Both the position numbers and the translations under genes were made by a program. The notes under the pieces are model-generated. The model saw only the letters and a list, made by a program, of their open reading frames with translations, searched no databases and was not told where the DNA came from. 64,000 nucleotides of DNA from Thermoanaerobaculia bacterium (lineage in GTDB: Bacteria; Acidobacteriota; Thermoanaerobaculia; Multivoradales; Multivoraceae): contig OY761158.1 of NCBI GenBank assembly GCA_963664405.1, positions 4,128,001 through 4,192,000 of the forward strand. Direction: 5' to 3'. This document shows positions 1 to 64,000 of the stretch, in pieces (the stretch's first letter is position 1; each line of letters begins with the position of its first letter).

Positions 1-196
1 ATTACTGTGGTTGGGGTCTTGGGAGGTGCTGAGTTGGGTTACCGATTCCCTCGTGTCGGCGTCCTCTGAGGCAGAGGTCCTGAGGATGGATCGCGAGGAT
101 ACTGTCAGCGCACTCATCGTGCCGAGCAGCCAGAACCACATACTACGACCCCCGGCTGGGCAGACGATGCGCACTTTTGCGCGGGGCGGCCGCTGC

Positions 197-1921
197 ATGA
201 CGACGGCTACCTTTCTGTTGCTCGTGCTTCTCGTCGGCGCAAGTGCGAGCTTTGCGCAGCAGGCGACGCCGATCCTGGAGTCAATGCCGCTCACGGTGCC
301 GGTCAAGAACACCCTCGCGTCCTTGCAGGAGAATTGGCTGCAGTGGGACAGCTCGTTTCTCCGCGGAGACGAGGAAGGCGCGCGAATGGCGACCGAGGAC
401 CTTCTCCGAGTGGCTTCGGAGCTCGGAATGTCGCGTCTACCCGACCTCTGTTTTGCGATCTTGGCGCGGGCCTCTGAGGCGGCAGCGGGAGGCCAGACCC
501 AGCGTGCGCGGTGGGCCTTGGAGATGGCGGAGAGTCTCGATCCGGGCCGCCCGGAAACTTCGATGGCGGTAGCGTCGGTGGCTCGCAGACAGGGCCACTA
601 CATCGAAATGACCTTGGAACAGATGCGTGGCTATCTACGCCTGGCGGGGGAGCCGGTGCTGCTGCGACTCTCGCTCGAGAACCTCCTGGTTTGGCTTCTC
701 GCCTCCGTGATTCTCTGTGGCGTCCTCTTTGTTTCGCTCCAGTTGGCAGCGTACGGCTCGTCTCTGATCGAGGATCTGGCGGAGCTCGGCTGTCGCGTCA
801 TGCCGGTGCCTTCGGCCTACCTCGTCGCCCTCGTCGTGGTGATTCTTCCGATCCTCGTTCCATCGGCATGGATCGCGATTCCTTTCTACTGGGCTGTGCT
901 TCTGGCGCGATACTCCTGGCCTCGCGAGCGCTTTGTGCTCGCCGGTGTCCTAGCGGTCTTGGTGGCCACGCCCTTCTTGCTCGAGGCTCAAGCTCGCCGC
1001 GTTCGGGTGGAGATCTCGGGGCCCCTGCGAGCGGTTCGCAGCCTGCATCAAGGAAGGCTTTACGGAGCCCTGTTCAAGGACATAGAGAGCCTTAGGGAGA
1101 AGCTCGGTGACCAGCCAGCTGTGCTCGAGCTCGTTGGTGATTTGCAGCAGCATCTAGGACAGGCCGAGTATGCGAGGTTGCTCTACGAGGATCTGCTTCG
1201 TAGCGAGGCCGTGAACATCGGAGCTCACAACAATCTTGGCGTCTACTATCTGCAGCGGCACGAGATGGCGAAGGCAATCGAGCACTTCGAGCGAGCGGCA
1301 TCCTTCGATCCAGATCGACTCGAGCCTCCCCACAACCTCTATCTTCTCTACCGGGACTATCTGGCCTTCGAGGAGGCGGAAGGTATTCTGGCTCACATAC
1401 GGAGCTTGGCGCCGGACCAGGTCGCTGCATGGGTTCGGGACGGTGGCCCCGACGCGCCCCTGTTGATGCGTGAGGGCTCCGGTCGGCTGCCTGAGATTCG
1501 CGCCGGGCTTCTGGCCGCCGAGGCGGCTAGCTCCGATGAGGGAGCTATGGCGGCACGATCCTCTCGAATCTCGCCGCTCATCATCTTTGCGGTTCTGGCT
1601 ATCGCACTATTTCTTCTTCTCCTCCGCTATGGATCCGGACGACTGTTCCGAGTAACCGGGGCGGATGGCTTGCAGCGAGTCGCGCCTTGGATCCCCGGTC
1701 TCTCGTCTCTTCTCGCCGGCCATAGCGTTCGCGCCTTCGCGGCATTGTTTGTTCCCGTCTCTATCATCCTCCTTCCGCAGATGACGGATCTTGGCTATCG
1801 GCTGCCCTGGGGGTTCGATCCCGGCGTTTCAGCGGCGTGGCTCGTCTGCGTCTTGCTGCTCGTTCTCTACGTCGCAGCGCGGTGGCTGGTCAAACGGACA
1901 AGGAGCATGAATGTGGTCTAG
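197..1921 (+). CDS. TPR-containing membrane protein
   Basis: Signal-peptide-like N-terminus (ASASFAQQ), several TM segments, TPR-like AHNNLGVYYL...AIEHFERA. Start uncertain (ORF open from 11; ATGs at 167 and 197). Confidence 0.7.
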   Translation: MTTATFLLLVLLVGASASFAQQATPILESMPLTVPVKNTLASLQENWLQWDSSFLRGDEEGARMATEDLLRVASELGMSRLPDLCFAILARASEAAAGGQTQRARWALEMAESLDPGRPETSMAVASVARRQGHYIEMTLEQMRGYLRLAGEPVLLRLSLENLLVWLLASVILCGVLFVSLQLAAYGSSLIEDLAELGCRVMPVPSAYLVALVVVILPILVPSAWIAIPFYWAVLLARYSWPRERFVLAGVLAVLVATPFLLEAQARRVRVEISGPLRAVRSLHQGRLYGALFKDIESLREKLGDQPAVLELVGDLQQHLGQAEYARLLYEDLLRSEAVNIGAHNNLGVYYLQRHEMAKAIEHFERAASFDPDRLEPPHNLYLLYRDYLAFEEAEGILAHIRSLAPDQVAAWVRDGGPDAPLLMREGSGRLPEIRAGLLAAEAASSDEGAMAARSSRISPLIIFAVLAIALFLLLLRYGSGRLFRVTGADGLQRVAPWIPGLSSLLAGHSVRAFAALFVPVSIILLPQMTDLGYRLPWGFDPGVSAAWLVCVLLLVLYVAARWLVKRTRSMNVV

Positions 1922-3254
1922 AGGGACTATCTCGGGCGATGCCGTTCTGCGAGTGCTGGTCCAGGTCTCTGCCCAAAGCTCGACCGGCACCCTCACGGTC
2001 CAGGGGGCCGAGGATGTTCTCGCAGTGCGCTTTCGCCAGGGCGAAGTCGTCGGGGCGGATGCGTTGAAGGAGTCTTTCGAGCGCGGTTTCGGTGCTGTGC
2101 TCGTCGAAGAAGAATTGATCAGCCCGCGTCAAGTGGTCGAGGTTGCCGAAGCTGATGTCCAGGGCACCGTTTACGATCATCTGCTCAACACGGGTCTGGT
2201 CGCGTCCGATGATCTCTATCGCTGCCTTCGTGAGCACAGCTATCGTCTCCTTCTCCGCCTTCTTGTTTGGTCGAGTGGCGAGTTTCAGTTCTACGAAGGC
2301 GAAGTGTCATGGAACAGATCCGTCCAGCCTCTCTCGGTTGAGGAGATTCTGGTTAGAGCGTCGCCGAAGATCGAAAGCTTGGTCGGAGGCAGAATAGGTC
2401 CTCTGACCGACGAGGTCTTGCGCCCCGTTCTACAGGGAAGAGCCCCGCGTGTATTGAGCTGGGATGAATCATCGAGCGTCAATGTGGGCGAGGGTGAGTG
2501 GCTCACGCCGCTGGAGGACGCCCTGCTGCGCTCCCTGGATGGGCTGACGCCCGCTTTGGACTTCAAGGACACTCTCGGCATTGACGAGTTCCGTCTGCGC
2601 TTCGCGCTTCACCGGCTACGTTCTGCCGGTCTTGTCGAGCGGGTTGATGATCTGGCACATGGTCTCGACACCGAGACCTCCGCGCCAGACCAGGCCGAAG
2701 CGGCAGCGGAGGGTGTCGATCCAGGCTCGAGTGGTTCTGGCTCAGCGAAGTTTTCCCAGCGCCTCGCTCGCGTCAAGGAGCTCAGTTCGCTTCTCAGCGA
2801 TCTGAGTCGCGGTTTCTCCTACATCTTGGCGGCCGGGCTTGCCGTACTGCTGCTTGTGATGGTTCTTTGGGGTGGCAGCTCCTCCTACCTCCATCATCCC
2901 TTTCCTTGGCAGGAATCTTCTCGTCAGAGCCTCGACAATCTCCGGGCGACGGCCTCCTATCGCGATATCAGTGGCAAGCTGCAGACGTATCACGTTCTCT
3001 TCGGCACCTTCCCTCTCGACTTCGACCCTTTGATGGAGACCGGTCTGGTTTCGGAGAGAACTTTGCGCGATGCTCGCGGACGAGAGATTGCCTTCGAGAG
3101 CCTGGAGCAGGGCTATGTTCTGGAGCTGAGGGTGCTGGGGGAAGCCACTGGCACCAACCGCCTACGCTTCGACGCCAAGGGCGACTTCCTCCTCGACCCG
3201 GAGCGCACTCGGGTTGAAGATGAGAATGAGCAGCCCCTGTTCGTAATCGACTAG
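1911..3254 (+). CDS. DUF4388 domain membrane protein
   Basis: N-terminal GTISG..VL..STGTLTV..F..GEVV and WSSGEFQF pattern typical of DUF4388; one TM segment; overlaps upstream gene. Confidence 0.7.
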   Translation: MWSRGTISGDAVLRVLVQVSAQSSTGTLTVQGAEDVLAVRFRQGEVVGADALKESFERGFGAVLVEEELISPRQVVEVAEADVQGTVYDHLLNTGLVASDDLYRCLREHSYRLLLRLLVWSSGEFQFYEGEVSWNRSVQPLSVEEILVRASPKIESLVGGRIGPLTDEVLRPVLQGRAPRVLSWDESSSVNVGEGEWLTPLEDALLRSLDGLTPALDFKDTLGIDEFRLRFALHRLRSAGLVERVDDLAHGLDTETSAPDQAEAAAEGVDPGSSGSGSAKFSQRLARVKELSSLLSDLSRGFSYILAAGLAVLLLVMVLWGGSSSYLHHPFPWQESSRQSLDNLRATASYRDISGKLQTYHVLFGTFPLDFDPLMETGLVSERTLRDARGREIAFESLEQGYVLELRVLGEATGTNRLRFDAKGDFLLDPERTRVEDENEQPLFVID

Positions 3255-3494
3255 ACCAGCGTTTCCGAAGTTCGAGTCGCATAGCTCGAGGTCATTCTGT
3301 TCGCTGGCTAGGAGCCTGCAAGGCAGGCGAGTAGTTCTCAGGCGGGGATGGGCCGGAGAACGGGCCGCAGGTCCGTTTTCCGGGGCGAGGCGCGCCGAGG
3401 CAGGCATATTGGGAATCTGTCGAGGAGGTGCAACGCTGCCAGCGGGCAGAAGGGGCCGAGATAGGTGGCGCGAACTTTGGAAACGCTGGTCTAG
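3251..3494 (+). mobile_element. MITE-like hairpin element, family I copy A (with nested family II insert)
   Basis: TIRs CTAGACCAGCGTTTCCGAAGTTCG / CGAACTTTGGAAACGCTGGTCTAG (23/24); core shared with 41064-41230 and 43111-43278. Confidence 0.8.
3308..3389 (+). repeat. Family II two-hairpin element, diverged copy nested in family I copy A
   Basis: CAGGCGAGTAGTTCTCAGGCGGGGATGGGCCGGAGAACGGGCCGCAGGTCCGTTTTCCGGGGC matches the copies at 14185-14275 and 57309-57399; this stretch is absent from the other family I copies. Confidence 0.8.
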
Positions 3495-3641
3495 GGGTCA
3501 AGAGGTCGGGGCTCCTCTCCTCCGGGACTCTCCTCGAGCTTCTCCCTCCGCCAAGAACCTCCTCGCCCGCCGCTCGAAAGCGCCTCTTCTAGGACGCTGC
3601 AGCGATCTCGCCCTTTTCCTTCCCACAGGATGGGAATAAAT

Positions 3642-3707
3642 CTTAGCTATTTATTGTCATATATAGTGATGGTAGGACTTGACATGAAAGCACTGAGGTT
3701 CTAGTGT
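3642..3707 (+). promoter_or_regulatory. sigma70 promoter of dnaK-hspR overlapped by HAIR-like HspR operator(s)
   Basis: TTGACA-N17-TAGTGT; CTTGACA-N7-ACTGAGG (3678-3698) resembles HAIR CTTGAGT-N7-ACTCAAG; second inverted TGACA-N8-CTAAG site at about 3642-3659. Confidence 0.6.
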
Positions 3708-3739
3708 CTGCTTCCTGGAACCCAAGGAGGAGTAACCCT

Positions 3740-5653
3740 GTGAGCAAGATTATCGGTATCGATCTAGGCACGACGAACAGCGTGGTGTCGGTTATGGAGG
3801 GAGGGGAGGCCAAGGTCATTCCCAACGCTGAGGGTAGTCGTACGACTGCCTCGGTGGTCGCCTTTACCAAGAGCGGAGAACGACTGGCGGGCCAAGTTGC
3901 CAAGCGTCAGTCGATCACCAACCCGCAGAACACGGTCTTCTCGATCAAGCGCTTCATGGGGCGGCGCTTCGATGAGGTAAGTGAGGAGTCGAAGATGGTG
4001 CCCTACCAGCTTCATCGTGCGGAAAACGGCGATGTGCGAGTGGTGGCCGAGGGCAAGCATTACTCGCCGCCCGAAATCTCGGCGATGATCCTGCAAAAGC
4101 TCAAGAGTGCGGCGGAAGACTATCTCGGCGACAAGGTCGAGCGAGCGGTCATCACCGTGCCCGCGTACTTTAATGACGCCCAGCGGCAGGCCACAAAGGA
4201 CGCTGGTCGTATTGCCGGCCTCGAGGTCGAGAGACTCGTCAACGAGCCCACGGCGGCTGCACTCGCCTATGGCCTGGACAAGAAATCGGATCAGACCATC
4301 GCGGTCTACGACTTCGGTGGCGGTACTTTCGACATCTCGATTCTGGAGGTGGGTGAGGGTGTTGTCGAGGTGAAGGCCACTAATGGCGATACCCATCTTG
4401 GCGGCGACAATCTGGATCAGCGCATCATCGAGTGGCTCCTGGATGAGTTCAAGAAGGACCAGGGGATCGACCTGGGGCAGGATCCGATGGCCATGCAGCG
4501 GCTCAAAGAGGCGGCGGAGAAGGCGAAGATCGAGCTCTCGACAGCCCAGCAGAGCGAAATCAATCTGCCCTTCGTCACCGCCGATGCCTCCGGCCCCAAG
4601 CATCTGACCCTGAGCCTTTCTCGCGCCAAGCTCGAGCAGTTGGTCGAGGACATCGTCAAGAGGTCGGTTGCACCCTGCCGGCAGGCCTTGAAAGATGCCG
4701 GAATGCAGCCTGGCGATGTCGACGAGGTCGTTCTTGTCGGTGGCCAGACTCGGATGCCGATCGTTCAGAAGGTGGTCGAGGACATCTTCGGCAAGCCGCC
4801 TCACAAAGGCGTCAATCCGGACGAGGTCGTGGCGATCGGGGCCGCAATTCAAGGTGGCGTTCTCGCCGGCGACGTCAAGGACGTACTACTTCTCGACGTG
4901 ACGCCTCTGTCGCTCGGGATCGAGACGCTCGGCGGGGTTTTCACCCGTCTGATCGATCGCAATACGACCATCCCAACGCGCAAGAGCGAGACCTTTTCGA
5001 CTGCGGCTGACAGCCAGACCTCGGTAGAGGTCCACGTTCTCCAGGGAGAGCGCGAGATGGCGCCCGATAATCGTACGCTGGGTCGCTTCCACCTGGTGGG
5101 TATAACGGCGGCTCCTCGCGGTGTGCCGCAGATCGAAGTCGCGTTCGATATCGATGCGAACGGCATCGTCAATGTTTCCGCAAAGGATCTCGGGACCGGC
5201 AAAGAGCAGCGGATCACGATCAGTGGTTCCAGTGGTCTCGAGGAGGACGACATCCAGCGGATGGTGAAGGACGCCGATGAGCATGGCGAGGAGGATCTCG
5301 CCAAGCGTCAGGTGGTCGAGAGCCGGAATCGGCTCGACAGCCTGGTCTACAACAGCGACAAGTCCTTTGGAGAGCACAAGGACAAGCTCTCCGCCGAGGA
5401 CCAGGGGAAGATGCAAGAAGCTCTCAGCGAGGCTAAGAAGGCCCTCGAGGGCGACGACGCGGCCGTGATGGACGCAGCTATGCAAAGTCTCGAACAGGCA
5501 TCGCACAAACTGGCTGAGCACATGTATCAGCAGGCTCCTGGGGGTGGGCCTGAAGGTGCCCCTCCGGGTCCCGGCGGCGAGGGCGAGCCGGCTTCCGGTT
5601 CCGATGATGAGGTCATAGACGCCGAGTTTGTCGACGTCGACGAGTCGAAGTGA
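3740..5653 (+). CDS. dnaK: Chaperone DnaK (Hsp70), copy 1
   Basis: [39 protein letters not shown]-terminal EVIDAEF; GTG start after AGGAGG. Confidence 0.98.
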
Positions 5654-5712
5654 CGAAGGCGGTAGGCGCCGGTGAGCCGGCGCCTACCAGCCCGATCGTG
5701 AGGGCAAGTGTC

Positions 5713-6081
5713 ATGGCGAAGAGAGAACGCAAGTACGTGATGATCAGCACGGTGGCGGAGCGCTTCGACATTCATCCGCAGACCCTCCGCCTTTACGAGA
5801 GGGAAGGCCTTCTTGAACCCACTCGAAGTGCCGGCAACACGCGGCTCTACGACTCGGCAACGTTGGATCGGCTTGAGTTGATTCTTACCTTGACCCGGGA
5901 TATGGGTGTGAACCTCGCCGGAGTGGAGGTCATTCTCCGACTCCGAGAGCAGCTTGATGAGCTGCGGCGGCGAGTCGAGGCACTAGAGGGTCGGCTCCAG
6001 GAGGACGGAGAAGGCTCGGTGACTGTGCGCCGCAACTTCTCGTTGGTTCGCGTTGAAGGCGGCCCGTTGGTAAAGCCGTAG
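5713..6081 (+). CDS. hspR: MerR-family heat-shock repressor HspR
   Basis: ISTVAERFDIHPQTLRLYEREGLL..R..GNTRLY, MGVNLAGVEVIL; directly after dnaK. Confidence 0.88.
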   Translation: MAKRERKYVMISTVAERFDIHPQTLRLYEREGLLEPTRSAGNTRLYDSATLDRLELILTLTRDMGVNLAGVEVILRLREQLDELRRRVEALEGRLQEDGEGSVTVRRNFSLVRVEGGPLVKP

Positions 6082-6155
6082 CTCTTGGAGCGGAGGGCCT
6101 TCAATTTCGATCGCGAGCGCCTTCTCCGAAGGCGACCCCGTGCTACGATCCGAGC

Positions 6156-6962
6156 GTGGTTGTTCCCGTCGAGTCGACGGACGTATGTGCCGACTGTGGC
6201 GGTCAGGGCTGGGTCTCCAGCGACGAAGAGCTCGGTCTCGTTCGACGTTGTAGGTGCCGCACCACTCGGGACGTGGGGCGCCTTCTAAGACACGCCCAGA
6301 TTCCTCCACGCTATCGGAATTGTCGGCTGGCGGGCTTTCAGGCATCCGATCACCGTAGCGCCGGGAGAGCGCAGCTGGTGCGAGCGAAGAGTCTCTGCCG
6401 TCGGTACGTGGATGACTTTCTTCGTGACGAGGACGGGCGGCGCTTTTGCGACACCGGGCTGCTTTTTGCTGGGCCGCCGGGTGTCGGAAAGACCCATCTC
6501 GCGGCTGCCGTCCTCGCTGAGCTGATCGAGACTTACCGTGTCCGGGGCCGTTTCGTCGACCTCACCGCTCTCACCCATGAGTTGCAGGCCTTGATGGATC
6601 CGGAATCCGATCGGTCCCGCGGCTCCATACTCCGTCCCATCGAGAGTGCCGAGATTCTGGTTCTCGACGAGCTGGGGTCGCAGAAGTCGACGCCGTGGTC
6701 GAGAGACGTACTCTACAATCTCATCAATCGGCGCTACGCAAAGCGGCTACCGACGCTTTTTACGACTAACTTTCGTCTCGACCAGGGAGCTTCGGAGGAC
6801 GAGTCTCTTGATCGTACTCTTGACACTGGTCGCGCGGAGCTCCTCTCCTATCGGATCCCAGCGGTGTTGGTGAGCCGTCTGCACGAGATGGCGCAGCCCA
6901 TCTCTCTCGATGCGGTCAGTGACTATCGTCGAGAGGTTCGATCCCACCAGCACCAGGGCTAG
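6156..6962 (+). CDS. DnaC/IstB-like AAA+ ATPase (probable helicase loader)
   Basis: N-terminal CxxC...CxC, IPPRY, Walker A GPPGVGKT, Walker B LVLDELG, TTNF, SRLHEM. Confidence 0.8.
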   Translation: MVVPVESTDVCADCGGQGWVSSDEELGLVRRCRCRTTRDVGRLLRHAQIPPRYRNCRLAGFQASDHRSAGRAQLVRAKSLCRRYVDDFLRDEDGRRFCDTGLLFAGPPGVGKTHLAAAVLAELIETYRVRGRFVDLTALTHELQALMDPESDRSRGSILRPIESAEILVLDELGSQKSTPWSRDVLYNLINRRYAKRLPTLFTTNFRLDQGASEDESLDRTLDTGRAELLSYRIPAVLVSRLHEMAQPISLDAVSDYRREVRSHQHQG

Positions 6963-6968
6963 CGGTAG

Positions 6969-9023
6969 ATGGCTAGGGTCGCCGTCACTTTCGCCTGTCT
7001 GCTGCTTTGCGCCGCCGTGGACGCAGCCGAGGTTGCTCGTGGCGATCTGGCAGCTTATCCCTATGATGACGGTGTCCTGGTCCGAGTGGGGCTGAGAACA
7101 GACCTCGCAGAGCTCGCTCTGCCCTGTTGCCTCGAGGATGGCGTGATGGTCGTAGGCACGACGCGAGAAGCGCTTCACGGCTCACTGCGAGTGCAACCCG
7201 GTGCGGTCGGCGGCAAGCAGGTTTTTCGGGTGCAGGTTGCCGCGTTGAAAGACGAGGCGCAGGCCGTCGCCTTGGCCGAACGTGCCGACGAGCTGACCGG
7301 GGTCTCCTCGGACACGGTTTTTGACATTGCCTCATCCTTCTATCGAGTCCGCATCGGGCGTTTCGAGAGCCGCGAGCTCGCCGAGAGCCAGCGCGACCTC
7401 TTCGCTGAGCGCGGTCTCACAGGCGGTTGGGTCGTGACCGAGGGGGCGGCCTTCGAGCGCCCTTTGTTACGACTGACTCTTGCTAACGAGCAGCGCGTTG
7501 TCGAAGGAAGGTGGATTGGGCTGGAAGCGCGCCGAGGAGAGCAGGTACGACTCGGCAGCGGCAGCTTTCGGGGTCGGATCTTGATCTATCTGAACGATCG
7601 AGGCCTGCTCAATCTGATCAACGAAGTTCCCCTGGAAGACTACCTTCGAGGAGTAGTCCCTCTCGAGATGGGGCCGGAGCTGTACCGAAATCTCGAGTCG
7701 TTGAAGGCTCAGGCTGTAGCGGCGAGAACCTTCGCCATGCACAACGCCGGCGGTTTTTTCGCCGAGGGCTACGACATCTGCGCTTCGCCGCGCTGTCAGG
7801 TGTACGGCGGCGCGGATGTCGAGCACCCTCTTTCCGATCGTGCCATTGCCGCCACCGCCGGAGAAGTCGTGATTCACGAGGGCCAGATCGCTGAAGCGCT
7901 CTATAGCGCCTCGTGCGGAGGGTTCACCGAGAATGTCGAGACCGTGTTTCCCCACAAGAGAGCTCGCTATCTGCGAGGTGTGCCGTGCCCGGAAGCGGGA
8001 GCGACGTCGCTACGGGGCGCTGTGGCCGAGGGTACTCCGATGGCCGCGGGCGTAATGCGGGCGCTGATTCCCCAGACTGGCGGCGGCGGGCCGGCGGAGT
8101 ACGAGGGCCGACTAAAGGAGGTGGCTCGACTTGCCTCGTTACCCGTTCCTCGAGACTCTCTTTCCTCGCTCGATCGGGACGAAGTGAGGCGCTACCTTGC
8201 GTCCCTCTTTGATCTGGTCCTGGATGCCCGCTTGCTACGTGCCCAAGCGGCGCCCTCCAACGTGCAGTGGAGCTCAGTCGAGCGCAGGCTCCACCAGCGC
8301 TTCGCGAGGGGAGAGGGCGCTTTGAACCGGCCCATGACGGACACTCAGCTCGAAGAGGTTCTTCTGGATCTGACCCGACTCCTCGGGCTCACGAGGGAGG
8401 AGCTTGCTTACTTTCTTCACCTCGGTTCCGGTGGTCTCGAAGTGCGGGCTCGCGGCGAGAAACGCCTCCTTTCTTTGACCCCGCAGCTCGGCACCTTTCG
8501 TTTGCGGGACGGGAGGTTCGTGGCGGGAAGCCTGAAGCTAGCAGCCGGGGATCGACTGCGCCTGGTGTGGAGTGCTGATCGGCTTCTCGGTGTGGCTCAG
8601 GAGCGCTCGGTCGCAGCTTTAGCGCCTGGAAAGACTGCCTGGAGGCGCTTTCGTAGCGATCGCGATCTGGGACGGTCGCTGCAGGTCGTCTATCCCGGTT
8701 TTGCCTTGGCGGATCTCGAGGTCGTATCTCGAGGTGTCTCGGGCCGGGTTGGCCAGCTTCGCCTCCATGACGCTTCGGGCGAGACAGTGCTGGTCGAAGG
8801 GCTGGCGGTGCGCTGGACGCTGGATACGCCGGACACTTGGTTCGATCTGCGACGAGGGACCCAGGATGGCCACTCCGGTTGGGTCTTTGACGGACGGGGT
8901 CGTGGGCACGGGGTCGGAATGTGCCAGCTCGGTGCCTTTGCCATGGGCCAGCGCGGACACACCTATCGCGAGATCCTGGCTCATTACTACACCGGTGCGA
9001 AGCTCGGCCGCCTGAGCGGTTGA
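6969..9023 (+). CDS. SpoIID/LytB domain protein with SPOR domain
   Basis: LEDYLRGVVPLEM, LKAQAVAART, CQVYGG, GHGVGMCQ.GA, ILAHYY; SPOR-like FRVQVAA/YRVRIG. Confidence 0.9.
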   Translation: MARVAVTFACLLLCAAVDAAEVARGDLAAYPYDDGVLVRVGLRTDLAELALPCCLEDGVMVVGTTREALHGSLRVQPGAVGGKQVFRVQVAALKDEAQAVALAERADELTGVSSDTVFDIASSFYRVRIGRFESRELAESQRDLFAERGLTGGWVVTEGAAFERPLLRLTLANEQRVVEGRWIGLEARRGEQVRLGSGSFRGRILIYLNDRGLLNLINEVPLEDYLRGVVPLEMGPELYRNLESLKAQAVAARTFAMHNAGGFFAEGYDICASPRCQVYGGADVEHPLSDRAIAATAGEVVIHEGQIAEALYSASCGGFTENVETVFPHKRARYLRGVPCPEAGATSLRGAVAEGTPMAAGVMRALIPQTGGGGPAEYEGRLKEVARLASLPVPRDSLSSLDRDEVRRYLASLFDLVLDARLLRAQAAPSNVQWSSVERRLHQRFARGEGALNRPMTDTQLEEVLLDLTRLLGLTREELAYFLHLGSGGLEVRARGEKRLLSLTPQLGTFRLRDGRFVAGSLKLAAGDRLRLVWSADRLLGVAQERSVAALAPGKTAWRRFRSDRDLGRSLQVVYPGFALADLEVVSRGVSGRVGQLRLHDASGETVLVEGLAVRWTLDTPDTWFDLRRGTQDGHSGWVFDGRGRGHGVGMCQLGAFAMGQRGHTYREILAHYYTGAKLGRLSG

Positions 9024-9038
9024 GCTACCCGAGGTCGA

Positions 9039-10016
9039 ATGACAGCTCCTAACGAGATGGCCGCGGATCTTCTCGCCGGGGTCCTGGCGCGAAATCGACG
9101 AGCTTTGGGTCGGGCTCTGTCCGTTCTCGAAGACAGGACGAAGGAAGCCTCTTGGTTGCTTGGCCAGCTCTATGCACTGAGCGGGAATGCCCGCGTGGTG
9201 GGGATCACTGGACCCCCCGGCTGCGGCAAGAGCACTCTGGTGGAGGCGCTGACGAAGAGCTACCGAGGCCTCGGGCTGAGTGTGGGCATCCTGGCAGTTG
9301 ATCCGACCAGCCCATACACCGGCGGCGCTTTGCTGGGCGACCGAGTGAGAATGCAGGCTCTCGCCACGGACTCCGGCGTCTTCATCCGTTCGATGGCCAC
9401 TCGCGGCGCTATGGGAGGCTTAGCGCTTGCCACTCGCGACTCGGTCGACCTGCTTGACGCGGCGGGCTACGATCGGATCTTGGTCGAAACGGTGGGAGTT
9501 GGGCAGGACGAAGTCGATGTCATTCGCACCGTAGACGAGGTCATCGTGGTCACTGTTCCGGGGCTAGGTGACGAGATTCAAGCGATTAAGGCTGGAATCA
9601 TGGAGATTGCCGACATCTTCGTCGTTAACAAAGCGGACCGGCCTGGCGCCGAGCTTGCCGTGCGGGACCTTCGTGCTGCCCTCGAGATGGCAGAGGCTGA
9701 GGGTGTGAAGCCGCCCATTCTCACCACTGTTGCAAGCGAAGGCGATGGCGTCGACGATCTACGCGAGAATATCGAGCAGCGCTACGATGCGATGGAATCG
9801 AACGGCGACCTCCTTAGACGGCGCTTTCTTCATCTCCGCTTGCGAGTAGAGAATATTTTGCAGCGGAGGATCCTCGCAGCTGCGGCCGATCTGCTGGATC
9901 TGGAGGCCGAGCTGGTTATTGCGTGGGAGCAACGGACCGATCCCTACACGCTTGCCGATCGCCTCTTCGCTGGCGTCCTGTCGCACTACGGCGAGCCAGG
10001 TCGCCCGCGGGGATGA
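9039..10016 (+). CDS. meaB: Methylmalonyl-CoA mutase-associated GTPase MeaB
   Basis: GITGPPGCGKST, AVDPTSP..GGALLGDRVRM, ETVGVGQDE, IQAIKAGIMEIAD. Confidence 0.95.
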   Translation: MTAPNEMAADLLAGVLARNRRALGRALSVLEDRTKEASWLLGQLYALSGNARVVGITGPPGCGKSTLVEALTKSYRGLGLSVGILAVDPTSPYTGGALLGDRVRMQALATDSGVFIRSMATRGAMGGLALATRDSVDLLDAAGYDRILVETVGVGQDEVDVIRTVDEVIVVTVPGLGDEIQAIKAGIMEIADIFVVNKADRPGAELAVRDLRAALEMAEAEGVKPPILTTVASEGDGVDDLRENIEQRYDAMESNGDLLRRRFLHLRLRVENILQRRILAAAADLLDLEAELVIAWEQRTDPYTLADRLFAGVLSHYGEPGRPRG

Positions 10017-10113
10017 TGGTTCGAGGGCCGGCGGCGGCCGCGCCAGATGTTAGGGTCATGCTCCGCTCCAATTGGCAGGAGACTGAGCGGATCCATCTTC
10101 GAGGGGAGCAGAG

Positions 10114-10545
10114 TTGATTCGGGGAATCGAGCACATCGGTATTGCAGTGCGATCCATTGAGGAGGCGCGCACCTTCTATGAGTCCCTCGGCCTGGTAGTG
10201 GAAGAGATCGAAGAGGTGCCTCAGGAGGGAGTGCGAGTCGCGATGATCCCCTGTGGCGAGTCGCGAATTGAGCTGCTCGAGCCTACCCGGGACGATTCGC
10301 CGGTGGCGAAATTTCTGGACAAGCGTGGGCCGGGTCTCCACCACTTGTGTCTCGCCAGCGATGGAGTCGAAGAGGACGACCGCCGACTTCGTGAAGAGGG
10401 TGTGCAGCTCTTGCGCCCTGAGCCCTCTCCGGGGGCCGGCGGTGCCACGGTGCAGTTCGTTCATCCGCGAAGTAGTCGCGGAGTCCTAGTTGAGCTGTCA
10501 GAGCTGGCGCTGCCCGGCAGCGACGGGGTTCGAAGCGATGATTGA
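10114..10545 (+). CDS. mce: Methylmalonyl-CoA epimerase
   Basis: IEHIGIAV, IELLEP..SPVAKFL.KRGPGLHH, FVHP..GVLVEL; next to meaB. Confidence 0.92.
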   Translation: MIRGIEHIGIAVRSIEEARTFYESLGLVVEEIEEVPQEGVRVAMIPCGESRIELLEPTRDDSPVAKFLDKRGPGLHHLCLASDGVEEDDRRLREEGVQLLRPEPSPGAGGATVQFVHPRSSRGVLVELSELALPGSDGVRSDD

Positions 10546-10879
10546 CGTCGGCAGTGTCGTCATCGTGCATCTCGCGAACCCTCCAGAGCAGTATTGGGGG
10601 TTGCTGGAGGCTCTTTCACCTGCCGGGATCGGCTTCCGAGGGCTCAATGTCGCCAGTTTCGAGGACTTCCTGGCGCAGGCGGTGCTGGCGGAGGAGCAAA
10701 GCCTGGGCTTTGCGACCATGTTCGTGCCCATGTTCAGGGTGGAGAGAATCTTCCTCGACCAGCAGGTAGGAGTGGTCAAGAGCTACCGCCAGCGCTTCGA
10801 GGAGCGGGTGGGGCACCCACTCGAGCTCTATATCGGTGGTGAGGAATCTCTCAGCAACGACGAAACGATGCCCTCGTGA
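10538..10879 (+). CDS. Hypothetical protein
   Basis: ATG overlapping the end of mce; protein-like composition (FVPMFRVERIFLD). Confidence 0.7.
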   Translation: MIDVGSVVIVHLANPPEQYWGLLEALSPAGIGFRGLNVASFEDFLAQAVLAEEQSLGFATMFVPMFRVERIFLDQQVGVVKSYRQRFEERVGHPLELYIGGEESLSNDETMPS

Positions 10880-10900
10880 GGCTGCGATCGTCGACTCGGC

Positions 10901-11671
10901 TCAGAAGAGCACGTTGGAAAAGAAGTAGGCTGGCGCCTCTATGCTCCCCTCAGCAAGTCCGATTGCATCTTGCGGACTCACTACGAATTGGCCGGCCCTC
11001 GATCGTTGGGCGCTGTGTAGGACGAGCTCCATCGCCTCCAGCTCGGGGAAACTCTCAACCGCTTCGACGAAAGCGCCCGCGCACATTCTCAGGGTCTCGA
11101 ACACCTCGCCACGATTCTGGACAGAGAACTCGACCAGTATGCGGTCTGACTGGCTACCCTGCAGAACCCTCGAAGTGGCCAGCCCTTGCTGCCTTAGCAG
11201 AGACACGATCGCTCGAGCGTCAGCTTCCGGCTCGAAAGGTAGCCTGGGCAGCGACGACAGGTCCAGATTTCCCGCGGGAGAAAAGCGCAGAGAGGCGTCG
11301 GTCTTGGTAGTCTTGGGTTGCCGCTTTGGTGCTCCGTTTTTGGCCCGCTCGATGAGGAGGTCGCGCAGTGTTGCGGTGCTACTTTGCAGGGCTTCGAACG
11401 GACGACTGTCGCCCCCCTCTAGCACGATCGCGGCGCCGATCTCGATTAGGTTCGTCTCCTCCGTTTTCTGGACGTCAATGTCTTCGAGCCTGTAGTAGGT
11501 ATCGGTACCACTGAGTAATGTCACGTAGGCTTGCCCGTCTTCGACGCGGTACTTCTCTCTCGTGACTATGGTTGAGCCATCCTTGAATACGATCGTATAA
11601 GCGCTTGCAGAGAAGCTGCCAAGCAAGAGCAGCACTCCACAAAAGGCAAACGTTCGGATGAGTGCTGACAT
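10901..11671 (-). CDS. Exported hypothetical protein
   Basis: Signal peptide (SASA-Y), AGGAG RBS upstream. Confidence 0.7.
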   Translation of the reverse strand: MSALIRTFAFCGVLLLLGSFSASAYTIVFKDGSTIVTREKYRVEDGQAYVTLLSGTDTYYRLEDIDVQKTEETNLIEIGAAIVLEGGDSRPFEALQSSTATLRDLLIERAKNGAPKRQPKTTKTDASLRFSPAGNLDLSSLPRLPFEPEADARAIVSLLRQQGLATSRVLQGSQSDRILVEFSVQNRGEVFETLRMCAGAFVEAVESFPELEAMELVLHSAQRSRAGQFVVSPQDAIGLAEGSIEAPAYFFSNVLF

Positions 11672-11745
11672 GTTGACTCCTCGTAAACAATTGCGAATAT
11701 GGCACTGCTAGTATATCGCGGGCGCTTCGAACGGAGAACTGAAGG

Positions 11746-12858
11746 ATGATCTCAAGCCACGCCAAGGGGTTGCTGGTTCTCGAGGACGGGACCGTGTTGG
11801 AGGGGGTTGCGGCTTCCGCCGGTACACGCTTCGGAGAGGTCGTTTTCAATACCTCGATGACCGGCTATCAGGAGATCCTGACCGATCCGTCCTACCGCGG
11901 CCAGATTGTGGTCATGACGCTACCCCACATCGGCAATTACGGCACAGCAGCCGGAGTCGAAGAGTCGCGCCAGCCATGGGTGGAAGGGTTTGTTGCCCAT
12001 CAGTTCACGGCGCGTCACTCTGGCAGTGGGCAAGGCGGCTTGCTTGCATATCTGCAGGAACATGGAATCCCGGCGTTGCATGAGGTCGATACCAGGGCGC
12101 TGGTGAGGCGGTTGAGAGAGAGGGGCTCGCTGCGGGGAGTGTTGACCGACGAGCGCTCCGACGTGTCAGGTCTCCTGCGCGAGCTCGAAGAGTTTCCGAT
12201 CATGGAGGGCCGAGCCCTCGTCGACGAAGTAACTTGTTCCGAGCGCTACAGTCTTGCTCCTACCGGAGAGCCGATCTGTCGATTAGCGGTCTATGACTAT
12301 GGTGTCAAGGCAAATATCTTGCGCTCCCTTTTGGACCTCGGGGTGGCTCTTGAAGTGTTGCCGGCGCGCACCGGAGCGTCGGACTGTCTGAAGCTCGGCG
12401 TCGACGGTGTCGTGCTCTCCAATGGACCGGGAGACCCTGAGCCGCTGCGCGAGATCATCGGCAACGTGCGAGAGCTGGTCGAGTCAGGCCTTCCGGTGCT
12501 CGGGATCTGCCTCGGTCACCAGCTCCTTGGACTGGCCCTGGGCGGCCGCACCCACAAGCTCAAGTTCGGCCATCACGGCGGCAATCAGCCGGTCAAGAAT
12601 CTCGACTCGGGCGCAGTGTTGATTACCAGTCAGAATCACGGCTTCGCCGTCGATGGAGACTCCCTACCCGCCGGATGCAGGGTTACCGAGATCAATCTGA
12701 ACGACCAAACGGTTGAGGCGATCACGGTCGAGGGTCAGCCGATCTTTTCGGCGCAGTACCACCCGGAAGCGGCTCCCGGGCCGCACGATGCTTCGCCGCT
12801 CTTCCGGAGCTTCCTGGACGCTGTTTCTCCAGGCCTCGCGGTCGGCGGCGATCGTTGA
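11746..12858 (+). CDS. carA: Carbamoyl-phosphate synthase small subunit
   Basis: GEVVFNTSMTGYQE, LSNGPGDP, GICLGHQ, SQNHGF, QYHPE. Confidence 0.97.
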   Translation: MISSHAKGLLVLEDGTVLEGVAASAGTRFGEVVFNTSMTGYQEILTDPSYRGQIVVMTLPHIGNYGTAAGVEESRQPWVEGFVAHQFTARHSGSGQGGLLAYLQEHGIPALHEVDTRALVRRLRERGSLRGVLTDERSDVSGLLRELEEFPIMEGRALVDEVTCSERYSLAPTGEPICRLAVYDYGVKANILRSLLDLGVALEVLPARTGASDCLKLGVDGVVLSNGPGDPEPLREIIGNVRELVESGLPVLGICLGHQLLGLALGGRTHKLKFGHHGGNQPVKNLDSGAVLITSQNHGFAVDGDSLPAGCRVTEINLNDQTVEAITVEGQPIFSAQYHPEAAPGPHDASPLFRSFLDAVSPGLAVGGDR

Positions 12859-14051
12859 ACCCTTCGCTCGTCGGGTCTCTCGCCTGGCGCTACGTGCGCG
12901 GCAGACGGAGCTTTCAGCTGCGCGGAGTCGCCCGCGCTGCGCTGGTCTCGAGCTCGCTGGGGGTGGCGACGATGGTGGTTGCCATGGCGCTCATGTCGGG
13001 TTACTCGGAGGACCTTCAAGACAAGCTGATCGGAGGAAGCGCGGCGATCGTCGCGTATCCGATCTCCGGGGACCTGGAGAGAGTGGCGTTAGGGATGACA
13101 GAGCTTGCTTCCCTGCCGGGGGTCGTGTCGGTCGCCGAGGTGGCCTATGGTCAGGGCTCTGTCTCGCGCGTGGAGCAACCCAAGGGTTACGAGGTCACCC
13201 TGCGTGGTGTTGATCTCGAGGCTGTAACTCCGGGTCGTCTCGATACGCGGGCGTTGATCGGCGGGGGCGACGTCCCTGGCGCGTTGCTTGGCGCTGAGTT
13301 GGTGCGTCGGCTCGGAGTGGAGAAGGGCGAGGTGTTGCGGCTAGTCTCCGTCGATCTCGAGGATCTGCGCTTCCGTTACCGGCGCATTCGTTACGTGGAA
13401 AGCTTCGAGACAGGCTTTGCAGAAGCGGACTCAGGCTGGGTTGTGCTCGAGCGCGTGGTGGTCGAAGAGTTGGGCGGAAAGTCGAGCTTGCTCGAGATCA
13501 GTCTGGAGGATCCGAGCGATACGGAAGCCACCGCGGCGCAGGTGAGGACCCTCCTCGGTGACGACTTTCTGGTCACCGACTGGCGTCAGTACAATCGCGA
13601 GCTGTTCACGGCCCTGCGGCTGCAGAAACTGGCTCTCTTCCTGGTCCTTGGCCTCATCGTAGTGGTGGCGACTTTCAACGTCGCGTCGACTCTTGTGGTG
13701 TTGACCCGAGAGCGGAGGCGGGAGATCGGTGTATTGACGGCGATGGGTCTCGACAGAGGGCGCCTCCAGGCGGTTTTCGTGAGCTGCGGTGTCCTGATTG
13801 GTGGTGTCGGTAGTCTGATCGGGGTCTCGCTGGGCTGGTCGGTGGCTTGGCTACTTACGACCTTCGAGCTGGTCCGCTTCGATCCGGGGGTGGCTGCGAT
13901 CTACTTCATCAATTCGGTTCCATTTCGCGTCCATACCGATGATGTATTGGCGATTCTCGGCTTCTCGCTAGCCACGACTCTGGTGGCTTGCTGGCTGCCG
14001 GCTCGCCGCGCTTCCCGGCTCGACCCGACTGAGGCGCTCCGCTACGACTAG
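12855..14051 (+). CDS. LolC/E-family (FtsX-like) ABC permease
   Basis: N-terminal TM, periplasmic domain, FNVASTL..ERRREIGVLTAMG, PARRASRLDP.EALRY. Confidence 0.88.
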   Translation: MNPSLVGSLAWRYVRGRRSFQLRGVARAALVSSSLGVATMVVAMALMSGYSEDLQDKLIGGSAAIVAYPISGDLERVALGMTELASLPGVVSVAEVAYGQGSVSRVEQPKGYEVTLRGVDLEAVTPGRLDTRALIGGGDVPGALLGAELVRRLGVEKGEVLRLVSVDLEDLRFRYRRIRYVESFETGFAEADSGWVVLERVVVEELGGKSSLLEISLEDPSDTEATAAQVRTLLGDDFLVTDWRQYNRELFTALRLQKLALFLVLGLIVVVATFNVASTLVVLTRERRREIGVLTAMGLDRGRLQAVFVSCGVLIGGVGSLIGVSLGWSVAWLLTTFELVRFDPGVAAIYFINSVPFRVHTDDVLAILGFSLATTLVACWLPARRASRLDPTEALRYD

Positions 14052-14188
14052 CCGGGCTAGGCTCCAGAAATGATGGCTATCATTTCCTCCGCCTAGTTGT
14101 CTTTTGGCGCCGAGGACGGCGCACTTGGGCGTTGCTTCCTATTCGCTCACGGAAACGGCTCAGGACGAATACTCGGACACGCTCCTAG
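14048..14188. repeat. Cluster of CTAG-bounded palindromes and element remnants
   Basis: CTAGGC..GAAATGAT-GGCT-ATCATTTC..GCCTAG hairpin (14057-14096), partial family I-like GGAAGCAACGC on the minus strand, and a second CTCGGACACGCTCCTAG end. Confidence 0.55.
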
Positions 14189-14275
14189 CCCCGGGAAACG
14201 GGCCTACGGCCCGTTCTCCGGCCCATCCCCCCCTAAGAACTACTCGCCTGTCCGAATTCTCGGACACGCTCCTAG
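14185..14275 (-). repeat. Family II two-hairpin element (91 bp)
   Basis: Reverse complement matches 57309-57399 at 89/91 positions; CTAG at both ends. Confidence 0.9.
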
Positions 14276-14334
14276 CTCGTCGGCTGCTGAGCACGGCTCC
14301 GGACTGGCTCGTTTCGGGTAGGCCTTCGTCACCA

Positions 14335-14372
14335 CAAAAGGAACGAGGGAGCCGGTTTCCCGACTCCCTCGT
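14335..14372 (-). terminator. Rho-independent terminator
   Basis: Minus strand ACGAGGGAGTCGG-GAAA-CCGGCTCCCTCGT followed by TCCTTTTG. Confidence 0.75.
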
Positions 14373-14526
14373 GGGGGCTCGCGCGACTTTGGAGGTCGCG
14401 GGATTAGGAGGAGATGGCAAGAGCGGGGCGGTTGACCGCCGCGCCACTGGGATCCCCAAAAGCCAACTTGCGAATGCCAATCGGGGGGACCCCGGGAGGT
14501 GAGGGCCTCATTGTCTGCCCTCATCT
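14335..14526 (-). ncRNA. Candidate ~190-nt multi-hairpin small RNA
   Basis: Four consecutive hairpins plus an intrinsic terminator, three unpaired C(C/U)CC-rich motifs, ECF-like promoter upstream. Confidence 0.55.
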
Positions 14527-14531
14527 ATACA

Positions 14532-14558
14532 TACGAACAAAGGGGGCCCATCGTTTTA
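14532..14558 (-). promoter_or_regulatory. Putative ECF-sigma promoter
   Basis: Minus strand TAAAAC-N17-CGTA immediately upstream of the first hairpin. Confidence 0.4.
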
Positions 14559-14687
14559 TTCCGTGCGGTTTTTCTCGATAAACGCCCATCTTTCTGTGGC
14601 GATCCCGGGGCTCGCCGATGCCGTGGAGGCGGGCGCGGAAGATACGACTTTTCGCCGCGCTTGGCTGACTGTAGACTCCGGGCCGTA

Positions 14688-17903
<3,216 letters not shown>

Positions 17904-17938
17904 TCCCGGCGCCGCAATCCGAGGGCTCGGGCGTCGGC

Positions 17939-18313
17939 TTACCTCTCGCGTAGGCGGTCGATTTCTCTTCGCTCCTGCTTCGTTGGCCGGCCCAGGCCCT
18001 TCTCGCGGCGCACCGGCGCTCCTCTCAGGGCCCGCTCGAGAGGGTCAGGGCGTGGTCGGGGCTCGCTCAGATCCTCGAAGACTCGAGCCGCTTCACTTTT
18101 TGGTAGCGGCCGGTCGCGCAGCTCGAGCACGATCAGGACGCGTTGCCAGTCGCCGAACTCAACCTCCAAGCGATCGTCGATCTTGAGCAGGCGGTGAGGT
18201 TTGATGCGGGCACCGTTGATGCGGACCCGGCCCAGAGTGCAGGCGCGAGTAGCCTGGGAACGGGTCTTGAAGACCCTCGCAACTTGCAACCATTTGTCGA
18301 CTCGGACCGACAT
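17939..18313 (-). CDS. hslR: S4-domain RNA-binding heat-shock protein Hsp15
   Basis: VRVDKWL..ARVFKTRSQA..AC..GRV, C-terminal GRPTKQERR. Confidence 0.88.
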   Translation of the reverse strand: MSVRVDKWLQVARVFKTRSQATRACTLGRVRINGARIKPHRLLKIDDRLEVEFGDWQRVLIVLELRDRPLPKSEAARVFEDLSEPRPRPDPLERALRGAPVRREKGLGRPTKQERREIDRLRER

Positions 18314-18321
18314 TTCGGAGG

Positions 18322-18627
18322 CTAGCCGTCTCGTAGCTTCTCGATGTCGCGATCACGGCGCGACTCGATGCGTTCACACTCGGCGCGATACTCTCGCTCC
18401 TCGAGGTCTGCTGCGCCCGGATCGACGATCTCGAAAAGCCTTTTGCGGTATAGGATCTCGAGCTCGGCGAGCTTGGCTTGGGCCTTTCGGCGCGCGTCAT
18501 CCATGCTGGCGAGTACCTCGGCCGAGTAGGCTTGGTCTCTGGGTCTGTCTATGCCTACACTTTCCATGCGCTCGAGGGCCAATTCATAGGCACTCTTGAT
18601 GGGCTTAGGGCCACTCGCATCTTTCAT
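18322..18627 (-). CDS. Hypothetical protein
   Basis: IKSAYELALERM, coiled-coil-like; co-oriented with hslR. Confidence 0.7.
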   Translation of the reverse strand: MKDASGPKPIKSAYELALERMESVGIDRPRDQAYSAEVLASMDDARRKAQAKLAELEILYRKRLFEIVDPGAADLEEREYRAECERIESRRDRDIEKLRDG

Positions 18628-18691
18628 GTCTGGAGAATAGCATCGGCCGCACCGCCGAGCGGCACACACTCGAGCGATTCGCAGGGTACTG

Positions 18692-19606
18692 ATGGGCGTT
18701 TCCGACTCTTCCGTTCTGATTTTTTTCATCGATGGCATTGGACTGGGGCCGAACCATCGAATGAACCCCTTCGTCTCCGCGAGGATGCCGGTTCTTAGGG
18801 AGATCTTGGGTGGCCCCCTGGTCGCCGATCGGCCGCTCTCTCGGCCCGGACTTTGTTTTGTCGAGGCCGACGCAACGCTCGGAGTCGCCGGCTTGCCCCA
18901 GAGTGCGACGGGTCAGACCACGCTCTTCACCGGGGTCAATGCAGCGCGCCGCCTCGAGCGGCACGTTGCCGCCTTTCCCGGACCCCGCCTGAAGGCGATC
19001 CTGGAGAGCGACTGCATTCTCGGCCGGGCGCGGCGGCAGGGGTGCGAGGTTGCCTTCGCCAACACCTTCAGCCACGAGACCCTGGCGGCGCTGAAGGTCG
19101 GTAAGAGGCGCATATCCGCTACCGTATTCTTGGCGATGGCGGCGGGGGCTCGTCTGCGAACGGTGTCGGATCTGGTGTCGGGTAAGAGCGTGAGCTGGGA
19201 CCTCGAGCGTGATGTCTTCGCGACCTATGCCCGCGAAGACATACCTCCTATCGATGCCTCGGAGGCCGGAGGGCATCTGGCCGATCTCGCGGCTGCGCAC
19301 GATTTGACTCTGTTCGAGACCTTTCTCACCGACCTGAGCGGCCACAGGCGCGGCAATCTTGCACCGGAGGCGGTGCTTGCCAGGCTCGACTCCTTTCTTG
19401 GTGGCCTGATCGCTCGACTTCCTCCCACGGTCACCCTGGTGCTCTGTAGCGACCATGGAAACATTGAAGAGACGGATCATCGCCGGCACACTCGGAACCC
19501 CGTGCCGGTGGTGGCCCTCGGCCCGTCGGCGCCATGCTTCGCGGATGTTTGTTCGTTGAAGGACGTGACGCCGGCTGTACTTGCGGCTTTGGGGGTGTCA
19601 ATGTGA
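18692..19606 (+). CDS. Alkaline-phosphatase-superfamily metalloenzyme (iPGM/phosphopentomutase-like)
   Basis: FIDGIGLG, PQSATGQT, TDLSGH, SDHGNIE, HTRNPVP. Confidence 0.8.
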   Translation: MGVSDSSVLIFFIDGIGLGPNHRMNPFVSARMPVLREILGGPLVADRPLSRPGLCFVEADATLGVAGLPQSATGQTTLFTGVNAARRLERHVAAFPGPRLKAILESDCILGRARRQGCEVAFANTFSHETLAALKVGKRRISATVFLAMAAGARLRTVSDLVSGKSVSWDLERDVFATYAREDIPPIDASEAGGHLADLAAAHDLTLFETFLTDLSGHRRGNLAPEAVLARLDSFLGGLIARLPPTVTLVLCSDHGNIEETDHRRHTRNPVPVVALGPSAPCFADVCSLKDVTPAVLAALGVSM

Positions 19607-19745
19607 AGTGGCAGCGGGGCAGATTCGCGCCGATCGGTGTCGGTCGGCGAGCGCAGACCTGGGTTGGGACCGCGCCGCGGCTGGTCCGGATGTTGCTCGC
19701 CTGCGAGGGCAATCCGGCCGGTGTACGGCGGTATCGGAGAAGTGG

Positions 19746-20741
19746 ATGATCGAGGTACGTAACCTGACCCGCGACTACGGCGACTTCACCGCCGTCGACG
19801 ACATCAGCTTCTCGGTCGAAGCCGGCGAGATTCTCGGCATGCTCGGGCCCAATGGTGCCGGCAAGACAACCACGATTCGCATGATTACCGGTTTTCTTCC
19901 TCCCACTCGCGGATCGGTCACCGTGGCCGGTCACGACTTGCTTCGCGATCCGGTCAGGGCCCGCCGCCAGATCGGTTACGTGCCTGAGAATATTGCCCTC
20001 TACCCGGAGATGAGAGTGGAGGAATATCTCTCATATCGCGCACGACTCGAAGGAATGTCGCGAGGCGAGGCGCACTCTGGCATCCACCAGTCGATGGAGC
20101 GCTGCCTTCTCGAAGACGTCAGCCACCAGATCATAGGCACGCTGTCCAAGGGGTACCGCCAGAGAGTCGGGCTCGCCATCGCGATCCTTCACGACCCTGA
20201 GGTCTTGATCCTGGACGAGCCCACGGTGGGCCTCGATCCCAAGCAGATCATCGCCATCCGCGATCTCATCCGGGAGCTGGGATCGCAGCACACCCTTCTG
20301 CTCTCAACCCACATTCTGCCCGAGGTGGAGCTGCTCTGCGACCGAGTGCAGATCATCGACCGCGGGCGTATCGTCGCCCAGGGGACTGCGGAGGGGCTGC
20401 GCCGCGAGTGGTTGGGCCAGCGTCAGCTGCGGGTGTGTTTCAAGGAAGCTCACGCGGACGCGGCGACGGCCTTGGCGGCGCTCGCCGGGGTCGAGAAAGT
20501 GACCCCGGATTCTCCCTCGGGGGCCGAGTTCGGGGTCGAGTGCGAAGGTGCGTCCGACCCGAGGGAATCGATCTTTCGCCTCGCGGTGGAGCGCGGCTGG
20601 GTTCTTCTGGAGCTCGTCGAGGTGAAAGCGTCGCTGGAGGATATCTTCGTCCGTCTCACGACTCGTGAGGACGAGGAAGGGAGCGGGGAGGATTCCGCGG
20701 CGGAGCGAGACCCGACGGCGGCTGCGGAGATCGATCGATGA
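19746..20741 (+). CDS. ABC transporter ATP-binding protein (GldA-like)
   Basis: GPNGAGKTT, LSKGYRQR, LDEPT, STH. Confidence 0.92.
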   Translation: MIEVRNLTRDYGDFTAVDDISFSVEAGEILGMLGPNGAGKTTTIRMITGFLPPTRGSVTVAGHDLLRDPVRARRQIGYVPENIALYPEMRVEEYLSYRARLEGMSRGEAHSGIHQSMERCLLEDVSHQIIGTLSKGYRQRVGLAIAILHDPEVLILDEPTVGLDPKQIIAIRDLIRELGSQHTLLLSTHILPEVELLCDRVQIIDRGRIVAQGTAEGLRREWLGQRQLRVCFKEAHADAATALAALAGVEKVTPDSPSGAEFGVECEGASDPRESIFRLAVERGWVLLELVEVKASLEDIFVRLTTREDEEGSGEDSAAERDPTAAAEIDR

Positions 20742-21478
20742 ACGGAATCTACGCGATTTTCACACGCGAGCTGAGAGCCTACTTCTTCTCGCCTCTCGCC
20801 TATGCTGTTCTCACCTGCTTTCTTTTCATCAATGGTGTGTCGTTCGCCACTCTGATCGGGTATCTCAATGACGTCCCTTCGGCGGTGGGAGCGCCGATGG
20901 AGTACTTCTTCGGCGGTACGATTCTGTTCTGGCTCGCTCTAGCCTTTGTTGGCCCGATCTTGCCGATGCGATTGCTCAGTGAGGAGCGGCGCAGCGGCAG
21001 CCTCGAGATTCTCATGACAGCACCCGTGACAGAGACTCAGGTGGTGCTTGGTAAGTACCTGGCCTCGCTTGCCTTCTACCTCTCTCTCTGGCTGCCCACT
21101 CTTGTTTACAGCGCGATTGTCGCCCGTTACAGCGAGCTGGACTGGGGGCCCGTGGCTTCGGCTTATCTCGGCATCTTCGGTATCGGTTCGCTCTTTTTGG
21201 CGGTAGGGATATTCGCGTCCGCGGTGAGTCGGAACCAGGTTGTCGCCGCCCTGATCGGTTTCGCTCTCGTTTTCGGGCTCTTTGTCGTTGGGCTCCTGGA
21301 ACTGATGGTGAATGACGAAGGGCTGCGAGAGGCCATTGGATACCTCAACCTGATTCAGCACATGGAAGACTTCGCCAAGGGCATCGTCGACACACGCCGC
21401 CTCGTTTATTACATATCGGGCGTGGGCTTCTTCCTCTTCCTCTCCAGCCGGGCCTTGGCGGTCAACAAATGGAGGTAA
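20738..21478 (+). CDS. ABC-2 permease (GldF-like)
   Basis: RELRAYFFSPLAY, MRLLSEERRSGSLEILMTAPV, multiple TM. Confidence 0.9.
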   Translation: MNGIYAIFTRELRAYFFSPLAYAVLTCFLFINGVSFATLIGYLNDVPSAVGAPMEYFFGGTILFWLALAFVGPILPMRLLSEERRSGSLEILMTAPVTETQVVLGKYLASLAFYLSLWLPTLVYSAIVARYSELDWGPVASAYLGIFGIGSLFLAVGIFASAVSRNQVVAALIGFALVFGLFVVGLLELMVNDEGLREAIGYLNLIQHMEDFAKGIVDTRRLVYYISGVGFFLFLSSRALAVNKWR

Positions 21479-21485
21479 GAGAGGC

Positions 21486-23084
21486 ATGAGCGGAGGAGAC
21501 TCGGCTCGTGGGGGGCTTGTGGCGTCCACCTTTCTCGGTGTGGGCGTGCTGCTGGTCGCCGCCCTCGTTGGCATGGTCAATTACTTCGGCTTCAAATATC
21601 ACTCTCGTTTCGACTGGACTTCGAGTCGCTTCTACTCGCTCTCCGAGAAGAGCCTGAATGTCGTAGAGAGTCTCGATCAAGACCTTCGTGTCGTGGTCTT
21701 CATGACCCCGGGGTCTCAGCTCTACGCTCCTGTCACGGAGATCTTGGCTCGCTACGAAGCAGCTTCGCCGCGGGTGTCGCTTCGCATTGTCGATCCCGAG
21801 AGGAACATCGCCGAGGCCAGGCAACTCCTCGACGAGTTCCAGGTGACCAGCCTCAATTCCATCGTGCTCGAGTCCGAGGGTGATCGACGGGTGATCGAAG
21901 AGGCGGACCTCGCCGAGTACGACTATTCGGGGATGCAGTACGGCCAGGGGGCGCAGATCCGGGAGTTTCTCGGAGAGCAGATGATTACGGGTGCCATCCT
22001 GGAGCTGGTAGAGGACCGCAAGCCCAGGATCTTGTTCACCGCCGGTCATGGAGAGACGACGGTGGACGACGTCTCACCTCGCGGCCTCAGCCAGGCTCGC
22101 GAGCTCCTGGGCCGCGACAACTTTGCTATGGAAGATTGGGCCTCTTTGGGCGAGGACTCGGTCCCCGAGGGCACAGACCTCCTGGTGATCGCCGGACCCA
22201 CGGTCGCCTTCCTCGCTCCCGAGCTCGAGGCGCTGTGCCACTACCTCCTCCATGAGGGGCGGGCCCTGTTGATGCTCGACCCGACGCTCACCGACGAGGG
22301 AGTAGCGGCGACCGGGTTCGAGGAGTGGCTGCTTAGTTTTGGAGTAGAGCTCGATAGCGTCCTGGTCGTCGATCCGGTCAACCCGCTGCCGTTCTACAGT
22401 GCCGAGACTTTCTTCGCCAATGACTACCCCGGCCACCCGATCACTGAGGCTCTGGAAGATGCCACCTACCCGGTCATCTTCTCGCTAGCCCGCTCGGTCC
22501 GCCGATCGGAGGGGTCCACGGACGAGGGCATTGACACTCGTGAGATCGTGCGCACCTCGGCCGACGCCTGGGGCGAGGTCGATTTAAGTGACCTCGGAGC
22601 CGTCGAGCGGGGCGTGCAGGACCTGTCTGGCCCGCTCGCAATCGGTGTGGCGGTCGAGATCGACCTGCCCGACCCCGAACCTGAGGGCACGGTGGTGCTG
22701 ATCGAGGACGACGACGGAGACGGCGGTGCTCTGAGCAAGGGGGAGAGCGATGACACAGTCGGTGACGGGGAGTCAGCTGAGGTCTCGATGGATGGTGAGA
22801 GTGCGGAGAGCTCGAAATCGGGGAGGCTGGTTGTCTTCGGCGACTCCGACTTCGCCAGCAATGCTCAGCTGTCGAGTGCCGGAAATCCAACCCTCCTTCT
22901 GAACACCATCAACTGGTTGGTCGAGAGGGAGAACCTGCTGGCTATCCCGCCGCGCAAGGCCGAGCAGATCCAGCTCGGCTTGAGCCGGTCCGAGCTGAGC
23001 TCTATCTACCTCCTGGTGCTCTTGGTTCTGCCGCTTGCCAGCCTGGCTGCGGGGATCGGCGTGTACCTGCGGAGACGGCGGTAG
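21486..23084 (+). CDS. GldG-family ABC auxiliary protein
   Basis: RFDWT...YSLSE, FTAGHGE, GRLVVFGDSDF, C-terminal TM ending RRRR. Confidence 0.88.
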   Translation: MSGGDSARGGLVASTFLGVGVLLVAALVGMVNYFGFKYHSRFDWTSSRFYSLSEKSLNVVESLDQDLRVVVFMTPGSQLYAPVTEILARYEAASPRVSLRIVDPERNIAEARQLLDEFQVTSLNSIVLESEGDRRVIEEADLAEYDYSGMQYGQGAQIREFLGEQMITGAILELVEDRKPRILFTAGHGETTVDDVSPRGLSQARELLGRDNFAMEDWASLGEDSVPEGTDLLVIAGPTVAFLAPELEALCHYLLHEGRALLMLDPTLTDEGVAATGFEEWLLSFGVELDSVLVVDPVNPLPFYSAETFFANDYPGHPITEALEDATYPVIFSLARSVRRSEGSTDEGIDTREIVRTSADAWGEVDLSDLGAVERGVQDLSGPLAIGVAVEIDLPDPEPEGTVVLIEDDDGDGGALSKGESDDTVGDGESAEVSMDGESAESSKSGRLVVFGDSDFASNAQLSSAGNPTLLLNTINWLVERENLLAIPPRKAEQIQLGLSRSELSSIYLLVLLVLPLASLAAGIGVYLRRRR

Positions 23085-23094
23085 TGTCCAGCCA

Positions 23095-24495
23095 ATGAGC
23101 GAGAAAGCTCTCGCCATGTTAGCGGCCGTCGTGCTTGCGCTCGCAGGGTTCCTCTGGTTCTTCGAGCGCGATCGGGCTTCCACCGACGAGCGCGAGGCAC
23201 AGAGCCGAATGCTGCTGAGGGTCGACCCGGATGAAGTCGCCGGCGTGGACCTAGTCTCCGTCGATCGCGAGATCTCCTTCGAGCGGGGCAGCCGCCTGAG
23301 GGCAGGAGAAGAGATCCGGCAGGACGCTGCGCAAGACGAAGAGAGTGGCGTCACGACTCGGGATAGATGGCGCTTGACGAGCCCACTGCAGGGTCCTGCC
23401 GACCATTTTGCGGTTGACGGACTGGTGAGGAGCCTGGCCGAGCTCGAGAAATCCCGGACACTGGATGATTTTCTGGCTCAGGACGTCGGCCTCGAGCCGC
23501 CACGCGCCACCGTGACGCTCCATTTTGCTGAGGGTGAGAGCGTCGGCGTCGAGGTGGGAGCTGAGGTTCCGGCTTCGCCTCAAATGGTCGTGCGCGTCGT
23601 GGGTAGAGGTGAGGCCCATGTTGTGTCGTCTTCGCTTTGGGCAAGCCTCGAAAAGGAGGTCGGAGATTGGCGGTCCAAGGAAGTCTTCGACGGCACTCGG
23701 GAGGACATTCGAACTGTTCGTCTCAGTCGGGACGGTGGCTCGGTTCTGCTGGAGCAACGAGAGAGTGGATTCTGGGTGGTCGAGCCCTTCGAGGACAGAG
23801 CCGACTCGGACAAGGTCGATTCTCTACTGCGAGAGATAACAGGAATGCGGGTAACCGATTTTCTCGACCCTTCGGCGGGCTTGAGCGAGCTGGGGTTGGA
23901 CCCACCTCGGGCCAGGGTCGAGGTGAGCGGTTACGGGATCGACGGCTTCTCCGTCGCCTGGGGAGATCAGGCTGCCGCGGGCGGCGCGAACAATGCTCGC
24001 GTCGACGATCTGGTATTTACGACGGTGGCGAATCTCGATGAGGCGCTCACCTACGAGAGTGAAGCCTGGAGATCGAAGAAGCTGAGCGCGTTCCCGGTAT
24101 ACCAGGTGGACGGAGTCGAAATAGAAGAAGCGGGAGAGCTCCTGGAGCTGACCCGTGACGAAGGATCCTGGCTTCGGGGCGACGACAGAATCGATTTCGC
24201 TGCAGTCAGCGACCTTCTGTACCAGATCAGCGAGGCAGTTGCCGAGCGCCTGGTGCCGGCGCCTCCGGCGGCGGAGCTGGGGATGGCGAGGCTGGTGATC
24301 CGTTACCGGTCGAGCTCAGGGGCGAGCGAGCGACTGGAGATCTTTGAAGAGACCTCCGCCGGTCTGACGCCCGCCCTGGTGGAGGGGCGCCCGATGCTAC
24401 TGCTGCTACCCTCTGGCGTCCTAAAAGAAATCGAAGGGAGGCTCATGGCGGTTCGCGAGGCGGAGGCCGTCGCCGATGAGCTCGAGCAGGGCTAG
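23095..24495 (+). CDS. DUF4340 domain protein
   Basis: N-terminal TM anchor, repeated W..P..AD/GLxPP units; usual position after gldAFG-like genes. Confidence 0.8.
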   Translation: MSEKALAMLAAVVLALAGFLWFFERDRASTDEREAQSRMLLRVDPDEVAGVDLVSVDREISFERGSRLRAGEEIRQDAAQDEESGVTTRDRWRLTSPLQGPADHFAVDGLVRSLAELEKSRTLDDFLAQDVGLEPPRATVTLHFAEGESVGVEVGAEVPASPQMVVRVVGRGEAHVVSSSLWASLEKEVGDWRSKEVFDGTREDIRTVRLSRDGGSVLLEQRESGFWVVEPFEDRADSDKVDSLLREITGMRVTDFLDPSAGLSELGLDPPRARVEVSGYGIDGFSVAWGDQAAAGGANNARVDDLVFTTVANLDEALTYESEAWRSKKLSAFPVYQVDGVEIEEAGELLELTRDEGSWLRGDDRIDFAAVSDLLYQISEAVAERLVPAPPAAELGMARLVIRYRSSSGASERLEIFEETSAGLTPALVEGRPMLLLLPSGVLKEIEGRLMAVREAEAVADELEQG

Positions 24496-24527
24496 AATAG
24501 GCCGTCATTTCAGGGAGGGCTTCAGGC

Positions 24528-25442
24528 ATGAAAAATTTGAAGGTTGTCCAACTCTCCGGCTCCCTCGGCGCCGAAGTCAGGGGAATCTCTCTGAAAGATG
24601 TGGGCGAGGATGAGGCCGAGGTCCTGCGCTCGCTGCTGATGGAGCACCTGGTCCTCTTCTTTCCGGAGCAGCATCTCGACGTCGATGATCACATCGCGTT
24701 CGGGCGACACTTTGGGCGGCTCGAAGCCCACCCGAACCTCGAGAATCCGTTCTCCGATCGTGCCGAGATCTTTGAGCTGGTAGCGAGCCGCGGCGGTGTG
24801 GCCGAGGAGTGGCACAGCGATATCACCTTCCAGGAAGAGCCCTCGATCTTCGCCGTCCTGCGGATGGTCAAGTGCCCCGTGGTTGGAGGCGACACGATGT
24901 GGGCGAATATGTACAAGGCCTTCGACGAGCTGTCACCGCCGTTGCAGGATCTGTGTCTCGGTCTCAGCGCTCTCCATGACGCAACCGCCCACGACATGCC
25001 GGAGAAGATGGCGATACATCCGGTGGTACGTGTGCATCCGGTGACCGGGCGCAAGTCTCTATTCGTGAACGAGCATTTCACCCGGCGCATTGTCGAGCTC
25101 AGTCATGAAGAGAGTAAGCACTTACTCGACTATCTGACGCGATGGGTGACCGATGCGCGTTTCACTGTGAGGTATCGCTGGAGCGAAGGCGACGTTGCCA
25201 TGTGGGACAATCGCTGTACTCAGCACTGCGTGCTCAACGACTTCGACGAAGAGCGGGCGATTCAACGAGTCACGGTGATGGGCGACCGACCCGAGCGGGC
25301 GAGCCCTCTGCGTTGGGAGCCCTATGTACGGGGCCGGAACCCGGGCGCGACCAGCCGCTACGACCGCCAGCTCAACGAGTTTCTTGGCCGCCAGGAGGCG
25401 AGCCTGGAGTCGAACCCGAGGTCCACAAAAACAGCGAGCTAA
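24528..25442 (+). CDS. TauD/TfdA family 2-oxoglutarate/Fe(II) dioxygenase
   Basis: [37 protein letters not shown]. Confidence 0.92.
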
Positions 25443-27037
25443 ACGAAGACGCGCTCGTCGTGTTCGCCGTAGACCTGTCGAAGAACGTTGGAGATCTCTC
25501 CCAAGGTCACCTCGGCTCTGACACAGTCGAGGATTGGGGGTAGCAGGTTGACATCCTCGACGACGCCTCGGCGCAGAGCGCCGAGAGCTTCCTCCACCCG
25601 ATCGGAGCTCCGGCCGGCACGTAGCGCGGCGAGCCGCTCGACTTGCTCCTTTTCTGCTGCAGGGTCGATGGCCAGGATGTCGGGCAGCGTGCTCTCGTCC
25701 ACCGTATATTTGTTGACCCCGACGATGATCTGTTGCTCTTGCTCGATGGCCCGCTGAGTCTGATAGGCCGCCTCTGCGATCTCTCGCTGCTGAAATCCCT
25801 GTTCGATGGCTACTCGGGCACCCCCCATGTCGTCGATCTTGGCGATGTATGCGGCCGCTTCTCGGACGATGCGGTCGGTTGCCGCCTCTAGCGCCCAGGA
25901 TCCACCAAGGGGGTCGGTGGTGTCTGTTATTCCGCTCTCATGAGCCAGAATCTGCTGTGTTCGTAGAGCGATCAGGGCCGATTCTTCGGTGGGTAGGCCC
26001 AGAGCCTCGTCGCGGCCGTTGGTGTGTAGCGACTGGGTGCCTCCACAGACGGCCGCGAGCGCCTGAATGGCGACGCGTGCGATGTTGTTGTCCGACTGCT
26101 GCGCGGTGAGAGTCGAGCCGCCGGTCTGAGTGTGGAAGCGCAGCCAGCTCGATCGCGGGTTGGATGGGGAGTAGCGCTCTTCGATCGTTTCCGCCCATAG
26201 CCGCCTAGCGGCCCGGAACTTCGCTACTTCTTCGAGGAAGTCGTTGTGCGCGTTGAAGAAGAAGGAAAGGCGTGGCGCGAACTCATCGATAGTGAGCCCG
26301 CGTTCCAGTGCGGCCTCGACATAGCAGAGGCCATTGGCCAGGGTGAAGGCTACTTCTTGAGTGGCGGTACAGCCCGCTTCCCGCATGTGGTAGCCGGAGA
26401 TGGAGACCGGGTTCCACCGTGGCAGGCGCTCGGCGCAGAAGGCGATGACATCTGTGACCAGCTTCAGCGATGGGCCCGGAGGATATATGTAAGTGCCGCG
26501 TGCGGCGTACTCCTTGAGGATGTCGTTCTGCACCGTGCCGCCAAGCTTGCTGAGCTCGACGCCTTGTTCTTCCGCTACCGCGACATAGAGAGCCAGCAGA
26601 ATCGGCGCCGTCGAGTTGATGGTCATCGACGTGGTTACTCGGTCGAGCGGAATGCCGTCGAAAAGGGTTCGCATGTCGTGAATCGAGTCGATAGCGACAC
26701 CTACCCTCCCGACCTCACCCCTTGCTTCGGCGGCGTCTGAGTCGTACCCGATCTGGGTCGGGAGATCGAACGCTACCGACAAACCGCTAGTGCCCTGTTC
26801 CAAGAGGTATCGGTAGCGGCGATTCGACTCGGTTGCACTGGAGTAGCCGGCATATTGACGCATCGTCCAGAGCCGCCGCCGGTACATCTCCTCGTAGAGG
26901 CCGCGGGTAAAGGGATGCGCACCGGGGTCACCGATGGTGCTCTCATAGTTCAGCAGACGCTCGGGTCCGGGACGGTGGAACGGCGGATCGACGACGACGT
27001 CGTCGGTCGGTGTAGAGGAGGTTTTTTTCTCGGACAT
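25439..27037 (-). CDS. Methylmalonyl-CoA mutase family, large (substrate-binding) subunit
   Basis: [43 protein letters not shown]; no DxHxxG B12 domain. Confidence 0.93.
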
Positions 27038-27153
27038 CGAAGCCGGAGTATACAGCGGGAACAGGCCTCGAATCGTGCTCGAGGAGAGGTCCCTGGGGCC
27101 GAGAGAGCCCTCCATTACTGGCCTTTTCTAGGTACTCCTCACTTTGAGCCCTC

Positions 27154-27201
27154 CAACTATCTGTAGGGGGTGTGTGGCGCGAATACCCCAATATCTAGTA
27201 T
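27154..27201 (+). promoter_or_regulatory. Tandem NrdR boxes
   Basis: CTATCTGTAG (27157) and CAATATCTAG (27189), 32 bp apart, matching the CwAtATaTwG core, upstream of RNR. Confidence 0.75.
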
Positions 27202-27209
27202 GAGAGTCC

Positions 27210-27238
27210 TTGACTTCGCTCTTTTATGAAGGTACTTT
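27210..27238 (+). promoter_or_regulatory. sigma70 promoter of nrdJ
   Basis: TTGACT-N17-TACTTT. Confidence 0.6.
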
Positions 27239-27328
27239 AGGAGAATCCGTCGAACGAGCAAGCAGGGACGGAGCTCGAGGCTCCTCAGCCCCTCCCTGCC
27301 GCCGAACTGAAGAGGTTACTGGGAGATT

Positions 27329-30127
27329 ATGGCCGAACCTATTGTCCCTTCTCACCCCGCACAAGCCGAAGCTAGAACAGAGTCAGAGGCATCACGATCC
27401 CAGGTCGTGAGTGCCGACAGCAACCGCGAGGGCGTTCGGGTCGAACGCCTCTTCACCGAAGTAGGTGTCGATCCCTTCGATGCGGTTGGCTGGGAGCGGA
27501 GAGATGCGCTCATCGTCAATGAGAAGGGCGAGGTGGTCTTCGAGCAGAAGGACGTCGAGGTGCCGGAGTTCTGGTCTCAGACTGCCACTAATGTGGTCGT
27601 CAGCAAGTACTTCCGTGGGCATCTCGGTGCCCCGGATCGAGAGACGAGCGTTCGGCAATTGATCTCTCGTGTGTCCGACACCATCACCGATTGGGGCATC
27701 AAGTGTGGTTACTTCGCCACTGCCGAAGATGGCGAGATCTTTCGACACGAGCTCAGCCACATCTTGTTGAACCAGAAGGCCTGTTTCAACTCACCGGTAT
27801 GGTTCAACGTCGGAGCCGAGGCGGAGCCGCAGTGTTCGGCGTGTTTCATCAACTCGGTCGAGGACACCATGCAGTCGATTCTCGAGTTGGCGAAGACCGA
27901 GGGCATGCTCTTCAAGTTCGGCTCGGGTGCGGGGAGCAATCTGTCCCCGATTCGTTCGTCGAGGGAGTTGCTCGCCGGCGGTGGTACCGCTTCGGGTCCG
28001 GTCTCCTTCATGAAGGGCTTCGATGCCTTTGCCGGCGTGATCAAGAGCGGTGGAAAGACCCGGCGGGCGGCGAAGATGGTGATGCTCGATGTCGATCACC
28101 CCGACATCGTCGAGTTCATTCGTTGCAAGGAGCTCGAAGAACGTAAGGCATGGGCGTTGATCGATGCCGGCTTCGACGGTGGTTTCAACGTACCTGGCGG
28201 GGCTTACGATTCGGTTGCCTACCAGAACGCCAACCACTCGGTGCGAGTGAGTGACGAGTTCATGGCCGCATCTGCCGAGGGCGCAGAGTGGCATACACGG
28301 GCAGTGACCGACGGAGAGGTGATCGACACTTATGCTGCGGATGAACTGTCGACGATGATCGCCGAGTCGGCGTGGGCGTGCGGCGACCCTGGGATTCAGT
28401 TCGATACCACCATCAACGACTGGCACACTTGCGCCAACACCGATCGCATTCACGCCTCGAATCCGTGCAGCGAGTACATGTTCCTGAACGATTCGGCTTG
28501 CAACCTGGCCTCTCTGAATCTCATGCGTTTCTACGACGCGGAGAGCGGTTTCGATGTGGCCAGCTTCGGCCACGCCTGTGAGGTGATCATCACTGCGCAG
28601 GAGATCATGGTTGACAACGCGTCCTACCCGACTCCGGCGATCGCTCGCAACTCTCACAGTTTTCGACCCTTAGGCTTGGGGTACGCCAATCTCGGAGCGC
28701 TGTTGATGGCTCGGGGCCTGCCCTACGACTCGGATGCGGGTCGAGGTTACGCGGCGGCGATCACCGCGCTGATGTCGGGAGTCGCCTACGCGCAGTCGGC
28801 GCGCATCGCCGAGGCGATGGGACCGTTTGCCGGCTTCCACGAGAATCGCGAGCCGATGATGCGGGTCATGCGCAAGCATCGCGACGCTCTGAAGCGCGTT
28901 GATGCGGCGCATGCCCCGCTCGCCATGTTGCAGGCGGCACGCGCGTCTTGGGACGAGGTGGTCGAGAGAGGCGATCGCTCGGGCCTGCGCAATAGTCAGA
29001 TCTCGGTGCTCGCCCCCACCGGAACGATTGCCTTCATGATGGATTGCGACACCACGGGAGTCGAGCCAGACATCGCGCTCGTCAAGTACAAGAAGCTCGT
29101 CGGTGGCGGTTTGATCAAGATCGTAAACAACACCGTGCCGTCGGCGCTCGCACGGCTCGGCTACGACAAGGAAGAGGTCCGCAACATCGTCGAGTACATC
29201 GACGAGAACGAGACCATCGAGGGTGCGGATGATCTCGCCGACGAGCATCTTCCGGTCTTCGACTGTGCCTTCAAGCCTGCCAACGGCTCCCGGTCTATCC
29301 ACTATGGCGGCCACCTGAAGATGCTCGGAGCTGTTCAGCCCTTCATTTCCGGCGCCATCTCCAAGACGATCAACATGCCGGAGACCTCCACCGTCGACGA
29401 CATCTTGAGTGCTTACAGGGAAGGGTGGCAGATGGGTCTCAAGGCGGTCGCGATTTATCGCGACGGCTGCAAGCGCAGCCAGCCTCTCTCGACCAAGAAG
29501 GAGGAGATCGGGGCTGGGCTCGAGGCGGTTGTTGATGCTCGCGCTCGAGATGGGGTCAGTCGGGTCAAGTTGCCGGATGAGCGCGCGGCGATCACCCACA
29601 AGTTCTCGATCAATGGGCACGAGGGGTACCTGACCGTCGGCCTCTACGAGAACGGACAGCCCGGCGAGATCTTCCTCACCATGGCGAAGCAGGGCTCGAC
29701 CGTATCGGGGTTGGTCGATGCATTCGCCATCTTGATCTCGATCGCCTTGCAGTATGGCGTTCCGCTGAAGACCCTTGTCGACAAGTTCAGCCACACTCGC
29801 TTCGAACCATCCGGCTTCACCAAGAATCCCGAGATACCGATGGCGAAGTCGATCACCGACTACGTTTTCCGGTGGTTGGCCTCGAAGTTCCTCAGCAGTG
29901 TCGAGCAGCAGCAGGTCGGCGTGATCATGCGCGACCCGCCGGTCGTGTCTGGTAGCGAAGGCGAAGCTGCTGATGTGGGGCCGCGATCCATTCCGGATGC
30001 GGCTATGCAAGCCACCTTTTTGAACTCGCAGGATGCTCCCAGTTGTCACGCCTGTGGCTCGATCATGGTGCGCAACGGCAGCTGCTACAAATGTCTCGAT
30101 TGTGGGGAGACCAGCGGCTGTTCTTGA
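27329..30127 (+). CDS. nrdJ: Class II (B12-dependent) ribonucleotide reductase
   Basis: FNSPVWFN, QCSACFI, GGKTRRAA, NPCSEY, CNLASLNL, APTGT, C-terminal Zn ribbon and TSGCS. Confidence 0.95.
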   Translation: MAEPIVPSHPAQAEARTESEASRSQVVSADSNREGVRVERLFTEVGVDPFDAVGWERRDALIVNEKGEVVFEQKDVEVPEFWSQTATNVVVSKYFRGHLGAPDRETSVRQLISRVSDTITDWGIKCGYFATAEDGEIFRHELSHILLNQKACFNSPVWFNVGAEAEPQCSACFINSVEDTMQSILELAKTEGMLFKFGSGAGSNLSPIRSSRELLAGGGTASGPVSFMKGFDAFAGVIKSGGKTRRAAKMVMLDVDHPDIVEFIRCKELEERKAWALIDAGFDGGFNVPGGAYDSVAYQNANHSVRVSDEFMAASAEGAEWHTRAVTDGEVIDTYAADELSTMIAESAWACGDPGIQFDTTINDWHTCANTDRIHASNPCSEYMFLNDSACNLASLNLMRFYDAESGFDVASFGHACEVIITAQEIMVDNASYPTPAIARNSHSFRPLGLGYANLGALLMARGLPYDSDAGRGYAAAITALMSGVAYAQSARIAEAMGPFAGFHENREPMMRVMRKHRDALKRVDAAHAPLAMLQAARASWDEVVERGDRSGLRNSQISVLAPTGTIAFMMDCDTTGVEPDIALVKYKKLVGGGLIKIVNNTVPSALARLGYDKEEVRNIVEYIDENETIEGADDLADEHLPVFDCAFKPANGSRSIHYGGHLKMLGAVQPFISGAISKTINMPETSTVDDILSAYREGWQMGLKAVAIYRDGCKRSQPLSTKKEEIGAGLEAVVDARARDGVSRVKLPDERAAITHKFSINGHEGYLTVGLYENGQPGEIFLTMAKQGSTVSGLVDAFAILISIALQYGVPLKTLVDKFSHTRFEPSGFTKNPEIPMAKSITDYVFRWLASKFLSSVEQQQVGVIMRDPPVVSGSEGEAADVGPRSIPDAAMQATFLNSQDAPSCHACGSIMVRNGSCYKCLDCGETSGCS

Positions 30128-30163
30128 GCCTGATGGCGCTGTTCATCCCCGGCTTGATGGCAT

Positions 30164-30730
30164 ATGCTGACGGGTGTGAATGGGTCTGCTGAGAGGCGCT
30201 CCTCTCTCTGGTTACCGCTGGTTGCGGGTGCCCTGCTGAGTGCGCTGGCCGCGTATGCAGGGTGGACGCTCGGCTCTGTCAACGTGAGGGCAGCATCGCC
30301 TCCGAGCACGGATGAGTGGCCCGCAATTCTCACCGACTTTCGGCTTCCGACCCTGGACGGAAACGAAGTGGGGCCGTCGGATTTCGAGGGTCAGGTCTTG
30401 GTGGTCGACTTCTGGGCCACCTGGTGTGCCCCTTGTCGGGTTCAGGCCAGGATCCTCGAGCCGCTCTGGGAGGAGTGGCGTGGCGACGGTGTCCAGTTTC
30501 TGGCGATCAGCCTCGGCGAAGAGAGAGAGACTGTGGCCACTTACGTGGAGAAGTTCCCCTTTCCTTATCCGGTGCTCTACGACACCCGTGACAACGTAGC
30601 CACCGAGGCTGACATCTACGCTCTACCGACGATGATGATTATCGACAAGGCGGGTGAGGTAGCGTACTTGCAGTCAGGGCTCTCGGACGCCAACACCATT
30701 CGCGGGGCGGTCGAAAGTGCGCGACTCTGA
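30164..30730 (+). CDS. TlpA/ResA-like thiol-disulfide oxidoreductase
   Basis: VVDFWATWCAPC, N-terminal TM anchor. Confidence 0.88.
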   Translation: MLTGVNGSAERRSSLWLPLVAGALLSALAAYAGWTLGSVNVRAASPPSTDEWPAILTDFRLPTLDGNEVGPSDFEGQVLVVDFWATWCAPCRVQARILEPLWEEWRGDGVQFLAISLGEERETVATYVEKFPFPYPVLYDTRDNVATEADIYALPTMMIIDKAGEVAYLQSGLSDANTIRGAVESARL

Positions 30731-31016
30731 GGGTCGGAAAATCGACCTCGAGGGCTACTCCGGGGTCAATGTCAGGAACATTTCCGTAAAGTGTGGGCAG
30801 TGCAAGAGTTATCAGACTCTCTCCGGCTTTGAGCAGGGAGAAGATTGGAACGTCTACACCTACGAATGTGAGGATGGACTCTGTGACCCTGCCCTCACCC
30901 GCACGTTGATTGAAGTGCCGCGAGAGCTGGACGAGTTTGCGAGGCGCGATCCGACTTGGCGCGGTGGCAAGCAACATGCCGGCTCCGACCACGACTCCGA
31001 AGCTCCGAGCGGATAG
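30717..31016 (+). CDS. Small Cys-rich hypothetical protein (possible Zn finger)
   Basis: CGQC...CEDGLC; fills the gap in a co-oriented run. Confidence 0.65.
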   Translation: MRDSEGRKIDLEGYSGVNVRNISVKCGQCKSYQTLSGFEQGEDWNVYTYECEDGLCDPALTRTLIEVPRELDEFARRDPTWRGGKQHAGSDHDSEAPSG

Positions 31017-31050
31017 ATAACCGCTATTTCCCTTCAGCGAGGAAAGAAGT

Positions 31051-32115
31051 ATGGCGACGATAGTTCATATCGTGGGGACCGGTACGATCGGGGAGCCTTT
31101 GATCGGGCTCTTTGCGGATCTTGGCGAGCGAATGGGCGTGGACGAAGTTACGTTCCACAAGCGCACTCCCTTGGTGTCGGATCGAGCGAAGCTCAACCAC
31201 TTGATCCAGCGCGGTGCCAAGCTCGCGGTCAGTCCTGGTGTTAACAAAGACTTCGAGGATCTTGGGCACAAGGTCACATTCGAGTCAGAAGAGGCTCTCG
31301 ACCGGGCCACGGTCGTGATCGACTGCACTCCGGCAGGCAATCAGAACAAAGGGCGCTTGTATCAACACTCCAGCGGGCCCAACGGCTTTCTTGCGCAGGG
31401 CAGCGAGTTTGGGTTCGGCAAGCCCTACGCACGCGGCATCAACGAGGAGGTCCTCGATAGCCAGGAAGATCGTTTCGTTCAGATCGTTTCCTGCAACACC
31501 CACAACATCGTCACCTTGATCAAGACCCTGTGCTTCGATGGTGTAGGGGGTTATGGGCTGGAGCGTTCCAACTTCGTTTGCATTCGCCGTGCCAACGACG
31601 TGAGTCAGGCGGAGAGCTTCGTGCCTTCCCCCAGGGTGGGTCTCCATGACGATCCGGAGTTCGGTACCCACCACGCTCGGGATGCTCATCATCTGTTTCA
31701 GACCCTTGGCAAGGACCTCGATATCTTCTCGAGCACTCTCAAGGTGAACACTCAGTACATGCACTCGATCTGGTTCCACATCACTGTCGACAGGCCGACC
31801 AGTCTCGAGGAAGTGGTGGCGAAGCTCCATGCCAATCCCAGGGTGGCGATGACGGAGAAGCGCGACGCCAATCTCATTTTCAGTTTTGGCAGGGACCACG
31901 GTTACTACGGGCGGATCCTCTCTCAGACGGTGGTGGTTGTGCCCACGCTGGCCGTTCGACGGGAGCGTGAGATCTACGGTTTCTGCTTTACGCCGCAGGA
32001 CGGCAACTCATTGATGTCCTCGATTGCGGCTGCCCTCTGGCGCATAGAGACGAACTGGGAGACGGTCTCAGAGCGCTTGACTCCGCTGCGGCGCTGGCTC
32101 TTCAGCGAGATCTAG
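31051..32115 (+). CDS. Archaeal-type (type II) GAPDH-like dehydrogenase
   Basis: GTGTIG Rossmann motif, VIDCTP.G, VSCNTH, IRRAND, THHARDA. Confidence 0.75.
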   Translation: MATIVHIVGTGTIGEPLIGLFADLGERMGVDEVTFHKRTPLVSDRAKLNHLIQRGAKLAVSPGVNKDFEDLGHKVTFESEEALDRATVVIDCTPAGNQNKGRLYQHSSGPNGFLAQGSEFGFGKPYARGINEEVLDSQEDRFVQIVSCNTHNIVTLIKTLCFDGVGGYGLERSNFVCIRRANDVSQAESFVPSPRVGLHDDPEFGTHHARDAHHLFQTLGKDLDIFSSTLKVNTQYMHSIWFHITVDRPTSLEEVVAKLHANPRVAMTEKRDANLIFSFGRDHGYYGRILSQTVVVVPTLAVRREREIYGFCFTPQDGNSLMSSIAAALWRIETNWETVSERLTPLRRWLFSEI

Positions 32116-32165
32116 AGCGCGCCTCGAGTACGGTCTCTAGCTCTCCCGGGATAGGCTGCAACGCG

Positions 32166-33365
32166 ATGAGTGAGGCGCATCATCGTTCCGCGACCTCTAT
32201 CGCTGCCTTCTCGGAGATGGAGGTAGTGGTGGATCGATTAGTCGCGGGGGGCGAGGGGCTTGCCCGCTACCAGGGCGTGCCGATATTCATACCGCTATCG
32301 GCTCCTGGCGACCGAGTGCTGGTAAACGTCGTGGAGCGGCATACCGATTACGCTCGCGCCGAGATCGTCCGTGTCCTCGAGCCCGGTCCAACCCGGCGCG
32401 CGGCTCCGTGCCCGGTCTTCGGGTTGTGCGGCGGCTGTGATCTTCAGCACATTGCCGATGAAGAGCAGGGCCGGCTGAAGGTGGAGGCTGCCCTCGAGGC
32501 CCTACGAAGGTTGGGTGGAATTCACCAACCACCTGAGGTTCGGATGATCGCGGGCTCTTCGTGGGCTTATCGTTTGCGTACGCAGGTGAGGCTCGAAGAA
32601 GATCTCGAGGGGGTCCGAGCCGGCTATTTCGGCCGCGGCAGCCACATGCTCGTGCCGGTTAGCGAGTGCCCGATACTGGTTCCTGATCTGGAGCGGGAGC
32701 TGGCGGAGCTACCCACCGTTGTACCTGTCGGGGGGCCTCGTCGTATCGACTTGGCGGCGGGAGACGACGGTACCGTAGTGGCGGCGCCTCCCGTTGAAGG
32801 CCTTTCTCGAGGTTCTGTATTTCGGGATGTCGGTCGCTACCGTTACGAATACGATGCTCGGGTCTTCTTTCAGGGACACGCCGGTCTCCTTGCCGATCTG
32901 GTGCGGGAGGTTTGTGGCCCTTGGCGTGGCGAAAAGCTTGTCGAGCTCTTCGCCGGCGTCGGTCTTCTAACTCTCCCGCTCGCGGCTCGTTACGGTCAGG
33001 TGATCGCAGTGGAATCAGACCGGGTCGCGAGCCGTTTACTGAAGAAGAACGCTCGCTCGAACGGGCTGAAGAACGTCGAGGTTGTGTCGCGCTCCGTTGA
33101 CTATTTCGTTCGGCACTTCGGCGGCGCCGCGGATCGAGTCGTCGTCGACCCACCTCGCAGCGGGCTTCATGTTCTGACTCGGATGGCCATAGTGAAATCG
33201 AGGGCGACGCGGCTGACCTACTTATCCTGCCATCCGGCGTCTCTTGCCCGCGATCTGAAGGACCTGTTGGCGACCTTCGAGCTCGAGAGCCTTTGCTTCT
33301 TCGACATGTTCCCTCAGACGGGTCACATCGAGACCTTGGCGCAGCTGGTGAGGAAGGCCGGCTGA
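32166..33365 (+). CDS. TrmA/RlmD-family RNA (uracil-5)-methyltransferase
   Basis: TRAM domain, CPVFGLCGGC, ELFAGVG, VDPPRSG, YLSCHP, DMFPQTGHIE. Confidence 0.92.
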   Translation: MSEAHHRSATSIAAFSEMEVVVDRLVAGGEGLARYQGVPIFIPLSAPGDRVLVNVVERHTDYARAEIVRVLEPGPTRRAAPCPVFGLCGGCDLQHIADEEQGRLKVEAALEALRRLGGIHQPPEVRMIAGSSWAYRLRTQVRLEEDLEGVRAGYFGRGSHMLVPVSECPILVPDLERELAELPTVVPVGGPRRIDLAAGDDGTVVAAPPVEGLSRGSVFRDVGRYRYEYDARVFFQGHAGLLADLVREVCGPWRGEKLVELFAGVGLLTLPLAARYGQVIAVESDRVASRLLKKNARSNGLKNVEVVSRSVDYFVRHFGGAADRVVVDPPRSGLHVLTRMAIVKSRATRLTYLSCHPASLARDLKDLLATFELESLCFFDMFPQTGHIETLAQLVRKAG

Positions 33366-33379
33366 TAGCGTTGGAGACC

Positions 33380-33880
33380 ATGGCCGCTCACTACGAGATG
33401 AGGCTGTCGAAAGAGGACTTCAAGTTCTCTGCGGCGCACTTCACAGTTTTCTCGCGCTCGACCGCAGAGGTTCTGCATGGCCACAACTATCGCGTCCGGG
33501 TCGAGATCCTTGGACCGGCGACGGATGAGTTGGGGCTCCTGATGGACTTGCGGCAGGTGAAGGCCGATATCCGGGGCATCTGTGCGCGGCTCGATTCCAA
33601 GACCCTGGTACCCGTCGCCTGCTCCGAGGTTGGAGTCGAGCAGTCGGATGGGCAAGTTCGAGTTCGCTTTGGAGAGCGCTGTTACGAGCTTCCCATTGAG
33701 AGCGTGATTCTTCTACCGCTGAGAAACACCAGCATCGAGGAGCTCGCCCACTACGTGTGGCAAGAGCTGGCCCCGGGGCTCGCCGGCTCGGGCGCTACCA
33801 GGCTGGGTGTCGTAGTCGAAGAAACTCGGGGTCAGGGCTGCCTCTACAGTGCCGAACTGGAGAAAGCTTCGAAATCGTGA
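33380..33880 (+). CDS. PTPS/QueD-family T-fold enzyme (PTPS-III signature)
   Basis: FSAAHF, EVLHGHNY, NTSIEELA, VEET. Confidence 0.85.
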   Translation: MAAHYEMRLSKEDFKFSAAHFTVFSRSTAEVLHGHNYRVRVEILGPATDELGLLMDLRQVKADIRGICARLDSKTLVPVACSEVGVEQSDGQVRVRFGERCYELPIESVILLPLRNTSIEELAHYVWQELAPGLAGSGATRLGVVVEETRGQGCLYSAELEKASKS

Positions 33881-33897
33881 ACCGAGGAGGCCCGCCG

Positions 33898-34530
33898 ATG
33901 AGACGACTACAGTCGAGCCAGTTCGCCTTCCTAACAGTGTCGCTCAGCATTTTCCTCAGCTCGGCGATCGCAGCACAGAAGGGCTTCGAGCGCGAGGACC
34001 TGATCCAGCCTTTTCTGCGCGGCGAGTTCACCCAATGGCTGATCGGCCCGATCGCCCGAATGGCGTCGTCGTCGGAGCGAGACGGCTACCTCGCTCTGCG
34101 CACCAACGAAGAGGCAACCCGCTTCATCGAAGAATTCTGGGCGAAGCGCGACCCGAGCCCCGATCAAGAGGGCAACGCCGTCTTCGAGCTTTACGAACAG
34201 CGCGCGGTGGAGGCGGACAAGAAGTACACCGAGTCGGCCCACACAGGTCGGCGAACCGACCGAGGCGCCATCTACATCCTCCACAGCGAGCCGGAGTCGA
34301 CCGAGTACGAAGAGTTCCGCAACGTCGACGAGCCCGACGTAGAGCTCTGGCGCTACCCCAAGACCGCAGAGCTAGGCCTCGACGGCAAGAAGCCCGAGCG
34401 CATCTACCGTTTCGCCCGCATCGGCGACCTCACCAGTTTCTACTCCAAGCGCAAGAGCCGCGGTGACGCCACCGACCGCATGCGTCGAACCAGAGACTCC
34501 CAGGGCCGAGCTCCGAGTCGCTACCCCTGA
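33898..34530 (+). CDS. GWxTD domain protein
   Basis: FIEEFWAKRDP, GRRTDRGAIYI, ELWRY; signal peptide. Confidence 0.8.
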   Translation: MRRLQSSQFAFLTVSLSIFLSSAIAAQKGFEREDLIQPFLRGEFTQWLIGPIARMASSSERDGYLALRTNEEATRFIEEFWAKRDPSPDQEGNAVFELYEQRAVEADKKYTESAHTGRRTDRGAIYILHSEPESTEYEEFRNVDEPDVELWRYPKTAELGLDGKKPERIYRFARIGDLTSFYSKRKSRGDATDRMRRTRDSQGRAPSRYP

Positions 34531-34602
34531 CGCGAGGGGCGTGTCGGTGGCGTCGCTGGGGCGCCCGAGGGAGGAGAGGGTGTCTTAGCTGGGGTCCCCC
34601 GG

Positions 34603-34738
34603 AGAGGCAGCGCCGAAGTCGGCGAAGGGGCCGGAGGCGGGCGGGGTGCTCCTCGGCGGGAACGGCTGCCGCTCCTATTAGTGCGTTCAGCGGTGATGCG
34701 CCCGCCTCCGGCCCTTCGCCGACTTCGGCGCTGGCTCT
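34603..34738. repeat. Long inverted repeat (about 40-bp arms)
   Basis: CAGCGCCGAAGTCGGCGAAGGGGCCGGAGGCGGGCG / CGCCCGCCTCCGGCCCTTCGCCGACTTCGGCGCTG. Confidence 0.85.
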
Positions 34739-34893
34739 AGGCACCGAGACGTAAATGGGTGCATCTAAGAGGGCCCCGACTACCCTTGAGGGCTGGGAGG
34801 TGCCAGCCACTTGTGGGCGATGGCTGACGCGTTCCGGCGCTCGGTGGTGCGGGAGTGCGGGAGGAGGTGCCAGTCATTTGGATAGCGGGGGGA

Positions 34894-35164
34894 GAGCGTG
34901 AGAGCTGGAGCCGGGGGGTGAGGGGTTCCCGGCGCAGCCGAGGCGTAGCCCGTCGTGGCGAGCCGGGATCAGGTTCCTTGCTGCGATGCATTTCCAATGC
35001 TTGCCGCGGTGCTCTAAGACAAGCGCCTAAACCCGGCTCGGCCCATGCAGTCCTTCCAGGTCCGGGGACGACAATACGCTCGGCTACGACTACCGGTGCG
35101 TGACGGGCTCAGAGAGCCGAGCGAGCAGGGAACCCCTCACCCCCCGGCTCCAGCTCTCGCGCTC
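34894..35164. repeat. 271-bp element with 37-bp terminal inverted repeats
   Basis: GAGCGTGAGAGCTGGAGCCGGGGGGTGAGGGGTTCCC and its complement at 35128-35164 (36/37); internal nested stems. Confidence 0.85.
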
Positions 35165-35244
35165 GATCGGAGCGCCGCTCCGGCGCAGACACCCCAGTCG
35201 CGACCGCGACCCGACCGCGACCCGACAACGACCCGATGCTCGAC

Positions 35245-36231
35245 TCACTGGAAACGCCTCAGAGGAGCGCGGTTTTTTTCGAGCTCGATCTCGATTTGGC
35301 GGAAAAGGGCGTCTTCGCGCTGGTGCCAGGATTGCGGAGTGAAGGATGCCGCGGGGGCGGAGAGGAATACGAGACCGCGACCTGTGCCTGAGTCTGTGCC
35401 GGCCTTGATGCGGATGTCTGCCCAGATCAGAGTCCAGGCCGGCGTTACCTCGACACGCCTGTCGTAGGGTAGGCGCAGCTCGGTGAGGGCGTTGAGGATC
35501 GCGCCTACCAGGCGGCCGCCGTCGGAGGAGTAGGGCACGGAGTAGGTGTGGCTGGCGGTGAGCGAGCCCGGCGGGGGGACGAAGACGTCGGTCTCGAGGA
35601 GCGATTGATAGCCCGGAGTCTCAGCTAGGCGCGCGAAGTTGCTGTCGGTGCGCGCCCGCAAGCGTACTTTTTCGTCGAGCTGTACTGCTTGCGAGAGGTG
35701 ACGCATGGCTAAGGCCGAGTAACCAGCCATGGCGTAGTTGGTCGCTACTAGGTAGTAGTCGTCGCCAGAGCGGGAAGGCCTCGCGAGGTGCTTCTGGAAG
35801 TGCTCGGAGGACTCTTCGAGACGGCCGGCGAAGAGTAGAGCCGCGCCGAGGTTGAGGTGGTTGTCGACAGCCTCCGGATCGAGCTTCTGTGCCTGGACGA
35901 AGTTCTCGTACGCGACGTCGTAGTTGGCGTCAGACAGCTCGAGCGCAGCGAGGTTGAGCCACCCCTGTCGTTGGCTCGGATCGAGGGCGAGGGCGCGTCG
36001 CAGATCCGCCTCCCCTGATTCTCGCTCGCCGAGGTAGAAACGCGCCGTGCTGCGCAAGAGAAGAGCGCGAGCATCCTCAGGTGCAGCTTGCAGCAAGCCG
36101 TCGAGCAGCACGATTGCCTTCGGAGCGTCGCCGGCGTCGAGCAGCTCCTCGGCGCGGGCAACGGAGTCGGTCTGGGCCGAGACTCCGGTCTGAAGGAGCA
36201 GGCTGATGACTAGGAGTAGAGAAATTCGCAC
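35245..36231 (-). CDS. Exported TPR protein
   Basis: Signal peptide; tandem TPRs (DLRRALALDP, WLNLAAL, HLNLGAAL). Confidence 0.82.
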   Translation of the reverse strand: MRISLLLVISLLLQTGVSAQTDSVARAEELLDAGDAPKAIVLLDGLLQAAPEDARALLLRSTARFYLGERESGEADLRRALALDPSQRQGWLNLAALELSDANYDVAYENFVQAQKLDPEAVDNHLNLGAALLFAGRLEESSEHFQKHLARPSRSGDDYYLVATNYAMAGYSALAMRHLSQAVQLDEKVRLRARTDSNFARLAETPGYQSLLETDVFVPPPGSLTASHTYSVPYSSDGGRLVGAILNALTELRLPYDRRVEVTPAWTLIWADIRIKAGTDSGTGRGLVFLSAPAASFTPQSWHQREDALFRQIEIELEKNRAPLRRFQ

Positions 36232-36335
36232 GGCACACTCGAGGCGACACCTGATGTTGTGACAACCTCCCATCCTATTGGATCAGAAGCGCGGGGGCCT
36301 TGGGAAGTTTGCCGCTCCTGTAGAATCTGAAAGCC

Positions 36336-37439
36336 ATGTCGGACTTGCCTGCTCCCAAAGAGATCGCCGATGCGCTCGAGAACCGGGTCTTCGGTCAACA
36401 GGAAGCTGTGCGCGAGATGGCCGTTGCGCTGTCGAAGAAAGTCGCGGGTCTCAAGGTCGGAAATATCCTGCTCATTGGCTCTTCCGGCTCCGGCAAGACG
36501 ACTCTTATGAGGGCCGTGGAAGGCTTCCTGGCAGAGAATGAGGCGCTCGCGGCGAGATCCACGGTGGTCCGGGTTCATGCCAATATTCTGGGCGAAGAGG
36601 CGCAGGAGGGACACCCCGGCGAGAAGCTTCTGCTCAGACTGGTTGAAAGGGCGCGCCAACAACTGGGCGATGACGCCAGTGTCGATAGCATCCTCGATCG
36701 AGCGGTCCAGGGCCTGGTCTTTGTCGACGAAGTAGACAAGATCCGCTCGGTGGTGGGCTCGCGGCCCAATATCCACGGCATCCGAGCCCAGGAGGCCCTG
36801 CTCACCTTGATCGAGAACGAGGCTGTGCTCTTTGCTCTGCCGGAGTGGGCCGGCGGGGATACGGTGGAGATCGATTCGAGTGGCCTTCTCTTTGTCTGCG
36901 CAGGTGCCTTCGAAGGGCTCTATGACGCGGTGTACGACCGGGTTACGGTCGGCGCCGACCGCGGCTCGCTGCAGCCGGTGACCGTGGTCGACCAGGGGCA
37001 GGTGCGAGAGGAGACTCCTTTCCGGTTGCGCGACTGGTTGCGCCCGGTGGATCTCTTCGACTACGGAATGAGTCCGCAGTTCCTCTCCCGCTTCGATGCC
37101 ACCGTGCTCCTCCAAGATCTCGGCGTCGAGGAGCTTGTCACCATCTTTCTCGAGAGCCCGGAGTCGGCTTACCTTCAGGCGATCGAGTACTTCATCTCCC
37201 GCGACATCGGGCTGGCGATGTCTCCCGCGGCAGTACGCCGAGTTGCAGAAGAGGCCGCCGCTCAGCCGCGCCTCGGTGCCCGAGCGCTCAAGGAAGTCTT
37301 TCGGCGGGTCATCCGAGACTATGAGTACGATCCGTCGCTCATCGGCGGCGAAGGCCACCGCGTTCTCATGATCGATCTTCCGGAGGTTGTGGAAGCCCTT
37401 GATCGCGCTTCTGCTCCCGCGCTTGCCGCCAAGCAATGA
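36336..37439 (+). CDS. ClpX-like AAA+ ATPase (atypical)
   Basis: VFGQQEA, NILLIGSSGSGKT, VFVDEVDKI, QEALLTLIE, FVCAGAF, LGARAL. Confidence 0.85.
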   Translation: MSDLPAPKEIADALENRVFGQQEAVREMAVALSKKVAGLKVGNILLIGSSGSGKTTLMRAVEGFLAENEALAARSTVVRVHANILGEEAQEGHPGEKLLLRLVERARQQLGDDASVDSILDRAVQGLVFVDEVDKIRSVVGSRPNIHGIRAQEALLTLIENEAVLFALPEWAGGDTVEIDSSGLLFVCAGAFEGLYDAVYDRVTVGADRGSLQPVTVVDQGQVREETPFRLRDWLRPVDLFDYGMSPQFLSRFDATVLLQDLGVEELVTIFLESPESAYLQAIEYFISRDIGLAMSPAAVRRVAEEAAAQPRLGARALKEVFRRVIRDYEYDPSLIGGEGHRVLMIDLPEVVEALDRASAPALAAKQ

Positions 37440-38091
37440 TGCGTGGCGGGACCAGGGAGAGAATCAGGATCAGCGTGGTGGCCAAAATCAGGTTGCGGAA
37501 GACGCCGCTCCGCTCTGCCTGCGCCACCTGAGTGAGTGAGGCTGCGAGATAGGTGTAGATGTAGGTAATCGGCCCGAGGCCCAATGCGGTTGACAGTGCG
37601 AAGACCGGAAAGCGCAGCCCGGCCAACGAGGCAGCGTAGTTGGTCAAGACAAATGGACACGGCAGGTAGCGCATGCGGAAGAGGGTCCAAAAACCGTGCC
37701 GCTCGAGTAACTTCTCAACGGTCTGGAGCCTCTCTCCGAAGAGGTGAACTACCAAGTCGCGAGCCAGGGTGTGGGCGAGAAGAAAACTGAGGAGAGCGCC
37801 CAGGAAGGTCCCCAGGTAGGCGAGGGTCCCCCCCCAAATGGCGCCGAATACGACTCCGGCGGAAAGTACTAGCGGACTGGCGGGGAAACCGATTGACGTG
37901 AGTACGGCTGTGCTGACGACGTAGCCGGGCACCGCCAAGGGATGTGCGCCGAGCTGCCGTAGAGTCTCGGACAGAGTTTCCGGATTGAGCTGCTCGCGCA
38001 CCGCCGGGACTCGCAGCGTGAGCAAGCTCGCTACAAGGATCGCCGCTAGGACACCGAAGCGGAGCAGGAGCCCGCGTGGAATGCGTAGCAT
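37366..38091 (-). CDS. DedA/VTT (TVP38/TMEM64) membrane protein
   Basis: AGVVFGAIWG, GTFLGA..F.LA, RYLPCPF..NYAA. Confidence 0.85.
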   Translation of the reverse strand: MLRIPRGLLLRFGVLAAILVASLLTLRVPAVREQLNPETLSETLRQLGAHPLAVPGYVVSTAVLTSIGFPASPLVLSAGVVFGAIWGGTLAYLGTFLGALLSFLLAHTLARDLVVHLFGERLQTVEKLLERHGFWTLFRMRYLPCPFVLTNYAASLAGLRFPVFALSTALGLGPITYIYTYLAASLTQVAQAERSGVFRNLILATTLILILSLVPPRIIAWRQAREQKRDQGLPQPPEDRS

Positions 38092-38104
38092 CGGCCTGCC
38101 GCGC

Positions 38105-38350
38105 TCAACTCTCCTCAGCGGTGGCCGAGGGAAGAACGAGGAACTCTCTCAGCTGGTGCTGGAGAATTTCGGCGGCCTCGGGGTCCATGAAGTTCAGCCG
38201 CAGCTCGTTGATGACTTTGACTTCCTGGTCCTCCCATTCGCGCCAGCAGTTCTGACAGACGTTGAGGACTACTTCGGCAGCCAAGTCGGTGGGCAGCGGG
38301 GGCTCAGCTGCTAGAGCCGGCCCCGACTTTTGGCAGCGCGAGCACTTCAG
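38105..38350 (-). CDS. YggX-like Fe(II)-trafficking / oxidative damage protection protein
   Basis: My translation: LKCSRCQKSGPALAAEPPLPTDLAAEVVLNVCQNCWREWEDQEVKVINELRLNFMDPEAAEILQHQLREFL...; not in the ORF track; apparent CTG start. Confidence 0.8.
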   Translation of the reverse strand: MKCSRCQKSGPALAAEPPLPTDLAAEVVLNVCQNCWREWEDQEVKVINELRLNFMDPEAAEILQHQLREFLVLPSATAEES

Positions 38351-38616
38351 CTTCGCACCTCGCCGGGAAGGACGATGCGGCTCTCGGACCGCTCGAGCAC
38401 CTCCCGCGGAATCTGAACCAGCAGGACGAGGTCGCGGGATTTCTGACTGCCCCTGACGTTCTTGACCATGTCATCGGGTACGGCGATCTTGAGCCATGCC
38501 GGCCGCTTCTCGTTGCGGCGAGCGCTGTCCGTTACCAGCTGGTCGACTTGGGCTATCAGCAGGCGGTCGCGGTACTTGTCGAGGGCAAAGGCGAGGCTGT
38601 CCAATTCGTCGCTCAT
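38347..38616 (-). CDS. Hypothetical protein
   Basis: Co-oriented between uxs-like and yggX-like genes; protein-like composition. Confidence 0.7.
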   Translation of the reverse strand: MSDELDSLAFALDKYRDRLLIAQVDQLVTDSARRNEKRPAWLKIAVPDDMVKNVRGSQKSRDLVLLVQIPREVLERSESRIVLPGEVRS

Positions 38617-38626
38617 GGCTGCCATT

Positions 38627-39589
38627 CTACACCGCAGGGCTGGCCGGGCCGCTGTCCTCGCTCAGTCCTCGGAAGTAATCGATGGTCTTCCGAAGTCCCT
38701 CTTCTAACGGGACTTGCGGCTCCCAGCCGAGAATCTTCCGAGCTCGACTGATGTCAGGCTGTCGGGTCTTCGGGTCGTCTATGGGAAGTTCCTTGAACTC
38801 GATCGGAGACGACGAACCGGTGAGCTCCGCGATTCTCTCCGCGAACTCTAGAATCGTCAGCTCGCTTGGGTTGCCGATATTGACAGGCTCGCGCTCTGTG
38901 CTGTTGAGGAGTCGCCAGATACCCTCGACGAGGTCGTCTACGTAGCAGAAAGAGCGCGTCTGCGACCCCGTTCCGAAGACGGTAAGGGGCTCGTTGCGCA
39001 GACATTGGTCGATGAATGCTGGCACTACTCGGCCGTCGCGCGGTCGCATTCGCGGACCATAGGTGTTGAAGATGCGAACGATGCGAGTCTCTAGGCCGTG
39101 TACTCGGTGGTAGGCCATCACCATTGCCTCTCCGAAGCGCTTGGCTTCGTCGTAGACACCGCGAGGGCCGACAGGGTTTACGTTGCCCCAGTAAGACTCG
39201 GGCTGTGGATGGATGAGGGGGTCGCCGTAGACCTCTGAGGTAGAAGCCAATAAGTAGGTGGCGCCGTGGGCCTTGGCGAGCCCCAAGGTGTTGTGTGTCC
39301 CCAGCGACCCGACCTTCAGTGTCTGGATGGGGAGCTCGAGATAGTCGATGGGGCTGGCGGGCGAGGCGAAGTGAAGTACGTAGTCGACCTTTTCGGATAT
39401 CTCCAAGGGCAGGCTGATGTCATGTTGAACGAAGCGAAATCGGCTCTCTCCCTCGAGATGGGCGATATTCGTTCTTCGACCGGTAAGCAGGTTGTCGACG
39501 CAAATGACGTCGCGACCCTCGGCCAGGATTCGCTCGCACAGGTGCGAGCCGAGGAAGCCAGCGCCGCCGGTGACCAGAGCCGTGGTCAC
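38627..39589 (-). CDS. UDP-glucuronate decarboxylase family (SDR)
   Basis: [44 protein letters not shown]. Confidence 0.92.
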
Positions 39590-40905
39590 GACGTGGTCAC
39601 GACGCTTCGGCGACCGACCGAGATGTAGCGTATCCCTGCCTCGAGCATCTCGACTGGATCGTAGAGGTTACGAAGGTCGACTACAACTGCTGCCTTCATC
39701 AACTCCTTCAGCCTCTCGGTCTCGAGCTTTCGAAATTGGTTCCACTCGGTCAGGATTACAAGCCCGTCTGCGTCGGTCGCCGCGTCGTAGGGGCCGTCGC
39801 AGAAGACGACTCCCGGTAGCCGGTCGCGGCACGCGTTCATGGCCGCCGGATCGTAGGCCCGGATTTGAGCGCCGCGCTTCTGCAACTCCCTGATGATACT
39901 GAGTGCGGGCGATTCACGTACGTCGTCCGTATCGGGCTTGAACGACAACCCCAAGACCGCGAGGGTAGTTCCCTCTAGGCCGTCGAAGGAGTTATCGATC
40001 TTTGCGACCATGCGCTCTCGAGTGTGATCGTTGGCTTCGAGAACCGCTTCGACGATGCGTAAGCGGACGTCGTTTTCGCGCGCAATCTGAGCAATCGCGC
40101 GGGTATCCTTCGGGAAGCAGGAGCCGCCAAAACCGGGCCCAGGGTGAAGAAACTGATTGCCAATTCGTGCGTCCAGGCCCATGCCCTGAGCAACAACCTC
40201 GACGTCTGCCTCCAGCACCTCGCAGAGCTCCGCGATCTCGTTGATGAAAGATATCTTCGTTGCCAGGAAGCTGTTGGAGGCGTACTTGATCAGCTCGGCG
40301 CTCTCGACGTCGGTAGTTACGAAGGGAACGCCCGCATTTCGAAGCGGCGAGTAGATGTCGAGCATGATCCGAAGCGCACGGCGATCCCGAGTACCGATGA
40401 CGACGCGGTCGGGGTGGAGGAAGTCGTCGATGGCCGACCCCTCGCGCAAAAACTCGGGGTTGGAGACCACCGCGAACTCCTGGCGTCCCCCTGTAGAGGT
40501 GCTTACGATGTCGGCGATCTCCTTGCCGGTCCCGATCGGAACTGTGCTCTTGGTGACGATTGCTTTGTAGCCGTTCAGGTTCTCGCCGATGGATTGTGCG
40601 ACCTGGCGGATGAATGTCAGGTCGGCGGAGCCATCCGGTAGTGGAGGAGTGCCGACGGCAATGAAGACGGCGGCCGATTGCTGAATCGCTGCGGGTATGT
40701 CTGTCGAGAAAGAGAGCCGACCCTCGGCTTCGTTCTTTTCGACAAGGCTCGCCAAGCCGGGCTCGTAAATCGGGATTTCGCCCGCACGTAACGAGTCGAT
40801 CTTGGACTTGTCCTTGTCGGCGCCAACAACCTGCATGCCGAAGTCGGCTAGGCAGGCGCCTGTCACCAGGCCCACATATCCCGTGCCTATGACGCTTATC
40901 TTCAT
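39586..40905 (-). CDS. ugd: UDP-glucose 6-dehydrogenase
   Basis: [48 protein letters not shown]. Confidence 0.95.
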
Positions 40906-41063
40906 GGCGAAATGATAGGTCGGTTTGCGGTCGCTATGGCGAAGGCGTGCTGCCTAGGATCAAGGGCGGGTCGTAGACTACCCGAGGGTCCTCGAGCACG
41001 CAACCGTAACCTGAGCAGGCCCCCTGCCATCCTTAACTGTCTCGAAATTATGGAGTTAGCCTT

Positions 41064-41230
41064 CTAGTGTCGTGTCCCAGAAATGCCTACCCAATAGCTC
41101 GGCCCCTTTCGCTCGCTGCCTTCGTTACGCCTCGTCGACAGATTTCCCAATATGCCTGCCTCGCCGCGCCTTGGCAGCGACCGAAATGACCTCGATCTAT
41201 TAGGCAGGCATCTCCGGGACACGACACTAG
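41064..41230 (-). mobile_element. MITE-like hairpin element, family I copy C
   Basis: 34-bp imperfect TIRs CTAGTGTCGTGTCCC(A/G)GA(A/G)ATGCCT..; core nearly colinear with copy A; CTAG coincides with the mlaD stop. Confidence 0.82.
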
Positions 41231-42366
41231 GGGCTCTCCTCGAGGCCGGCCTGCGACTCTTCGTATCGGGTGCGCACACCCGACTTCTGGCGGTCGCGGA
41301 CCAGCCAGCGAAGGAACTTCGACTCATCAACGCCAACCAGGATGTCGTTCAGCGCCTCGTAGACGCTGGGGTCATTCAGCAGCAGAGCGGCGCTGCCATC
41401 ACCTTTGTTCAGCTTTTCAGTGGCCTCGTTGAGGTTCCCCAGAAGCTGGCGTAGCTCCGTGGTGAGCTCTTCCGCGAGCTCTTCGTCACTGATGAGGCGT
41501 GGTAAGAGGCCATCGCCGTCGCTCATCTCTGCCACCAGGGTGCTCAGTCTGTCACCGGAATCTCCCAAGCTTTGCAACGCCGAGTCGAAGTCATCTCGCG
41601 TAGTGGCATCGGTGAGCAGGGCGGGCAGCAATCCCTCCCCTTCGTCGATATTGGCCAACAGCGATTGGACTTCGACGATTACCGTGTCGAGGCCGTCTGT
41701 TAGCTCCGAGTCATAGATCAGGCGCCCGAGGGAGCCGCCGCCGGTGCGAACGTCGTGGATCACGAGCCTGATCTCGCCGAGGAGGGCTGTAACCGTGTCC
41801 GTCAAAGTGGTCCCGTCTTCCGACTCGGCCAAGAGCGAGCCTAGGAAACCCTCTCCGCGCTCCATCTTGCTGAGAATGTTGGAGAGTGAGTGGGCGGCCA
41901 CTGAGAGATTGGCCACCACGTCTCCGCCGGAGGCCAAGAGCTCGTCGATCTCGGTCGCGGGCGCCGCTGGGATCTCGTTCCCCGGATGAACCTGCTCATA
42001 GCTCGGCGTCCCCGACCGAATGGAGACGAACTTGTCCCCGAGCAAGCCGAGTGTCTGGATGCGGGCGAGCGAGTCCTCGCGAATGCGCTTCGCGAAACGA
42101 CGATCGACCGAGATCCAGACTTTGAGCTGTGTCTCGCCGGTGTCTTCGGGCAGGATTATTTCCTCAACCTTGCCTACTGCCACACCATTGAGCTGCACCG
42201 GATTGCCCGCAGCGAGGCTACTGACATTGTCGAATTGAACGAAGTATCGACTTTTCCGCGAGAACAGGAGGTCCTTCTCGCCGACCACGAAAACGAGGCC
42301 TGCGAACGCCGCTAGTCCGACAAGCACAGTAGCTCCGACCCGAGCTGCCGAGCCGTCACGCGGCAT
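41227..42366 (-). CDS. mlaD: MCE/MlaD family protein
   Basis: N-terminal TM, L..GNPV.LNGV.VG.V, IQTLGLLGDKFV, long helical tail. Confidence 0.88.
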   Translation of the reverse strand: MPRDGSAARVGATVLVGLAAFAGLVFVVGEKDLLFSRKSRYFVQFDNVSSLAAGNPVQLNGVAVGKVEEIILPEDTGETQLKVWISVDRRFAKRIREDSLARIQTLGLLGDKFVSIRSGTPSYEQVHPGNEIPAAPATEIDELLASGGDVVANLSVAAHSLSNILSKMERGEGFLGSLLAESEDGTTLTDTVTALLGEIRLVIHDVRTGGGSLGRLIYDSELTDGLDTVIVEVQSLLANIDEGEGLLPALLTDATTRDDFDSALQSLGDSGDRLSTLVAEMSDGDGLLPRLISDEELAEELTTELRQLLGNLNEATEKLNKGDGSAALLLNDPSVYEALNDILVGVDESKFLRWLVRDRQKSGVRTRYEESQAGLEESP

Positions 42367-43111
42367 ACTCTTCCTCGCTGTGTCCGGCTAGGAAGCCACG
42401 GAACACCTGGTCGTCGCTCGCATCGGCTTCGTCCCAGGTGCCTACGAAGCGGAAGGAACCGGCCTCGAGAAAGGCCACCTTGTCGCCGACAGCCCGAGCC
42501 AACGGAACGTCATGAGTGACTACTACCGAAGTTACGGTCATGGTGGTACGAGTGTCGGCAATGAGGTCGCCAATGGTCGCCGAGGTGACGGGGTCTAGAC
42601 CTGAGGTCGGCTCGTCGTAGAGCAGGGCCTCAGGGTCGAGGGCAAGTGATCTGGCCAGCGCCACCCTCTTACGCATTCCTCCGGACAGATCAGAGGGCAT
42701 TTTCGCCTCGATACCCGGTAGACGGACCAGACGAAGTTTCTCTTCAACCTTGCTGCGGATGACGCTTTCTTCGAGATCGGTATGCTCGCGCAGGGGGAAC
42801 GCGATGTTCTCGAAGACGTCCATCGAGTCGAACAGCGCGCCCGATTGGAAGAGCATGGCCACCCGCCTGCGCAATGGGTAGAGCTCGCGCTCGCGCAGCT
42901 GGGTTATCTCCTCGCCGTCGAAGACGACGCTTCCCGAATCGGCGGTCTCGAGGCCGTTGAGTTGGCGAAGAGTCACACTCTTGCCGCATCCGGATCGGCC
43001 CATGATGACAAAGCACTCACCCTCGAGAACCTCGAAGCTGAGGTTGTCGAGGACCTTGACCATGCCATAGCTCTTGGAAAGGTTCTCTACCTTGAAGAGC
43101 ACGCTAGGCAC
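42356..43111 (-). CDS. mlaF: MlaF ABC ATP-binding protein
   Basis: GRSGCGKS, FQSGALFDS, LSGGMRKRVALAR, YDEPTSGLDP. Confidence 0.92.
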   Translation of the reverse strand: MPSVLFKVENLSKSYGMVKVLDNLSFEVLEGECFVIMGRSGCGKSVTLRQLNGLETADSGSVVFDGEEITQLRERELYPLRRRVAMLFQSGALFDSMDVFENIAFPLREHTDLEESVIRSKVEEKLRLVRLPGIEAKMPSDLSGGMRKRVALARSLALDPEALLYDEPTSGLDPVTSATIGDLIADTRTTMTVTSVVVTHDVPLARAVGDKVAFLEAGSFRFVGTWDEADASDDQVFRGFLAGHSEEEYAA

Positions 43112-43278
43112 TAGTGGACCGTAACACTCGAACGTTTAGTGGCTGGGTGAGTCATTCGTGGTCGAGATCAAGGCGCGCTGACGCAGGCATATCGGGGACT
43201 ATGTCGAGGAAGCGTAACGCAGAGATCGGCCGCGAGGGCCGCTCAGGCGCTAAACGTTTGGGTGTTACGGTCCACTAG
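43111..43278 (+). mobile_element. MITE-like hairpin element, family I copy D
   Basis: TIRs CTAGTGGACCGTAACAC(TCG/CCA)AACGTTTAG; core motifs AAGGCGCG..GCAGGCATA..TGTCGAGG..AACGC. Confidence 0.82.
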
Positions 43279-44033
43279 GCAAGGATATAGAACAGCTTGG
43301 TTAGAAAAAAGTCGGAGATGAGAATCGAGATCGCAGAGAGGACCACAGTATTGGTGGTGGCGCGGCCGACGCCGTCGGCGCCACCCCGAGCGTGAAGGCC
43401 GTTGTAGCAAGCGATGATGGCGATGAAGAAGGCGAAGAAGACCGACTTGCCCAGCCCACTGAAGATGTCTTGAAGGGTGAGGGCGTCAATCACGTCGTTC
43501 CAGTAGAGGCCGAAGGAGAGCTGGAGCTGGAAGACGGCGATAAACAGGCCGCCCAGGATGCCGAGAGCGTCGCCGATGACGGTGAGAATCGGGAGCATGA
43601 CCAGAGTGGCGGCTAGCTTTGGAGCTACCAATTTCTTCACCGGATCGGCCGCCATTGAACGTAGCGCTTCGATCTGCTCTGTCACTTTCATGGTGCCGAT
43701 CTCGGCGGTCATGCCGGCACCTATGCGTCCACCGACGATGAGCGCGATGAGGACGGGGCCCAGCTCGCGGGTCAGAGATTTCGAGACCACGGAGCCGATG
43801 TAGAACTTGACCCCGAGCTCGGGCAGGCTATAAGCGGTCTGAAGAGCGAGCACCATGCCGGTGAAGATGGTGGTTATGCCCGCCACGGCCACGGAGCGCA
43901 CGCCGAGAACCTCCATCTGGTGGATCCACGCGCGGCCTTCGTAGGGAGGAGAGACAACGGCCACGGTACCTCGCGCTGCGAGAAGCGCAAGGCCTCCGAC
44001 TTGGGCGAGAACCTCGACGATGCGGGCGAACAT
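43275..44033 (-). CDS. mlaE: MlaE ABC permease
   Basis: RELGPVL.ALIVGGR.GA..TAEIGTMKVTEQI.AL, GGADGVG.ATT..VV. Confidence 0.93.
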   Translation of the reverse strand: MFARIVEVLAQVGGLALLAARGTVAVVSPPYEGRAWIHQMEVLGVRSVAVAGITTIFTGMVLALQTAYSLPELGVKFYIGSVVSKSLTRELGPVLIALIVGGRIGAGMTAEIGTMKVTEQIEALRSMAADPVKKLVAPKLAATLVMLPILTVIGDALGILGGLFIAVFQLQLSFGLYWNDVIDALTLQDIFSGLGKSVFFAFFIAIIACYNGLHARGGADGVGRATTNTVVLSAISILISDFFLTKLFYILA

Positions 44034-44175
44034 AAGGAAGGTCCGCAGGTCGCGGTTGCCTGACCTGGCGGAGGGATTGGGCCCCCTCATCCTAGCAGGG
44101 CGCGGTGAGTCACTGAGGACTCGCCCTGTTGGACTGACGCGAGGCGCCGTAGGAGAATGGTTCGACGAGGGGCCC

Positions 44176-44955
44176 GTGCCAGACGAAGAAGATAACTCAG
44201 CCGCCGGAGGTTCAACTCAGATCGGTCGTTCAACGTGGTATGGGTTGACGGGGAACCTGTATCTGGTCTTTGGCAGCTTGGTCATGGCGGTTCTCACAAT
44301 CCTGGCGTCCTGGGTTGCTCCGCGAACGGATCTCACTTTCCGAGTGGCTCGGGCTTGGGCAAGGGGCCTCCTCTGGGCGAGCGGAGTGAGCATCGAGAGA
44401 GAGGGTCCCATCTCTGCGGGCGACGGCGGAAGTGTCGTTTTCATGGCGAATCACCAGAGTCTCTACGACATTCCCGCCATGTTGGTGACGGTGCCTACTC
44501 GCAGCTGCTTCTTGGCTAAGAAGAGTCTGTTCAAGATCCCAGTCTTCGGATGGTCGTTGGCCGCGGCAGGCTTCATTCCGATAGATCGCGAGGATCGAAG
44601 TCGGGCCCGTGAAGCGTTCGAGCTGGCGATGTCGACTCTAGGAGAAGGAACGTCTGTGATCGTCTTCCCCGAGGAGACACGCTCTCTCGATGGGCGACTT
44701 CAGCCGTTTCAGCGGGGTGGCTTCTTGATGGCGCTCAAGGCGCGAGCGGCGATCGTTCCGGTCGGGATCCAAGGCACCTTGACAGTGCGCTCTCGCGGCA
44801 GTTTGCGAGTCAATCCCGGTACGGTTAGGGTGCGTTTCGGAGAACCGGTGGACATCGAGAGCTTCGGGCTGCGGCACAAGAAAGAGTTGGTCGCGGCCAT
44901 CGAGGACAGAGTCTCAGCTCTAGCGGGTGCTCCCCGCTCGGCGACTGTGAGCTAG
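44176..44955 (+). CDS. 1-acyl-sn-glycerol-3-phosphate acyltransferase (PlsC family)
   Basis: NHQSLYD, FIPIDR, FPEETRS; start uncertain. Confidence 0.88.
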   Translation: MPDEEDNSAAGGSTQIGRSTWYGLTGNLYLVFGSLVMAVLTILASWVAPRTDLTFRVARAWARGLLWASGVSIEREGPISAGDGGSVVFMANHQSLYDIPAMLVTVPTRSCFLAKKSLFKIPVFGWSLAAAGFIPIDREDRSRAREAFELAMSTLGEGTSVIVFPEETRSLDGRLQPFQRGGFLMALKARAAIVPVGIQGTLTVRSRGSLRVNPGTVRVRFGEPVDIESFGLRHKKELVAAIEDRVSALAGAPRSATVS

Positions 44956-44999
44956 GATGCCCTCTCTCGAGGTATTTTTCTACTTGGAAGGAACTTAAT

Positions 45000-46091
45000 T
45001 TGAGCCCGGATCTTCAGCAGCAGGTATTGGAAAGTCTTCGCGGTGTCAGCTTTCCGGGAATGAGCCGGGACATCGTCTCCTTCGGATTCGTCGACACCAT
45101 CGACGTCGATCAGGGTCGAGTTAGAGTCAGACTGAAGATCCAGACGCAGAACCGCCAGGCGGTCGAAGAGGTGCGGGACAGGGCCGAGGCTGCGATCCGC
45201 GGTGTCCCCGGAGTCACCGAGGCCGAGGTTGTAGCGGAGATGGTGACCCCGCCGACTCCAGAACAGAGCGCAGCTCGTGCGATCGCTCGCGACCCCCGTC
45301 TCATTCCGGATGTGAAGAGGGTGATTGCGGTAGCGAGCGGCAAGGGCGGAGTGGGGAAGTCGACCGTTGCAGCCAATCTTGCCGTAGCGCTGAGTCAGCT
45401 CGGCCATTCCACCGGGCTTCTCGATGCCGACATCTATGGGCCTTCGGTTCCGATGATGATGGGTTTGGCGGGACAGCGGCCGCAGGTGGCAGACGGTGGC
45501 AATCGCTTGCGCCCGTTTTCCAAGTTCGACGTCATGATCATGTCGTTGGGCTTCATCCTCGACGAGGACACGCCGGTGATCTGGCGCGGACCGATGGTGA
45601 CGAAAGCCATCGAGCAGCTTCTAGGCGATGTCGAGTGGGGCAGCCTGGACTACCTCGTCGTCGATCTTCCGCCAGGTACCGGGGACGCCCAGCTCACCCT
45701 GACTCAGAAGGTTCCTCTGTCTGGAGCCGTGATCGTCACCACCCCACAGGATGTCGCGCTCATCGATGCCCGCAAGGGCTTGGCCATGTTCGAGAAGGTC
45801 AACGTTCCGGTGCTCGGGATCGTCGAGAACATGTCGTCTTTCGTTTGCCCCCGATGTGGAGAGGTGACCGACATCTTCAAGAAAGGTGGCGGCGAGCGCA
45901 CCGCCAAGGAGTTGGGGTGCGAATTTCTCGGTAGCATCCCGCTGGATCCCTCGATCGTAGTGTGTGGGGATGAGGGTCGTCCAATCACCGCCGCCGAGCC
46001 CGAAGGTGCCCACGGCGAGGCTTTTCGCTCATTGGGTCGGGCGGTTGTTCGAGCCGTGGCGGACGAGCGACCGACACTCACAATCCAATAG
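45000..46091 (+). CDS. Mrp/ApbC (NBP35) Fe-S carrier ATPase
   Basis: SGKGGVGKST, DADIYGPS, WRGPM, DLPPGTGD, ENMS..CPRC. Confidence 0.95.
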   Translation: MSPDLQQQVLESLRGVSFPGMSRDIVSFGFVDTIDVDQGRVRVRLKIQTQNRQAVEEVRDRAEAAIRGVPGVTEAEVVAEMVTPPTPEQSAARAIARDPRLIPDVKRVIAVASGKGGVGKSTVAANLAVALSQLGHSTGLLDADIYGPSVPMMMGLAGQRPQVADGGNRLRPFSKFDVMIMSLGFILDEDTPVIWRGPMVTKAIEQLLGDVEWGSLDYLVVDLPPGTGDAQLTLTQKVPLSGAVIVTTPQDVALIDARKGLAMFEKVNVPVLGIVENMSSFVCPRCGEVTDIFKKGGGERTAKELGCEFLGSIPLDPSIVVCGDEGRPITAAEPEGAHGEAFRSLGRAVVRAVADERPTLTIQ

Positions 46092-46099
46092 CGACAGAC

Positions 46100-46777
46100 G
46101 TGCCGATTGCTCTTCTCGCCGACGCGCATCTCGGTGGTCCGGGAGGGAGCGGTGATGAGCTCGGTGCCCAGCTCGAAGCTTTGAGCGTCGAATGCTGTGA
46201 ACGACTCGTCGTGCTCGGAGACCTCTTTCACGTCTGGGTCGGCTACCGACGTTACGAGACCGAAGAGCTGCGCCGACTCCTACCTGTAATTCAGAACCTT
46301 CGCAATCGAGGCGTCCCGGTGCACTACATCGAGGGCAACAGGGACTTCTACCTCGCGAGTGGCGACTATGCCTCATGCTTCGACTCGATCGGATACGAAT
46401 ATGCCTTTGTTTTCGACGGCGTGCGTTATCTGGCGGTCCATGGGGATGGGCTCAATGATCGGGATTGGCGGTATCGATTTTGGCGTCGGGCCTCCAAGAA
46501 CCCGCTGAGCCGCGTCGTGCTCAGGACCCTGCCGTTCCTGGGCAGTCGATTCTTGAATAGGACCGACAAGAGACTCTCGAACACCAACTTCGAGCACAAG
46601 AAAGAGATTCCCGAGGCTGTCATTCGTCGATATGCCGAGGTACGTCTGGCCGACGCCCATGACGTTCTTCTACTGGGTCACTTCCACGAGCCGCAACGCT
46701 GGAGCGTGACTGGGGGAGAGGTGCGAGTGATCGACGCTTGGTACCGGAGTCGTCAGTTGGAGTGGCTTTCACCATGA
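46100..46777 (+). CDS. lpxH: UDP-2,3-diacylglucosamine hydrolase-like metallophosphoesterase
   Basis: ADAHL, LGDLF, GNRDF, HGD, GHFH. Confidence 0.78.
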   Translation: MPIALLADAHLGGPGGSGDELGAQLEALSVECCERLVVLGDLFHVWVGYRRYETEELRRLLPVIQNLRNRGVPVHYIEGNRDFYLASGDYASCFDSIGYEYAFVFDGVRYLAVHGDGLNDRDWRYRFWRRASKNPLSRVVLRTLPFLGSRFLNRTDKRLSNTNFEHKKEIPEAVIRRYAEVRLADAHDVLLLGHFHEPQRWSVTGGEVRVIDAWYRSRQLEWLSP

Positions 46778-48066
46778 GCGATTCGAGCGAATCAGGCTCG
46801 GTGTTGGTGCGGTCGGGGCGAGTGGCCCGAGGTAGGGCTCGAGTACCGCCTTCAAAGAGCTACTCCAATCGATACCTCAATCTAGCCCTGGTTGGTGGTG
46901 AGGGGGTGCTGATCGAGCATCTCCTCGAAGCCGACGATACCCGGCACTTCTGCTCGGCTTTGGAGCTGATGGGCTTCGCCCTGTTGCAAGAAGAGAGCGG
47001 GCTTCGAGTGACCGCGCCTGGGAAGCTGGTCGAAGGACCGATCTCCTGTGGCAGCAGCGGTACGATGTTGCGATTCCTTACCGCGTCCCTATGCGTTGTG
47101 CCAGGGACCTGGGTTCTCGACGGAAGTCAGCGCCTCCAGGAGAGACCCCTGGGGCCTCTGTTGGCGACCTTGAGAGAATTGGGCGCGCGCATCCAGTGCC
47201 CGGCGCGAGAGGGCTTCGCCCCCCTGCTCATCGAAGGTGGGAGCCTCCTTGGTGGCGACGCCCACCTCGATGCGGGCGAGTCGAGTCAATATCTCTCGGC
47301 GATTCTGATGGCGGCAACCCGGGCGCCGAGAGGGTTACGCTTGACCGTGGACTCGCTGACTTCGTCCCCCTATCTCGAGATCACTCTTGACGCACTCGAA
47401 AGATTCGGTGTTCAAGTGGTGCACGAGGGCGGCCTTCGGAGTTTCGTCATCGAGCCTGGCTCGGAGCTCAGGGCGGCCCGCGTCTCGGTCGAGGGCGACT
47501 ACTCGGCGGCGGCCTATCCGGCGGGCGCCGCTGTCGTTACCGGTGGGGAGGTTGTATTAGAGGGGCTGACACAGGGCTCACCCCAGGGGGACGCGGGCTT
47601 TCTCGATCTGCTCCAGAAGATCGGTGCGACGGTGCAATGGCGAGGCGAAGAAGTGGTTGTCAGCGCCGGCCGCCTTCGCGCCGTGCAGGTGGCCCTTGAC
47701 GACATGCCGGATCAAGTTCCCACGCTAGCGGCGCTTGCACCCTTCCTCGAGGGTGTTACCGAGATCTCCAACGTGGCCCATCTTCGCATCAAGGAAAGCG
47801 ATCGATTGGCGGCGCTGGCCTTCGAGCTCGGCAGGCTTGGTGTACCTGTCGAGGAGCGCCCCGACGGCTTGGCAATCGAGGGGTGTTGGTACGACCGGGA
47901 GCCGCCCTCGCAGCCAGTGCTGGTGGGCTCTCACGACGATCATCGCATCGCCATGAGCATGGCTCTGGTGGGTCTTCGCCGACCTGGTGTCCGCATTGCC
48001 GACCCCGGAGTAGTAGCGAAGTCCTACCCCCGGTTCTGGCACGATCTCGAAGCCCTTCTGGAGTAG
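46774..48066 (+). CDS. aroA: EPSP synthase
   Basis: PPSKSYSNR, SGTMLRFL, SSQYLSA, EGDYS, LRIKESDR, DDHRIAM, KSYP.F. Confidence 0.96.
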   Translation: MSDSSESGSVLVRSGRVARGRARVPPSKSYSNRYLNLALVGGEGVLIEHLLEADDTRHFCSALELMGFALLQEESGLRVTAPGKLVEGPISCGSSGTMLRFLTASLCVVPGTWVLDGSQRLQERPLGPLLATLRELGARIQCPAREGFAPLLIEGGSLLGGDAHLDAGESSQYLSAILMAATRAPRGLRLTVDSLTSSPYLEITLDALERFGVQVVHEGGLRSFVIEPGSELRAARVSVEGDYSAAAYPAGAAVVTGGEVVLEGLTQGSPQGDAGFLDLLQKIGATVQWRGEEVVVSAGRLRAVQVALDDMPDQVPTLAALAPFLEGVTEISNVAHLRIKESDRLAALAFELGRLGVPVEERPDGLAIEGCWYDREPPSQPVLVGSHDDHRIAMSMALVGLRRPGVRIADPGVVAKSYPRFWHDLEALLE

Positions 48067-48141
48067 CCGAAGCCGGCTTCCTGTCTGGAATCTGTCGGAA
48101 CTGCATTTCTGCGGCGGTGCCGCGACCCTTGATCGGGTGAG

Positions 48142-51100
48142 TTGCCCAGTTCAGGCGTCAGCGAGAGAATTGAGCACCCGGTGCTCGGGCGCACAGCGGT
48201 CGAAGGTGCGAGACCGCTCAGCGATCGACAGCGGCTTGCGCTGGCGCTCGAGGGATGCGCCTTGCTGTCACACCTGGAGTGGGGCGGCTGGAGGCTGAGA
48301 GATGCCTGGCAGGGCTGGGGTGTAGACCCTGACGGCCGACTCGCGGGTGTCGGAGTAGAGATCGGAGCTTCACGGGCCTCGGTCTCGATGCTGATGATCG
48401 AGCTCTTGGAGCATCTCTTCGGTCCCGAAGTCTTGGGACCCGGTGAAGCTAGGGGGGCGGCACGTCGGCTGCTCGAGAGATGGCGCCACGAGCTGCTCCC
48501 GTTCTCGGCGGATGAGCACCTGTCGGAAGTCTTGGCGGCCGCCCCGTTTCTCAGAGGCAGTCGTTTTCGTCCGCATCTCGAGAGTATTCTCGGGAGCCAT
48601 CGGGTTGCGGGGGAGTGGCGGAGAAGAACGGCGGGCTTGGATCGCGAGACGCCACGGCTTGGAGCCGTCGGCGTAGAGGAAACGCTGCAGTGCCGAGGCA
48701 CTGCTGCGTTTGAGGTGCGTGAGGGCGAGTCGGAAGAGCCGGACCCGGGGGTCATGCGCTGGAGAGACTTCCGAGGCGCGGCCGGTCTCGGTGCCGGAGA
48801 ATTGGTACGAGCTGGACGGTTCGAAGCAGCTCTACGGGCCCTGAAATCTGTCGGTGGAGCTCCTTCATCAGAGCTGCTTCGCCTCGAGTGTCTGTGCCGT
48901 TTGGGCCGATGGCGCTCGGCGGCGGGCCGGGCGGCGGAGGTGGAGGTCCTCGAGCTGCCTCCAGAGGGAAGGGTGATCCTGGCGCATTGGGCGCTGCTGG
49001 CAATGCTCCACCTAGGTCGCTGGAGAACCGTGGAAAAGTGGGCGGCAAGTCTGGCGGCCACAGAAACTACTGGGTCTTCCTCGACGGCGATGGCCGCTTG
49101 GGCGCAGTGGGAGCTTGGAGAGAGCTTCTCGCCGCGAATCCATCGATCCACCGTTGCGGAGCCCGCGGATGCGTCGCTTGGCACGAGCTGCGTCCTCGAG
49201 AGAATGGTCGGGCGAGTATCCGAGCTCCGGCTCGGGCTGGATTGGTTGCTGTTGCGGCCTTCGCGCACTAAGAGTGGAGTATTCGAGCGTGGTCTGTTTT
49301 GGCGAGGCGCTGGGCGAGCACGGCTGGCAAGCAGCGAGCTGGAAGCGGCGGAGAGGTCCTTCGAGCAAGCCTGTCGCTGCTTTCGCAAATGTGACGGTCC
49401 TTCTTATCTGAGCTATGGCCTAACGGGGCTGGCCGAAGCGCGCCTCCGTCTCGGCAGAGTCGCCGGAGTGGCTCGAGTCGCGGAAGCTCTCGAGCGTCAT
49501 GCGCGAGGAAGTGGGGACCTCGAGGGCGAGCTTATCGCTGCTTCTCTGATGGCCCGTCTCCATCTCACTGTTGGCGATGCCGAGCGTGCCGTCGAAGTGG
49601 GCCGTCGTGCGCTCGCATCCCGTCCCGGCATGGGTCGGTACAGGGCGACCTGGGAGCTGCGGGTTCTGGTGGCGAGGGGCCTTGGTTGGATGGGGCAGGA
49701 GGCCGCCGCAGCCGACCAGTTGTCAGGATTGAACGGCGAGCCGAAGGGAGTGCTCGAGCCGGAGGAAGAGCCGTTCGTGTGGGCTCTCGCGAGGGACTGT
49801 GTGCGGGTCGAGCAGCGGCCCGAGGACCGCCGCCAAGAGAAAAGGTGGCTCGAAGTCCTAAGCGACGGGGCGCAGAGCGCGGAGGAGAGGGTGCACCGGC
49901 TGGACGGCTTTCGGCGTGCACGGCTGGTGTCGGATTTGTGTCGCCTCGAACGGGCGAGGGGTCTTTCCTGGGGGCTGAGAAGCGATGCTGCCGCGACGCT
50001 GAGGAGGGTTGGCGCCGTGTTTCACGCTCGTATCGTTGAAGGCTCGCTTCAGGGGCCGTGGGCTGCAGTCCGCCGATTTCTAGAGGTGACGACTGTCGGC
50101 GAGGAAGAGATTTCGCGGCTCTTTCGTGAGGCTGGCTATCCTGAGGCTTCCCTCGAGCTCGAGGCGGCCGACCGCGAGGTTACGGTTCTGGTTGCCGGTG
50201 AAGGAGGCGACGCCGAGCTCTCAACCGAGCTACCGGGTGGAAGATTGGTTTTGCGTTGTTCTCGGGCCGGCGAGGATCTACGTTGCCTTCTTCTCCTGGC
50301 TCTGCAGCGCCTGGAGGCTACGGTGGCACCCTCCGGCCCAGCCGACCGGGGCTCCCTTGTTGGTGAGAGCCCATCCTTCGAGGCAGCTCTCGATCGCCTC
50401 GAAAGGCTCGCGCCGTGCGGGCTACCGGTGCTCATTCTCGGCGAGACGGGAACCGGGAAGGAGCTTGCGGCACACCATGTGCATCGTTTGTCCCCACGGC
50501 GGGGAGGACCCCTCCTCGCGGTTAACTGCGCTGCCCTTTCGGACACTCTGATTCTCTCGGACCTCTTCGGGCATGCTCGGGGGGCTTTCACGGGTGCCGA
50601 CCGCGAGCGCGCCGGTGTCTTCGAATCTGCGAAGGGCGGCACTGTATTTCTCGACGAAATCGGCGATCTTCCGTTGGCGGCCCAGGGCTCCTTGCTGCGT
50701 GTCCTTCAAGAGGGCGAGGTGCGTCGGTTGGGCGAGAGTCGACCCCGTGCCGTCGATATCTCGGTGGTGGCGGCAACCCACCACGATCTCGAGCAGATGG
50801 TGGACGCAGGTCGCTTCCGCCAGGATCTCTATTATCGCCTTCGAGTCGCAGCGGTAACGCTGCCACCGTTGCGGATGCGAGGGGAAGACATCCTTGCCTT
50901 GGCGCGGCACTTTCTCAACGATTGTGGCGAGGGGCAGAGACTCGGGTCGGCGGCATGTGCGCGGCTCCTGAGTCACCCTTGGCGAGGTAATGTGAGGGAG
51001 CTGAAGAGTGTCCTTCAAGTCGCGTCCGCATTGTGCCCGGCGCAAGGAGAGATTGACGAGGGGCATCTGGACCTTCCGACGCCCTCCACCTCGCGGCATT

Positions 51101-51252
51101 CCTCCTACCACTTGGCCGTCGACTCGGAGAGGCGGCGAGTGGTGAGTGAGGCTCTCGAGCGCAGCGGCGGAAGTCGAGCGGAGGCGGCACGTCAGCTAGG
51201 CATCTCTCCGCAGGCTGTCTCTTATTTGGTCCGCCGACTCGACCTCTCCTAG
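48142..51252 (+). CDS. sigma54-dependent enhancer-binding protein with long helical N-terminus
   Basis: GETGTGKE, GAFTGA, FLDEIG, RFRQDLYYRL, WRGNVREL, Fis-type HTH; start uncertain. Confidence 0.88.
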   Translation: MPSSGVSERIEHPVLGRTAVEGARPLSDRQRLALALEGCALLSHLEWGGWRLRDAWQGWGVDPDGRLAGVGVEIGASRASVSMLMIELLEHLFGPEVLGPGEARGAARRLLERWRHELLPFSADEHLSEVLAAAPFLRGSRFRPHLESILGSHRVAGEWRRRTAGLDRETPRLGAVGVEETLQCRGTAAFEVREGESEEPDPGVMRWRDFRGAAGLGAGELVRAGRFEAALRALKSVGGAPSSELLRLECLCRLGRWRSAAGRAAEVEVLELPPEGRVILAHWALLAMLHLGRWRTVEKWAASLAATETTGSSSTAMAAWAQWELGESFSPRIHRSTVAEPADASLGTSCVLERMVGRVSELRLGLDWLLLRPSRTKSGVFERGLFWRGAGRARLASSELEAAERSFEQACRCFRKCDGPSYLSYGLTGLAEARLRLGRVAGVARVAEALERHARGSGDLEGELIAASLMARLHLTVGDAERAVEVGRRALASRPGMGRYRATWELRVLVARGLGWMGQEAAAADQLSGLNGEPKGVLEPEEEPFVWALARDCVRVEQRPEDRRQEKRWLEVLSDGAQSAEERVHRLDGFRRARLVSDLCRLERARGLSWGLRSDAAATLRRVGAVFHARIVEGSLQGPWAAVRRFLEVTTVGEEEISRLFREAGYPEASLELEAADREVTVLVAGEGGDAELSTELPGGRLVLRCSRAGEDLRCLLLLALQRLEATVAPSGPADRGSLVGESPSFEAALDRLERLAPCGLPVLILGETGTGKELAAHHVHRLSPRRGGPLLAVNCAALSDTLILSDLFGHARGAFTGADRERAGVFESAKGGTVFLDEIGDLPLAAQGSLLRVLQEGEVRRLGESRPRAVDISVVAATHHDLEQMVDAGRFRQDLYYRLRVAAVTLPPLRMRGEDILALARHFLNDCGEGQRLGSAACARLLSHPWRGNVRELKSVLQVASALCPAQGEIDEGHLDLPTPSTSRHSSYHLAVDSERRRVVSEALERSGGSRAEAARQLGISPQAVSYLVRRLDLS

Positions 51253-51391
51253 CACCAGCGTACCCCACAGCGGTCAAAGTTTGGTCGGAACAGGGCTAGA
51301 AATTGTCAGCGGTCGTTTTGCCAATGCTGCCGGACCTGCTAGAGTTCCAGTCGATCCTTTGGTTCAGCGCTGGGGAAAAGGGGGGCGCCTG

Positions 51392-51407
51392 TGGTATGAA
51401 ATTTGCA
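51392..51407 (+). promoter_or_regulatory. sigma54 -24/-12 promoter
   Basis: TGGTAT-GAAAT-TTGCA, with the exact GG-N10-GC spacing. Confidence 0.7.
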
Positions 51408-51420
51408 AGGAAATGGTTCG

Positions 51421-51966
51421 ATGACTAAAGCAATTCGTGCCCTCAAGAGCCGATCCAATCGGGGTTTTACCCTAGTCGAGTTACTTATCGTGGTGGCGAT
51501 CATCGGTATCGTTGCCGCGTTGCTCATCTCTAACCTGCTGGAAGCTCTCAACAAGGCCAAGCAGAAGCGCACCATGACGGATATCCGTCTCGGCGGCACT
51601 GCGTGGTTCTCTTGGATCACCGACCAGGTGAGCGCGGGAGCGGCGGGGGCGCCCGTCAGCAATTTCGACTGGTCCAACTTCGAGGAGATAATCTGGTCCG
51701 ACTTGGACGCCAAACTGGTGCCGACTTACGCGGCGTACATACCCGAAAGGGACGCTTGGGGTACTGGCTACGCCTATGGGAACACTCTCGACATGAACGA
51801 GCTGAGTCCCATCGCAATCCGGTCGTCGGGCGCCGATGGGGTGTTTTCCGGCGAGGAGTACACTCCAGGTCCATTTATCTCTACTGACTTCATCCAGGAC
51901 GTTGTTTGGGCGGGAGGCTACTTCATCAGATGGCCGCTCGGTTCCATTCAGGTCAACGGCGGCTGA
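51421..51966 (+). CDS. Type IV pilin / GspG-like prepilin
   Basis: G-FTLVELLIVVAIIGI class III signal; DAWG..Y and S.GADG GspG-like motifs. Confidence 0.88.
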   Translation: MTKAIRALKSRSNRGFTLVELLIVVAIIGIVAALLISNLLEALNKAKQKRTMTDIRLGGTAWFSWITDQVSAGAAGAPVSNFDWSNFEEIIWSDLDAKLVPTYAAYIPERDAWGTGYAYGNTLDMNELSPIAIRSSGADGVFSGEEYTPGPFISTDFIQDVVWAGGYFIRWPLGSIQVNGG

Positions 51967-52066
51967 AGATCGGCGTCTCTCCGCCTATCGAGAGAGACGC
52001 TACCGGGCCGCGAAGCACCTCTGTTTCGCGGTAGGCTCTGACTACCAAAAGCAGCGAGGTTTCTAT

Positions 52067-52540
52067 ATGGCGATTCAGATCGGTGATTCGGCTCCAGACT
52101 TTCGTCTTGCGACAGCAGGCTCGGCTGAGCCAATCAGTCTTTCCTCTTATCGCGGCGAAAAAAATGTTGTCATTCTGTTCTTTCCTCTTGCCTGGACCGG
52201 AGTCTGTACCACCGAGATGTGTACTGTTCGAGACTCGTTGGGGCGTTACGACGAGCTCGATGCACAGGTCCTCGGCATCAGCGTCGACAGTCCATTTGCG
52301 CTCAATGCTTGGGCCCAGGAGCAGGGCCTGACTTTTCCCCTGCTCTCGGATTTCAACCGTGAAGCGGCGGCGAGCTACGACGCACTCTACGACCAGCTTC
52401 TGGGCTTCAAAGGAGTCGCCAAGCGGGCGGCCTTTGTTGTCGATCGCGAGGGTGTTGTTCGCTACGCCGAAGTGCTCGAGAAAGCTAGTGACCTACCTGA
52501 TTTCACTGCCCTTCAGGAGTGCCTCTCAGCGATCAGCTGA
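52067..52540 (+). CDS. Peroxiredoxin (AhpE/BCP-like)
   Basis: GDSAPDF, FFPLAWTGVCTTE, FPLLSDF, RAAFVVD; RBS GAGG. Confidence 0.9.
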   Translation: MAIQIGDSAPDFRLATAGSAEPISLSSYRGEKNVVILFFPLAWTGVCTTEMCTVRDSLGRYDELDAQVLGISVDSPFALNAWAQEQGLTFPLLSDFNREAAASYDALYDQLLGFKGVAKRAAFVVDREGVVRYAEVLEKASDLPDFTALQECLSAIS

Positions 52541-52605
52541 GGCTGGGACTTCGTCGGCACGGCCGGGATCGTCGACATCCTGCCGGTGAAGTGAGGGTTT
52601 GAGTC

Positions 52606-53229
52606 GTGGTCTCAACTCGCAGGGGGAGGAAGCTCTACACCCTCTCCGAGGTCTCTGTTCGGACGGGTATTTCGATGCCCACTCTGCAGAGATATAAGAA
52701 GCTTTACCAGGCGCGCCTGCCGGCGGTCGGAGAGGGTCGGCGCCAGCGTTATCCAACGGAAGCACTAAAGGTCTTCCTGACCTTGAAGAAGGAGAGCGAC
52801 CGCCGGCGTGGTCGTTCGGGAAAGGCGCGAGCCTCGGCCGGTGCAGGCAGGAGCCTTTCCCGGGCAAAGGCCAAAGAGCGGCAGGCGCAAGACGAGGCAC
52901 CGCTGCTCACTCTGTTGCAAGTGGGCCAGATGACCGGGATCTCCTACCCTACGTTGCTCAGGTATGTGCGCCTTCACATCCACCAGATTCCCCATCACGG
53001 GTCGGGTCGTCGACGGCGCTATCGACCCGAGGCCGTAGCGGTGTTCCAGAGATTGCGAGAGCAGAGTCGGCGGGGCCGCCGCAGTGCGTCGAGTGCGACC
53101 GGGGTGACGGGGGGCAGCCTGGAAAAGCGCCTCGAGCGTTTGGAGAAGGGGCAGCGAGACCTCGCCCGTCAGCTTCGCGAGCTCGAGCGGGCGATCAGGC
53201 GTCCGCTCAAGATCACCCTTCAAAGGTAA
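52606..53229 (+). CDS. Tandem MerR-like HTH DNA-binding protein
   Basis: Two repeats TL..V...TGIS.PTL.RY...G.GRR.RY..EA..VF..L; coiled-coil C-terminus. Confidence 0.75.
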   Translation: MVSTRRGRKLYTLSEVSVRTGISMPTLQRYKKLYQARLPAVGEGRRQRYPTEALKVFLTLKKESDRRRGRSGKARASAGAGRSLSRAKAKERQAQDEAPLLTLLQVGQMTGISYPTLLRYVRLHIHQIPHHGSGRRRRYRPEAVAVFQRLREQSRRGRRSASSATGVTGGSLEKRLERLEKGQRDLARQLRELERAIRRPLKITLQR

Positions 53230-54245
53230 GAGCCGAGATGGTCCCAGCCAAGGTCCGGGAGGGGGGAGAAGCCTCCAAGTCGGTCTCTCAGATGAAGCTC
53301 ACCTCCCTCCACGATAGCGCCGAGCCGACGGCAGCGGAGCTCAGCGGGGGGAGCCTTGGTAGGCGGCAGAGTGAAAAGCAGTAGATAGTCCTCGCCTCCG
53401 CCGAGGATCTGGGTCAAGGGGTCGAGACCGAGGTGGGCTGCAAGATCCCGAAAGTCGGGAGCCAGGGGCAGCAGCTCCCGATCGAGAATGGCGCCTTGGC
53501 CGCTCGCTGAGCAAAGGTTTCTCAGGTCTCTTGCCAAGCCATCTGAGACGTCGCAGGCCGCGCCTTCGTGTTGGCGGGCCAGCCATCGTCCGAGGTCGAG
53601 CTGCGGAACCGGCCGAAAGTGGGATCTTAGAGCGCGTCGTGCGGCCCGGTGCTGGTTCTCGGGTAGCCGCGCCTCTCGCGGCAACTCCACTCGCCTTCCT
53701 CGGAGGCGGCCGCCGAGTCGTGACAGCTCGAGGCCAAGAGACGCCCACCCAGGGTCGCCTCCAATCCAAACGGCCTCTCCGGGCCGGGCCGTGGAGCGGC
53801 GAAGCCAGCGTTTGACTCCCTTCCAGTGTTCGCCCACTAGCGTCAGACTCAGGAAGATTCTCTTGGCGCTCGCAAGGTCGCCGCCGGCGAGGACAAGCTC
53901 GTAGTTGGCGCACCCGTCTAGGAAGGCGGAAAAGAAGGAGCGATGGTCGAAGCCTTGCGGTGCGGCAAGAGCGAGAAATGCATGGGCCGGACGTGCGCCC
54001 ATAGCCGCTATGTCGGACAGGTTGACCGCAAGCAGCCTCTTCGCGAGGACACGCTCGTCAATATCGGCCGGGAAGTGGACTCCGGCGATCTGGGTGTCGA
54101 CGGTGATGACATGCTCGCCCCGCTCGGGGAGAACGGCCGCATCATCACCGATAAGGCCATAGGTGGCCTTCTTTCGCTTCAGCCAAGCGAGTAGCGAGCG
54201 TTCACTTTCCGTCGGTCGCTGCTGTCGCGTTTTCTTGTGGGGCAA
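53220..54245 (-). CDS. thiL: Thiamine-monophosphate kinase
   Basis: IGDDAAV, GVHF, VNLSDIAAMGA.P, GGD, DVSDGL, GGEDY.LLFT. Confidence 0.93.
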   Translation of the reverse strand: MPHKKTRQQRPTESERSLLAWLKRKKATYGLIGDDAAVLPERGEHVITVDTQIAGVHFPADIDERVLAKRLLAVNLSDIAAMGARPAHAFLALAAPQGFDHRSFFSAFLDGCANYELVLAGGDLASAKRIFLSLTLVGEHWKGVKRWLRRSTARPGEAVWIGGDPGWASLGLELSRLGGRLRGRRVELPREARLPENQHRAARRALRSHFRPVPQLDLGRWLARQHEGAACDVSDGLARDLRNLCSASGQGAILDRELLPLAPDFRDLAAHLGLDPLTQILGGGEDYLLLFTLPPTKAPPAELRCRRLGAIVEGGELHLRDRLGGFSPLPDLGWDHLGSYL

Positions 54246-56583
54246 GGGCGAGCTCCAGCAGTTCTTCCATATTTGCGACGAAGTGGAAGGCGAGGCCTCG
54301 GCGAACCTCGCTGGGCACTTGTTCCAGGTCCCTATCGTTGTGTTTTGGCAGCAACACTGTCTGTACCCCCGCGCTACTGGCGGCGAGCACTTTCTCTTTC
54401 ATCCCGCCGATGGCCAGGATCTCTCCCCTCAGCGTGATCTCACCACTCATCGCGATCGTGTGCGCGACGGCCCTGCCGGTAAGGAGAGAGACGATGGCAG
54501 TTGCTATCGTCACGCCGGCCGATGGCCCGTCTTTCGGAATCGAGCCTGCCGGAACGTGGATATGGATGTCCCGACCGTTGAGGCGGTCAGTGAGACCCTT
54601 GCTCTCGGCGTAAGCCTTCGCGAAGCTGAGAGCGGCCTGGCCGGATTCGCGCATCACCTCGCCCAGTTGGCCGGTGAGGATCAACTCGCCCTTGCCGGGC
54701 AGAGAGAGGACCTCGATGACCATCAGATCTCCGCCGCCGGCGGTCCAAGCCAGACCCGTCGCTACCCCTACACGATCGCGGTCGAGCAGCTCTTCACTAA
54801 AGTGACGCGGTGGCCCAAGAAGACTCTTTGCCCGCTCTGGGTTGACGACGACCCGCCTGTGCTGGCCGCGCGCGACTCTCATCGCGACTTTGCGACAGAT
54901 CGCTGCGATCTCTCGTTCCAGGTTGCGAACTCCCGCTTCGTGGGTGTACTGCGCGACGATTCTCTCAATGCCAGGCTTGGTGAAGCGGAGGTTCTCCGGG
55001 GTCAGCCCGTTCTCGACGATCTGGCGAGGGATGAGGTGGCGATTGGCGATCTTGACCTTCTCGTCTTGGGTGTAGCCGGAGAGCCGAATCACTTCCATCC
55101 GGTCGAGGAAGGCCGGCTGAATAGGATCGACGAGGTTGCCAGTGGTGATGAAAAGGACCCGTGAGAGGTCGTATTCAACGTTCAGGTAGTGGTCTCGAAA
55201 TCCGTTGTTCTGCTCCGAGTCGAGGACTTCGAGCAAGGCGGAAGAAGGATCTCCGCGGAAGTCCGCGCCCACTTTGTCGATCTCGTCGAGCATGAAGACC
55301 GGGTTAGATGTGCCGGATTGTTGGAGGCCCTGGATAATGCGTCCGGGGAGGGCGCCGATGTAAGTGCGCCGATGACCTCTGATCTCTGCTTCGTCGCGCA
55401 CGCCGCCCAGTGAAATACGCACGAACTCGCGACCAAGCGCGGTGGCGATGGACCGGCCAAGAGAAGTCTTTCCGACGCCAGGTGGGCCGATGAAGCAAAG
55501 GATTGGGCCCCTTGCGTCGTCTTTGAGCTTGCGGACGGCCAGGTACTCGAGAATACGTTCCTTGACGGAGCTCAGGTCGTAATGGTCCCGGTCTAGAACT
55601 TCGCGCGCGTGCTCGAGATCGAGGTTGTCCTCGCTTCTGTTGCTCCACGGCAGCGTGGTCAGGCAGTCCAGGTAAGTACGGATGACTGCACCTTCGGAGC
55701 TGTCCGGGTGCGCTCGCTCGAGCCGACGTATCTGGCGGTCCAGCTCTTGACGCGCCTCTTCGCTGAGCTTTCGCTCGTCGGCTTCGCGTCGATAGCCGGC
55801 GATCTCCTCGGTGAGATCTTCGGCGTCACCGAGCTCGGTCTGGATCGCCCGCATTTGTTGGCGCAGAAAGTACTCTCGCTGGGAGCGATCCATTTCCTGG
55901 TGCGCTTCCGAGGAGAGCTGCTGCTGCATGTGCAACAGGTGCACTTCTCGTTGGAGCAGATCGCTGACCTTCTGGAGCCGCTCGCCTCCGTTTACGGTCT
56001 CGAGCAGCGCTTGGGCGTCCTCGTTCTTGAGCTCGAGGTTTGAGGCTGCAAGGTCGGCGAGTCGGCCGGCGTCTTGGAGATTGGTGGCGATGACCATGAC
56101 CTCGCTGGAGATGGCCTTGCCGAGACCGGCAACTTCGTCGAGTTGATCCTTGACGATGCGGATCAGGGCCTCGTCCTCGATTCCTTCTGCGGCAGGGGTC
56201 TCGGGCAGATGAGTAATGCGCGCCCGCAAGAAGGGTGTGCTGTGACTGAAGTAGTTGATCTTTGTGCGAGCGAGTCCCTGGGCAAGTATTCGCACCCGCC
56301 CATCTGGAAGCTTGAGCATGCGAACTACCAGTGCCGCGGTGCCGACGCCGAAGAAATCATCCTCGCCCGGATCCTCCAGGGAGGCGTCCTTTTGGCCCAC
56401 CAGAAGAAGAATGCGGTCCTCAGCCAGTGCGTGATCGACGGCGATTGCGCTCTTGTCCCCGGCCACTGAGAGGGGAACAATGCTGTAGGGGAAGAGGACC
56501 GTCCCCTTGAGAGGAAGGACCGGTAAGACATCCGGCAGAGACCGGACGAGACTTTCCTGATCGCTGGTGGATACCGTGCTCAT
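54202..56583 (-). CDS. lon: Lon protease
   Basis: LON N-domain, GPPGVGKTS, RGHRRTYIGA, LDEIDK, PKDGPSAG, GGMKEK. Confidence 0.97.
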   Translation of the reverse strand: MSTVSTSDQESLVRSLPDVLPVLPLKGTVLFPYSIVPLSVAGDKSAIAVDHALAEDRILLLVGQKDASLEDPGEDDFFGVGTAALVVRMLKLPDGRVRILAQGLARTKINYFSHSTPFLRARITHLPETPAAEGIEDEALIRIVKDQLDEVAGLGKAISSEVMVIATNLQDAGRLADLAASNLELKNEDAQALLETVNGGERLQKVSDLLQREVHLLHMQQQLSSEAHQEMDRSQREYFLRQQMRAIQTELGDAEDLTEEIAGYRREADERKLSEEARQELDRQIRRLERAHPDSSEGAVIRTYLDCLTTLPWSNRSEDNLDLEHAREVLDRDHYDLSSVKERILEYLAVRKLKDDARGPILCFIGPPGVGKTSLGRSIATALGREFVRISLGGVRDEAEIRGHRRTYIGALPGRIIQGLQQSGTSNPVFMLDEIDKVGADFRGDPSSALLEVLDSEQNNGFRDHYLNVEYDLSRVLFITTGNLVDPIQPAFLDRMEVIRLSGYTQDEKVKIANRHLIPRQIVENGLTPENLRFTKPGIERIVAQYTHEAGVRNLEREIAAICRKVAMRVARGQHRRVVVNPERAKSLLGPPRHFSEELLDRDRVGVATGLAWTAGGGDLMVIEVLSLPGKGELILTGQLGEVMRESGQAALSFAKAYAESKGLTDRLNGRDIHIHVPAGSIPKDGPSAGVTIATAIVSLLTGRAVAHTIAMSGEITLRGEILAIGGMKEKVLAASSAGVQTVLLPKHNDRDLEQVPSEVRRGLAFHFVANMEELLELALAPQENATAATDGK

Positions 56584-56660
56584 CCGGAGGGCCCGAGGCG
56601 GGGACCGATCCCACCGAGAGATTACAACAAGATCATTGGCTGCGGGGAGGCTCGGCTCGG

Positions 56661-57119
56661 CTATTTTTTTGTGCGGATCAGAGTGTCGACCTCGTCAACG
56701 AAGGCGCCTATGTCCTCGAAGCGCCGATAGACGGAGGCAAACCTTACGTAGGCGACCTGATCGAGCTCACGCAGCTTGTCCATCACCAGCTCCCCTAGCT
56801 CTTTTGTCGAAAGCTCGCGCTCCGGCTGATCCTGGATCGTCGACTCCGCCTCGTCAACCAGGGCTTCGAGTCGCTTTGCGGGCACCGGCCTCTTTTCGCA
56901 GGCCTTGAGAAGGCCGCCGAGAAGCTTCTTGCGACTGAACTCCTCCCGGGTCCCATCCTCCTTCACGACCATGTAGGGGATGTCCTCGATCTGTTCGTAG
57001 GAGGTGAAGCGGCGGCCGCAGCTCAGACATTCGCGTCGCCTACGGATCGTTTCTCCACCACGGCTCTCGCGCGAGTCAACGACCCGGTCTCGATTTTCGG
57101 TGCAGAAGGGGCACTTCAT
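56661..57119 (-). CDS. nrdR: Transcriptional repressor NrdR
   Basis: MKCPFC..VVDSR..IRRRRECLSC..RFTSYE, ATP cone, VAYVRFASVY. Confidence 0.97.
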   Translation of the reverse strand: MKCPFCTENRDRVVDSRESRGGETIRRRRECLSCGRRFTSYEQIEDIPYMVVKEDGTREEFSRKKLLGGLLKACEKRPVPAKRLEALVDEAESTIQDQPERELSTKELGELVMDKLRELDQVAYVRFASVYRRFEDIGAFVDEVDTLIRTKK

Positions 57120-57308
57120 GGTAGCTCGCGGTGTTTTGCTCGAGTGCTCGCTGTTGCCTCGAGAGGCTCGAGCATGTTGCCCCGAAAAGGAAGAGAGCTT
57201 GTCGCTCGAGGGCGGACTCTGGGGCTTAGACTACCAGGACGGGCTCTCGAGCCCGGATTCAGGAGGGGCAGACTCCTGTTCGACAGGGGGAGCGGCCTGT
57301 TCTCGGCG

Positions 57309-57399
57309 CTAGGAGCGTGTCCGAGAATTCGGACAGGCGAGTAGTTCTTAGGGGGGGATGGGCCGGAGAATGGGCCGTAGGCCCGTTTTCCGGGGCTAG
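57309..57399 (+). repeat. Family II two-hairpin element (91 bp)
   Basis: CTAGGAGCGTGTCCGAGAATTCGGACAGG...CCGGAGAATGGGCCGTAGGCCCGTTTTCCGGGGCTAG; right CTAG is the mglA-like stop. Confidence 0.9.
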
Positions 57400-58454
57400 C
57401 TGGACCTGACGGAGACGCTGAGGCGAAGCAGGAGCTCGTTGAACTCAGAGTGAGACTCGATGTCGTAGCCGCGCTCGAGGTCGGCCACTGCATTTTGGTC
57501 CTCGTCTTCGAGGCGAAGGCTGATGGATACCCGCTTGGCCCTTCTCAGGGCTTCGATCGGTAGGTGGAGCTGAGCGTCTCGGTCCATCTTCACCTGCCCG
57601 TTCAATGGCTTGGGGGGGGGCGCAACCGAAGTCGCTACGCCACCGGCTTCGGTCTCGAAGGCGGCGTCTGCGGCGACCTCTGGGGCGGGTGGGCTGGAGA
57701 TCGCTGCCTCTATTCCGGACGCGACCGCAGGGGTCTCGGACGGCTGGTCGCCTCGCGCCTTGGCAGTCTCCGGCTCCGATGGCTCCACAGTCTTGGGCGG
57801 CGGTGTCTCAGCCGGCGCCGGGGGAACCGGTTCGCTCGCTTTGCTTCGTCTCGAAGAGGAACCGGCGCCGAGCCGATCCTTGAGCGAGGCTAGTGTCAGC
57901 TTGGCAACGCCGGTGAGGGTTTCGAACACTCCCTGGCCTGAAAGGGCAGAGGCTTCGAAGTAGGGCCATTGATGCGGGTTCAACGCCGCGTTGAGCTCTT
58001 CCACAGTGGCGACGTCGGGCAGATCCCGCTTGTTGAGCTGAAGGACTACCGGGATGTCACCCAAGCCAAGACCGATCTCCGCGAGATTGACCTCGAGGTT
58101 CTTCATCGAGTCTCTGTTGGCGTCCATCATCAGACGTTGCGAGTCTGCAACGAAGACGATTGCATCGACGCCCTTGAGGACCAGCTTCCTGGTGGTGTTG
58201 TAGAACACCTGACCCGGAACGGTGTAGAGCTGAATTTTGGTCTTGAATCCGCCGATGGAGCCGAGGTCGATGGGAAGCAGATCGAAGAATAGAGTGCGGT
58301 CCGTCTCGGTTTGCAGCGATACCATCTCACCCCGGCTGTCCGAGGTGGTTCGGTCGTAGATGAACTGGAGATTGGTGGTCTTCCCGCAGAGACCTGGACC
58401 GTAGTAAACGATCTTCGCGGCCACTTGCATGGTGCTGTAATTGAAAAAGACCAT
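57396..58454 (-). CDS. MglA-family small GTPase with C-terminal extension
   Basis: KIVYYGPGLCGKTTNL, DRTLFFD, YTVPGQ, NKRDL; Pro/Ala linker then a globular tail. Confidence 0.9.
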   Translation of the reverse strand: MVFFNYSTMQVAAKIVYYGPGLCGKTTNLQFIYDRTTSDSRGEMVSLQTETDRTLFFDLLPIDLGSIGGFKTKIQLYTVPGQVFYNTTRKLVLKGVDAIVFVADSQRLMMDANRDSMKNLEVNLAEIGLGLGDIPVVLQLNKRDLPDVATVEELNAALNPHQWPYFEASALSGQGVFETLTGVAKLTLASLKDRLGAGSSSRRSKASEPVPPAPAETPPPKTVEPSEPETAKARGDQPSETPAVASGIEAAISSPPAPEVAADAAFETEAGGVATSVAPPPKPLNGQVKMDRDAQLHLPIEALRRAKRVSISLRLEDEDQNAVADLERGYDIESHSEFNELLLRLSVSVRSS

Positions 58455-58522
58455 AGTCTCGGAAATGCGATCGCTTCGTCGAAATATGAGGAGAAGAGAA
58501 AACCTTATTTGCGAAGTTCGAT

Positions 58523-58551
58523 ATGCTAGCACGCGTATCTGCGACGGTCAA
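58523..58551 (-). promoter_or_regulatory. sigma70 promoter of mglA-like gene
   Basis: Minus strand TTGACC-N17-TAGCAT. Confidence 0.55.
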
Positions 58552-58623
58552 GAAATGCCGGGGCTGTGCTCCCGAAGGCCCATAGGCGCCTGATAGAATT
58601 TCCGCAGCAGTGGTCCTGAGCTG

Positions 58624-59694
58624 ATGGTAGAAGAAACCCCAGTAGTCCTTAACGAGCGCGAGCGCGAGATTCTCAAGGGCGTCGTCTCGTCTTACATCTT
58701 TCGGGCGGAGCCGGTCAGCTCCCGCGCCGTTGCCAAGCAGAAAGACCAGAGACTCTCCTCCGCGACAATTCGCAACACGATGGCCGATCTCGAGGAGTGG
58801 GGCTATCTGTCTCAGCCTCACACCTCGGCGGGTCGAGTCCCGACCCACCAGGGCTACCACTTCTTCATCGATACCTTGATGAAGGAGAAGGAGCTTGCGC
58901 CCGACCTTCGTCGCTATGTGAAAGCCAATCTCGGCAAGGCGGAGGACGCTGAGAGCTTGACGCTGGTCGCTTCGCACCTGCTGTCCGAGCTCTCCGAGCA
59001 GGTGGGCGTGGTTCTCACTCCTGCCCGAGGCGACGTCTGCTTGAGGACGATCGAGTTTGTGCCGCTCCCCGGGAGCAAGGTCCTGTGCGTGGTGGTTTCT
59101 TCGAGCGGCTTCATCGACAACAAGGTCATCGACACCGACGAGGTCTTGCCTCGTGAAGAGCTCACTCGGATCTCGAACTACATGAGTGAGCACTTCGTCG
59201 GCCTGACCTTGTCGGAGGCCCGCAACCGCCTCTTGCAGCTGATGGCCGACGAGCGTGCCGAGGTCGACAGCCTGATGCAGCGCGCGTTCTCTCTCGCCGA
59301 GCGGGGGCTGGACACGAGCCATGCTCAAGATGTCTTGGTGGATGGTGCAGAGTCGCTCTTCCAGCATCCGGAAATGAAGGACTTGAAACTGGTGCAGCGC
59401 TTGTTCCAGGCTTTTACCGACAAGGCGCAGCTGGTTTTGATGCTGAATCGTTGTATGGAAGGTCAGGGGGTGCGGGTCTTCATTGGCGAGGACAGCTACC
59501 TCACCTCCAGGCTAGATTTCAGCTTGGTGGCAACGACTTACGGCGCCGGCAACGAGACTTTGGGTAGTCTCGGCGTGTTCGGACCCTCGCGGATGGAGTA
59601 CCCTCGACTGATACCTCTGGTGCACTTCCTCGGCGAGGCGCTGAGCACGGCGCTGTCGAGGGGTGTGATCGAAGATCTCAGGGAGGCCAGATGA
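58624..59694 (+). CDS. hrcA: Heat-inducible repressor HrcA
   Basis: EPVSS, LSSATIRNTMADLE..GYL.QPHTSAGRVPT, GVFGPSRMEY. Confidence 0.96.
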   Translation: MVEETPVVLNEREREILKGVVSSYIFRAEPVSSRAVAKQKDQRLSSATIRNTMADLEEWGYLSQPHTSAGRVPTHQGYHFFIDTLMKEKELAPDLRRYVKANLGKAEDAESLTLVASHLLSELSEQVGVVLTPARGDVCLRTIEFVPLPGSKVLCVVVSSSGFIDNKVIDTDEVLPREELTRISNYMSEHFVGLTLSEARNRLLQLMADERAEVDSLMQRAFSLAERGLDTSHAQDVLVDGAESLFQHPEMKDLKLVQRLFQAFTDKAQLVLMLNRCMEGQGVRVFIGEDSYLTSRLDFSLVATTYGAGNETLGSLGVFGPSRMEYPRLIPLVHFLGEALSTALSRGVIEDLREAR

Positions 59695-60323
59695 TCGATG
59701 ATTCTGATGTTGACGCCGTTGACGAGTCGGAGTCCGAAGAGGTCTACGAGCTCGAGCCGCCGGTAACAGCGGACGACAATCCGGAGGAAATCCTTCAGGA
59801 GGCGATCAAGGCGGTGGAGAGCTCATCGGGTGAAGGTGCGGCTGTCGAGATCGTAGGGGGCTCGCAGGAGAGTGAGCTCGAGGAGCTCCGAGAGCGCTAT
59901 CTCCGTACCCTGGCCGACTTCGAGAATTTTCGCAAACGGAGCGAGCGACAACGGAAGGAGTCACAGCGCTATGCTACGACTGAGCCGCTGCGGGCATTTC
60001 TCTCTGTGGTCGACAATCTCGGGCGCGCCCTAGGTGCGGAGGGGAGTCACGAGGACCTGAAGGCCGGTGTCGAGATGATCCAGAGACAGACCGTCGAGAT
60101 GCTTCGGCGCTTCGGGGTGGAGTCTGTCGGGGCCGAAGGAGAGCCCTTCGATCCCACCGTGCATGAGGCGGTGATGCGCTATGAGGATCCGGACGTTCGC
60201 GAGCAGATCGTGACCTCGGAGCTGCAAAAGGGATATATGCTTTACGACCGTCTGCTCCGGCCCGCAATGGTGAAAGTAGCGGTTCCGGCAGAGAGTGGGG
60301 AGGGGAGCGGAGACGACTCCTGA
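59691..60323 (+). CDS. grpE: Nucleotide exchange factor GrpE
   Basis: ADFENFRKR, VVDNL.RAL, FDPTVHEA, QKGY...RLLRPAMVKV. Confidence 0.96.
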   Translation: MIDDSDVDAVDESESEEVYELEPPVTADDNPEEILQEAIKAVESSSGEGAAVEIVGGSQESELEELRERYLRTLADFENFRKRSERQRKESQRYATTEPLRAFLSVVDNLGRALGAEGSHEDLKAGVEMIQRQTVEMLRRFGVESVGAEGEPFDPTVHEAVMRYEDPDVREQIVTSELQKGYMLYDRLLRPAMVKVAVPAESGEGSGDDS

Positions 60324-60385
60324 AGTCCGGTGTCGCATAGCGATTCCTCTTCTGGCCTCCGTCCGCTTCGGAAGGAAACAGCGTT

Positions 60386-62209
60386 TTGAGCAGAGTTCTG
60401 GGTATCGATCTCGGCACGACCAACAGCTGCGTTGCGATTGTCGAGGGTCCGGCGGCACCCCGAGTGCTGAGCAATCAGGCCGGTAGTCATACGACTCCCT
60501 CGATCGTCGGCTTCGTGGAGGAGGGTGACCGCCTGGTCGGCCACATCGCCAAAAGGCAGGCGGTCACCAATCCAGAGAATACGATTTTCGCAATCAAGCG
60601 CCTCATTGGCAGGAAAGCGTTGGCGCCAGAGGTGGCGATTGCGCGGGAGCGTCATCTGCCCTACGAAGTCGTAGAAGCCGAGAACGGTGATGCGCACGTC
60701 AAGGTCCGCGACAGGGTCTACAGCCCGGAAGAGATTTCCGGCATTCTTCTCCGCGAATTGCGTGAGCAGGCTGCCGAGGCGCTCGGTGACGAAGTGGGCG
60801 AGACTGTGGTTACCGTTCCAGCCTACTTTGACGATTCGCAGCGGCAGGCGACCCGTGATGCGTGCAAGATCGCGGGTCTCGAAGTTCTTCGCATCATCAA
60901 CGAGCCGACCGCCGCTGCGTTGGCGTACTCCATCAGTGAGCACGGAGATGCGACGAACATCGCGGTTTTCGACCTGGGCGGAGGCACCTTCGATATCTCG
61001 ATCATGGAGCTCTCCGAGGGTATTTTCGAGGTCAAGGCGACCAACGGTGATGTCGATCTCGGAGGCGAGGACTTCGATCGGCGGGTCATGGACTGGCTGA
61101 TCGAAGAATTCCTCGAAGAGACCGGGATCGATCTACGGCCTGACCGCATGGCGCTGCAGCGGCTGAAGGAAGCGGCAGAGCGCGCCAAATCCGAGCTCTC
61201 GACCGTCGAGGAAGCGAAGATCAATTTGCCCTTCGTCTCGGTTGACGACGAGGGTCCGCGCCACCTTTCACGTGAGCTGACTCGAGAGAAGTTCGAAAGT
61301 CTGGTCGTGGACCTGGTCGAGCGCACCGTGGAACCTTGCGAGGATGCGCTGAGGCAAGCGGGCCTGAAGCCGAAGGACGTCGATGAAGTGCTTTTGGTCG
61401 GAGGACAGAGCCGGTCGCCCTGCATATTCCGCAAGGTACAGGAGATCTTTCAACAGTTACCGAAGCGTGACCTCAACCCTGACGAAGTGGTGGCGATCGG
61501 AGCTGCGATCCAGGGCGGCATCCTCAAGGGCAACATCAAAGACATCGTTCTTCTCGATGTGACGCCTCTGTCGTTGGGCATCGAGACCCAGGGCGGCATC
61601 TTCACCAAGCAGATCGAGCGCAACTCCACGATTCCCACCAAGACCTCCCAGATCTTCACTACCGTCGTGGACAATCAGGACAGCGTGGAGATTCATATCC
61701 TCCAGGGCGAGCGCGATATTGCCACCGAGAATCGTTCTCTGGGCAGGATCGAGCTCGTCGGGATCCCCCCAGCTCCACGCGGCGTTCCGCAGATCGAAGT
61801 GACCTTCGCCATCGACTCGAACAGTATTCACACCGTTTCTGCGCGGGATCTCGCCACCGACCAATCCCAGACCATCGAGATCAACCCCGCCAGCGGTCTC
61901 TCCGAAGACGAAGTGCAGCGGCTCGTCGAGGAGGCGGACAAGCACTCCATCGAGGATCGTTCGCGACGGGAAGGGAAGAGGCTGCGAAGCCGGGTGGAGG
62001 GGCTGCTCTACACCAACGAAAAGGTCTTCGAGCAGTTTTCCGAGTATCTGCCTGAGCCGGAGCAGGAGAGGATGCGTGAGATTTTTCGCCAGGCTCTTGC
62101 GGCCCTGATCGCCGACACTCTGGAGGATATGGAGGCCGCGATGTTCGACCTCAATGCCGTCGCCCAGGATCTCGCCGACGTGATGTTACGCAGCACGAGC
62201 GACGGATGA
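60386..62209 (+). CDS. dnaK: Chaperone DnaK (Hsp70), copy 2
   Basis: [38 protein letters not shown]; short C-terminus. Confidence 0.93.
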
Positions 62210-63315
62210 CGAGCAAACGGGACTATTACGAGGTCCTTGGCGTAGAGCGAGAGGCCTCGGAGGCGGAGATCAAATCTGCCTATCGTCGGCTTGCGGTGAG
62301 CAATCACCCCGACCGCAATCCGGGCGACTCCGCGGCCGAGGAGCGTTTCAAAGAGGCCGCGGAGGCCTACTCGGTGCTTTCGGATGCGGAAAAGCGGAGC
62401 CGGTACGACCGATTCGGACATCAGGCGGCGGGCGGCGGCGGCTTCGGAGGTTTCGACCCCGACGTTTTCGGTGACTTTTCGGATATTCTCGGCGACCTCT
62501 TCGGTCTCGGCGGCCGTCGCAGGCGTCGTGGCGGACCGATGGCCGGCGCCGACCTACGCTACGATCTCGATATCTCTTTCGAGGAGGCTGCCTTCGGATG
62601 CGAGCCGACGCTCCGCATCCCGAGGTTGGAGACCTGCGAATCATGCTCCGGCAGCGGCAGCGCAGATAAATCGGGGCCAGACCCCTGTGCCACTTGTGGT
62701 GGCCAAGGCCAGGTACGCTTTTCCCAGGGCTTCTTCACAGTCGCGCGAACCTGTCCAAACTGCGGCGGGAGCGGTTCGGTGATTCGGAATCGCTGTCCGT
62801 CGTGCTCAGGCGCGGGAAGGACCGAACAGGAACAGTCGCTGCAAGTGCGGATTCCCGCCGGTGTCGATGAAGGGGCTCGGCTGCGACTCTCGGGCGAAGG
62901 CGAGCACGGGCAGAAGGGGGGCCCCCCGGGAGACCTCTATGTGGTGATCCACGTCGAGGAGCACGAGGTCTTCGGTCGAAGAGGCGCCGATGCTTTCTCG
63001 GAGCTTGTTGTCTCCTACCCTCAGGCGGTGCTCGGGGCCGAGATCGAAGTCGAGACCATACATGGTCCTGCGAAGCTCACGATCCCGTCCGGGACTCGCC
63101 ATGGCGACCTTCTCAAGCTCCGAGGCAAGGGGATCCCGCGGCTGAATGGAAGCGGCAGCGGAGATCATCACATCTCGGTTGCGATCTCGGTGCCACGGGC
63201 AAGAGACCTCGATGCTGAAGACCTGAAGCTCGTGCAAGAGCTGGCGGCCCGCTTCGGAGACAGTGTTCGGGAGGAGCGCAAGATGTTCCACCGCGTGAAA
63301 GACCTCTTCGGTTAG
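62206..63315 (+). CDS. dnaJ: Chaperone DnaJ
   Basis: J-domain with HPD, G/F region, four CxxCxGxG repeats. Confidence 0.97.
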   Translation: MTSKRDYYEVLGVEREASEAEIKSAYRRLAVSNHPDRNPGDSAAEERFKEAAEAYSVLSDAEKRSRYDRFGHQAAGGGGFGGFDPDVFGDFSDILGDLFGLGGRRRRRGGPMAGADLRYDLDISFEEAAFGCEPTLRIPRLETCESCSGSGSADKSGPDPCATCGGQGQVRFSQGFFTVARTCPNCGGSGSVIRNRCPSCSGAGRTEQEQSLQVRIPAGVDEGARLRLSGEGEHGQKGGPPGDLYVVIHVEEHEVFGRRGADAFSELVVSYPQAVLGAEIEVETIHGPAKLTIPSGTRHGDLLKLRGKGIPRLNGSGSGDHHISVAISVPRARDLDAEDLKLVQELAARFGDSVREERKMFHRVKDLFG

Positions 63316-63319
63316 TCGC

Positions 63320-64000
63320 GTGTCCGAGAGGGCGCTGCCAACGACTTTTTTCCGCCGACGCTTCCAAGTACCCGCCGACATCGTCGAAGACTTCTGCGCC
63401 GAGTTGTGGTGGGGTGAGCCGCTGGGGCTCGAGATTCGCGGCGAAACGATCGACGTCTACTACGATAGCGATGTCGTCCTTGACTCGCAGTGGTCCCGCT
63501 GGCGGCCGCAAGGGGTGGTTCTCAGCGCCAGCGACCCGATTCCCGACCAAGATTGGTTGACGCCCTACCGGCGCGCGTCCCAAGGCTTCGGCGTCGCTGC
63601 GCGCTTTTGGGTGGATCCCGGCGAGCCCTCGGAGAGCTCCGAGGCGCCTCCGGATCGTCATTTATTGAGACTCCCTGCCCGTCGCGCTTTCGGCACCGGC
63701 AGTCACGAGTCGACACGGCTCGCGGTAGCCTGGCTCGAGCAGATCCCGTTGACCCAGAGGCGTGTTCTCGACCTGGGATGTGGCAGCTGCATTCTCTCGT
63801 TTGCCGCCCTTGTGCTGGGCGCGGGTCGGGTGGTGGGTCTCGAATGCGATCTCGAAGCCGCCTTGATCGGCGGAGAGAACCGCCGGCTCAACCGGCTTTG
63901 GCCAGCTTGTTTTGTTGGGCGGGTCGATGCCCTCGGCCCCGCGGCGCAATTCGACGTGATTGTTGCCAACGTTCTTTTCCCGCAACTACGACCCGACCTC
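63320..64000 (+). CDS. prmA: Ribosomal protein L11 methyltransferase (partial, runs off window)
   Basis: In-frame AFGTGSHEST, VLDLGCGSCILS, FDVIVAN; follows dnaJ; not in ORF track because truncated. Confidence 0.88.
   Translation, partial: MSERALPTTFFRRRFQVPADIVEDFCAELWWGEPLGLEIRGETIDVYYDSDVVLDSQWSRWRPQGVVLSASDPIPDQDWLTPYRRASQGFGVAARFWVDPGEPSESSEAPPDRHLLRLPARRAFGTGSHESTRLAVAWLEQIPLTQRRVLDLGCGSCILSFAALVLGAGRVVGLECDLEAALIGGENRRLNRLWPACFVGRVDALGPAAQFDVIVANVLFPQLRPDL

Follow-up and report, generated by a model that had tools for sequence, protein, structure and literature searches.

Three elements in the window (the whole 64,000-nucleotide stretch of DNA that was analysed) belong to a family of mobile repeats that are 165–168 nt long, end in CTAG, fold as rods, and are present in about 240 copies in the 6.78-Mb genome. 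They are probably MITEs of the IS630/Tc1-mariner kind, in which a fold formed by one strand only is needed in cis for propagation. Their ends match those of IS630 elements, their stems covary, and their two strands are asymmetric. Within the IS630-type MITEs, the repeat appears to be set apart by a reversed pattern of conservation, in which diverged IS630 ends flank a near-constant one-strand core.

An earlier note on this DNA had described the three elements (A, C, and D), and all of them were found where it placed them, on the strands it gave (Table 1). Each has CTAG at both extremities and self-complementary termini. Their alignment recovered the ordered core that had been claimed for them, AGGCGCG..GCAGGCATA-loop-TGTCGA(G/C)G..AACG, and the stems proposed to covary were confirmed: CGCTGGC/GCCAGCG in A, CGCTGCC/GGCAGCG in C, and GTGGTCGA/TCGGCCGC in D. 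This likeness is far above chance, since a whole-genome profile search returned 259 non-overlapping matches (214 full-length copies and 45 partial pieces). The HMM match to element A is split (genome positions 4131251-4131328 and 4131377-4131494). The 78-nt insert of this element is present in 13 copies genome-wide, A among them, and its initial bases, CTAGGAGCCTG, resemble the end CTAGGAGTCTG of a resident DUF772/DDE_Tnp_1 IS that has eight copies.

Table 1. Repeat elements of the window, their parts, and the adjoining open reading frames (window positions).
Feature	Position	Strand	Remarks
Element A	3251..3494	+	244 nt; class T1; with nested 78-nt insert
Nested 78-nt insert of A	3310..3387	+	Begins at internal CTAG
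Core of A	3388..3435	+	AGGCGCG .. GA.G .. apical hairpin .. GAGGA .. AACG
Element C	41064..41230	-	167 nt; class T4; missing from sister strain
Core of C	41123..41172	-	
C terminal inverted repeat 1	41064..41096	.	~33 nt; partner 41198-41230
C terminal inverted repeat 2	41198..41230	.	
Element D	43111..43278	+	168 nt; class T2
Core of D	43170..43219	+	
D terminal inverted repeat 1	43111..43143	.	Partner 43246-43278
D terminal inverted repeat 2	43246..43278	.	
ORF	1911..3254	+	TAG stop inside left CTAG of A; A in sense to ORF
ORF	41227..42366	-	TAG stop inside terminal CTAG of C; C in sense
ORF	43275..44090	-	TAG stop inside right CTAG of D; D antisense

At least seven arm classes are distinguished among the 214 full-length copies (T1, 128 copies; T2, 26; T3, 16; T4, 12; T5, 8; T6, 20; T7, 1), and three copies are unclassed. 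Divergence within a class mostly amounts to 1–8 differences, and five T5 copies are identical to their class consensus. Because changes in the arms compensate one another, the repeat cannot contain a conserved ORF. Two copies carry a 2.5-kb insert in the apical loop; these, like the 13 copies with the 78-nt side insert, appear to have spread, and an unbroken rod is therefore not strictly needed.

Between classes, the core (about 55 nt) has a mean identity of 80% (range 71–93%) versus 46% for the ends, which agrees with the earlier proposal that the usual MITE pattern is reversed here. The same proposal held that the termini of the three elements were unrelated, and it named beforehand, as the result that would speak against this, an alignment of all end classes as one diverged set. 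This is what was found: the ends are strongly diverged, yet those of every class can be lined up gap-free in a common register, in which G11, T12, and C15 each recur in 90% or more of the rows. Class by class, the same ends of about 33 nt are borne by full-length IS630-family elements (HTH + DDE_3) of related genomes, and the homology between IS and MITE ceases at about nt 33. In genome G039, an IS of 1198 bp (L067, 1184-2381), which encodes HTH_29/32/23/28 and DDE_3 (domains confirmed), shares 16/16 and 23/24 terminal bases with the ends of the MITE in the same genome; among the matches listed, this MITE has 42 copies with just two bit scores. The T2 ends are those of IS630 elements in G036 (the first 15 nt of D are identical to the right end of this element) and G007 (homology with the end of D extends to about nt 32), and the T4 ends match IS630 elements of G021, G018, and G020, whose end is identical to the first 13 nt of C. 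The transposases of the matching lineages are mutually 25–40% identical. The idea of a cargo that borrows its ends from several IS families was thus right in that the ends of different classes match different autonomous ISs, but every match found is to the IS630 family (HTH + DDE_3). The other suggestion, an enzyme for which any paired stem with a terminal CTAG would suffice, agrees poorly with the terminal bases shared by MITE and IS in G039.

An IS5/IS1182-type origin was also considered and rejected, as the resident CTAG-ended elements of IS5/IS1182-like type have other termini. CTAGGAGTCTGCGCGGCAG is the end of the resident eight-copy DUF772/DDE_Tnp_1 IS, whose product has 442 aa, and CTAGCCCCAATTCGCGAA that of another IS; no arm class is matched by either. 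For most classes, partner ISs were not found inside this genome; its only two IS630 copies (88% alike) have other ends, which match no class well and share only the block GAAGTTC, in register with T5, T7, and T1.

An empty site with a single CTAG, sought in a relative, was found in a strain about 98.5% identical that lacks copy C: a 3691-nt contig in runs X7 and X9 skips 41068-41243 and retains one CTAG. The sister strain also shows a 12-nt in-frame difference at the 3′ end of the ORF that adjoins C. Elsewhere, near-identical copies sit in different flanks. This presence/absence polymorphism means that the element is mobile. CTAG is found at the 5′ end of 188 of the 214 full-length copies and at the 3′ end of 186. 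The end variants TTAG..CTAA fit a duplication of TA in YTAR sites; CTAG occurs once in the empty site and twice in the filled one, but at CTAG sites duplications of TA and of CTAG look alike. End variants fall mostly at the outer two positions (about 14–17 and 10–15 cases), with three or fewer at the inner two, and position 2 of the ends is more variable than position 3. The excess at the outer positions is not predicted by a strict TA duplication.

With respect to structure, the centre of the rod holds an apical hairpin and fixed, purine-rich internal loops, in which CAAGGCGC faces GCAACG and tandem GA faces GA. Two-sided changes occur at 42 of 54 pairs among 20 copies of this genome and at 49 of 55 pairs among 16 copies from 13 genomes; in the latter set, 92.1% of cells are paired, versus 61.1% in shuffles (0/500 reach the observed value) and 31–40% with slid partners. 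In the seven class consensus sequences, single oppositions are G:U in 50 cases and A:C in none. In two cross-genome sets the corresponding counts are 82 vs 15 and 66 vs 9, ratios that are inflated somewhat because these copies are the best matches of a model in which A:C carries a heavier penalty than G:U. The + strand is stabler than its complement in 7/7 classes with both RNA and DNA parameters (by 6.6–16.9 kcal/mol with the latter). Private changes, counted in the 121 of 214 copies that have the modal length and at most 15 differences, are near-symmetric (73 G:U vs 54 A:C; p = 0.11), and within classes the core is as variable as the arms, which suggests that selection is visible between lineages and not among resident copies. 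Taken together, the one-sided consensuses and the near-symmetric mutations of scattered copies suggest that the fold of one strand is selected in propagating lineages. The view of the core as a selected fold is therefore upheld by the two-sided covariation and the one-strand G:U signature, and it extends to the whole rod. Also as anticipated, the core matches no Rfam family: none reached its gathering score anywhere in the 64-kb window, and a search of 40900-43400 with E up to 10 returned only the mgtC leader (16.6 bits), a chance match.

Transposases of the IS630 family are DDE enzymes with a cut-and-paste action on double-stranded DNA. From sequence comparison, transposases of this family (HTH + DDE_3) would recognise the inverted ends of about 33 nt in trans, and the element would insert at the TA of CTAG; it would thus often land on a TAG stop codon, which it would rebuild. 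Between the ends lies a module of about 100 nt that is absent from the full-length ISs and that together with the ends forms the 165–168-nt rod. The arm classes follow deeply diverged IS630 lineages, with the core kept. The fold of the + strand (as drawn) would be needed in cis to found new copies and would be dispensable after a copy has landed. The role that this gives to the core is a guess. So is the form of the fold, for which we tentatively choose single-stranded DNA of the + strand, acting in cis; this strand would take up its fold at the replication fork, or in a donor that is single-stranded, and could thereby aid recognition, excision, or copying. A read-through RNA rod is somewhat less likely, and we give about the same weight to forms other than these two. 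No single-stranded step is known for IS630-family transposases. Their cut-and-paste action on double-stranded DNA counts against our explanation, as does the fact that the DDE_3 gene does not track the element: it is present in 11/27 element-bearing vs 5/14 element-free genomes and was not found in G005, G024, and G004, which have 40, 24, and 19 element matches, respectively.

Several properties of the rod would be expected of an RNA-level element, that is, a rod selected in read-through transcripts, for example because it stabilises their 3′ ends, serves as a processing site, or acts as an anti-polarity insulator (which would make stop-codon insertions harmless), or else a trans-acting mobilising RNA. 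Each rod contains 4–10 G:U pairs, its purine-rich loops with tandem GA are of the kind found in structured RNAs, and a stop codon directly adjoins 87 of 168 copies. However, adjoining genes end on the 5′ CTAG of the element 43 times and on its 3′ CTAG 53 times among these 168 copies. Insertion is indifferent to gene orientation, so read-through would be as likely to yield the strand that pairs poorly as the one that pairs well. This lack of preference, together with the excess of copies whose fold strand is on the locally C-rich strand (127 vs 84; p = 0.004), argues against a read-through RNA acting in cis. Nor can the element bring along a promoter located before its first base, there is no U tract 3′ of the rod in A, C, or D, resident copies drift symmetrically with the core unprotected, and an RNA acting in trans would not select each copy's own sequence. 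We consider selection at the RNA level rather unlikely, even with the precedent of the bcr1 repeats, which are reported to be transcribed and to show compensatory changes at the level of RNA (PMC3184786).

The core could also be functionless, with arm complementarity produced by DNA-level homogenisation (quasi-palindrome template switching or gene conversion between copies) and cores alike only through a recent common master or the exchange of segments. Apical-hairpin variants are common to several classes, and T1, T2, and T6 all include variants of 177–181 nt, of which the T1 and T2-like ones inspected have the same insert of about 13 nt; gene conversion may therefore inflate the apparent conservation of the core within the genome, and the equal variability of core and arms within classes points the same way. 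Homogenisation predicts perfect pairs or unbiased mismatches, though, and not an excess of G:U with no A:C at all, and a mutational bias of this kind is not seen in resident copies. In addition, core motifs, pairing, and a rod of 165–168 nt are retained in copies from across the phylum, among them those of a host with 42% GC whose arms have turned AT-rich, and the partner transposases are only 25–40% identical. We consider this explanation improbable. Less probable still is a HUH-type single-strand transposon (REPIN/RAYT, or a PATE derived from IS200/IS605), whose tyrosine HUH enzyme would recognise a hairpin and CTAG: a strand-specific fold and a modest orientation bias relative to replication would suit it, but this bias is weak (60:40, with the fold strand on the C-rich strand), HUH elements have no long inverted ends like these, which are identical to IS630 ends, and Y1_Tnp (PF01797) had no match in G039, the genome with the most uniform copies, or in G004 and G024.

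The IS630-related MITEs include RUP (pneumococcus), Nezha (cyanobacteria), and MITEEc1/ERIC, and in ERIC a conserved central inverted repeat is kept across genera. Like them, the present repeat is short and non-coding, has inverted ends shared with HTH + DDE_3 elements, apparently inserts at TA/CTAG, has an empty site with just one CTAG, and folds over its whole length as a hairpin. Unlike RUP, Nezha, and ERIC as they are described, it has at least seven end classes that match lineages with transposases 25–40% identical, a core 71–93% identical between classes, a fold kept in one strand only, and an element length fixed at 165–168 nt across phyla. MITEEc1 is filed under IS630 in ISfinder (PMC11602168). 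In the B. cereus group, bcr1 is a mobile repeat of about 155 bp in which compensatory changes likewise keep a structure, reportedly at the RNA level; it has 5-bp direct repeats, and no IS630 partner is reported in the description cited (PMC3184786). It is confined to one species group, whereas the present repeat spans phyla. Plant Stowaway-type MITEs are reportedly "tuned for transposition" by internal sequences. They are Tc1/mariner-type MITEs whose mobilisation is set by the interior as well as the ends, as is proposed for the present repeat, but they are eukaryotic and act as double-stranded DNA, and we know of no strand-specific fold or core common to end classes in Stowaway.

Folded single-stranded DNA sites are found in the ssoA-type single-strand origins of rolling-circle plasmids, integron attC, and CTX phage attP(+). 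These are rod-like imperfect palindromes of about 60–200 nt, active in one strand only, in which the stems vary while a few unpaired or bulged bases stay fixed and are read by a protein. The present repeat resembles them in form, as a one-strand rod with variable stems and fixed unpaired bases; however, they serve primases/RNA polymerase or tyrosine recombinases, and not DDE transposases. As in the REP/REPIN-RAYT system, its copies are high-number hairpin repeats adjoining genes, but REPs are 20–40 nt long, have no long inverted ends in common with an IS, and rely on a Y1 HUH gene; no such gene was found in G039, G004, and G024.

It is possible, though we would not expect it, that the core is a new and widespread nucleic-acid motif, namely a strand-specific fold, most likely of single-stranded DNA, read by a protein (the IS630 transposase or a host replication or priming factor). 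If so, these MITEs would gain a replication-coupled single-strand multiplication that is absent from classical cut-and-paste IS630 elements, which would explain how a single 166-nt design acquired the ends of many different IS630 lineages and reached about ten phyla. The same core-bearing rod was found in 26 of 40 relatives within the order and, in a phylum-wide sample, in 37 of 151 genomes (36 of 150 when the unpublished genome G088 is left out), and full-length matches are present in MAGs labelled as about ten other phyla.

A single repeat family accounts for the three elements that the earlier note had placed in the window (copies A, C and D; see table): each is bounded by CTAG, its ends are self-complementary, and an ordered central core is common to all of them. 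The source contig is a single sequence of 6.78 Mb (62.6% G+C), of which the window covers 4,128,001–4,192,000; a sequence profile made from 114 distinct copies gave 259 non-overlapping matches in the genome, comprising 214 full-length copies and 45 partial pieces. Most of the latter represent one half of a copy interrupted by an insert. Full copies measure 162–168 nt, with the exception of one 132-nt copy and a 172–181-nt variant. On the basis of their first 20 bases, they were assigned to end classes T1 (128 copies), T2 (26), T3 (16), T4 (12), T5 (8), T6 (20), and T7 (1), with three unclassed. Divergence within a class amounts to approximately 1–8 bases, and five T5 copies are identical to the class consensus. 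The family is an unannotated repeat that represents about 0.6% of the genome; it breaks assemblies, whose contigs terminate within copies, and it is open to misreading as a structured RNA gene. The comparison of the core with Rfam that had been proposed matched no described family, either at the gathering score or at E up to 10.

Features of the MITE family and of the elements associated with it
Feature	Coordinates	Strand	Description
Copy A	window 3251-3494	+	class T1 with 78-nt nested insert
Copy C	window 41064-41230	-	class T4
Copy D	window 43111-43278	+	class T2
78-nt insert in copy A	window 3310-3387		starts at internal CTAG
IS91-family composite	genome 6272417-6275122 and 6758844-6761549 (L001)		in T1 apical loop, exact position, twice
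IS21-type element (L002)	genome 6281697-6285335		inside T1 copy of the 244-nt subfamily
IS630-like IS			CTAG-associated
442-aa DUF772/DDE_Tnp_1 IS			CTAG-associated
498-aa DDE_Tnp_1 IS			CTAG-associated

The whole element pairs from end to end, forming a rod. In a set of 20 copies, 42 of the 54 predicted pairs are kept through changes on both sides; similarly, 49 of 55 pairs show two-sided changes among 16 copies that come from 13 genomes within the phylum, which supports the covarying fold that had been claimed. In these 16 copies, 92.1% of cells are paired, versus 61.1% after shuffling (none of 500 shuffles reached the observed value) and 31–40% when the partners are slid. The fixed parts of the fold are unpaired or non-canonical: CAAGGCGC lies opposite GCAACG, and GA lies opposite GA, flanking a covarying C-G/G-C pair. 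The latter arrangement corresponds to the motif previously read as TGTCGA(G/C)G.

The ends are what usually defines a MITE, the interior being regarded as drifting junk. Here, the reverse pattern that had been suspected, with a conserved core and diverged ends, was confirmed: in an almost gap-free alignment of 168 columns (20 copies covering all classes), mean identity between classes is 46% at either end, 47–49% in the inner arms, and 80% (71–93%) in the core. The ends had also been described as unrelated; they are strongly diverged, but they are homologous and align in register (G11, T12, and C15 are present in at least 90% of rows), and the same pattern is found in IS630 ends. Inside a class, the core shows no more conservation than the arms (2.4% versus 1.2–3.9% differences from the class consensus). 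Length variants of 177–181 nt are present in T1 (24 copies), T2 (2), and T6 (2), and the printed T1 and T2-like variants carry the same insert of about 13 nt in place of a small GGCG-AAA-CGCC hairpin; in addition, alleles of the apical hairpin are common to several classes. Together, these shared variants suggest an exchange of core segments between classes. Cores without arms were sought, and the candidates were discarded: the partial model matches in genome G095 sit at contig ends, and the match in genome G109 is a copy in decay that another repeat interrupts. Likewise, the apical hairpin was rejected as a conserved Xer/dif-like site, as its sequence covaries and is not conserved across the phylum.

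The element works like an IS630-type MITE and shares with this kind its short, multi-copy form, its ends, and its presence/absence polymorphism. In the source genome, the IS630 family (HTH and DDE_3 transposase) comprises two copies that are 88% alike, with the HTH / DDE_3 reading frame split, and whose ends share with T5, T7, and T1 only a GAAGTTC block, in register. Related genomes provide a direct link. In genome G039, where the 42 MITE copies listed each have one of two bit scores, a 1198-bp IS encodes HTH_29/32/23/28 and DDE_3, and its ends are identical to those of the MITE at 16/16 and 23/24 bases. T2 ends match the IS630 ends of genome G036 (15/15) and are similar to those of genome G007 up to about base 32, and the first 13 bases of T4 are common to IS630-family elements of three further genomes (G021, G018, and G020). 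Past approximately base 33, IS and MITE are unrelated, which indicates that the central 100 nt or so was not inherited from these IS. The transposases that go with the different end classes share only about 25–40% identity. The earlier interpretation holds for a selected fold and for ends that are swapped or re-tuned, but all of these ends lie within the IS630 family, and the proposed origin from several IS families does not stand. Counting against a simple picture, a DDE_3 gene was detected in only 11 of 27 element-bearing genomes of the order versus 5 of 14 element-free ones.

Other mobilizers were considered and rejected. A Y1 HUH transposase had no match in G039, G004, or G024, and the resident CTAG-ended IS5/IS1182-like elements have termini different from those of the MITE. 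Pairing of ends across 400–5000 bp revealed no full-length element with MITE class ends in the source genome; the two 2706-bp pieces and the 3639-bp piece that it yielded are MITE copies broken by IS91-type or IS21-type elements and not parents. At the left end of the genome's IS630-like element (locus L003, ∼905–945), the first transposase frame would have its start codon and ribosome-binding site sequestered in a hairpin. This hairpin holds GGCATA and CGAGGAGG, two words of the MITE core, at a different spacing, which may be due to chance.

The family extends well beyond the source genome. A covariance model detected it in 26 of the 40 relatives within the order and, in a sample of 151 genomes spread over the phylum, in 37 (36 of 150 without genome G088, which is unpublished and enters this count alone); the core of the top match was inspected by eye in ten of the 37 positive genomes. 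A core-motif scan (one genome per species) gave 80 loci among the matches listed, of which about 44 contain full-length model matches above 70 bits; the search pattern dictates the core columns in this set, and rod length, CTAG ends, and IS630-like termini are independent of it. The titles among these matches, which may be wrong in single cases for MAGs, include Thermoanaerobaculia, other Acidobacteriota, Binatia, Thermodesulfobacteriota, Desulfuromonadales, delta-, beta-, and gammaproteobacteria, Methylomirabilota, Planctomycetota, Bdellovibrionaceae, Gemmatimonadota, and Polyangia. Also listed is a MAG with 42% GC that is labelled Clostridiales; its arms are AT-rich, and the core is kept.

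CTAG is found at 188 of 214 5′ ends and 186 of 214 3′ ends. Among the variants, TTAG (7) and CTAA (12) are the most frequent, and two TTAG..CTAA pairs occur, as would be expected if TA were duplicated within YTAR sites; unlike the expectation from simple TA duplication, the outer two terminal positions are more variable than the inner two. CTAG is three times rarer in the genome than composition predicts (7502 sites versus ∼23,200 expected), and at least three unrelated IS types in this genome end in or land on it. Each of copies A, C, and D lies at a stop codon; A and C are in sense to the adjoining gene, and D is antisense to it. More generally, a scripted count on the 168 of 214 copies with CTAG at both ends (ORFs of at least 100 codons) placed a TAG stop inside a terminal CTAG in 87 copies (the 5′ end alone in 34, the 3′ end alone in 44, and both ends in 9), and 36% of all 7502 genomic CTAG sites carry such a stop. 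The association with stop codons is real, and insertion is blind to gene direction, with genes ending at the 5′ CTAG in 43 cases versus the 3′ CTAG in 53. The empty-site check proposed in the earlier note succeeded for copy C, which is absent in a sister strain: in contigs from two public runs, which are ∼98.5% identical to the window, 41068–41243 is missing and one CTAG is kept. In the same strain, the gene at 41227..42366 differs in length by 12 nt, in frame, at its 3′ end (window 41231–41243). For copy D, the public-run contigs stop inside the repeat, and the sole joint belongs to a distant organism.

The fold carries the signature of one strand. Across the seven class consensus sequences, G:U pairs number 50 and single A:C oppositions 0, and the cross-genome sets contain 82 versus 15 and 66 versus 9, although these are best matches of a structure-aware model that somewhat favors G:U. 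In every class, the core-sense strand folds more stably than its complement, with RNA parameters as well as with DNA parameters (by 6.6–16.9 kcal/mol). The G:U pairs stand between G-C and A-U states and are reached from both sides, so cytosine deamination alone is insufficient to explain them. Among 121 of the 214 copies (modal length, at most 15 differences), private changes that break pairs lead to G:U in 73 cases and to A:C in 54 (p = 0.11). Mutational bias was therefore rejected as the cause of the G:U excess, and this near-symmetry places the origin of the asymmetry along family-founding lineages and not in copies that are only resident. We infer that the strand asymmetry results from selection on the ability to propagate.

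A fold selected in read-through RNA is hard to reconcile with the gene-blind orientation of the copies (43 versus 53), and an element has no means of supplying a promoter that lies ahead of where it begins. Relative to replication, there is a modest bias, alike in young and old copies: the fold strand coincides with the locally C-rich strand in 127 copies versus 84 (n = 211, p = 0.004). This bias is weak evidence, given that mixed orientation behavior is reported for IS630 in one survey (PMC3971601). Taken with the objections to read-through RNA, it leads us to lean, tentatively, toward a single-stranded DNA form. Long ORFs are not biased toward either strand when the two skew arms are compared. 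A dif-like site at ∼6,765,435 coincides with the cumulative GC skew maximum, and dnaA is located at ∼3,418,369 (3.42 Mb), whereas the skew minimum lies at ∼2,740,000 (2.74 Mb), a mismatch that suggests a rearrangement near the origin.

Two repeats are the nearest precedents. In ERIC/MITEEc1, the centre is conserved. This element is filed under IS630 in PMC11602168, and bcr1, according to PMC3184786, shows compensatory changes and is transcribed. A literature search, supplementary material aside, found no description of this MITE family or of a core common to end classes; the supplementary MITE catalogue of PMC11602168, outside that search, could hold members. The features for which no description was found are a core common to end classes whose matching transposases are deeply diverged, a length that stays constant across phyla, and a fold selected on one strand. 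The element is an IS630-type MITE that has conserved its interior instead of its ends (fixed length, fixed loop motifs, and a one-strand fold signature) in genomes labelled as many phyla, the ends being re-tuned to transposases of such low identity. Should mobility depend on the core in cis, the core would offer a handle on how non-autonomous elements out-multiply their autonomous partners, and would hint that Tc1/mariner-type DDE transposons can use single-stranded substrates.

Some copies have themselves received inserts. The 78-nt side-insert subfamily has 13 copies in the genome, and the starting bases of this insert resemble the end of a resident 8-copy DUF772/DDE_Tnp_1 IS. The 2.5-kb insert of L001 consists of an IS91-family element (Y2_Tnp + Zn_Tnp_IS91, 398 aa) and a tyrosine recombinase (299 aa). 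Its two occurrences are 97.3% identical, with different flanks and AAT repeated at both junctions, and a fragment lies near genome 2170873–2171083. Over the ∼120 nt printed per end, the surrounding arms of the MITE appear identical; either the composite moved on MITE ends or the IS91 element targets the apical loop. In L002, the IS21-type assignment is based on size and order only (IstA-like, 523 aa; IstB-like, 269 aa). The 13 side-insert copies and the twice-found T1 copy with IS91 in its apical loop indicate that an uninterrupted rod is not essential.
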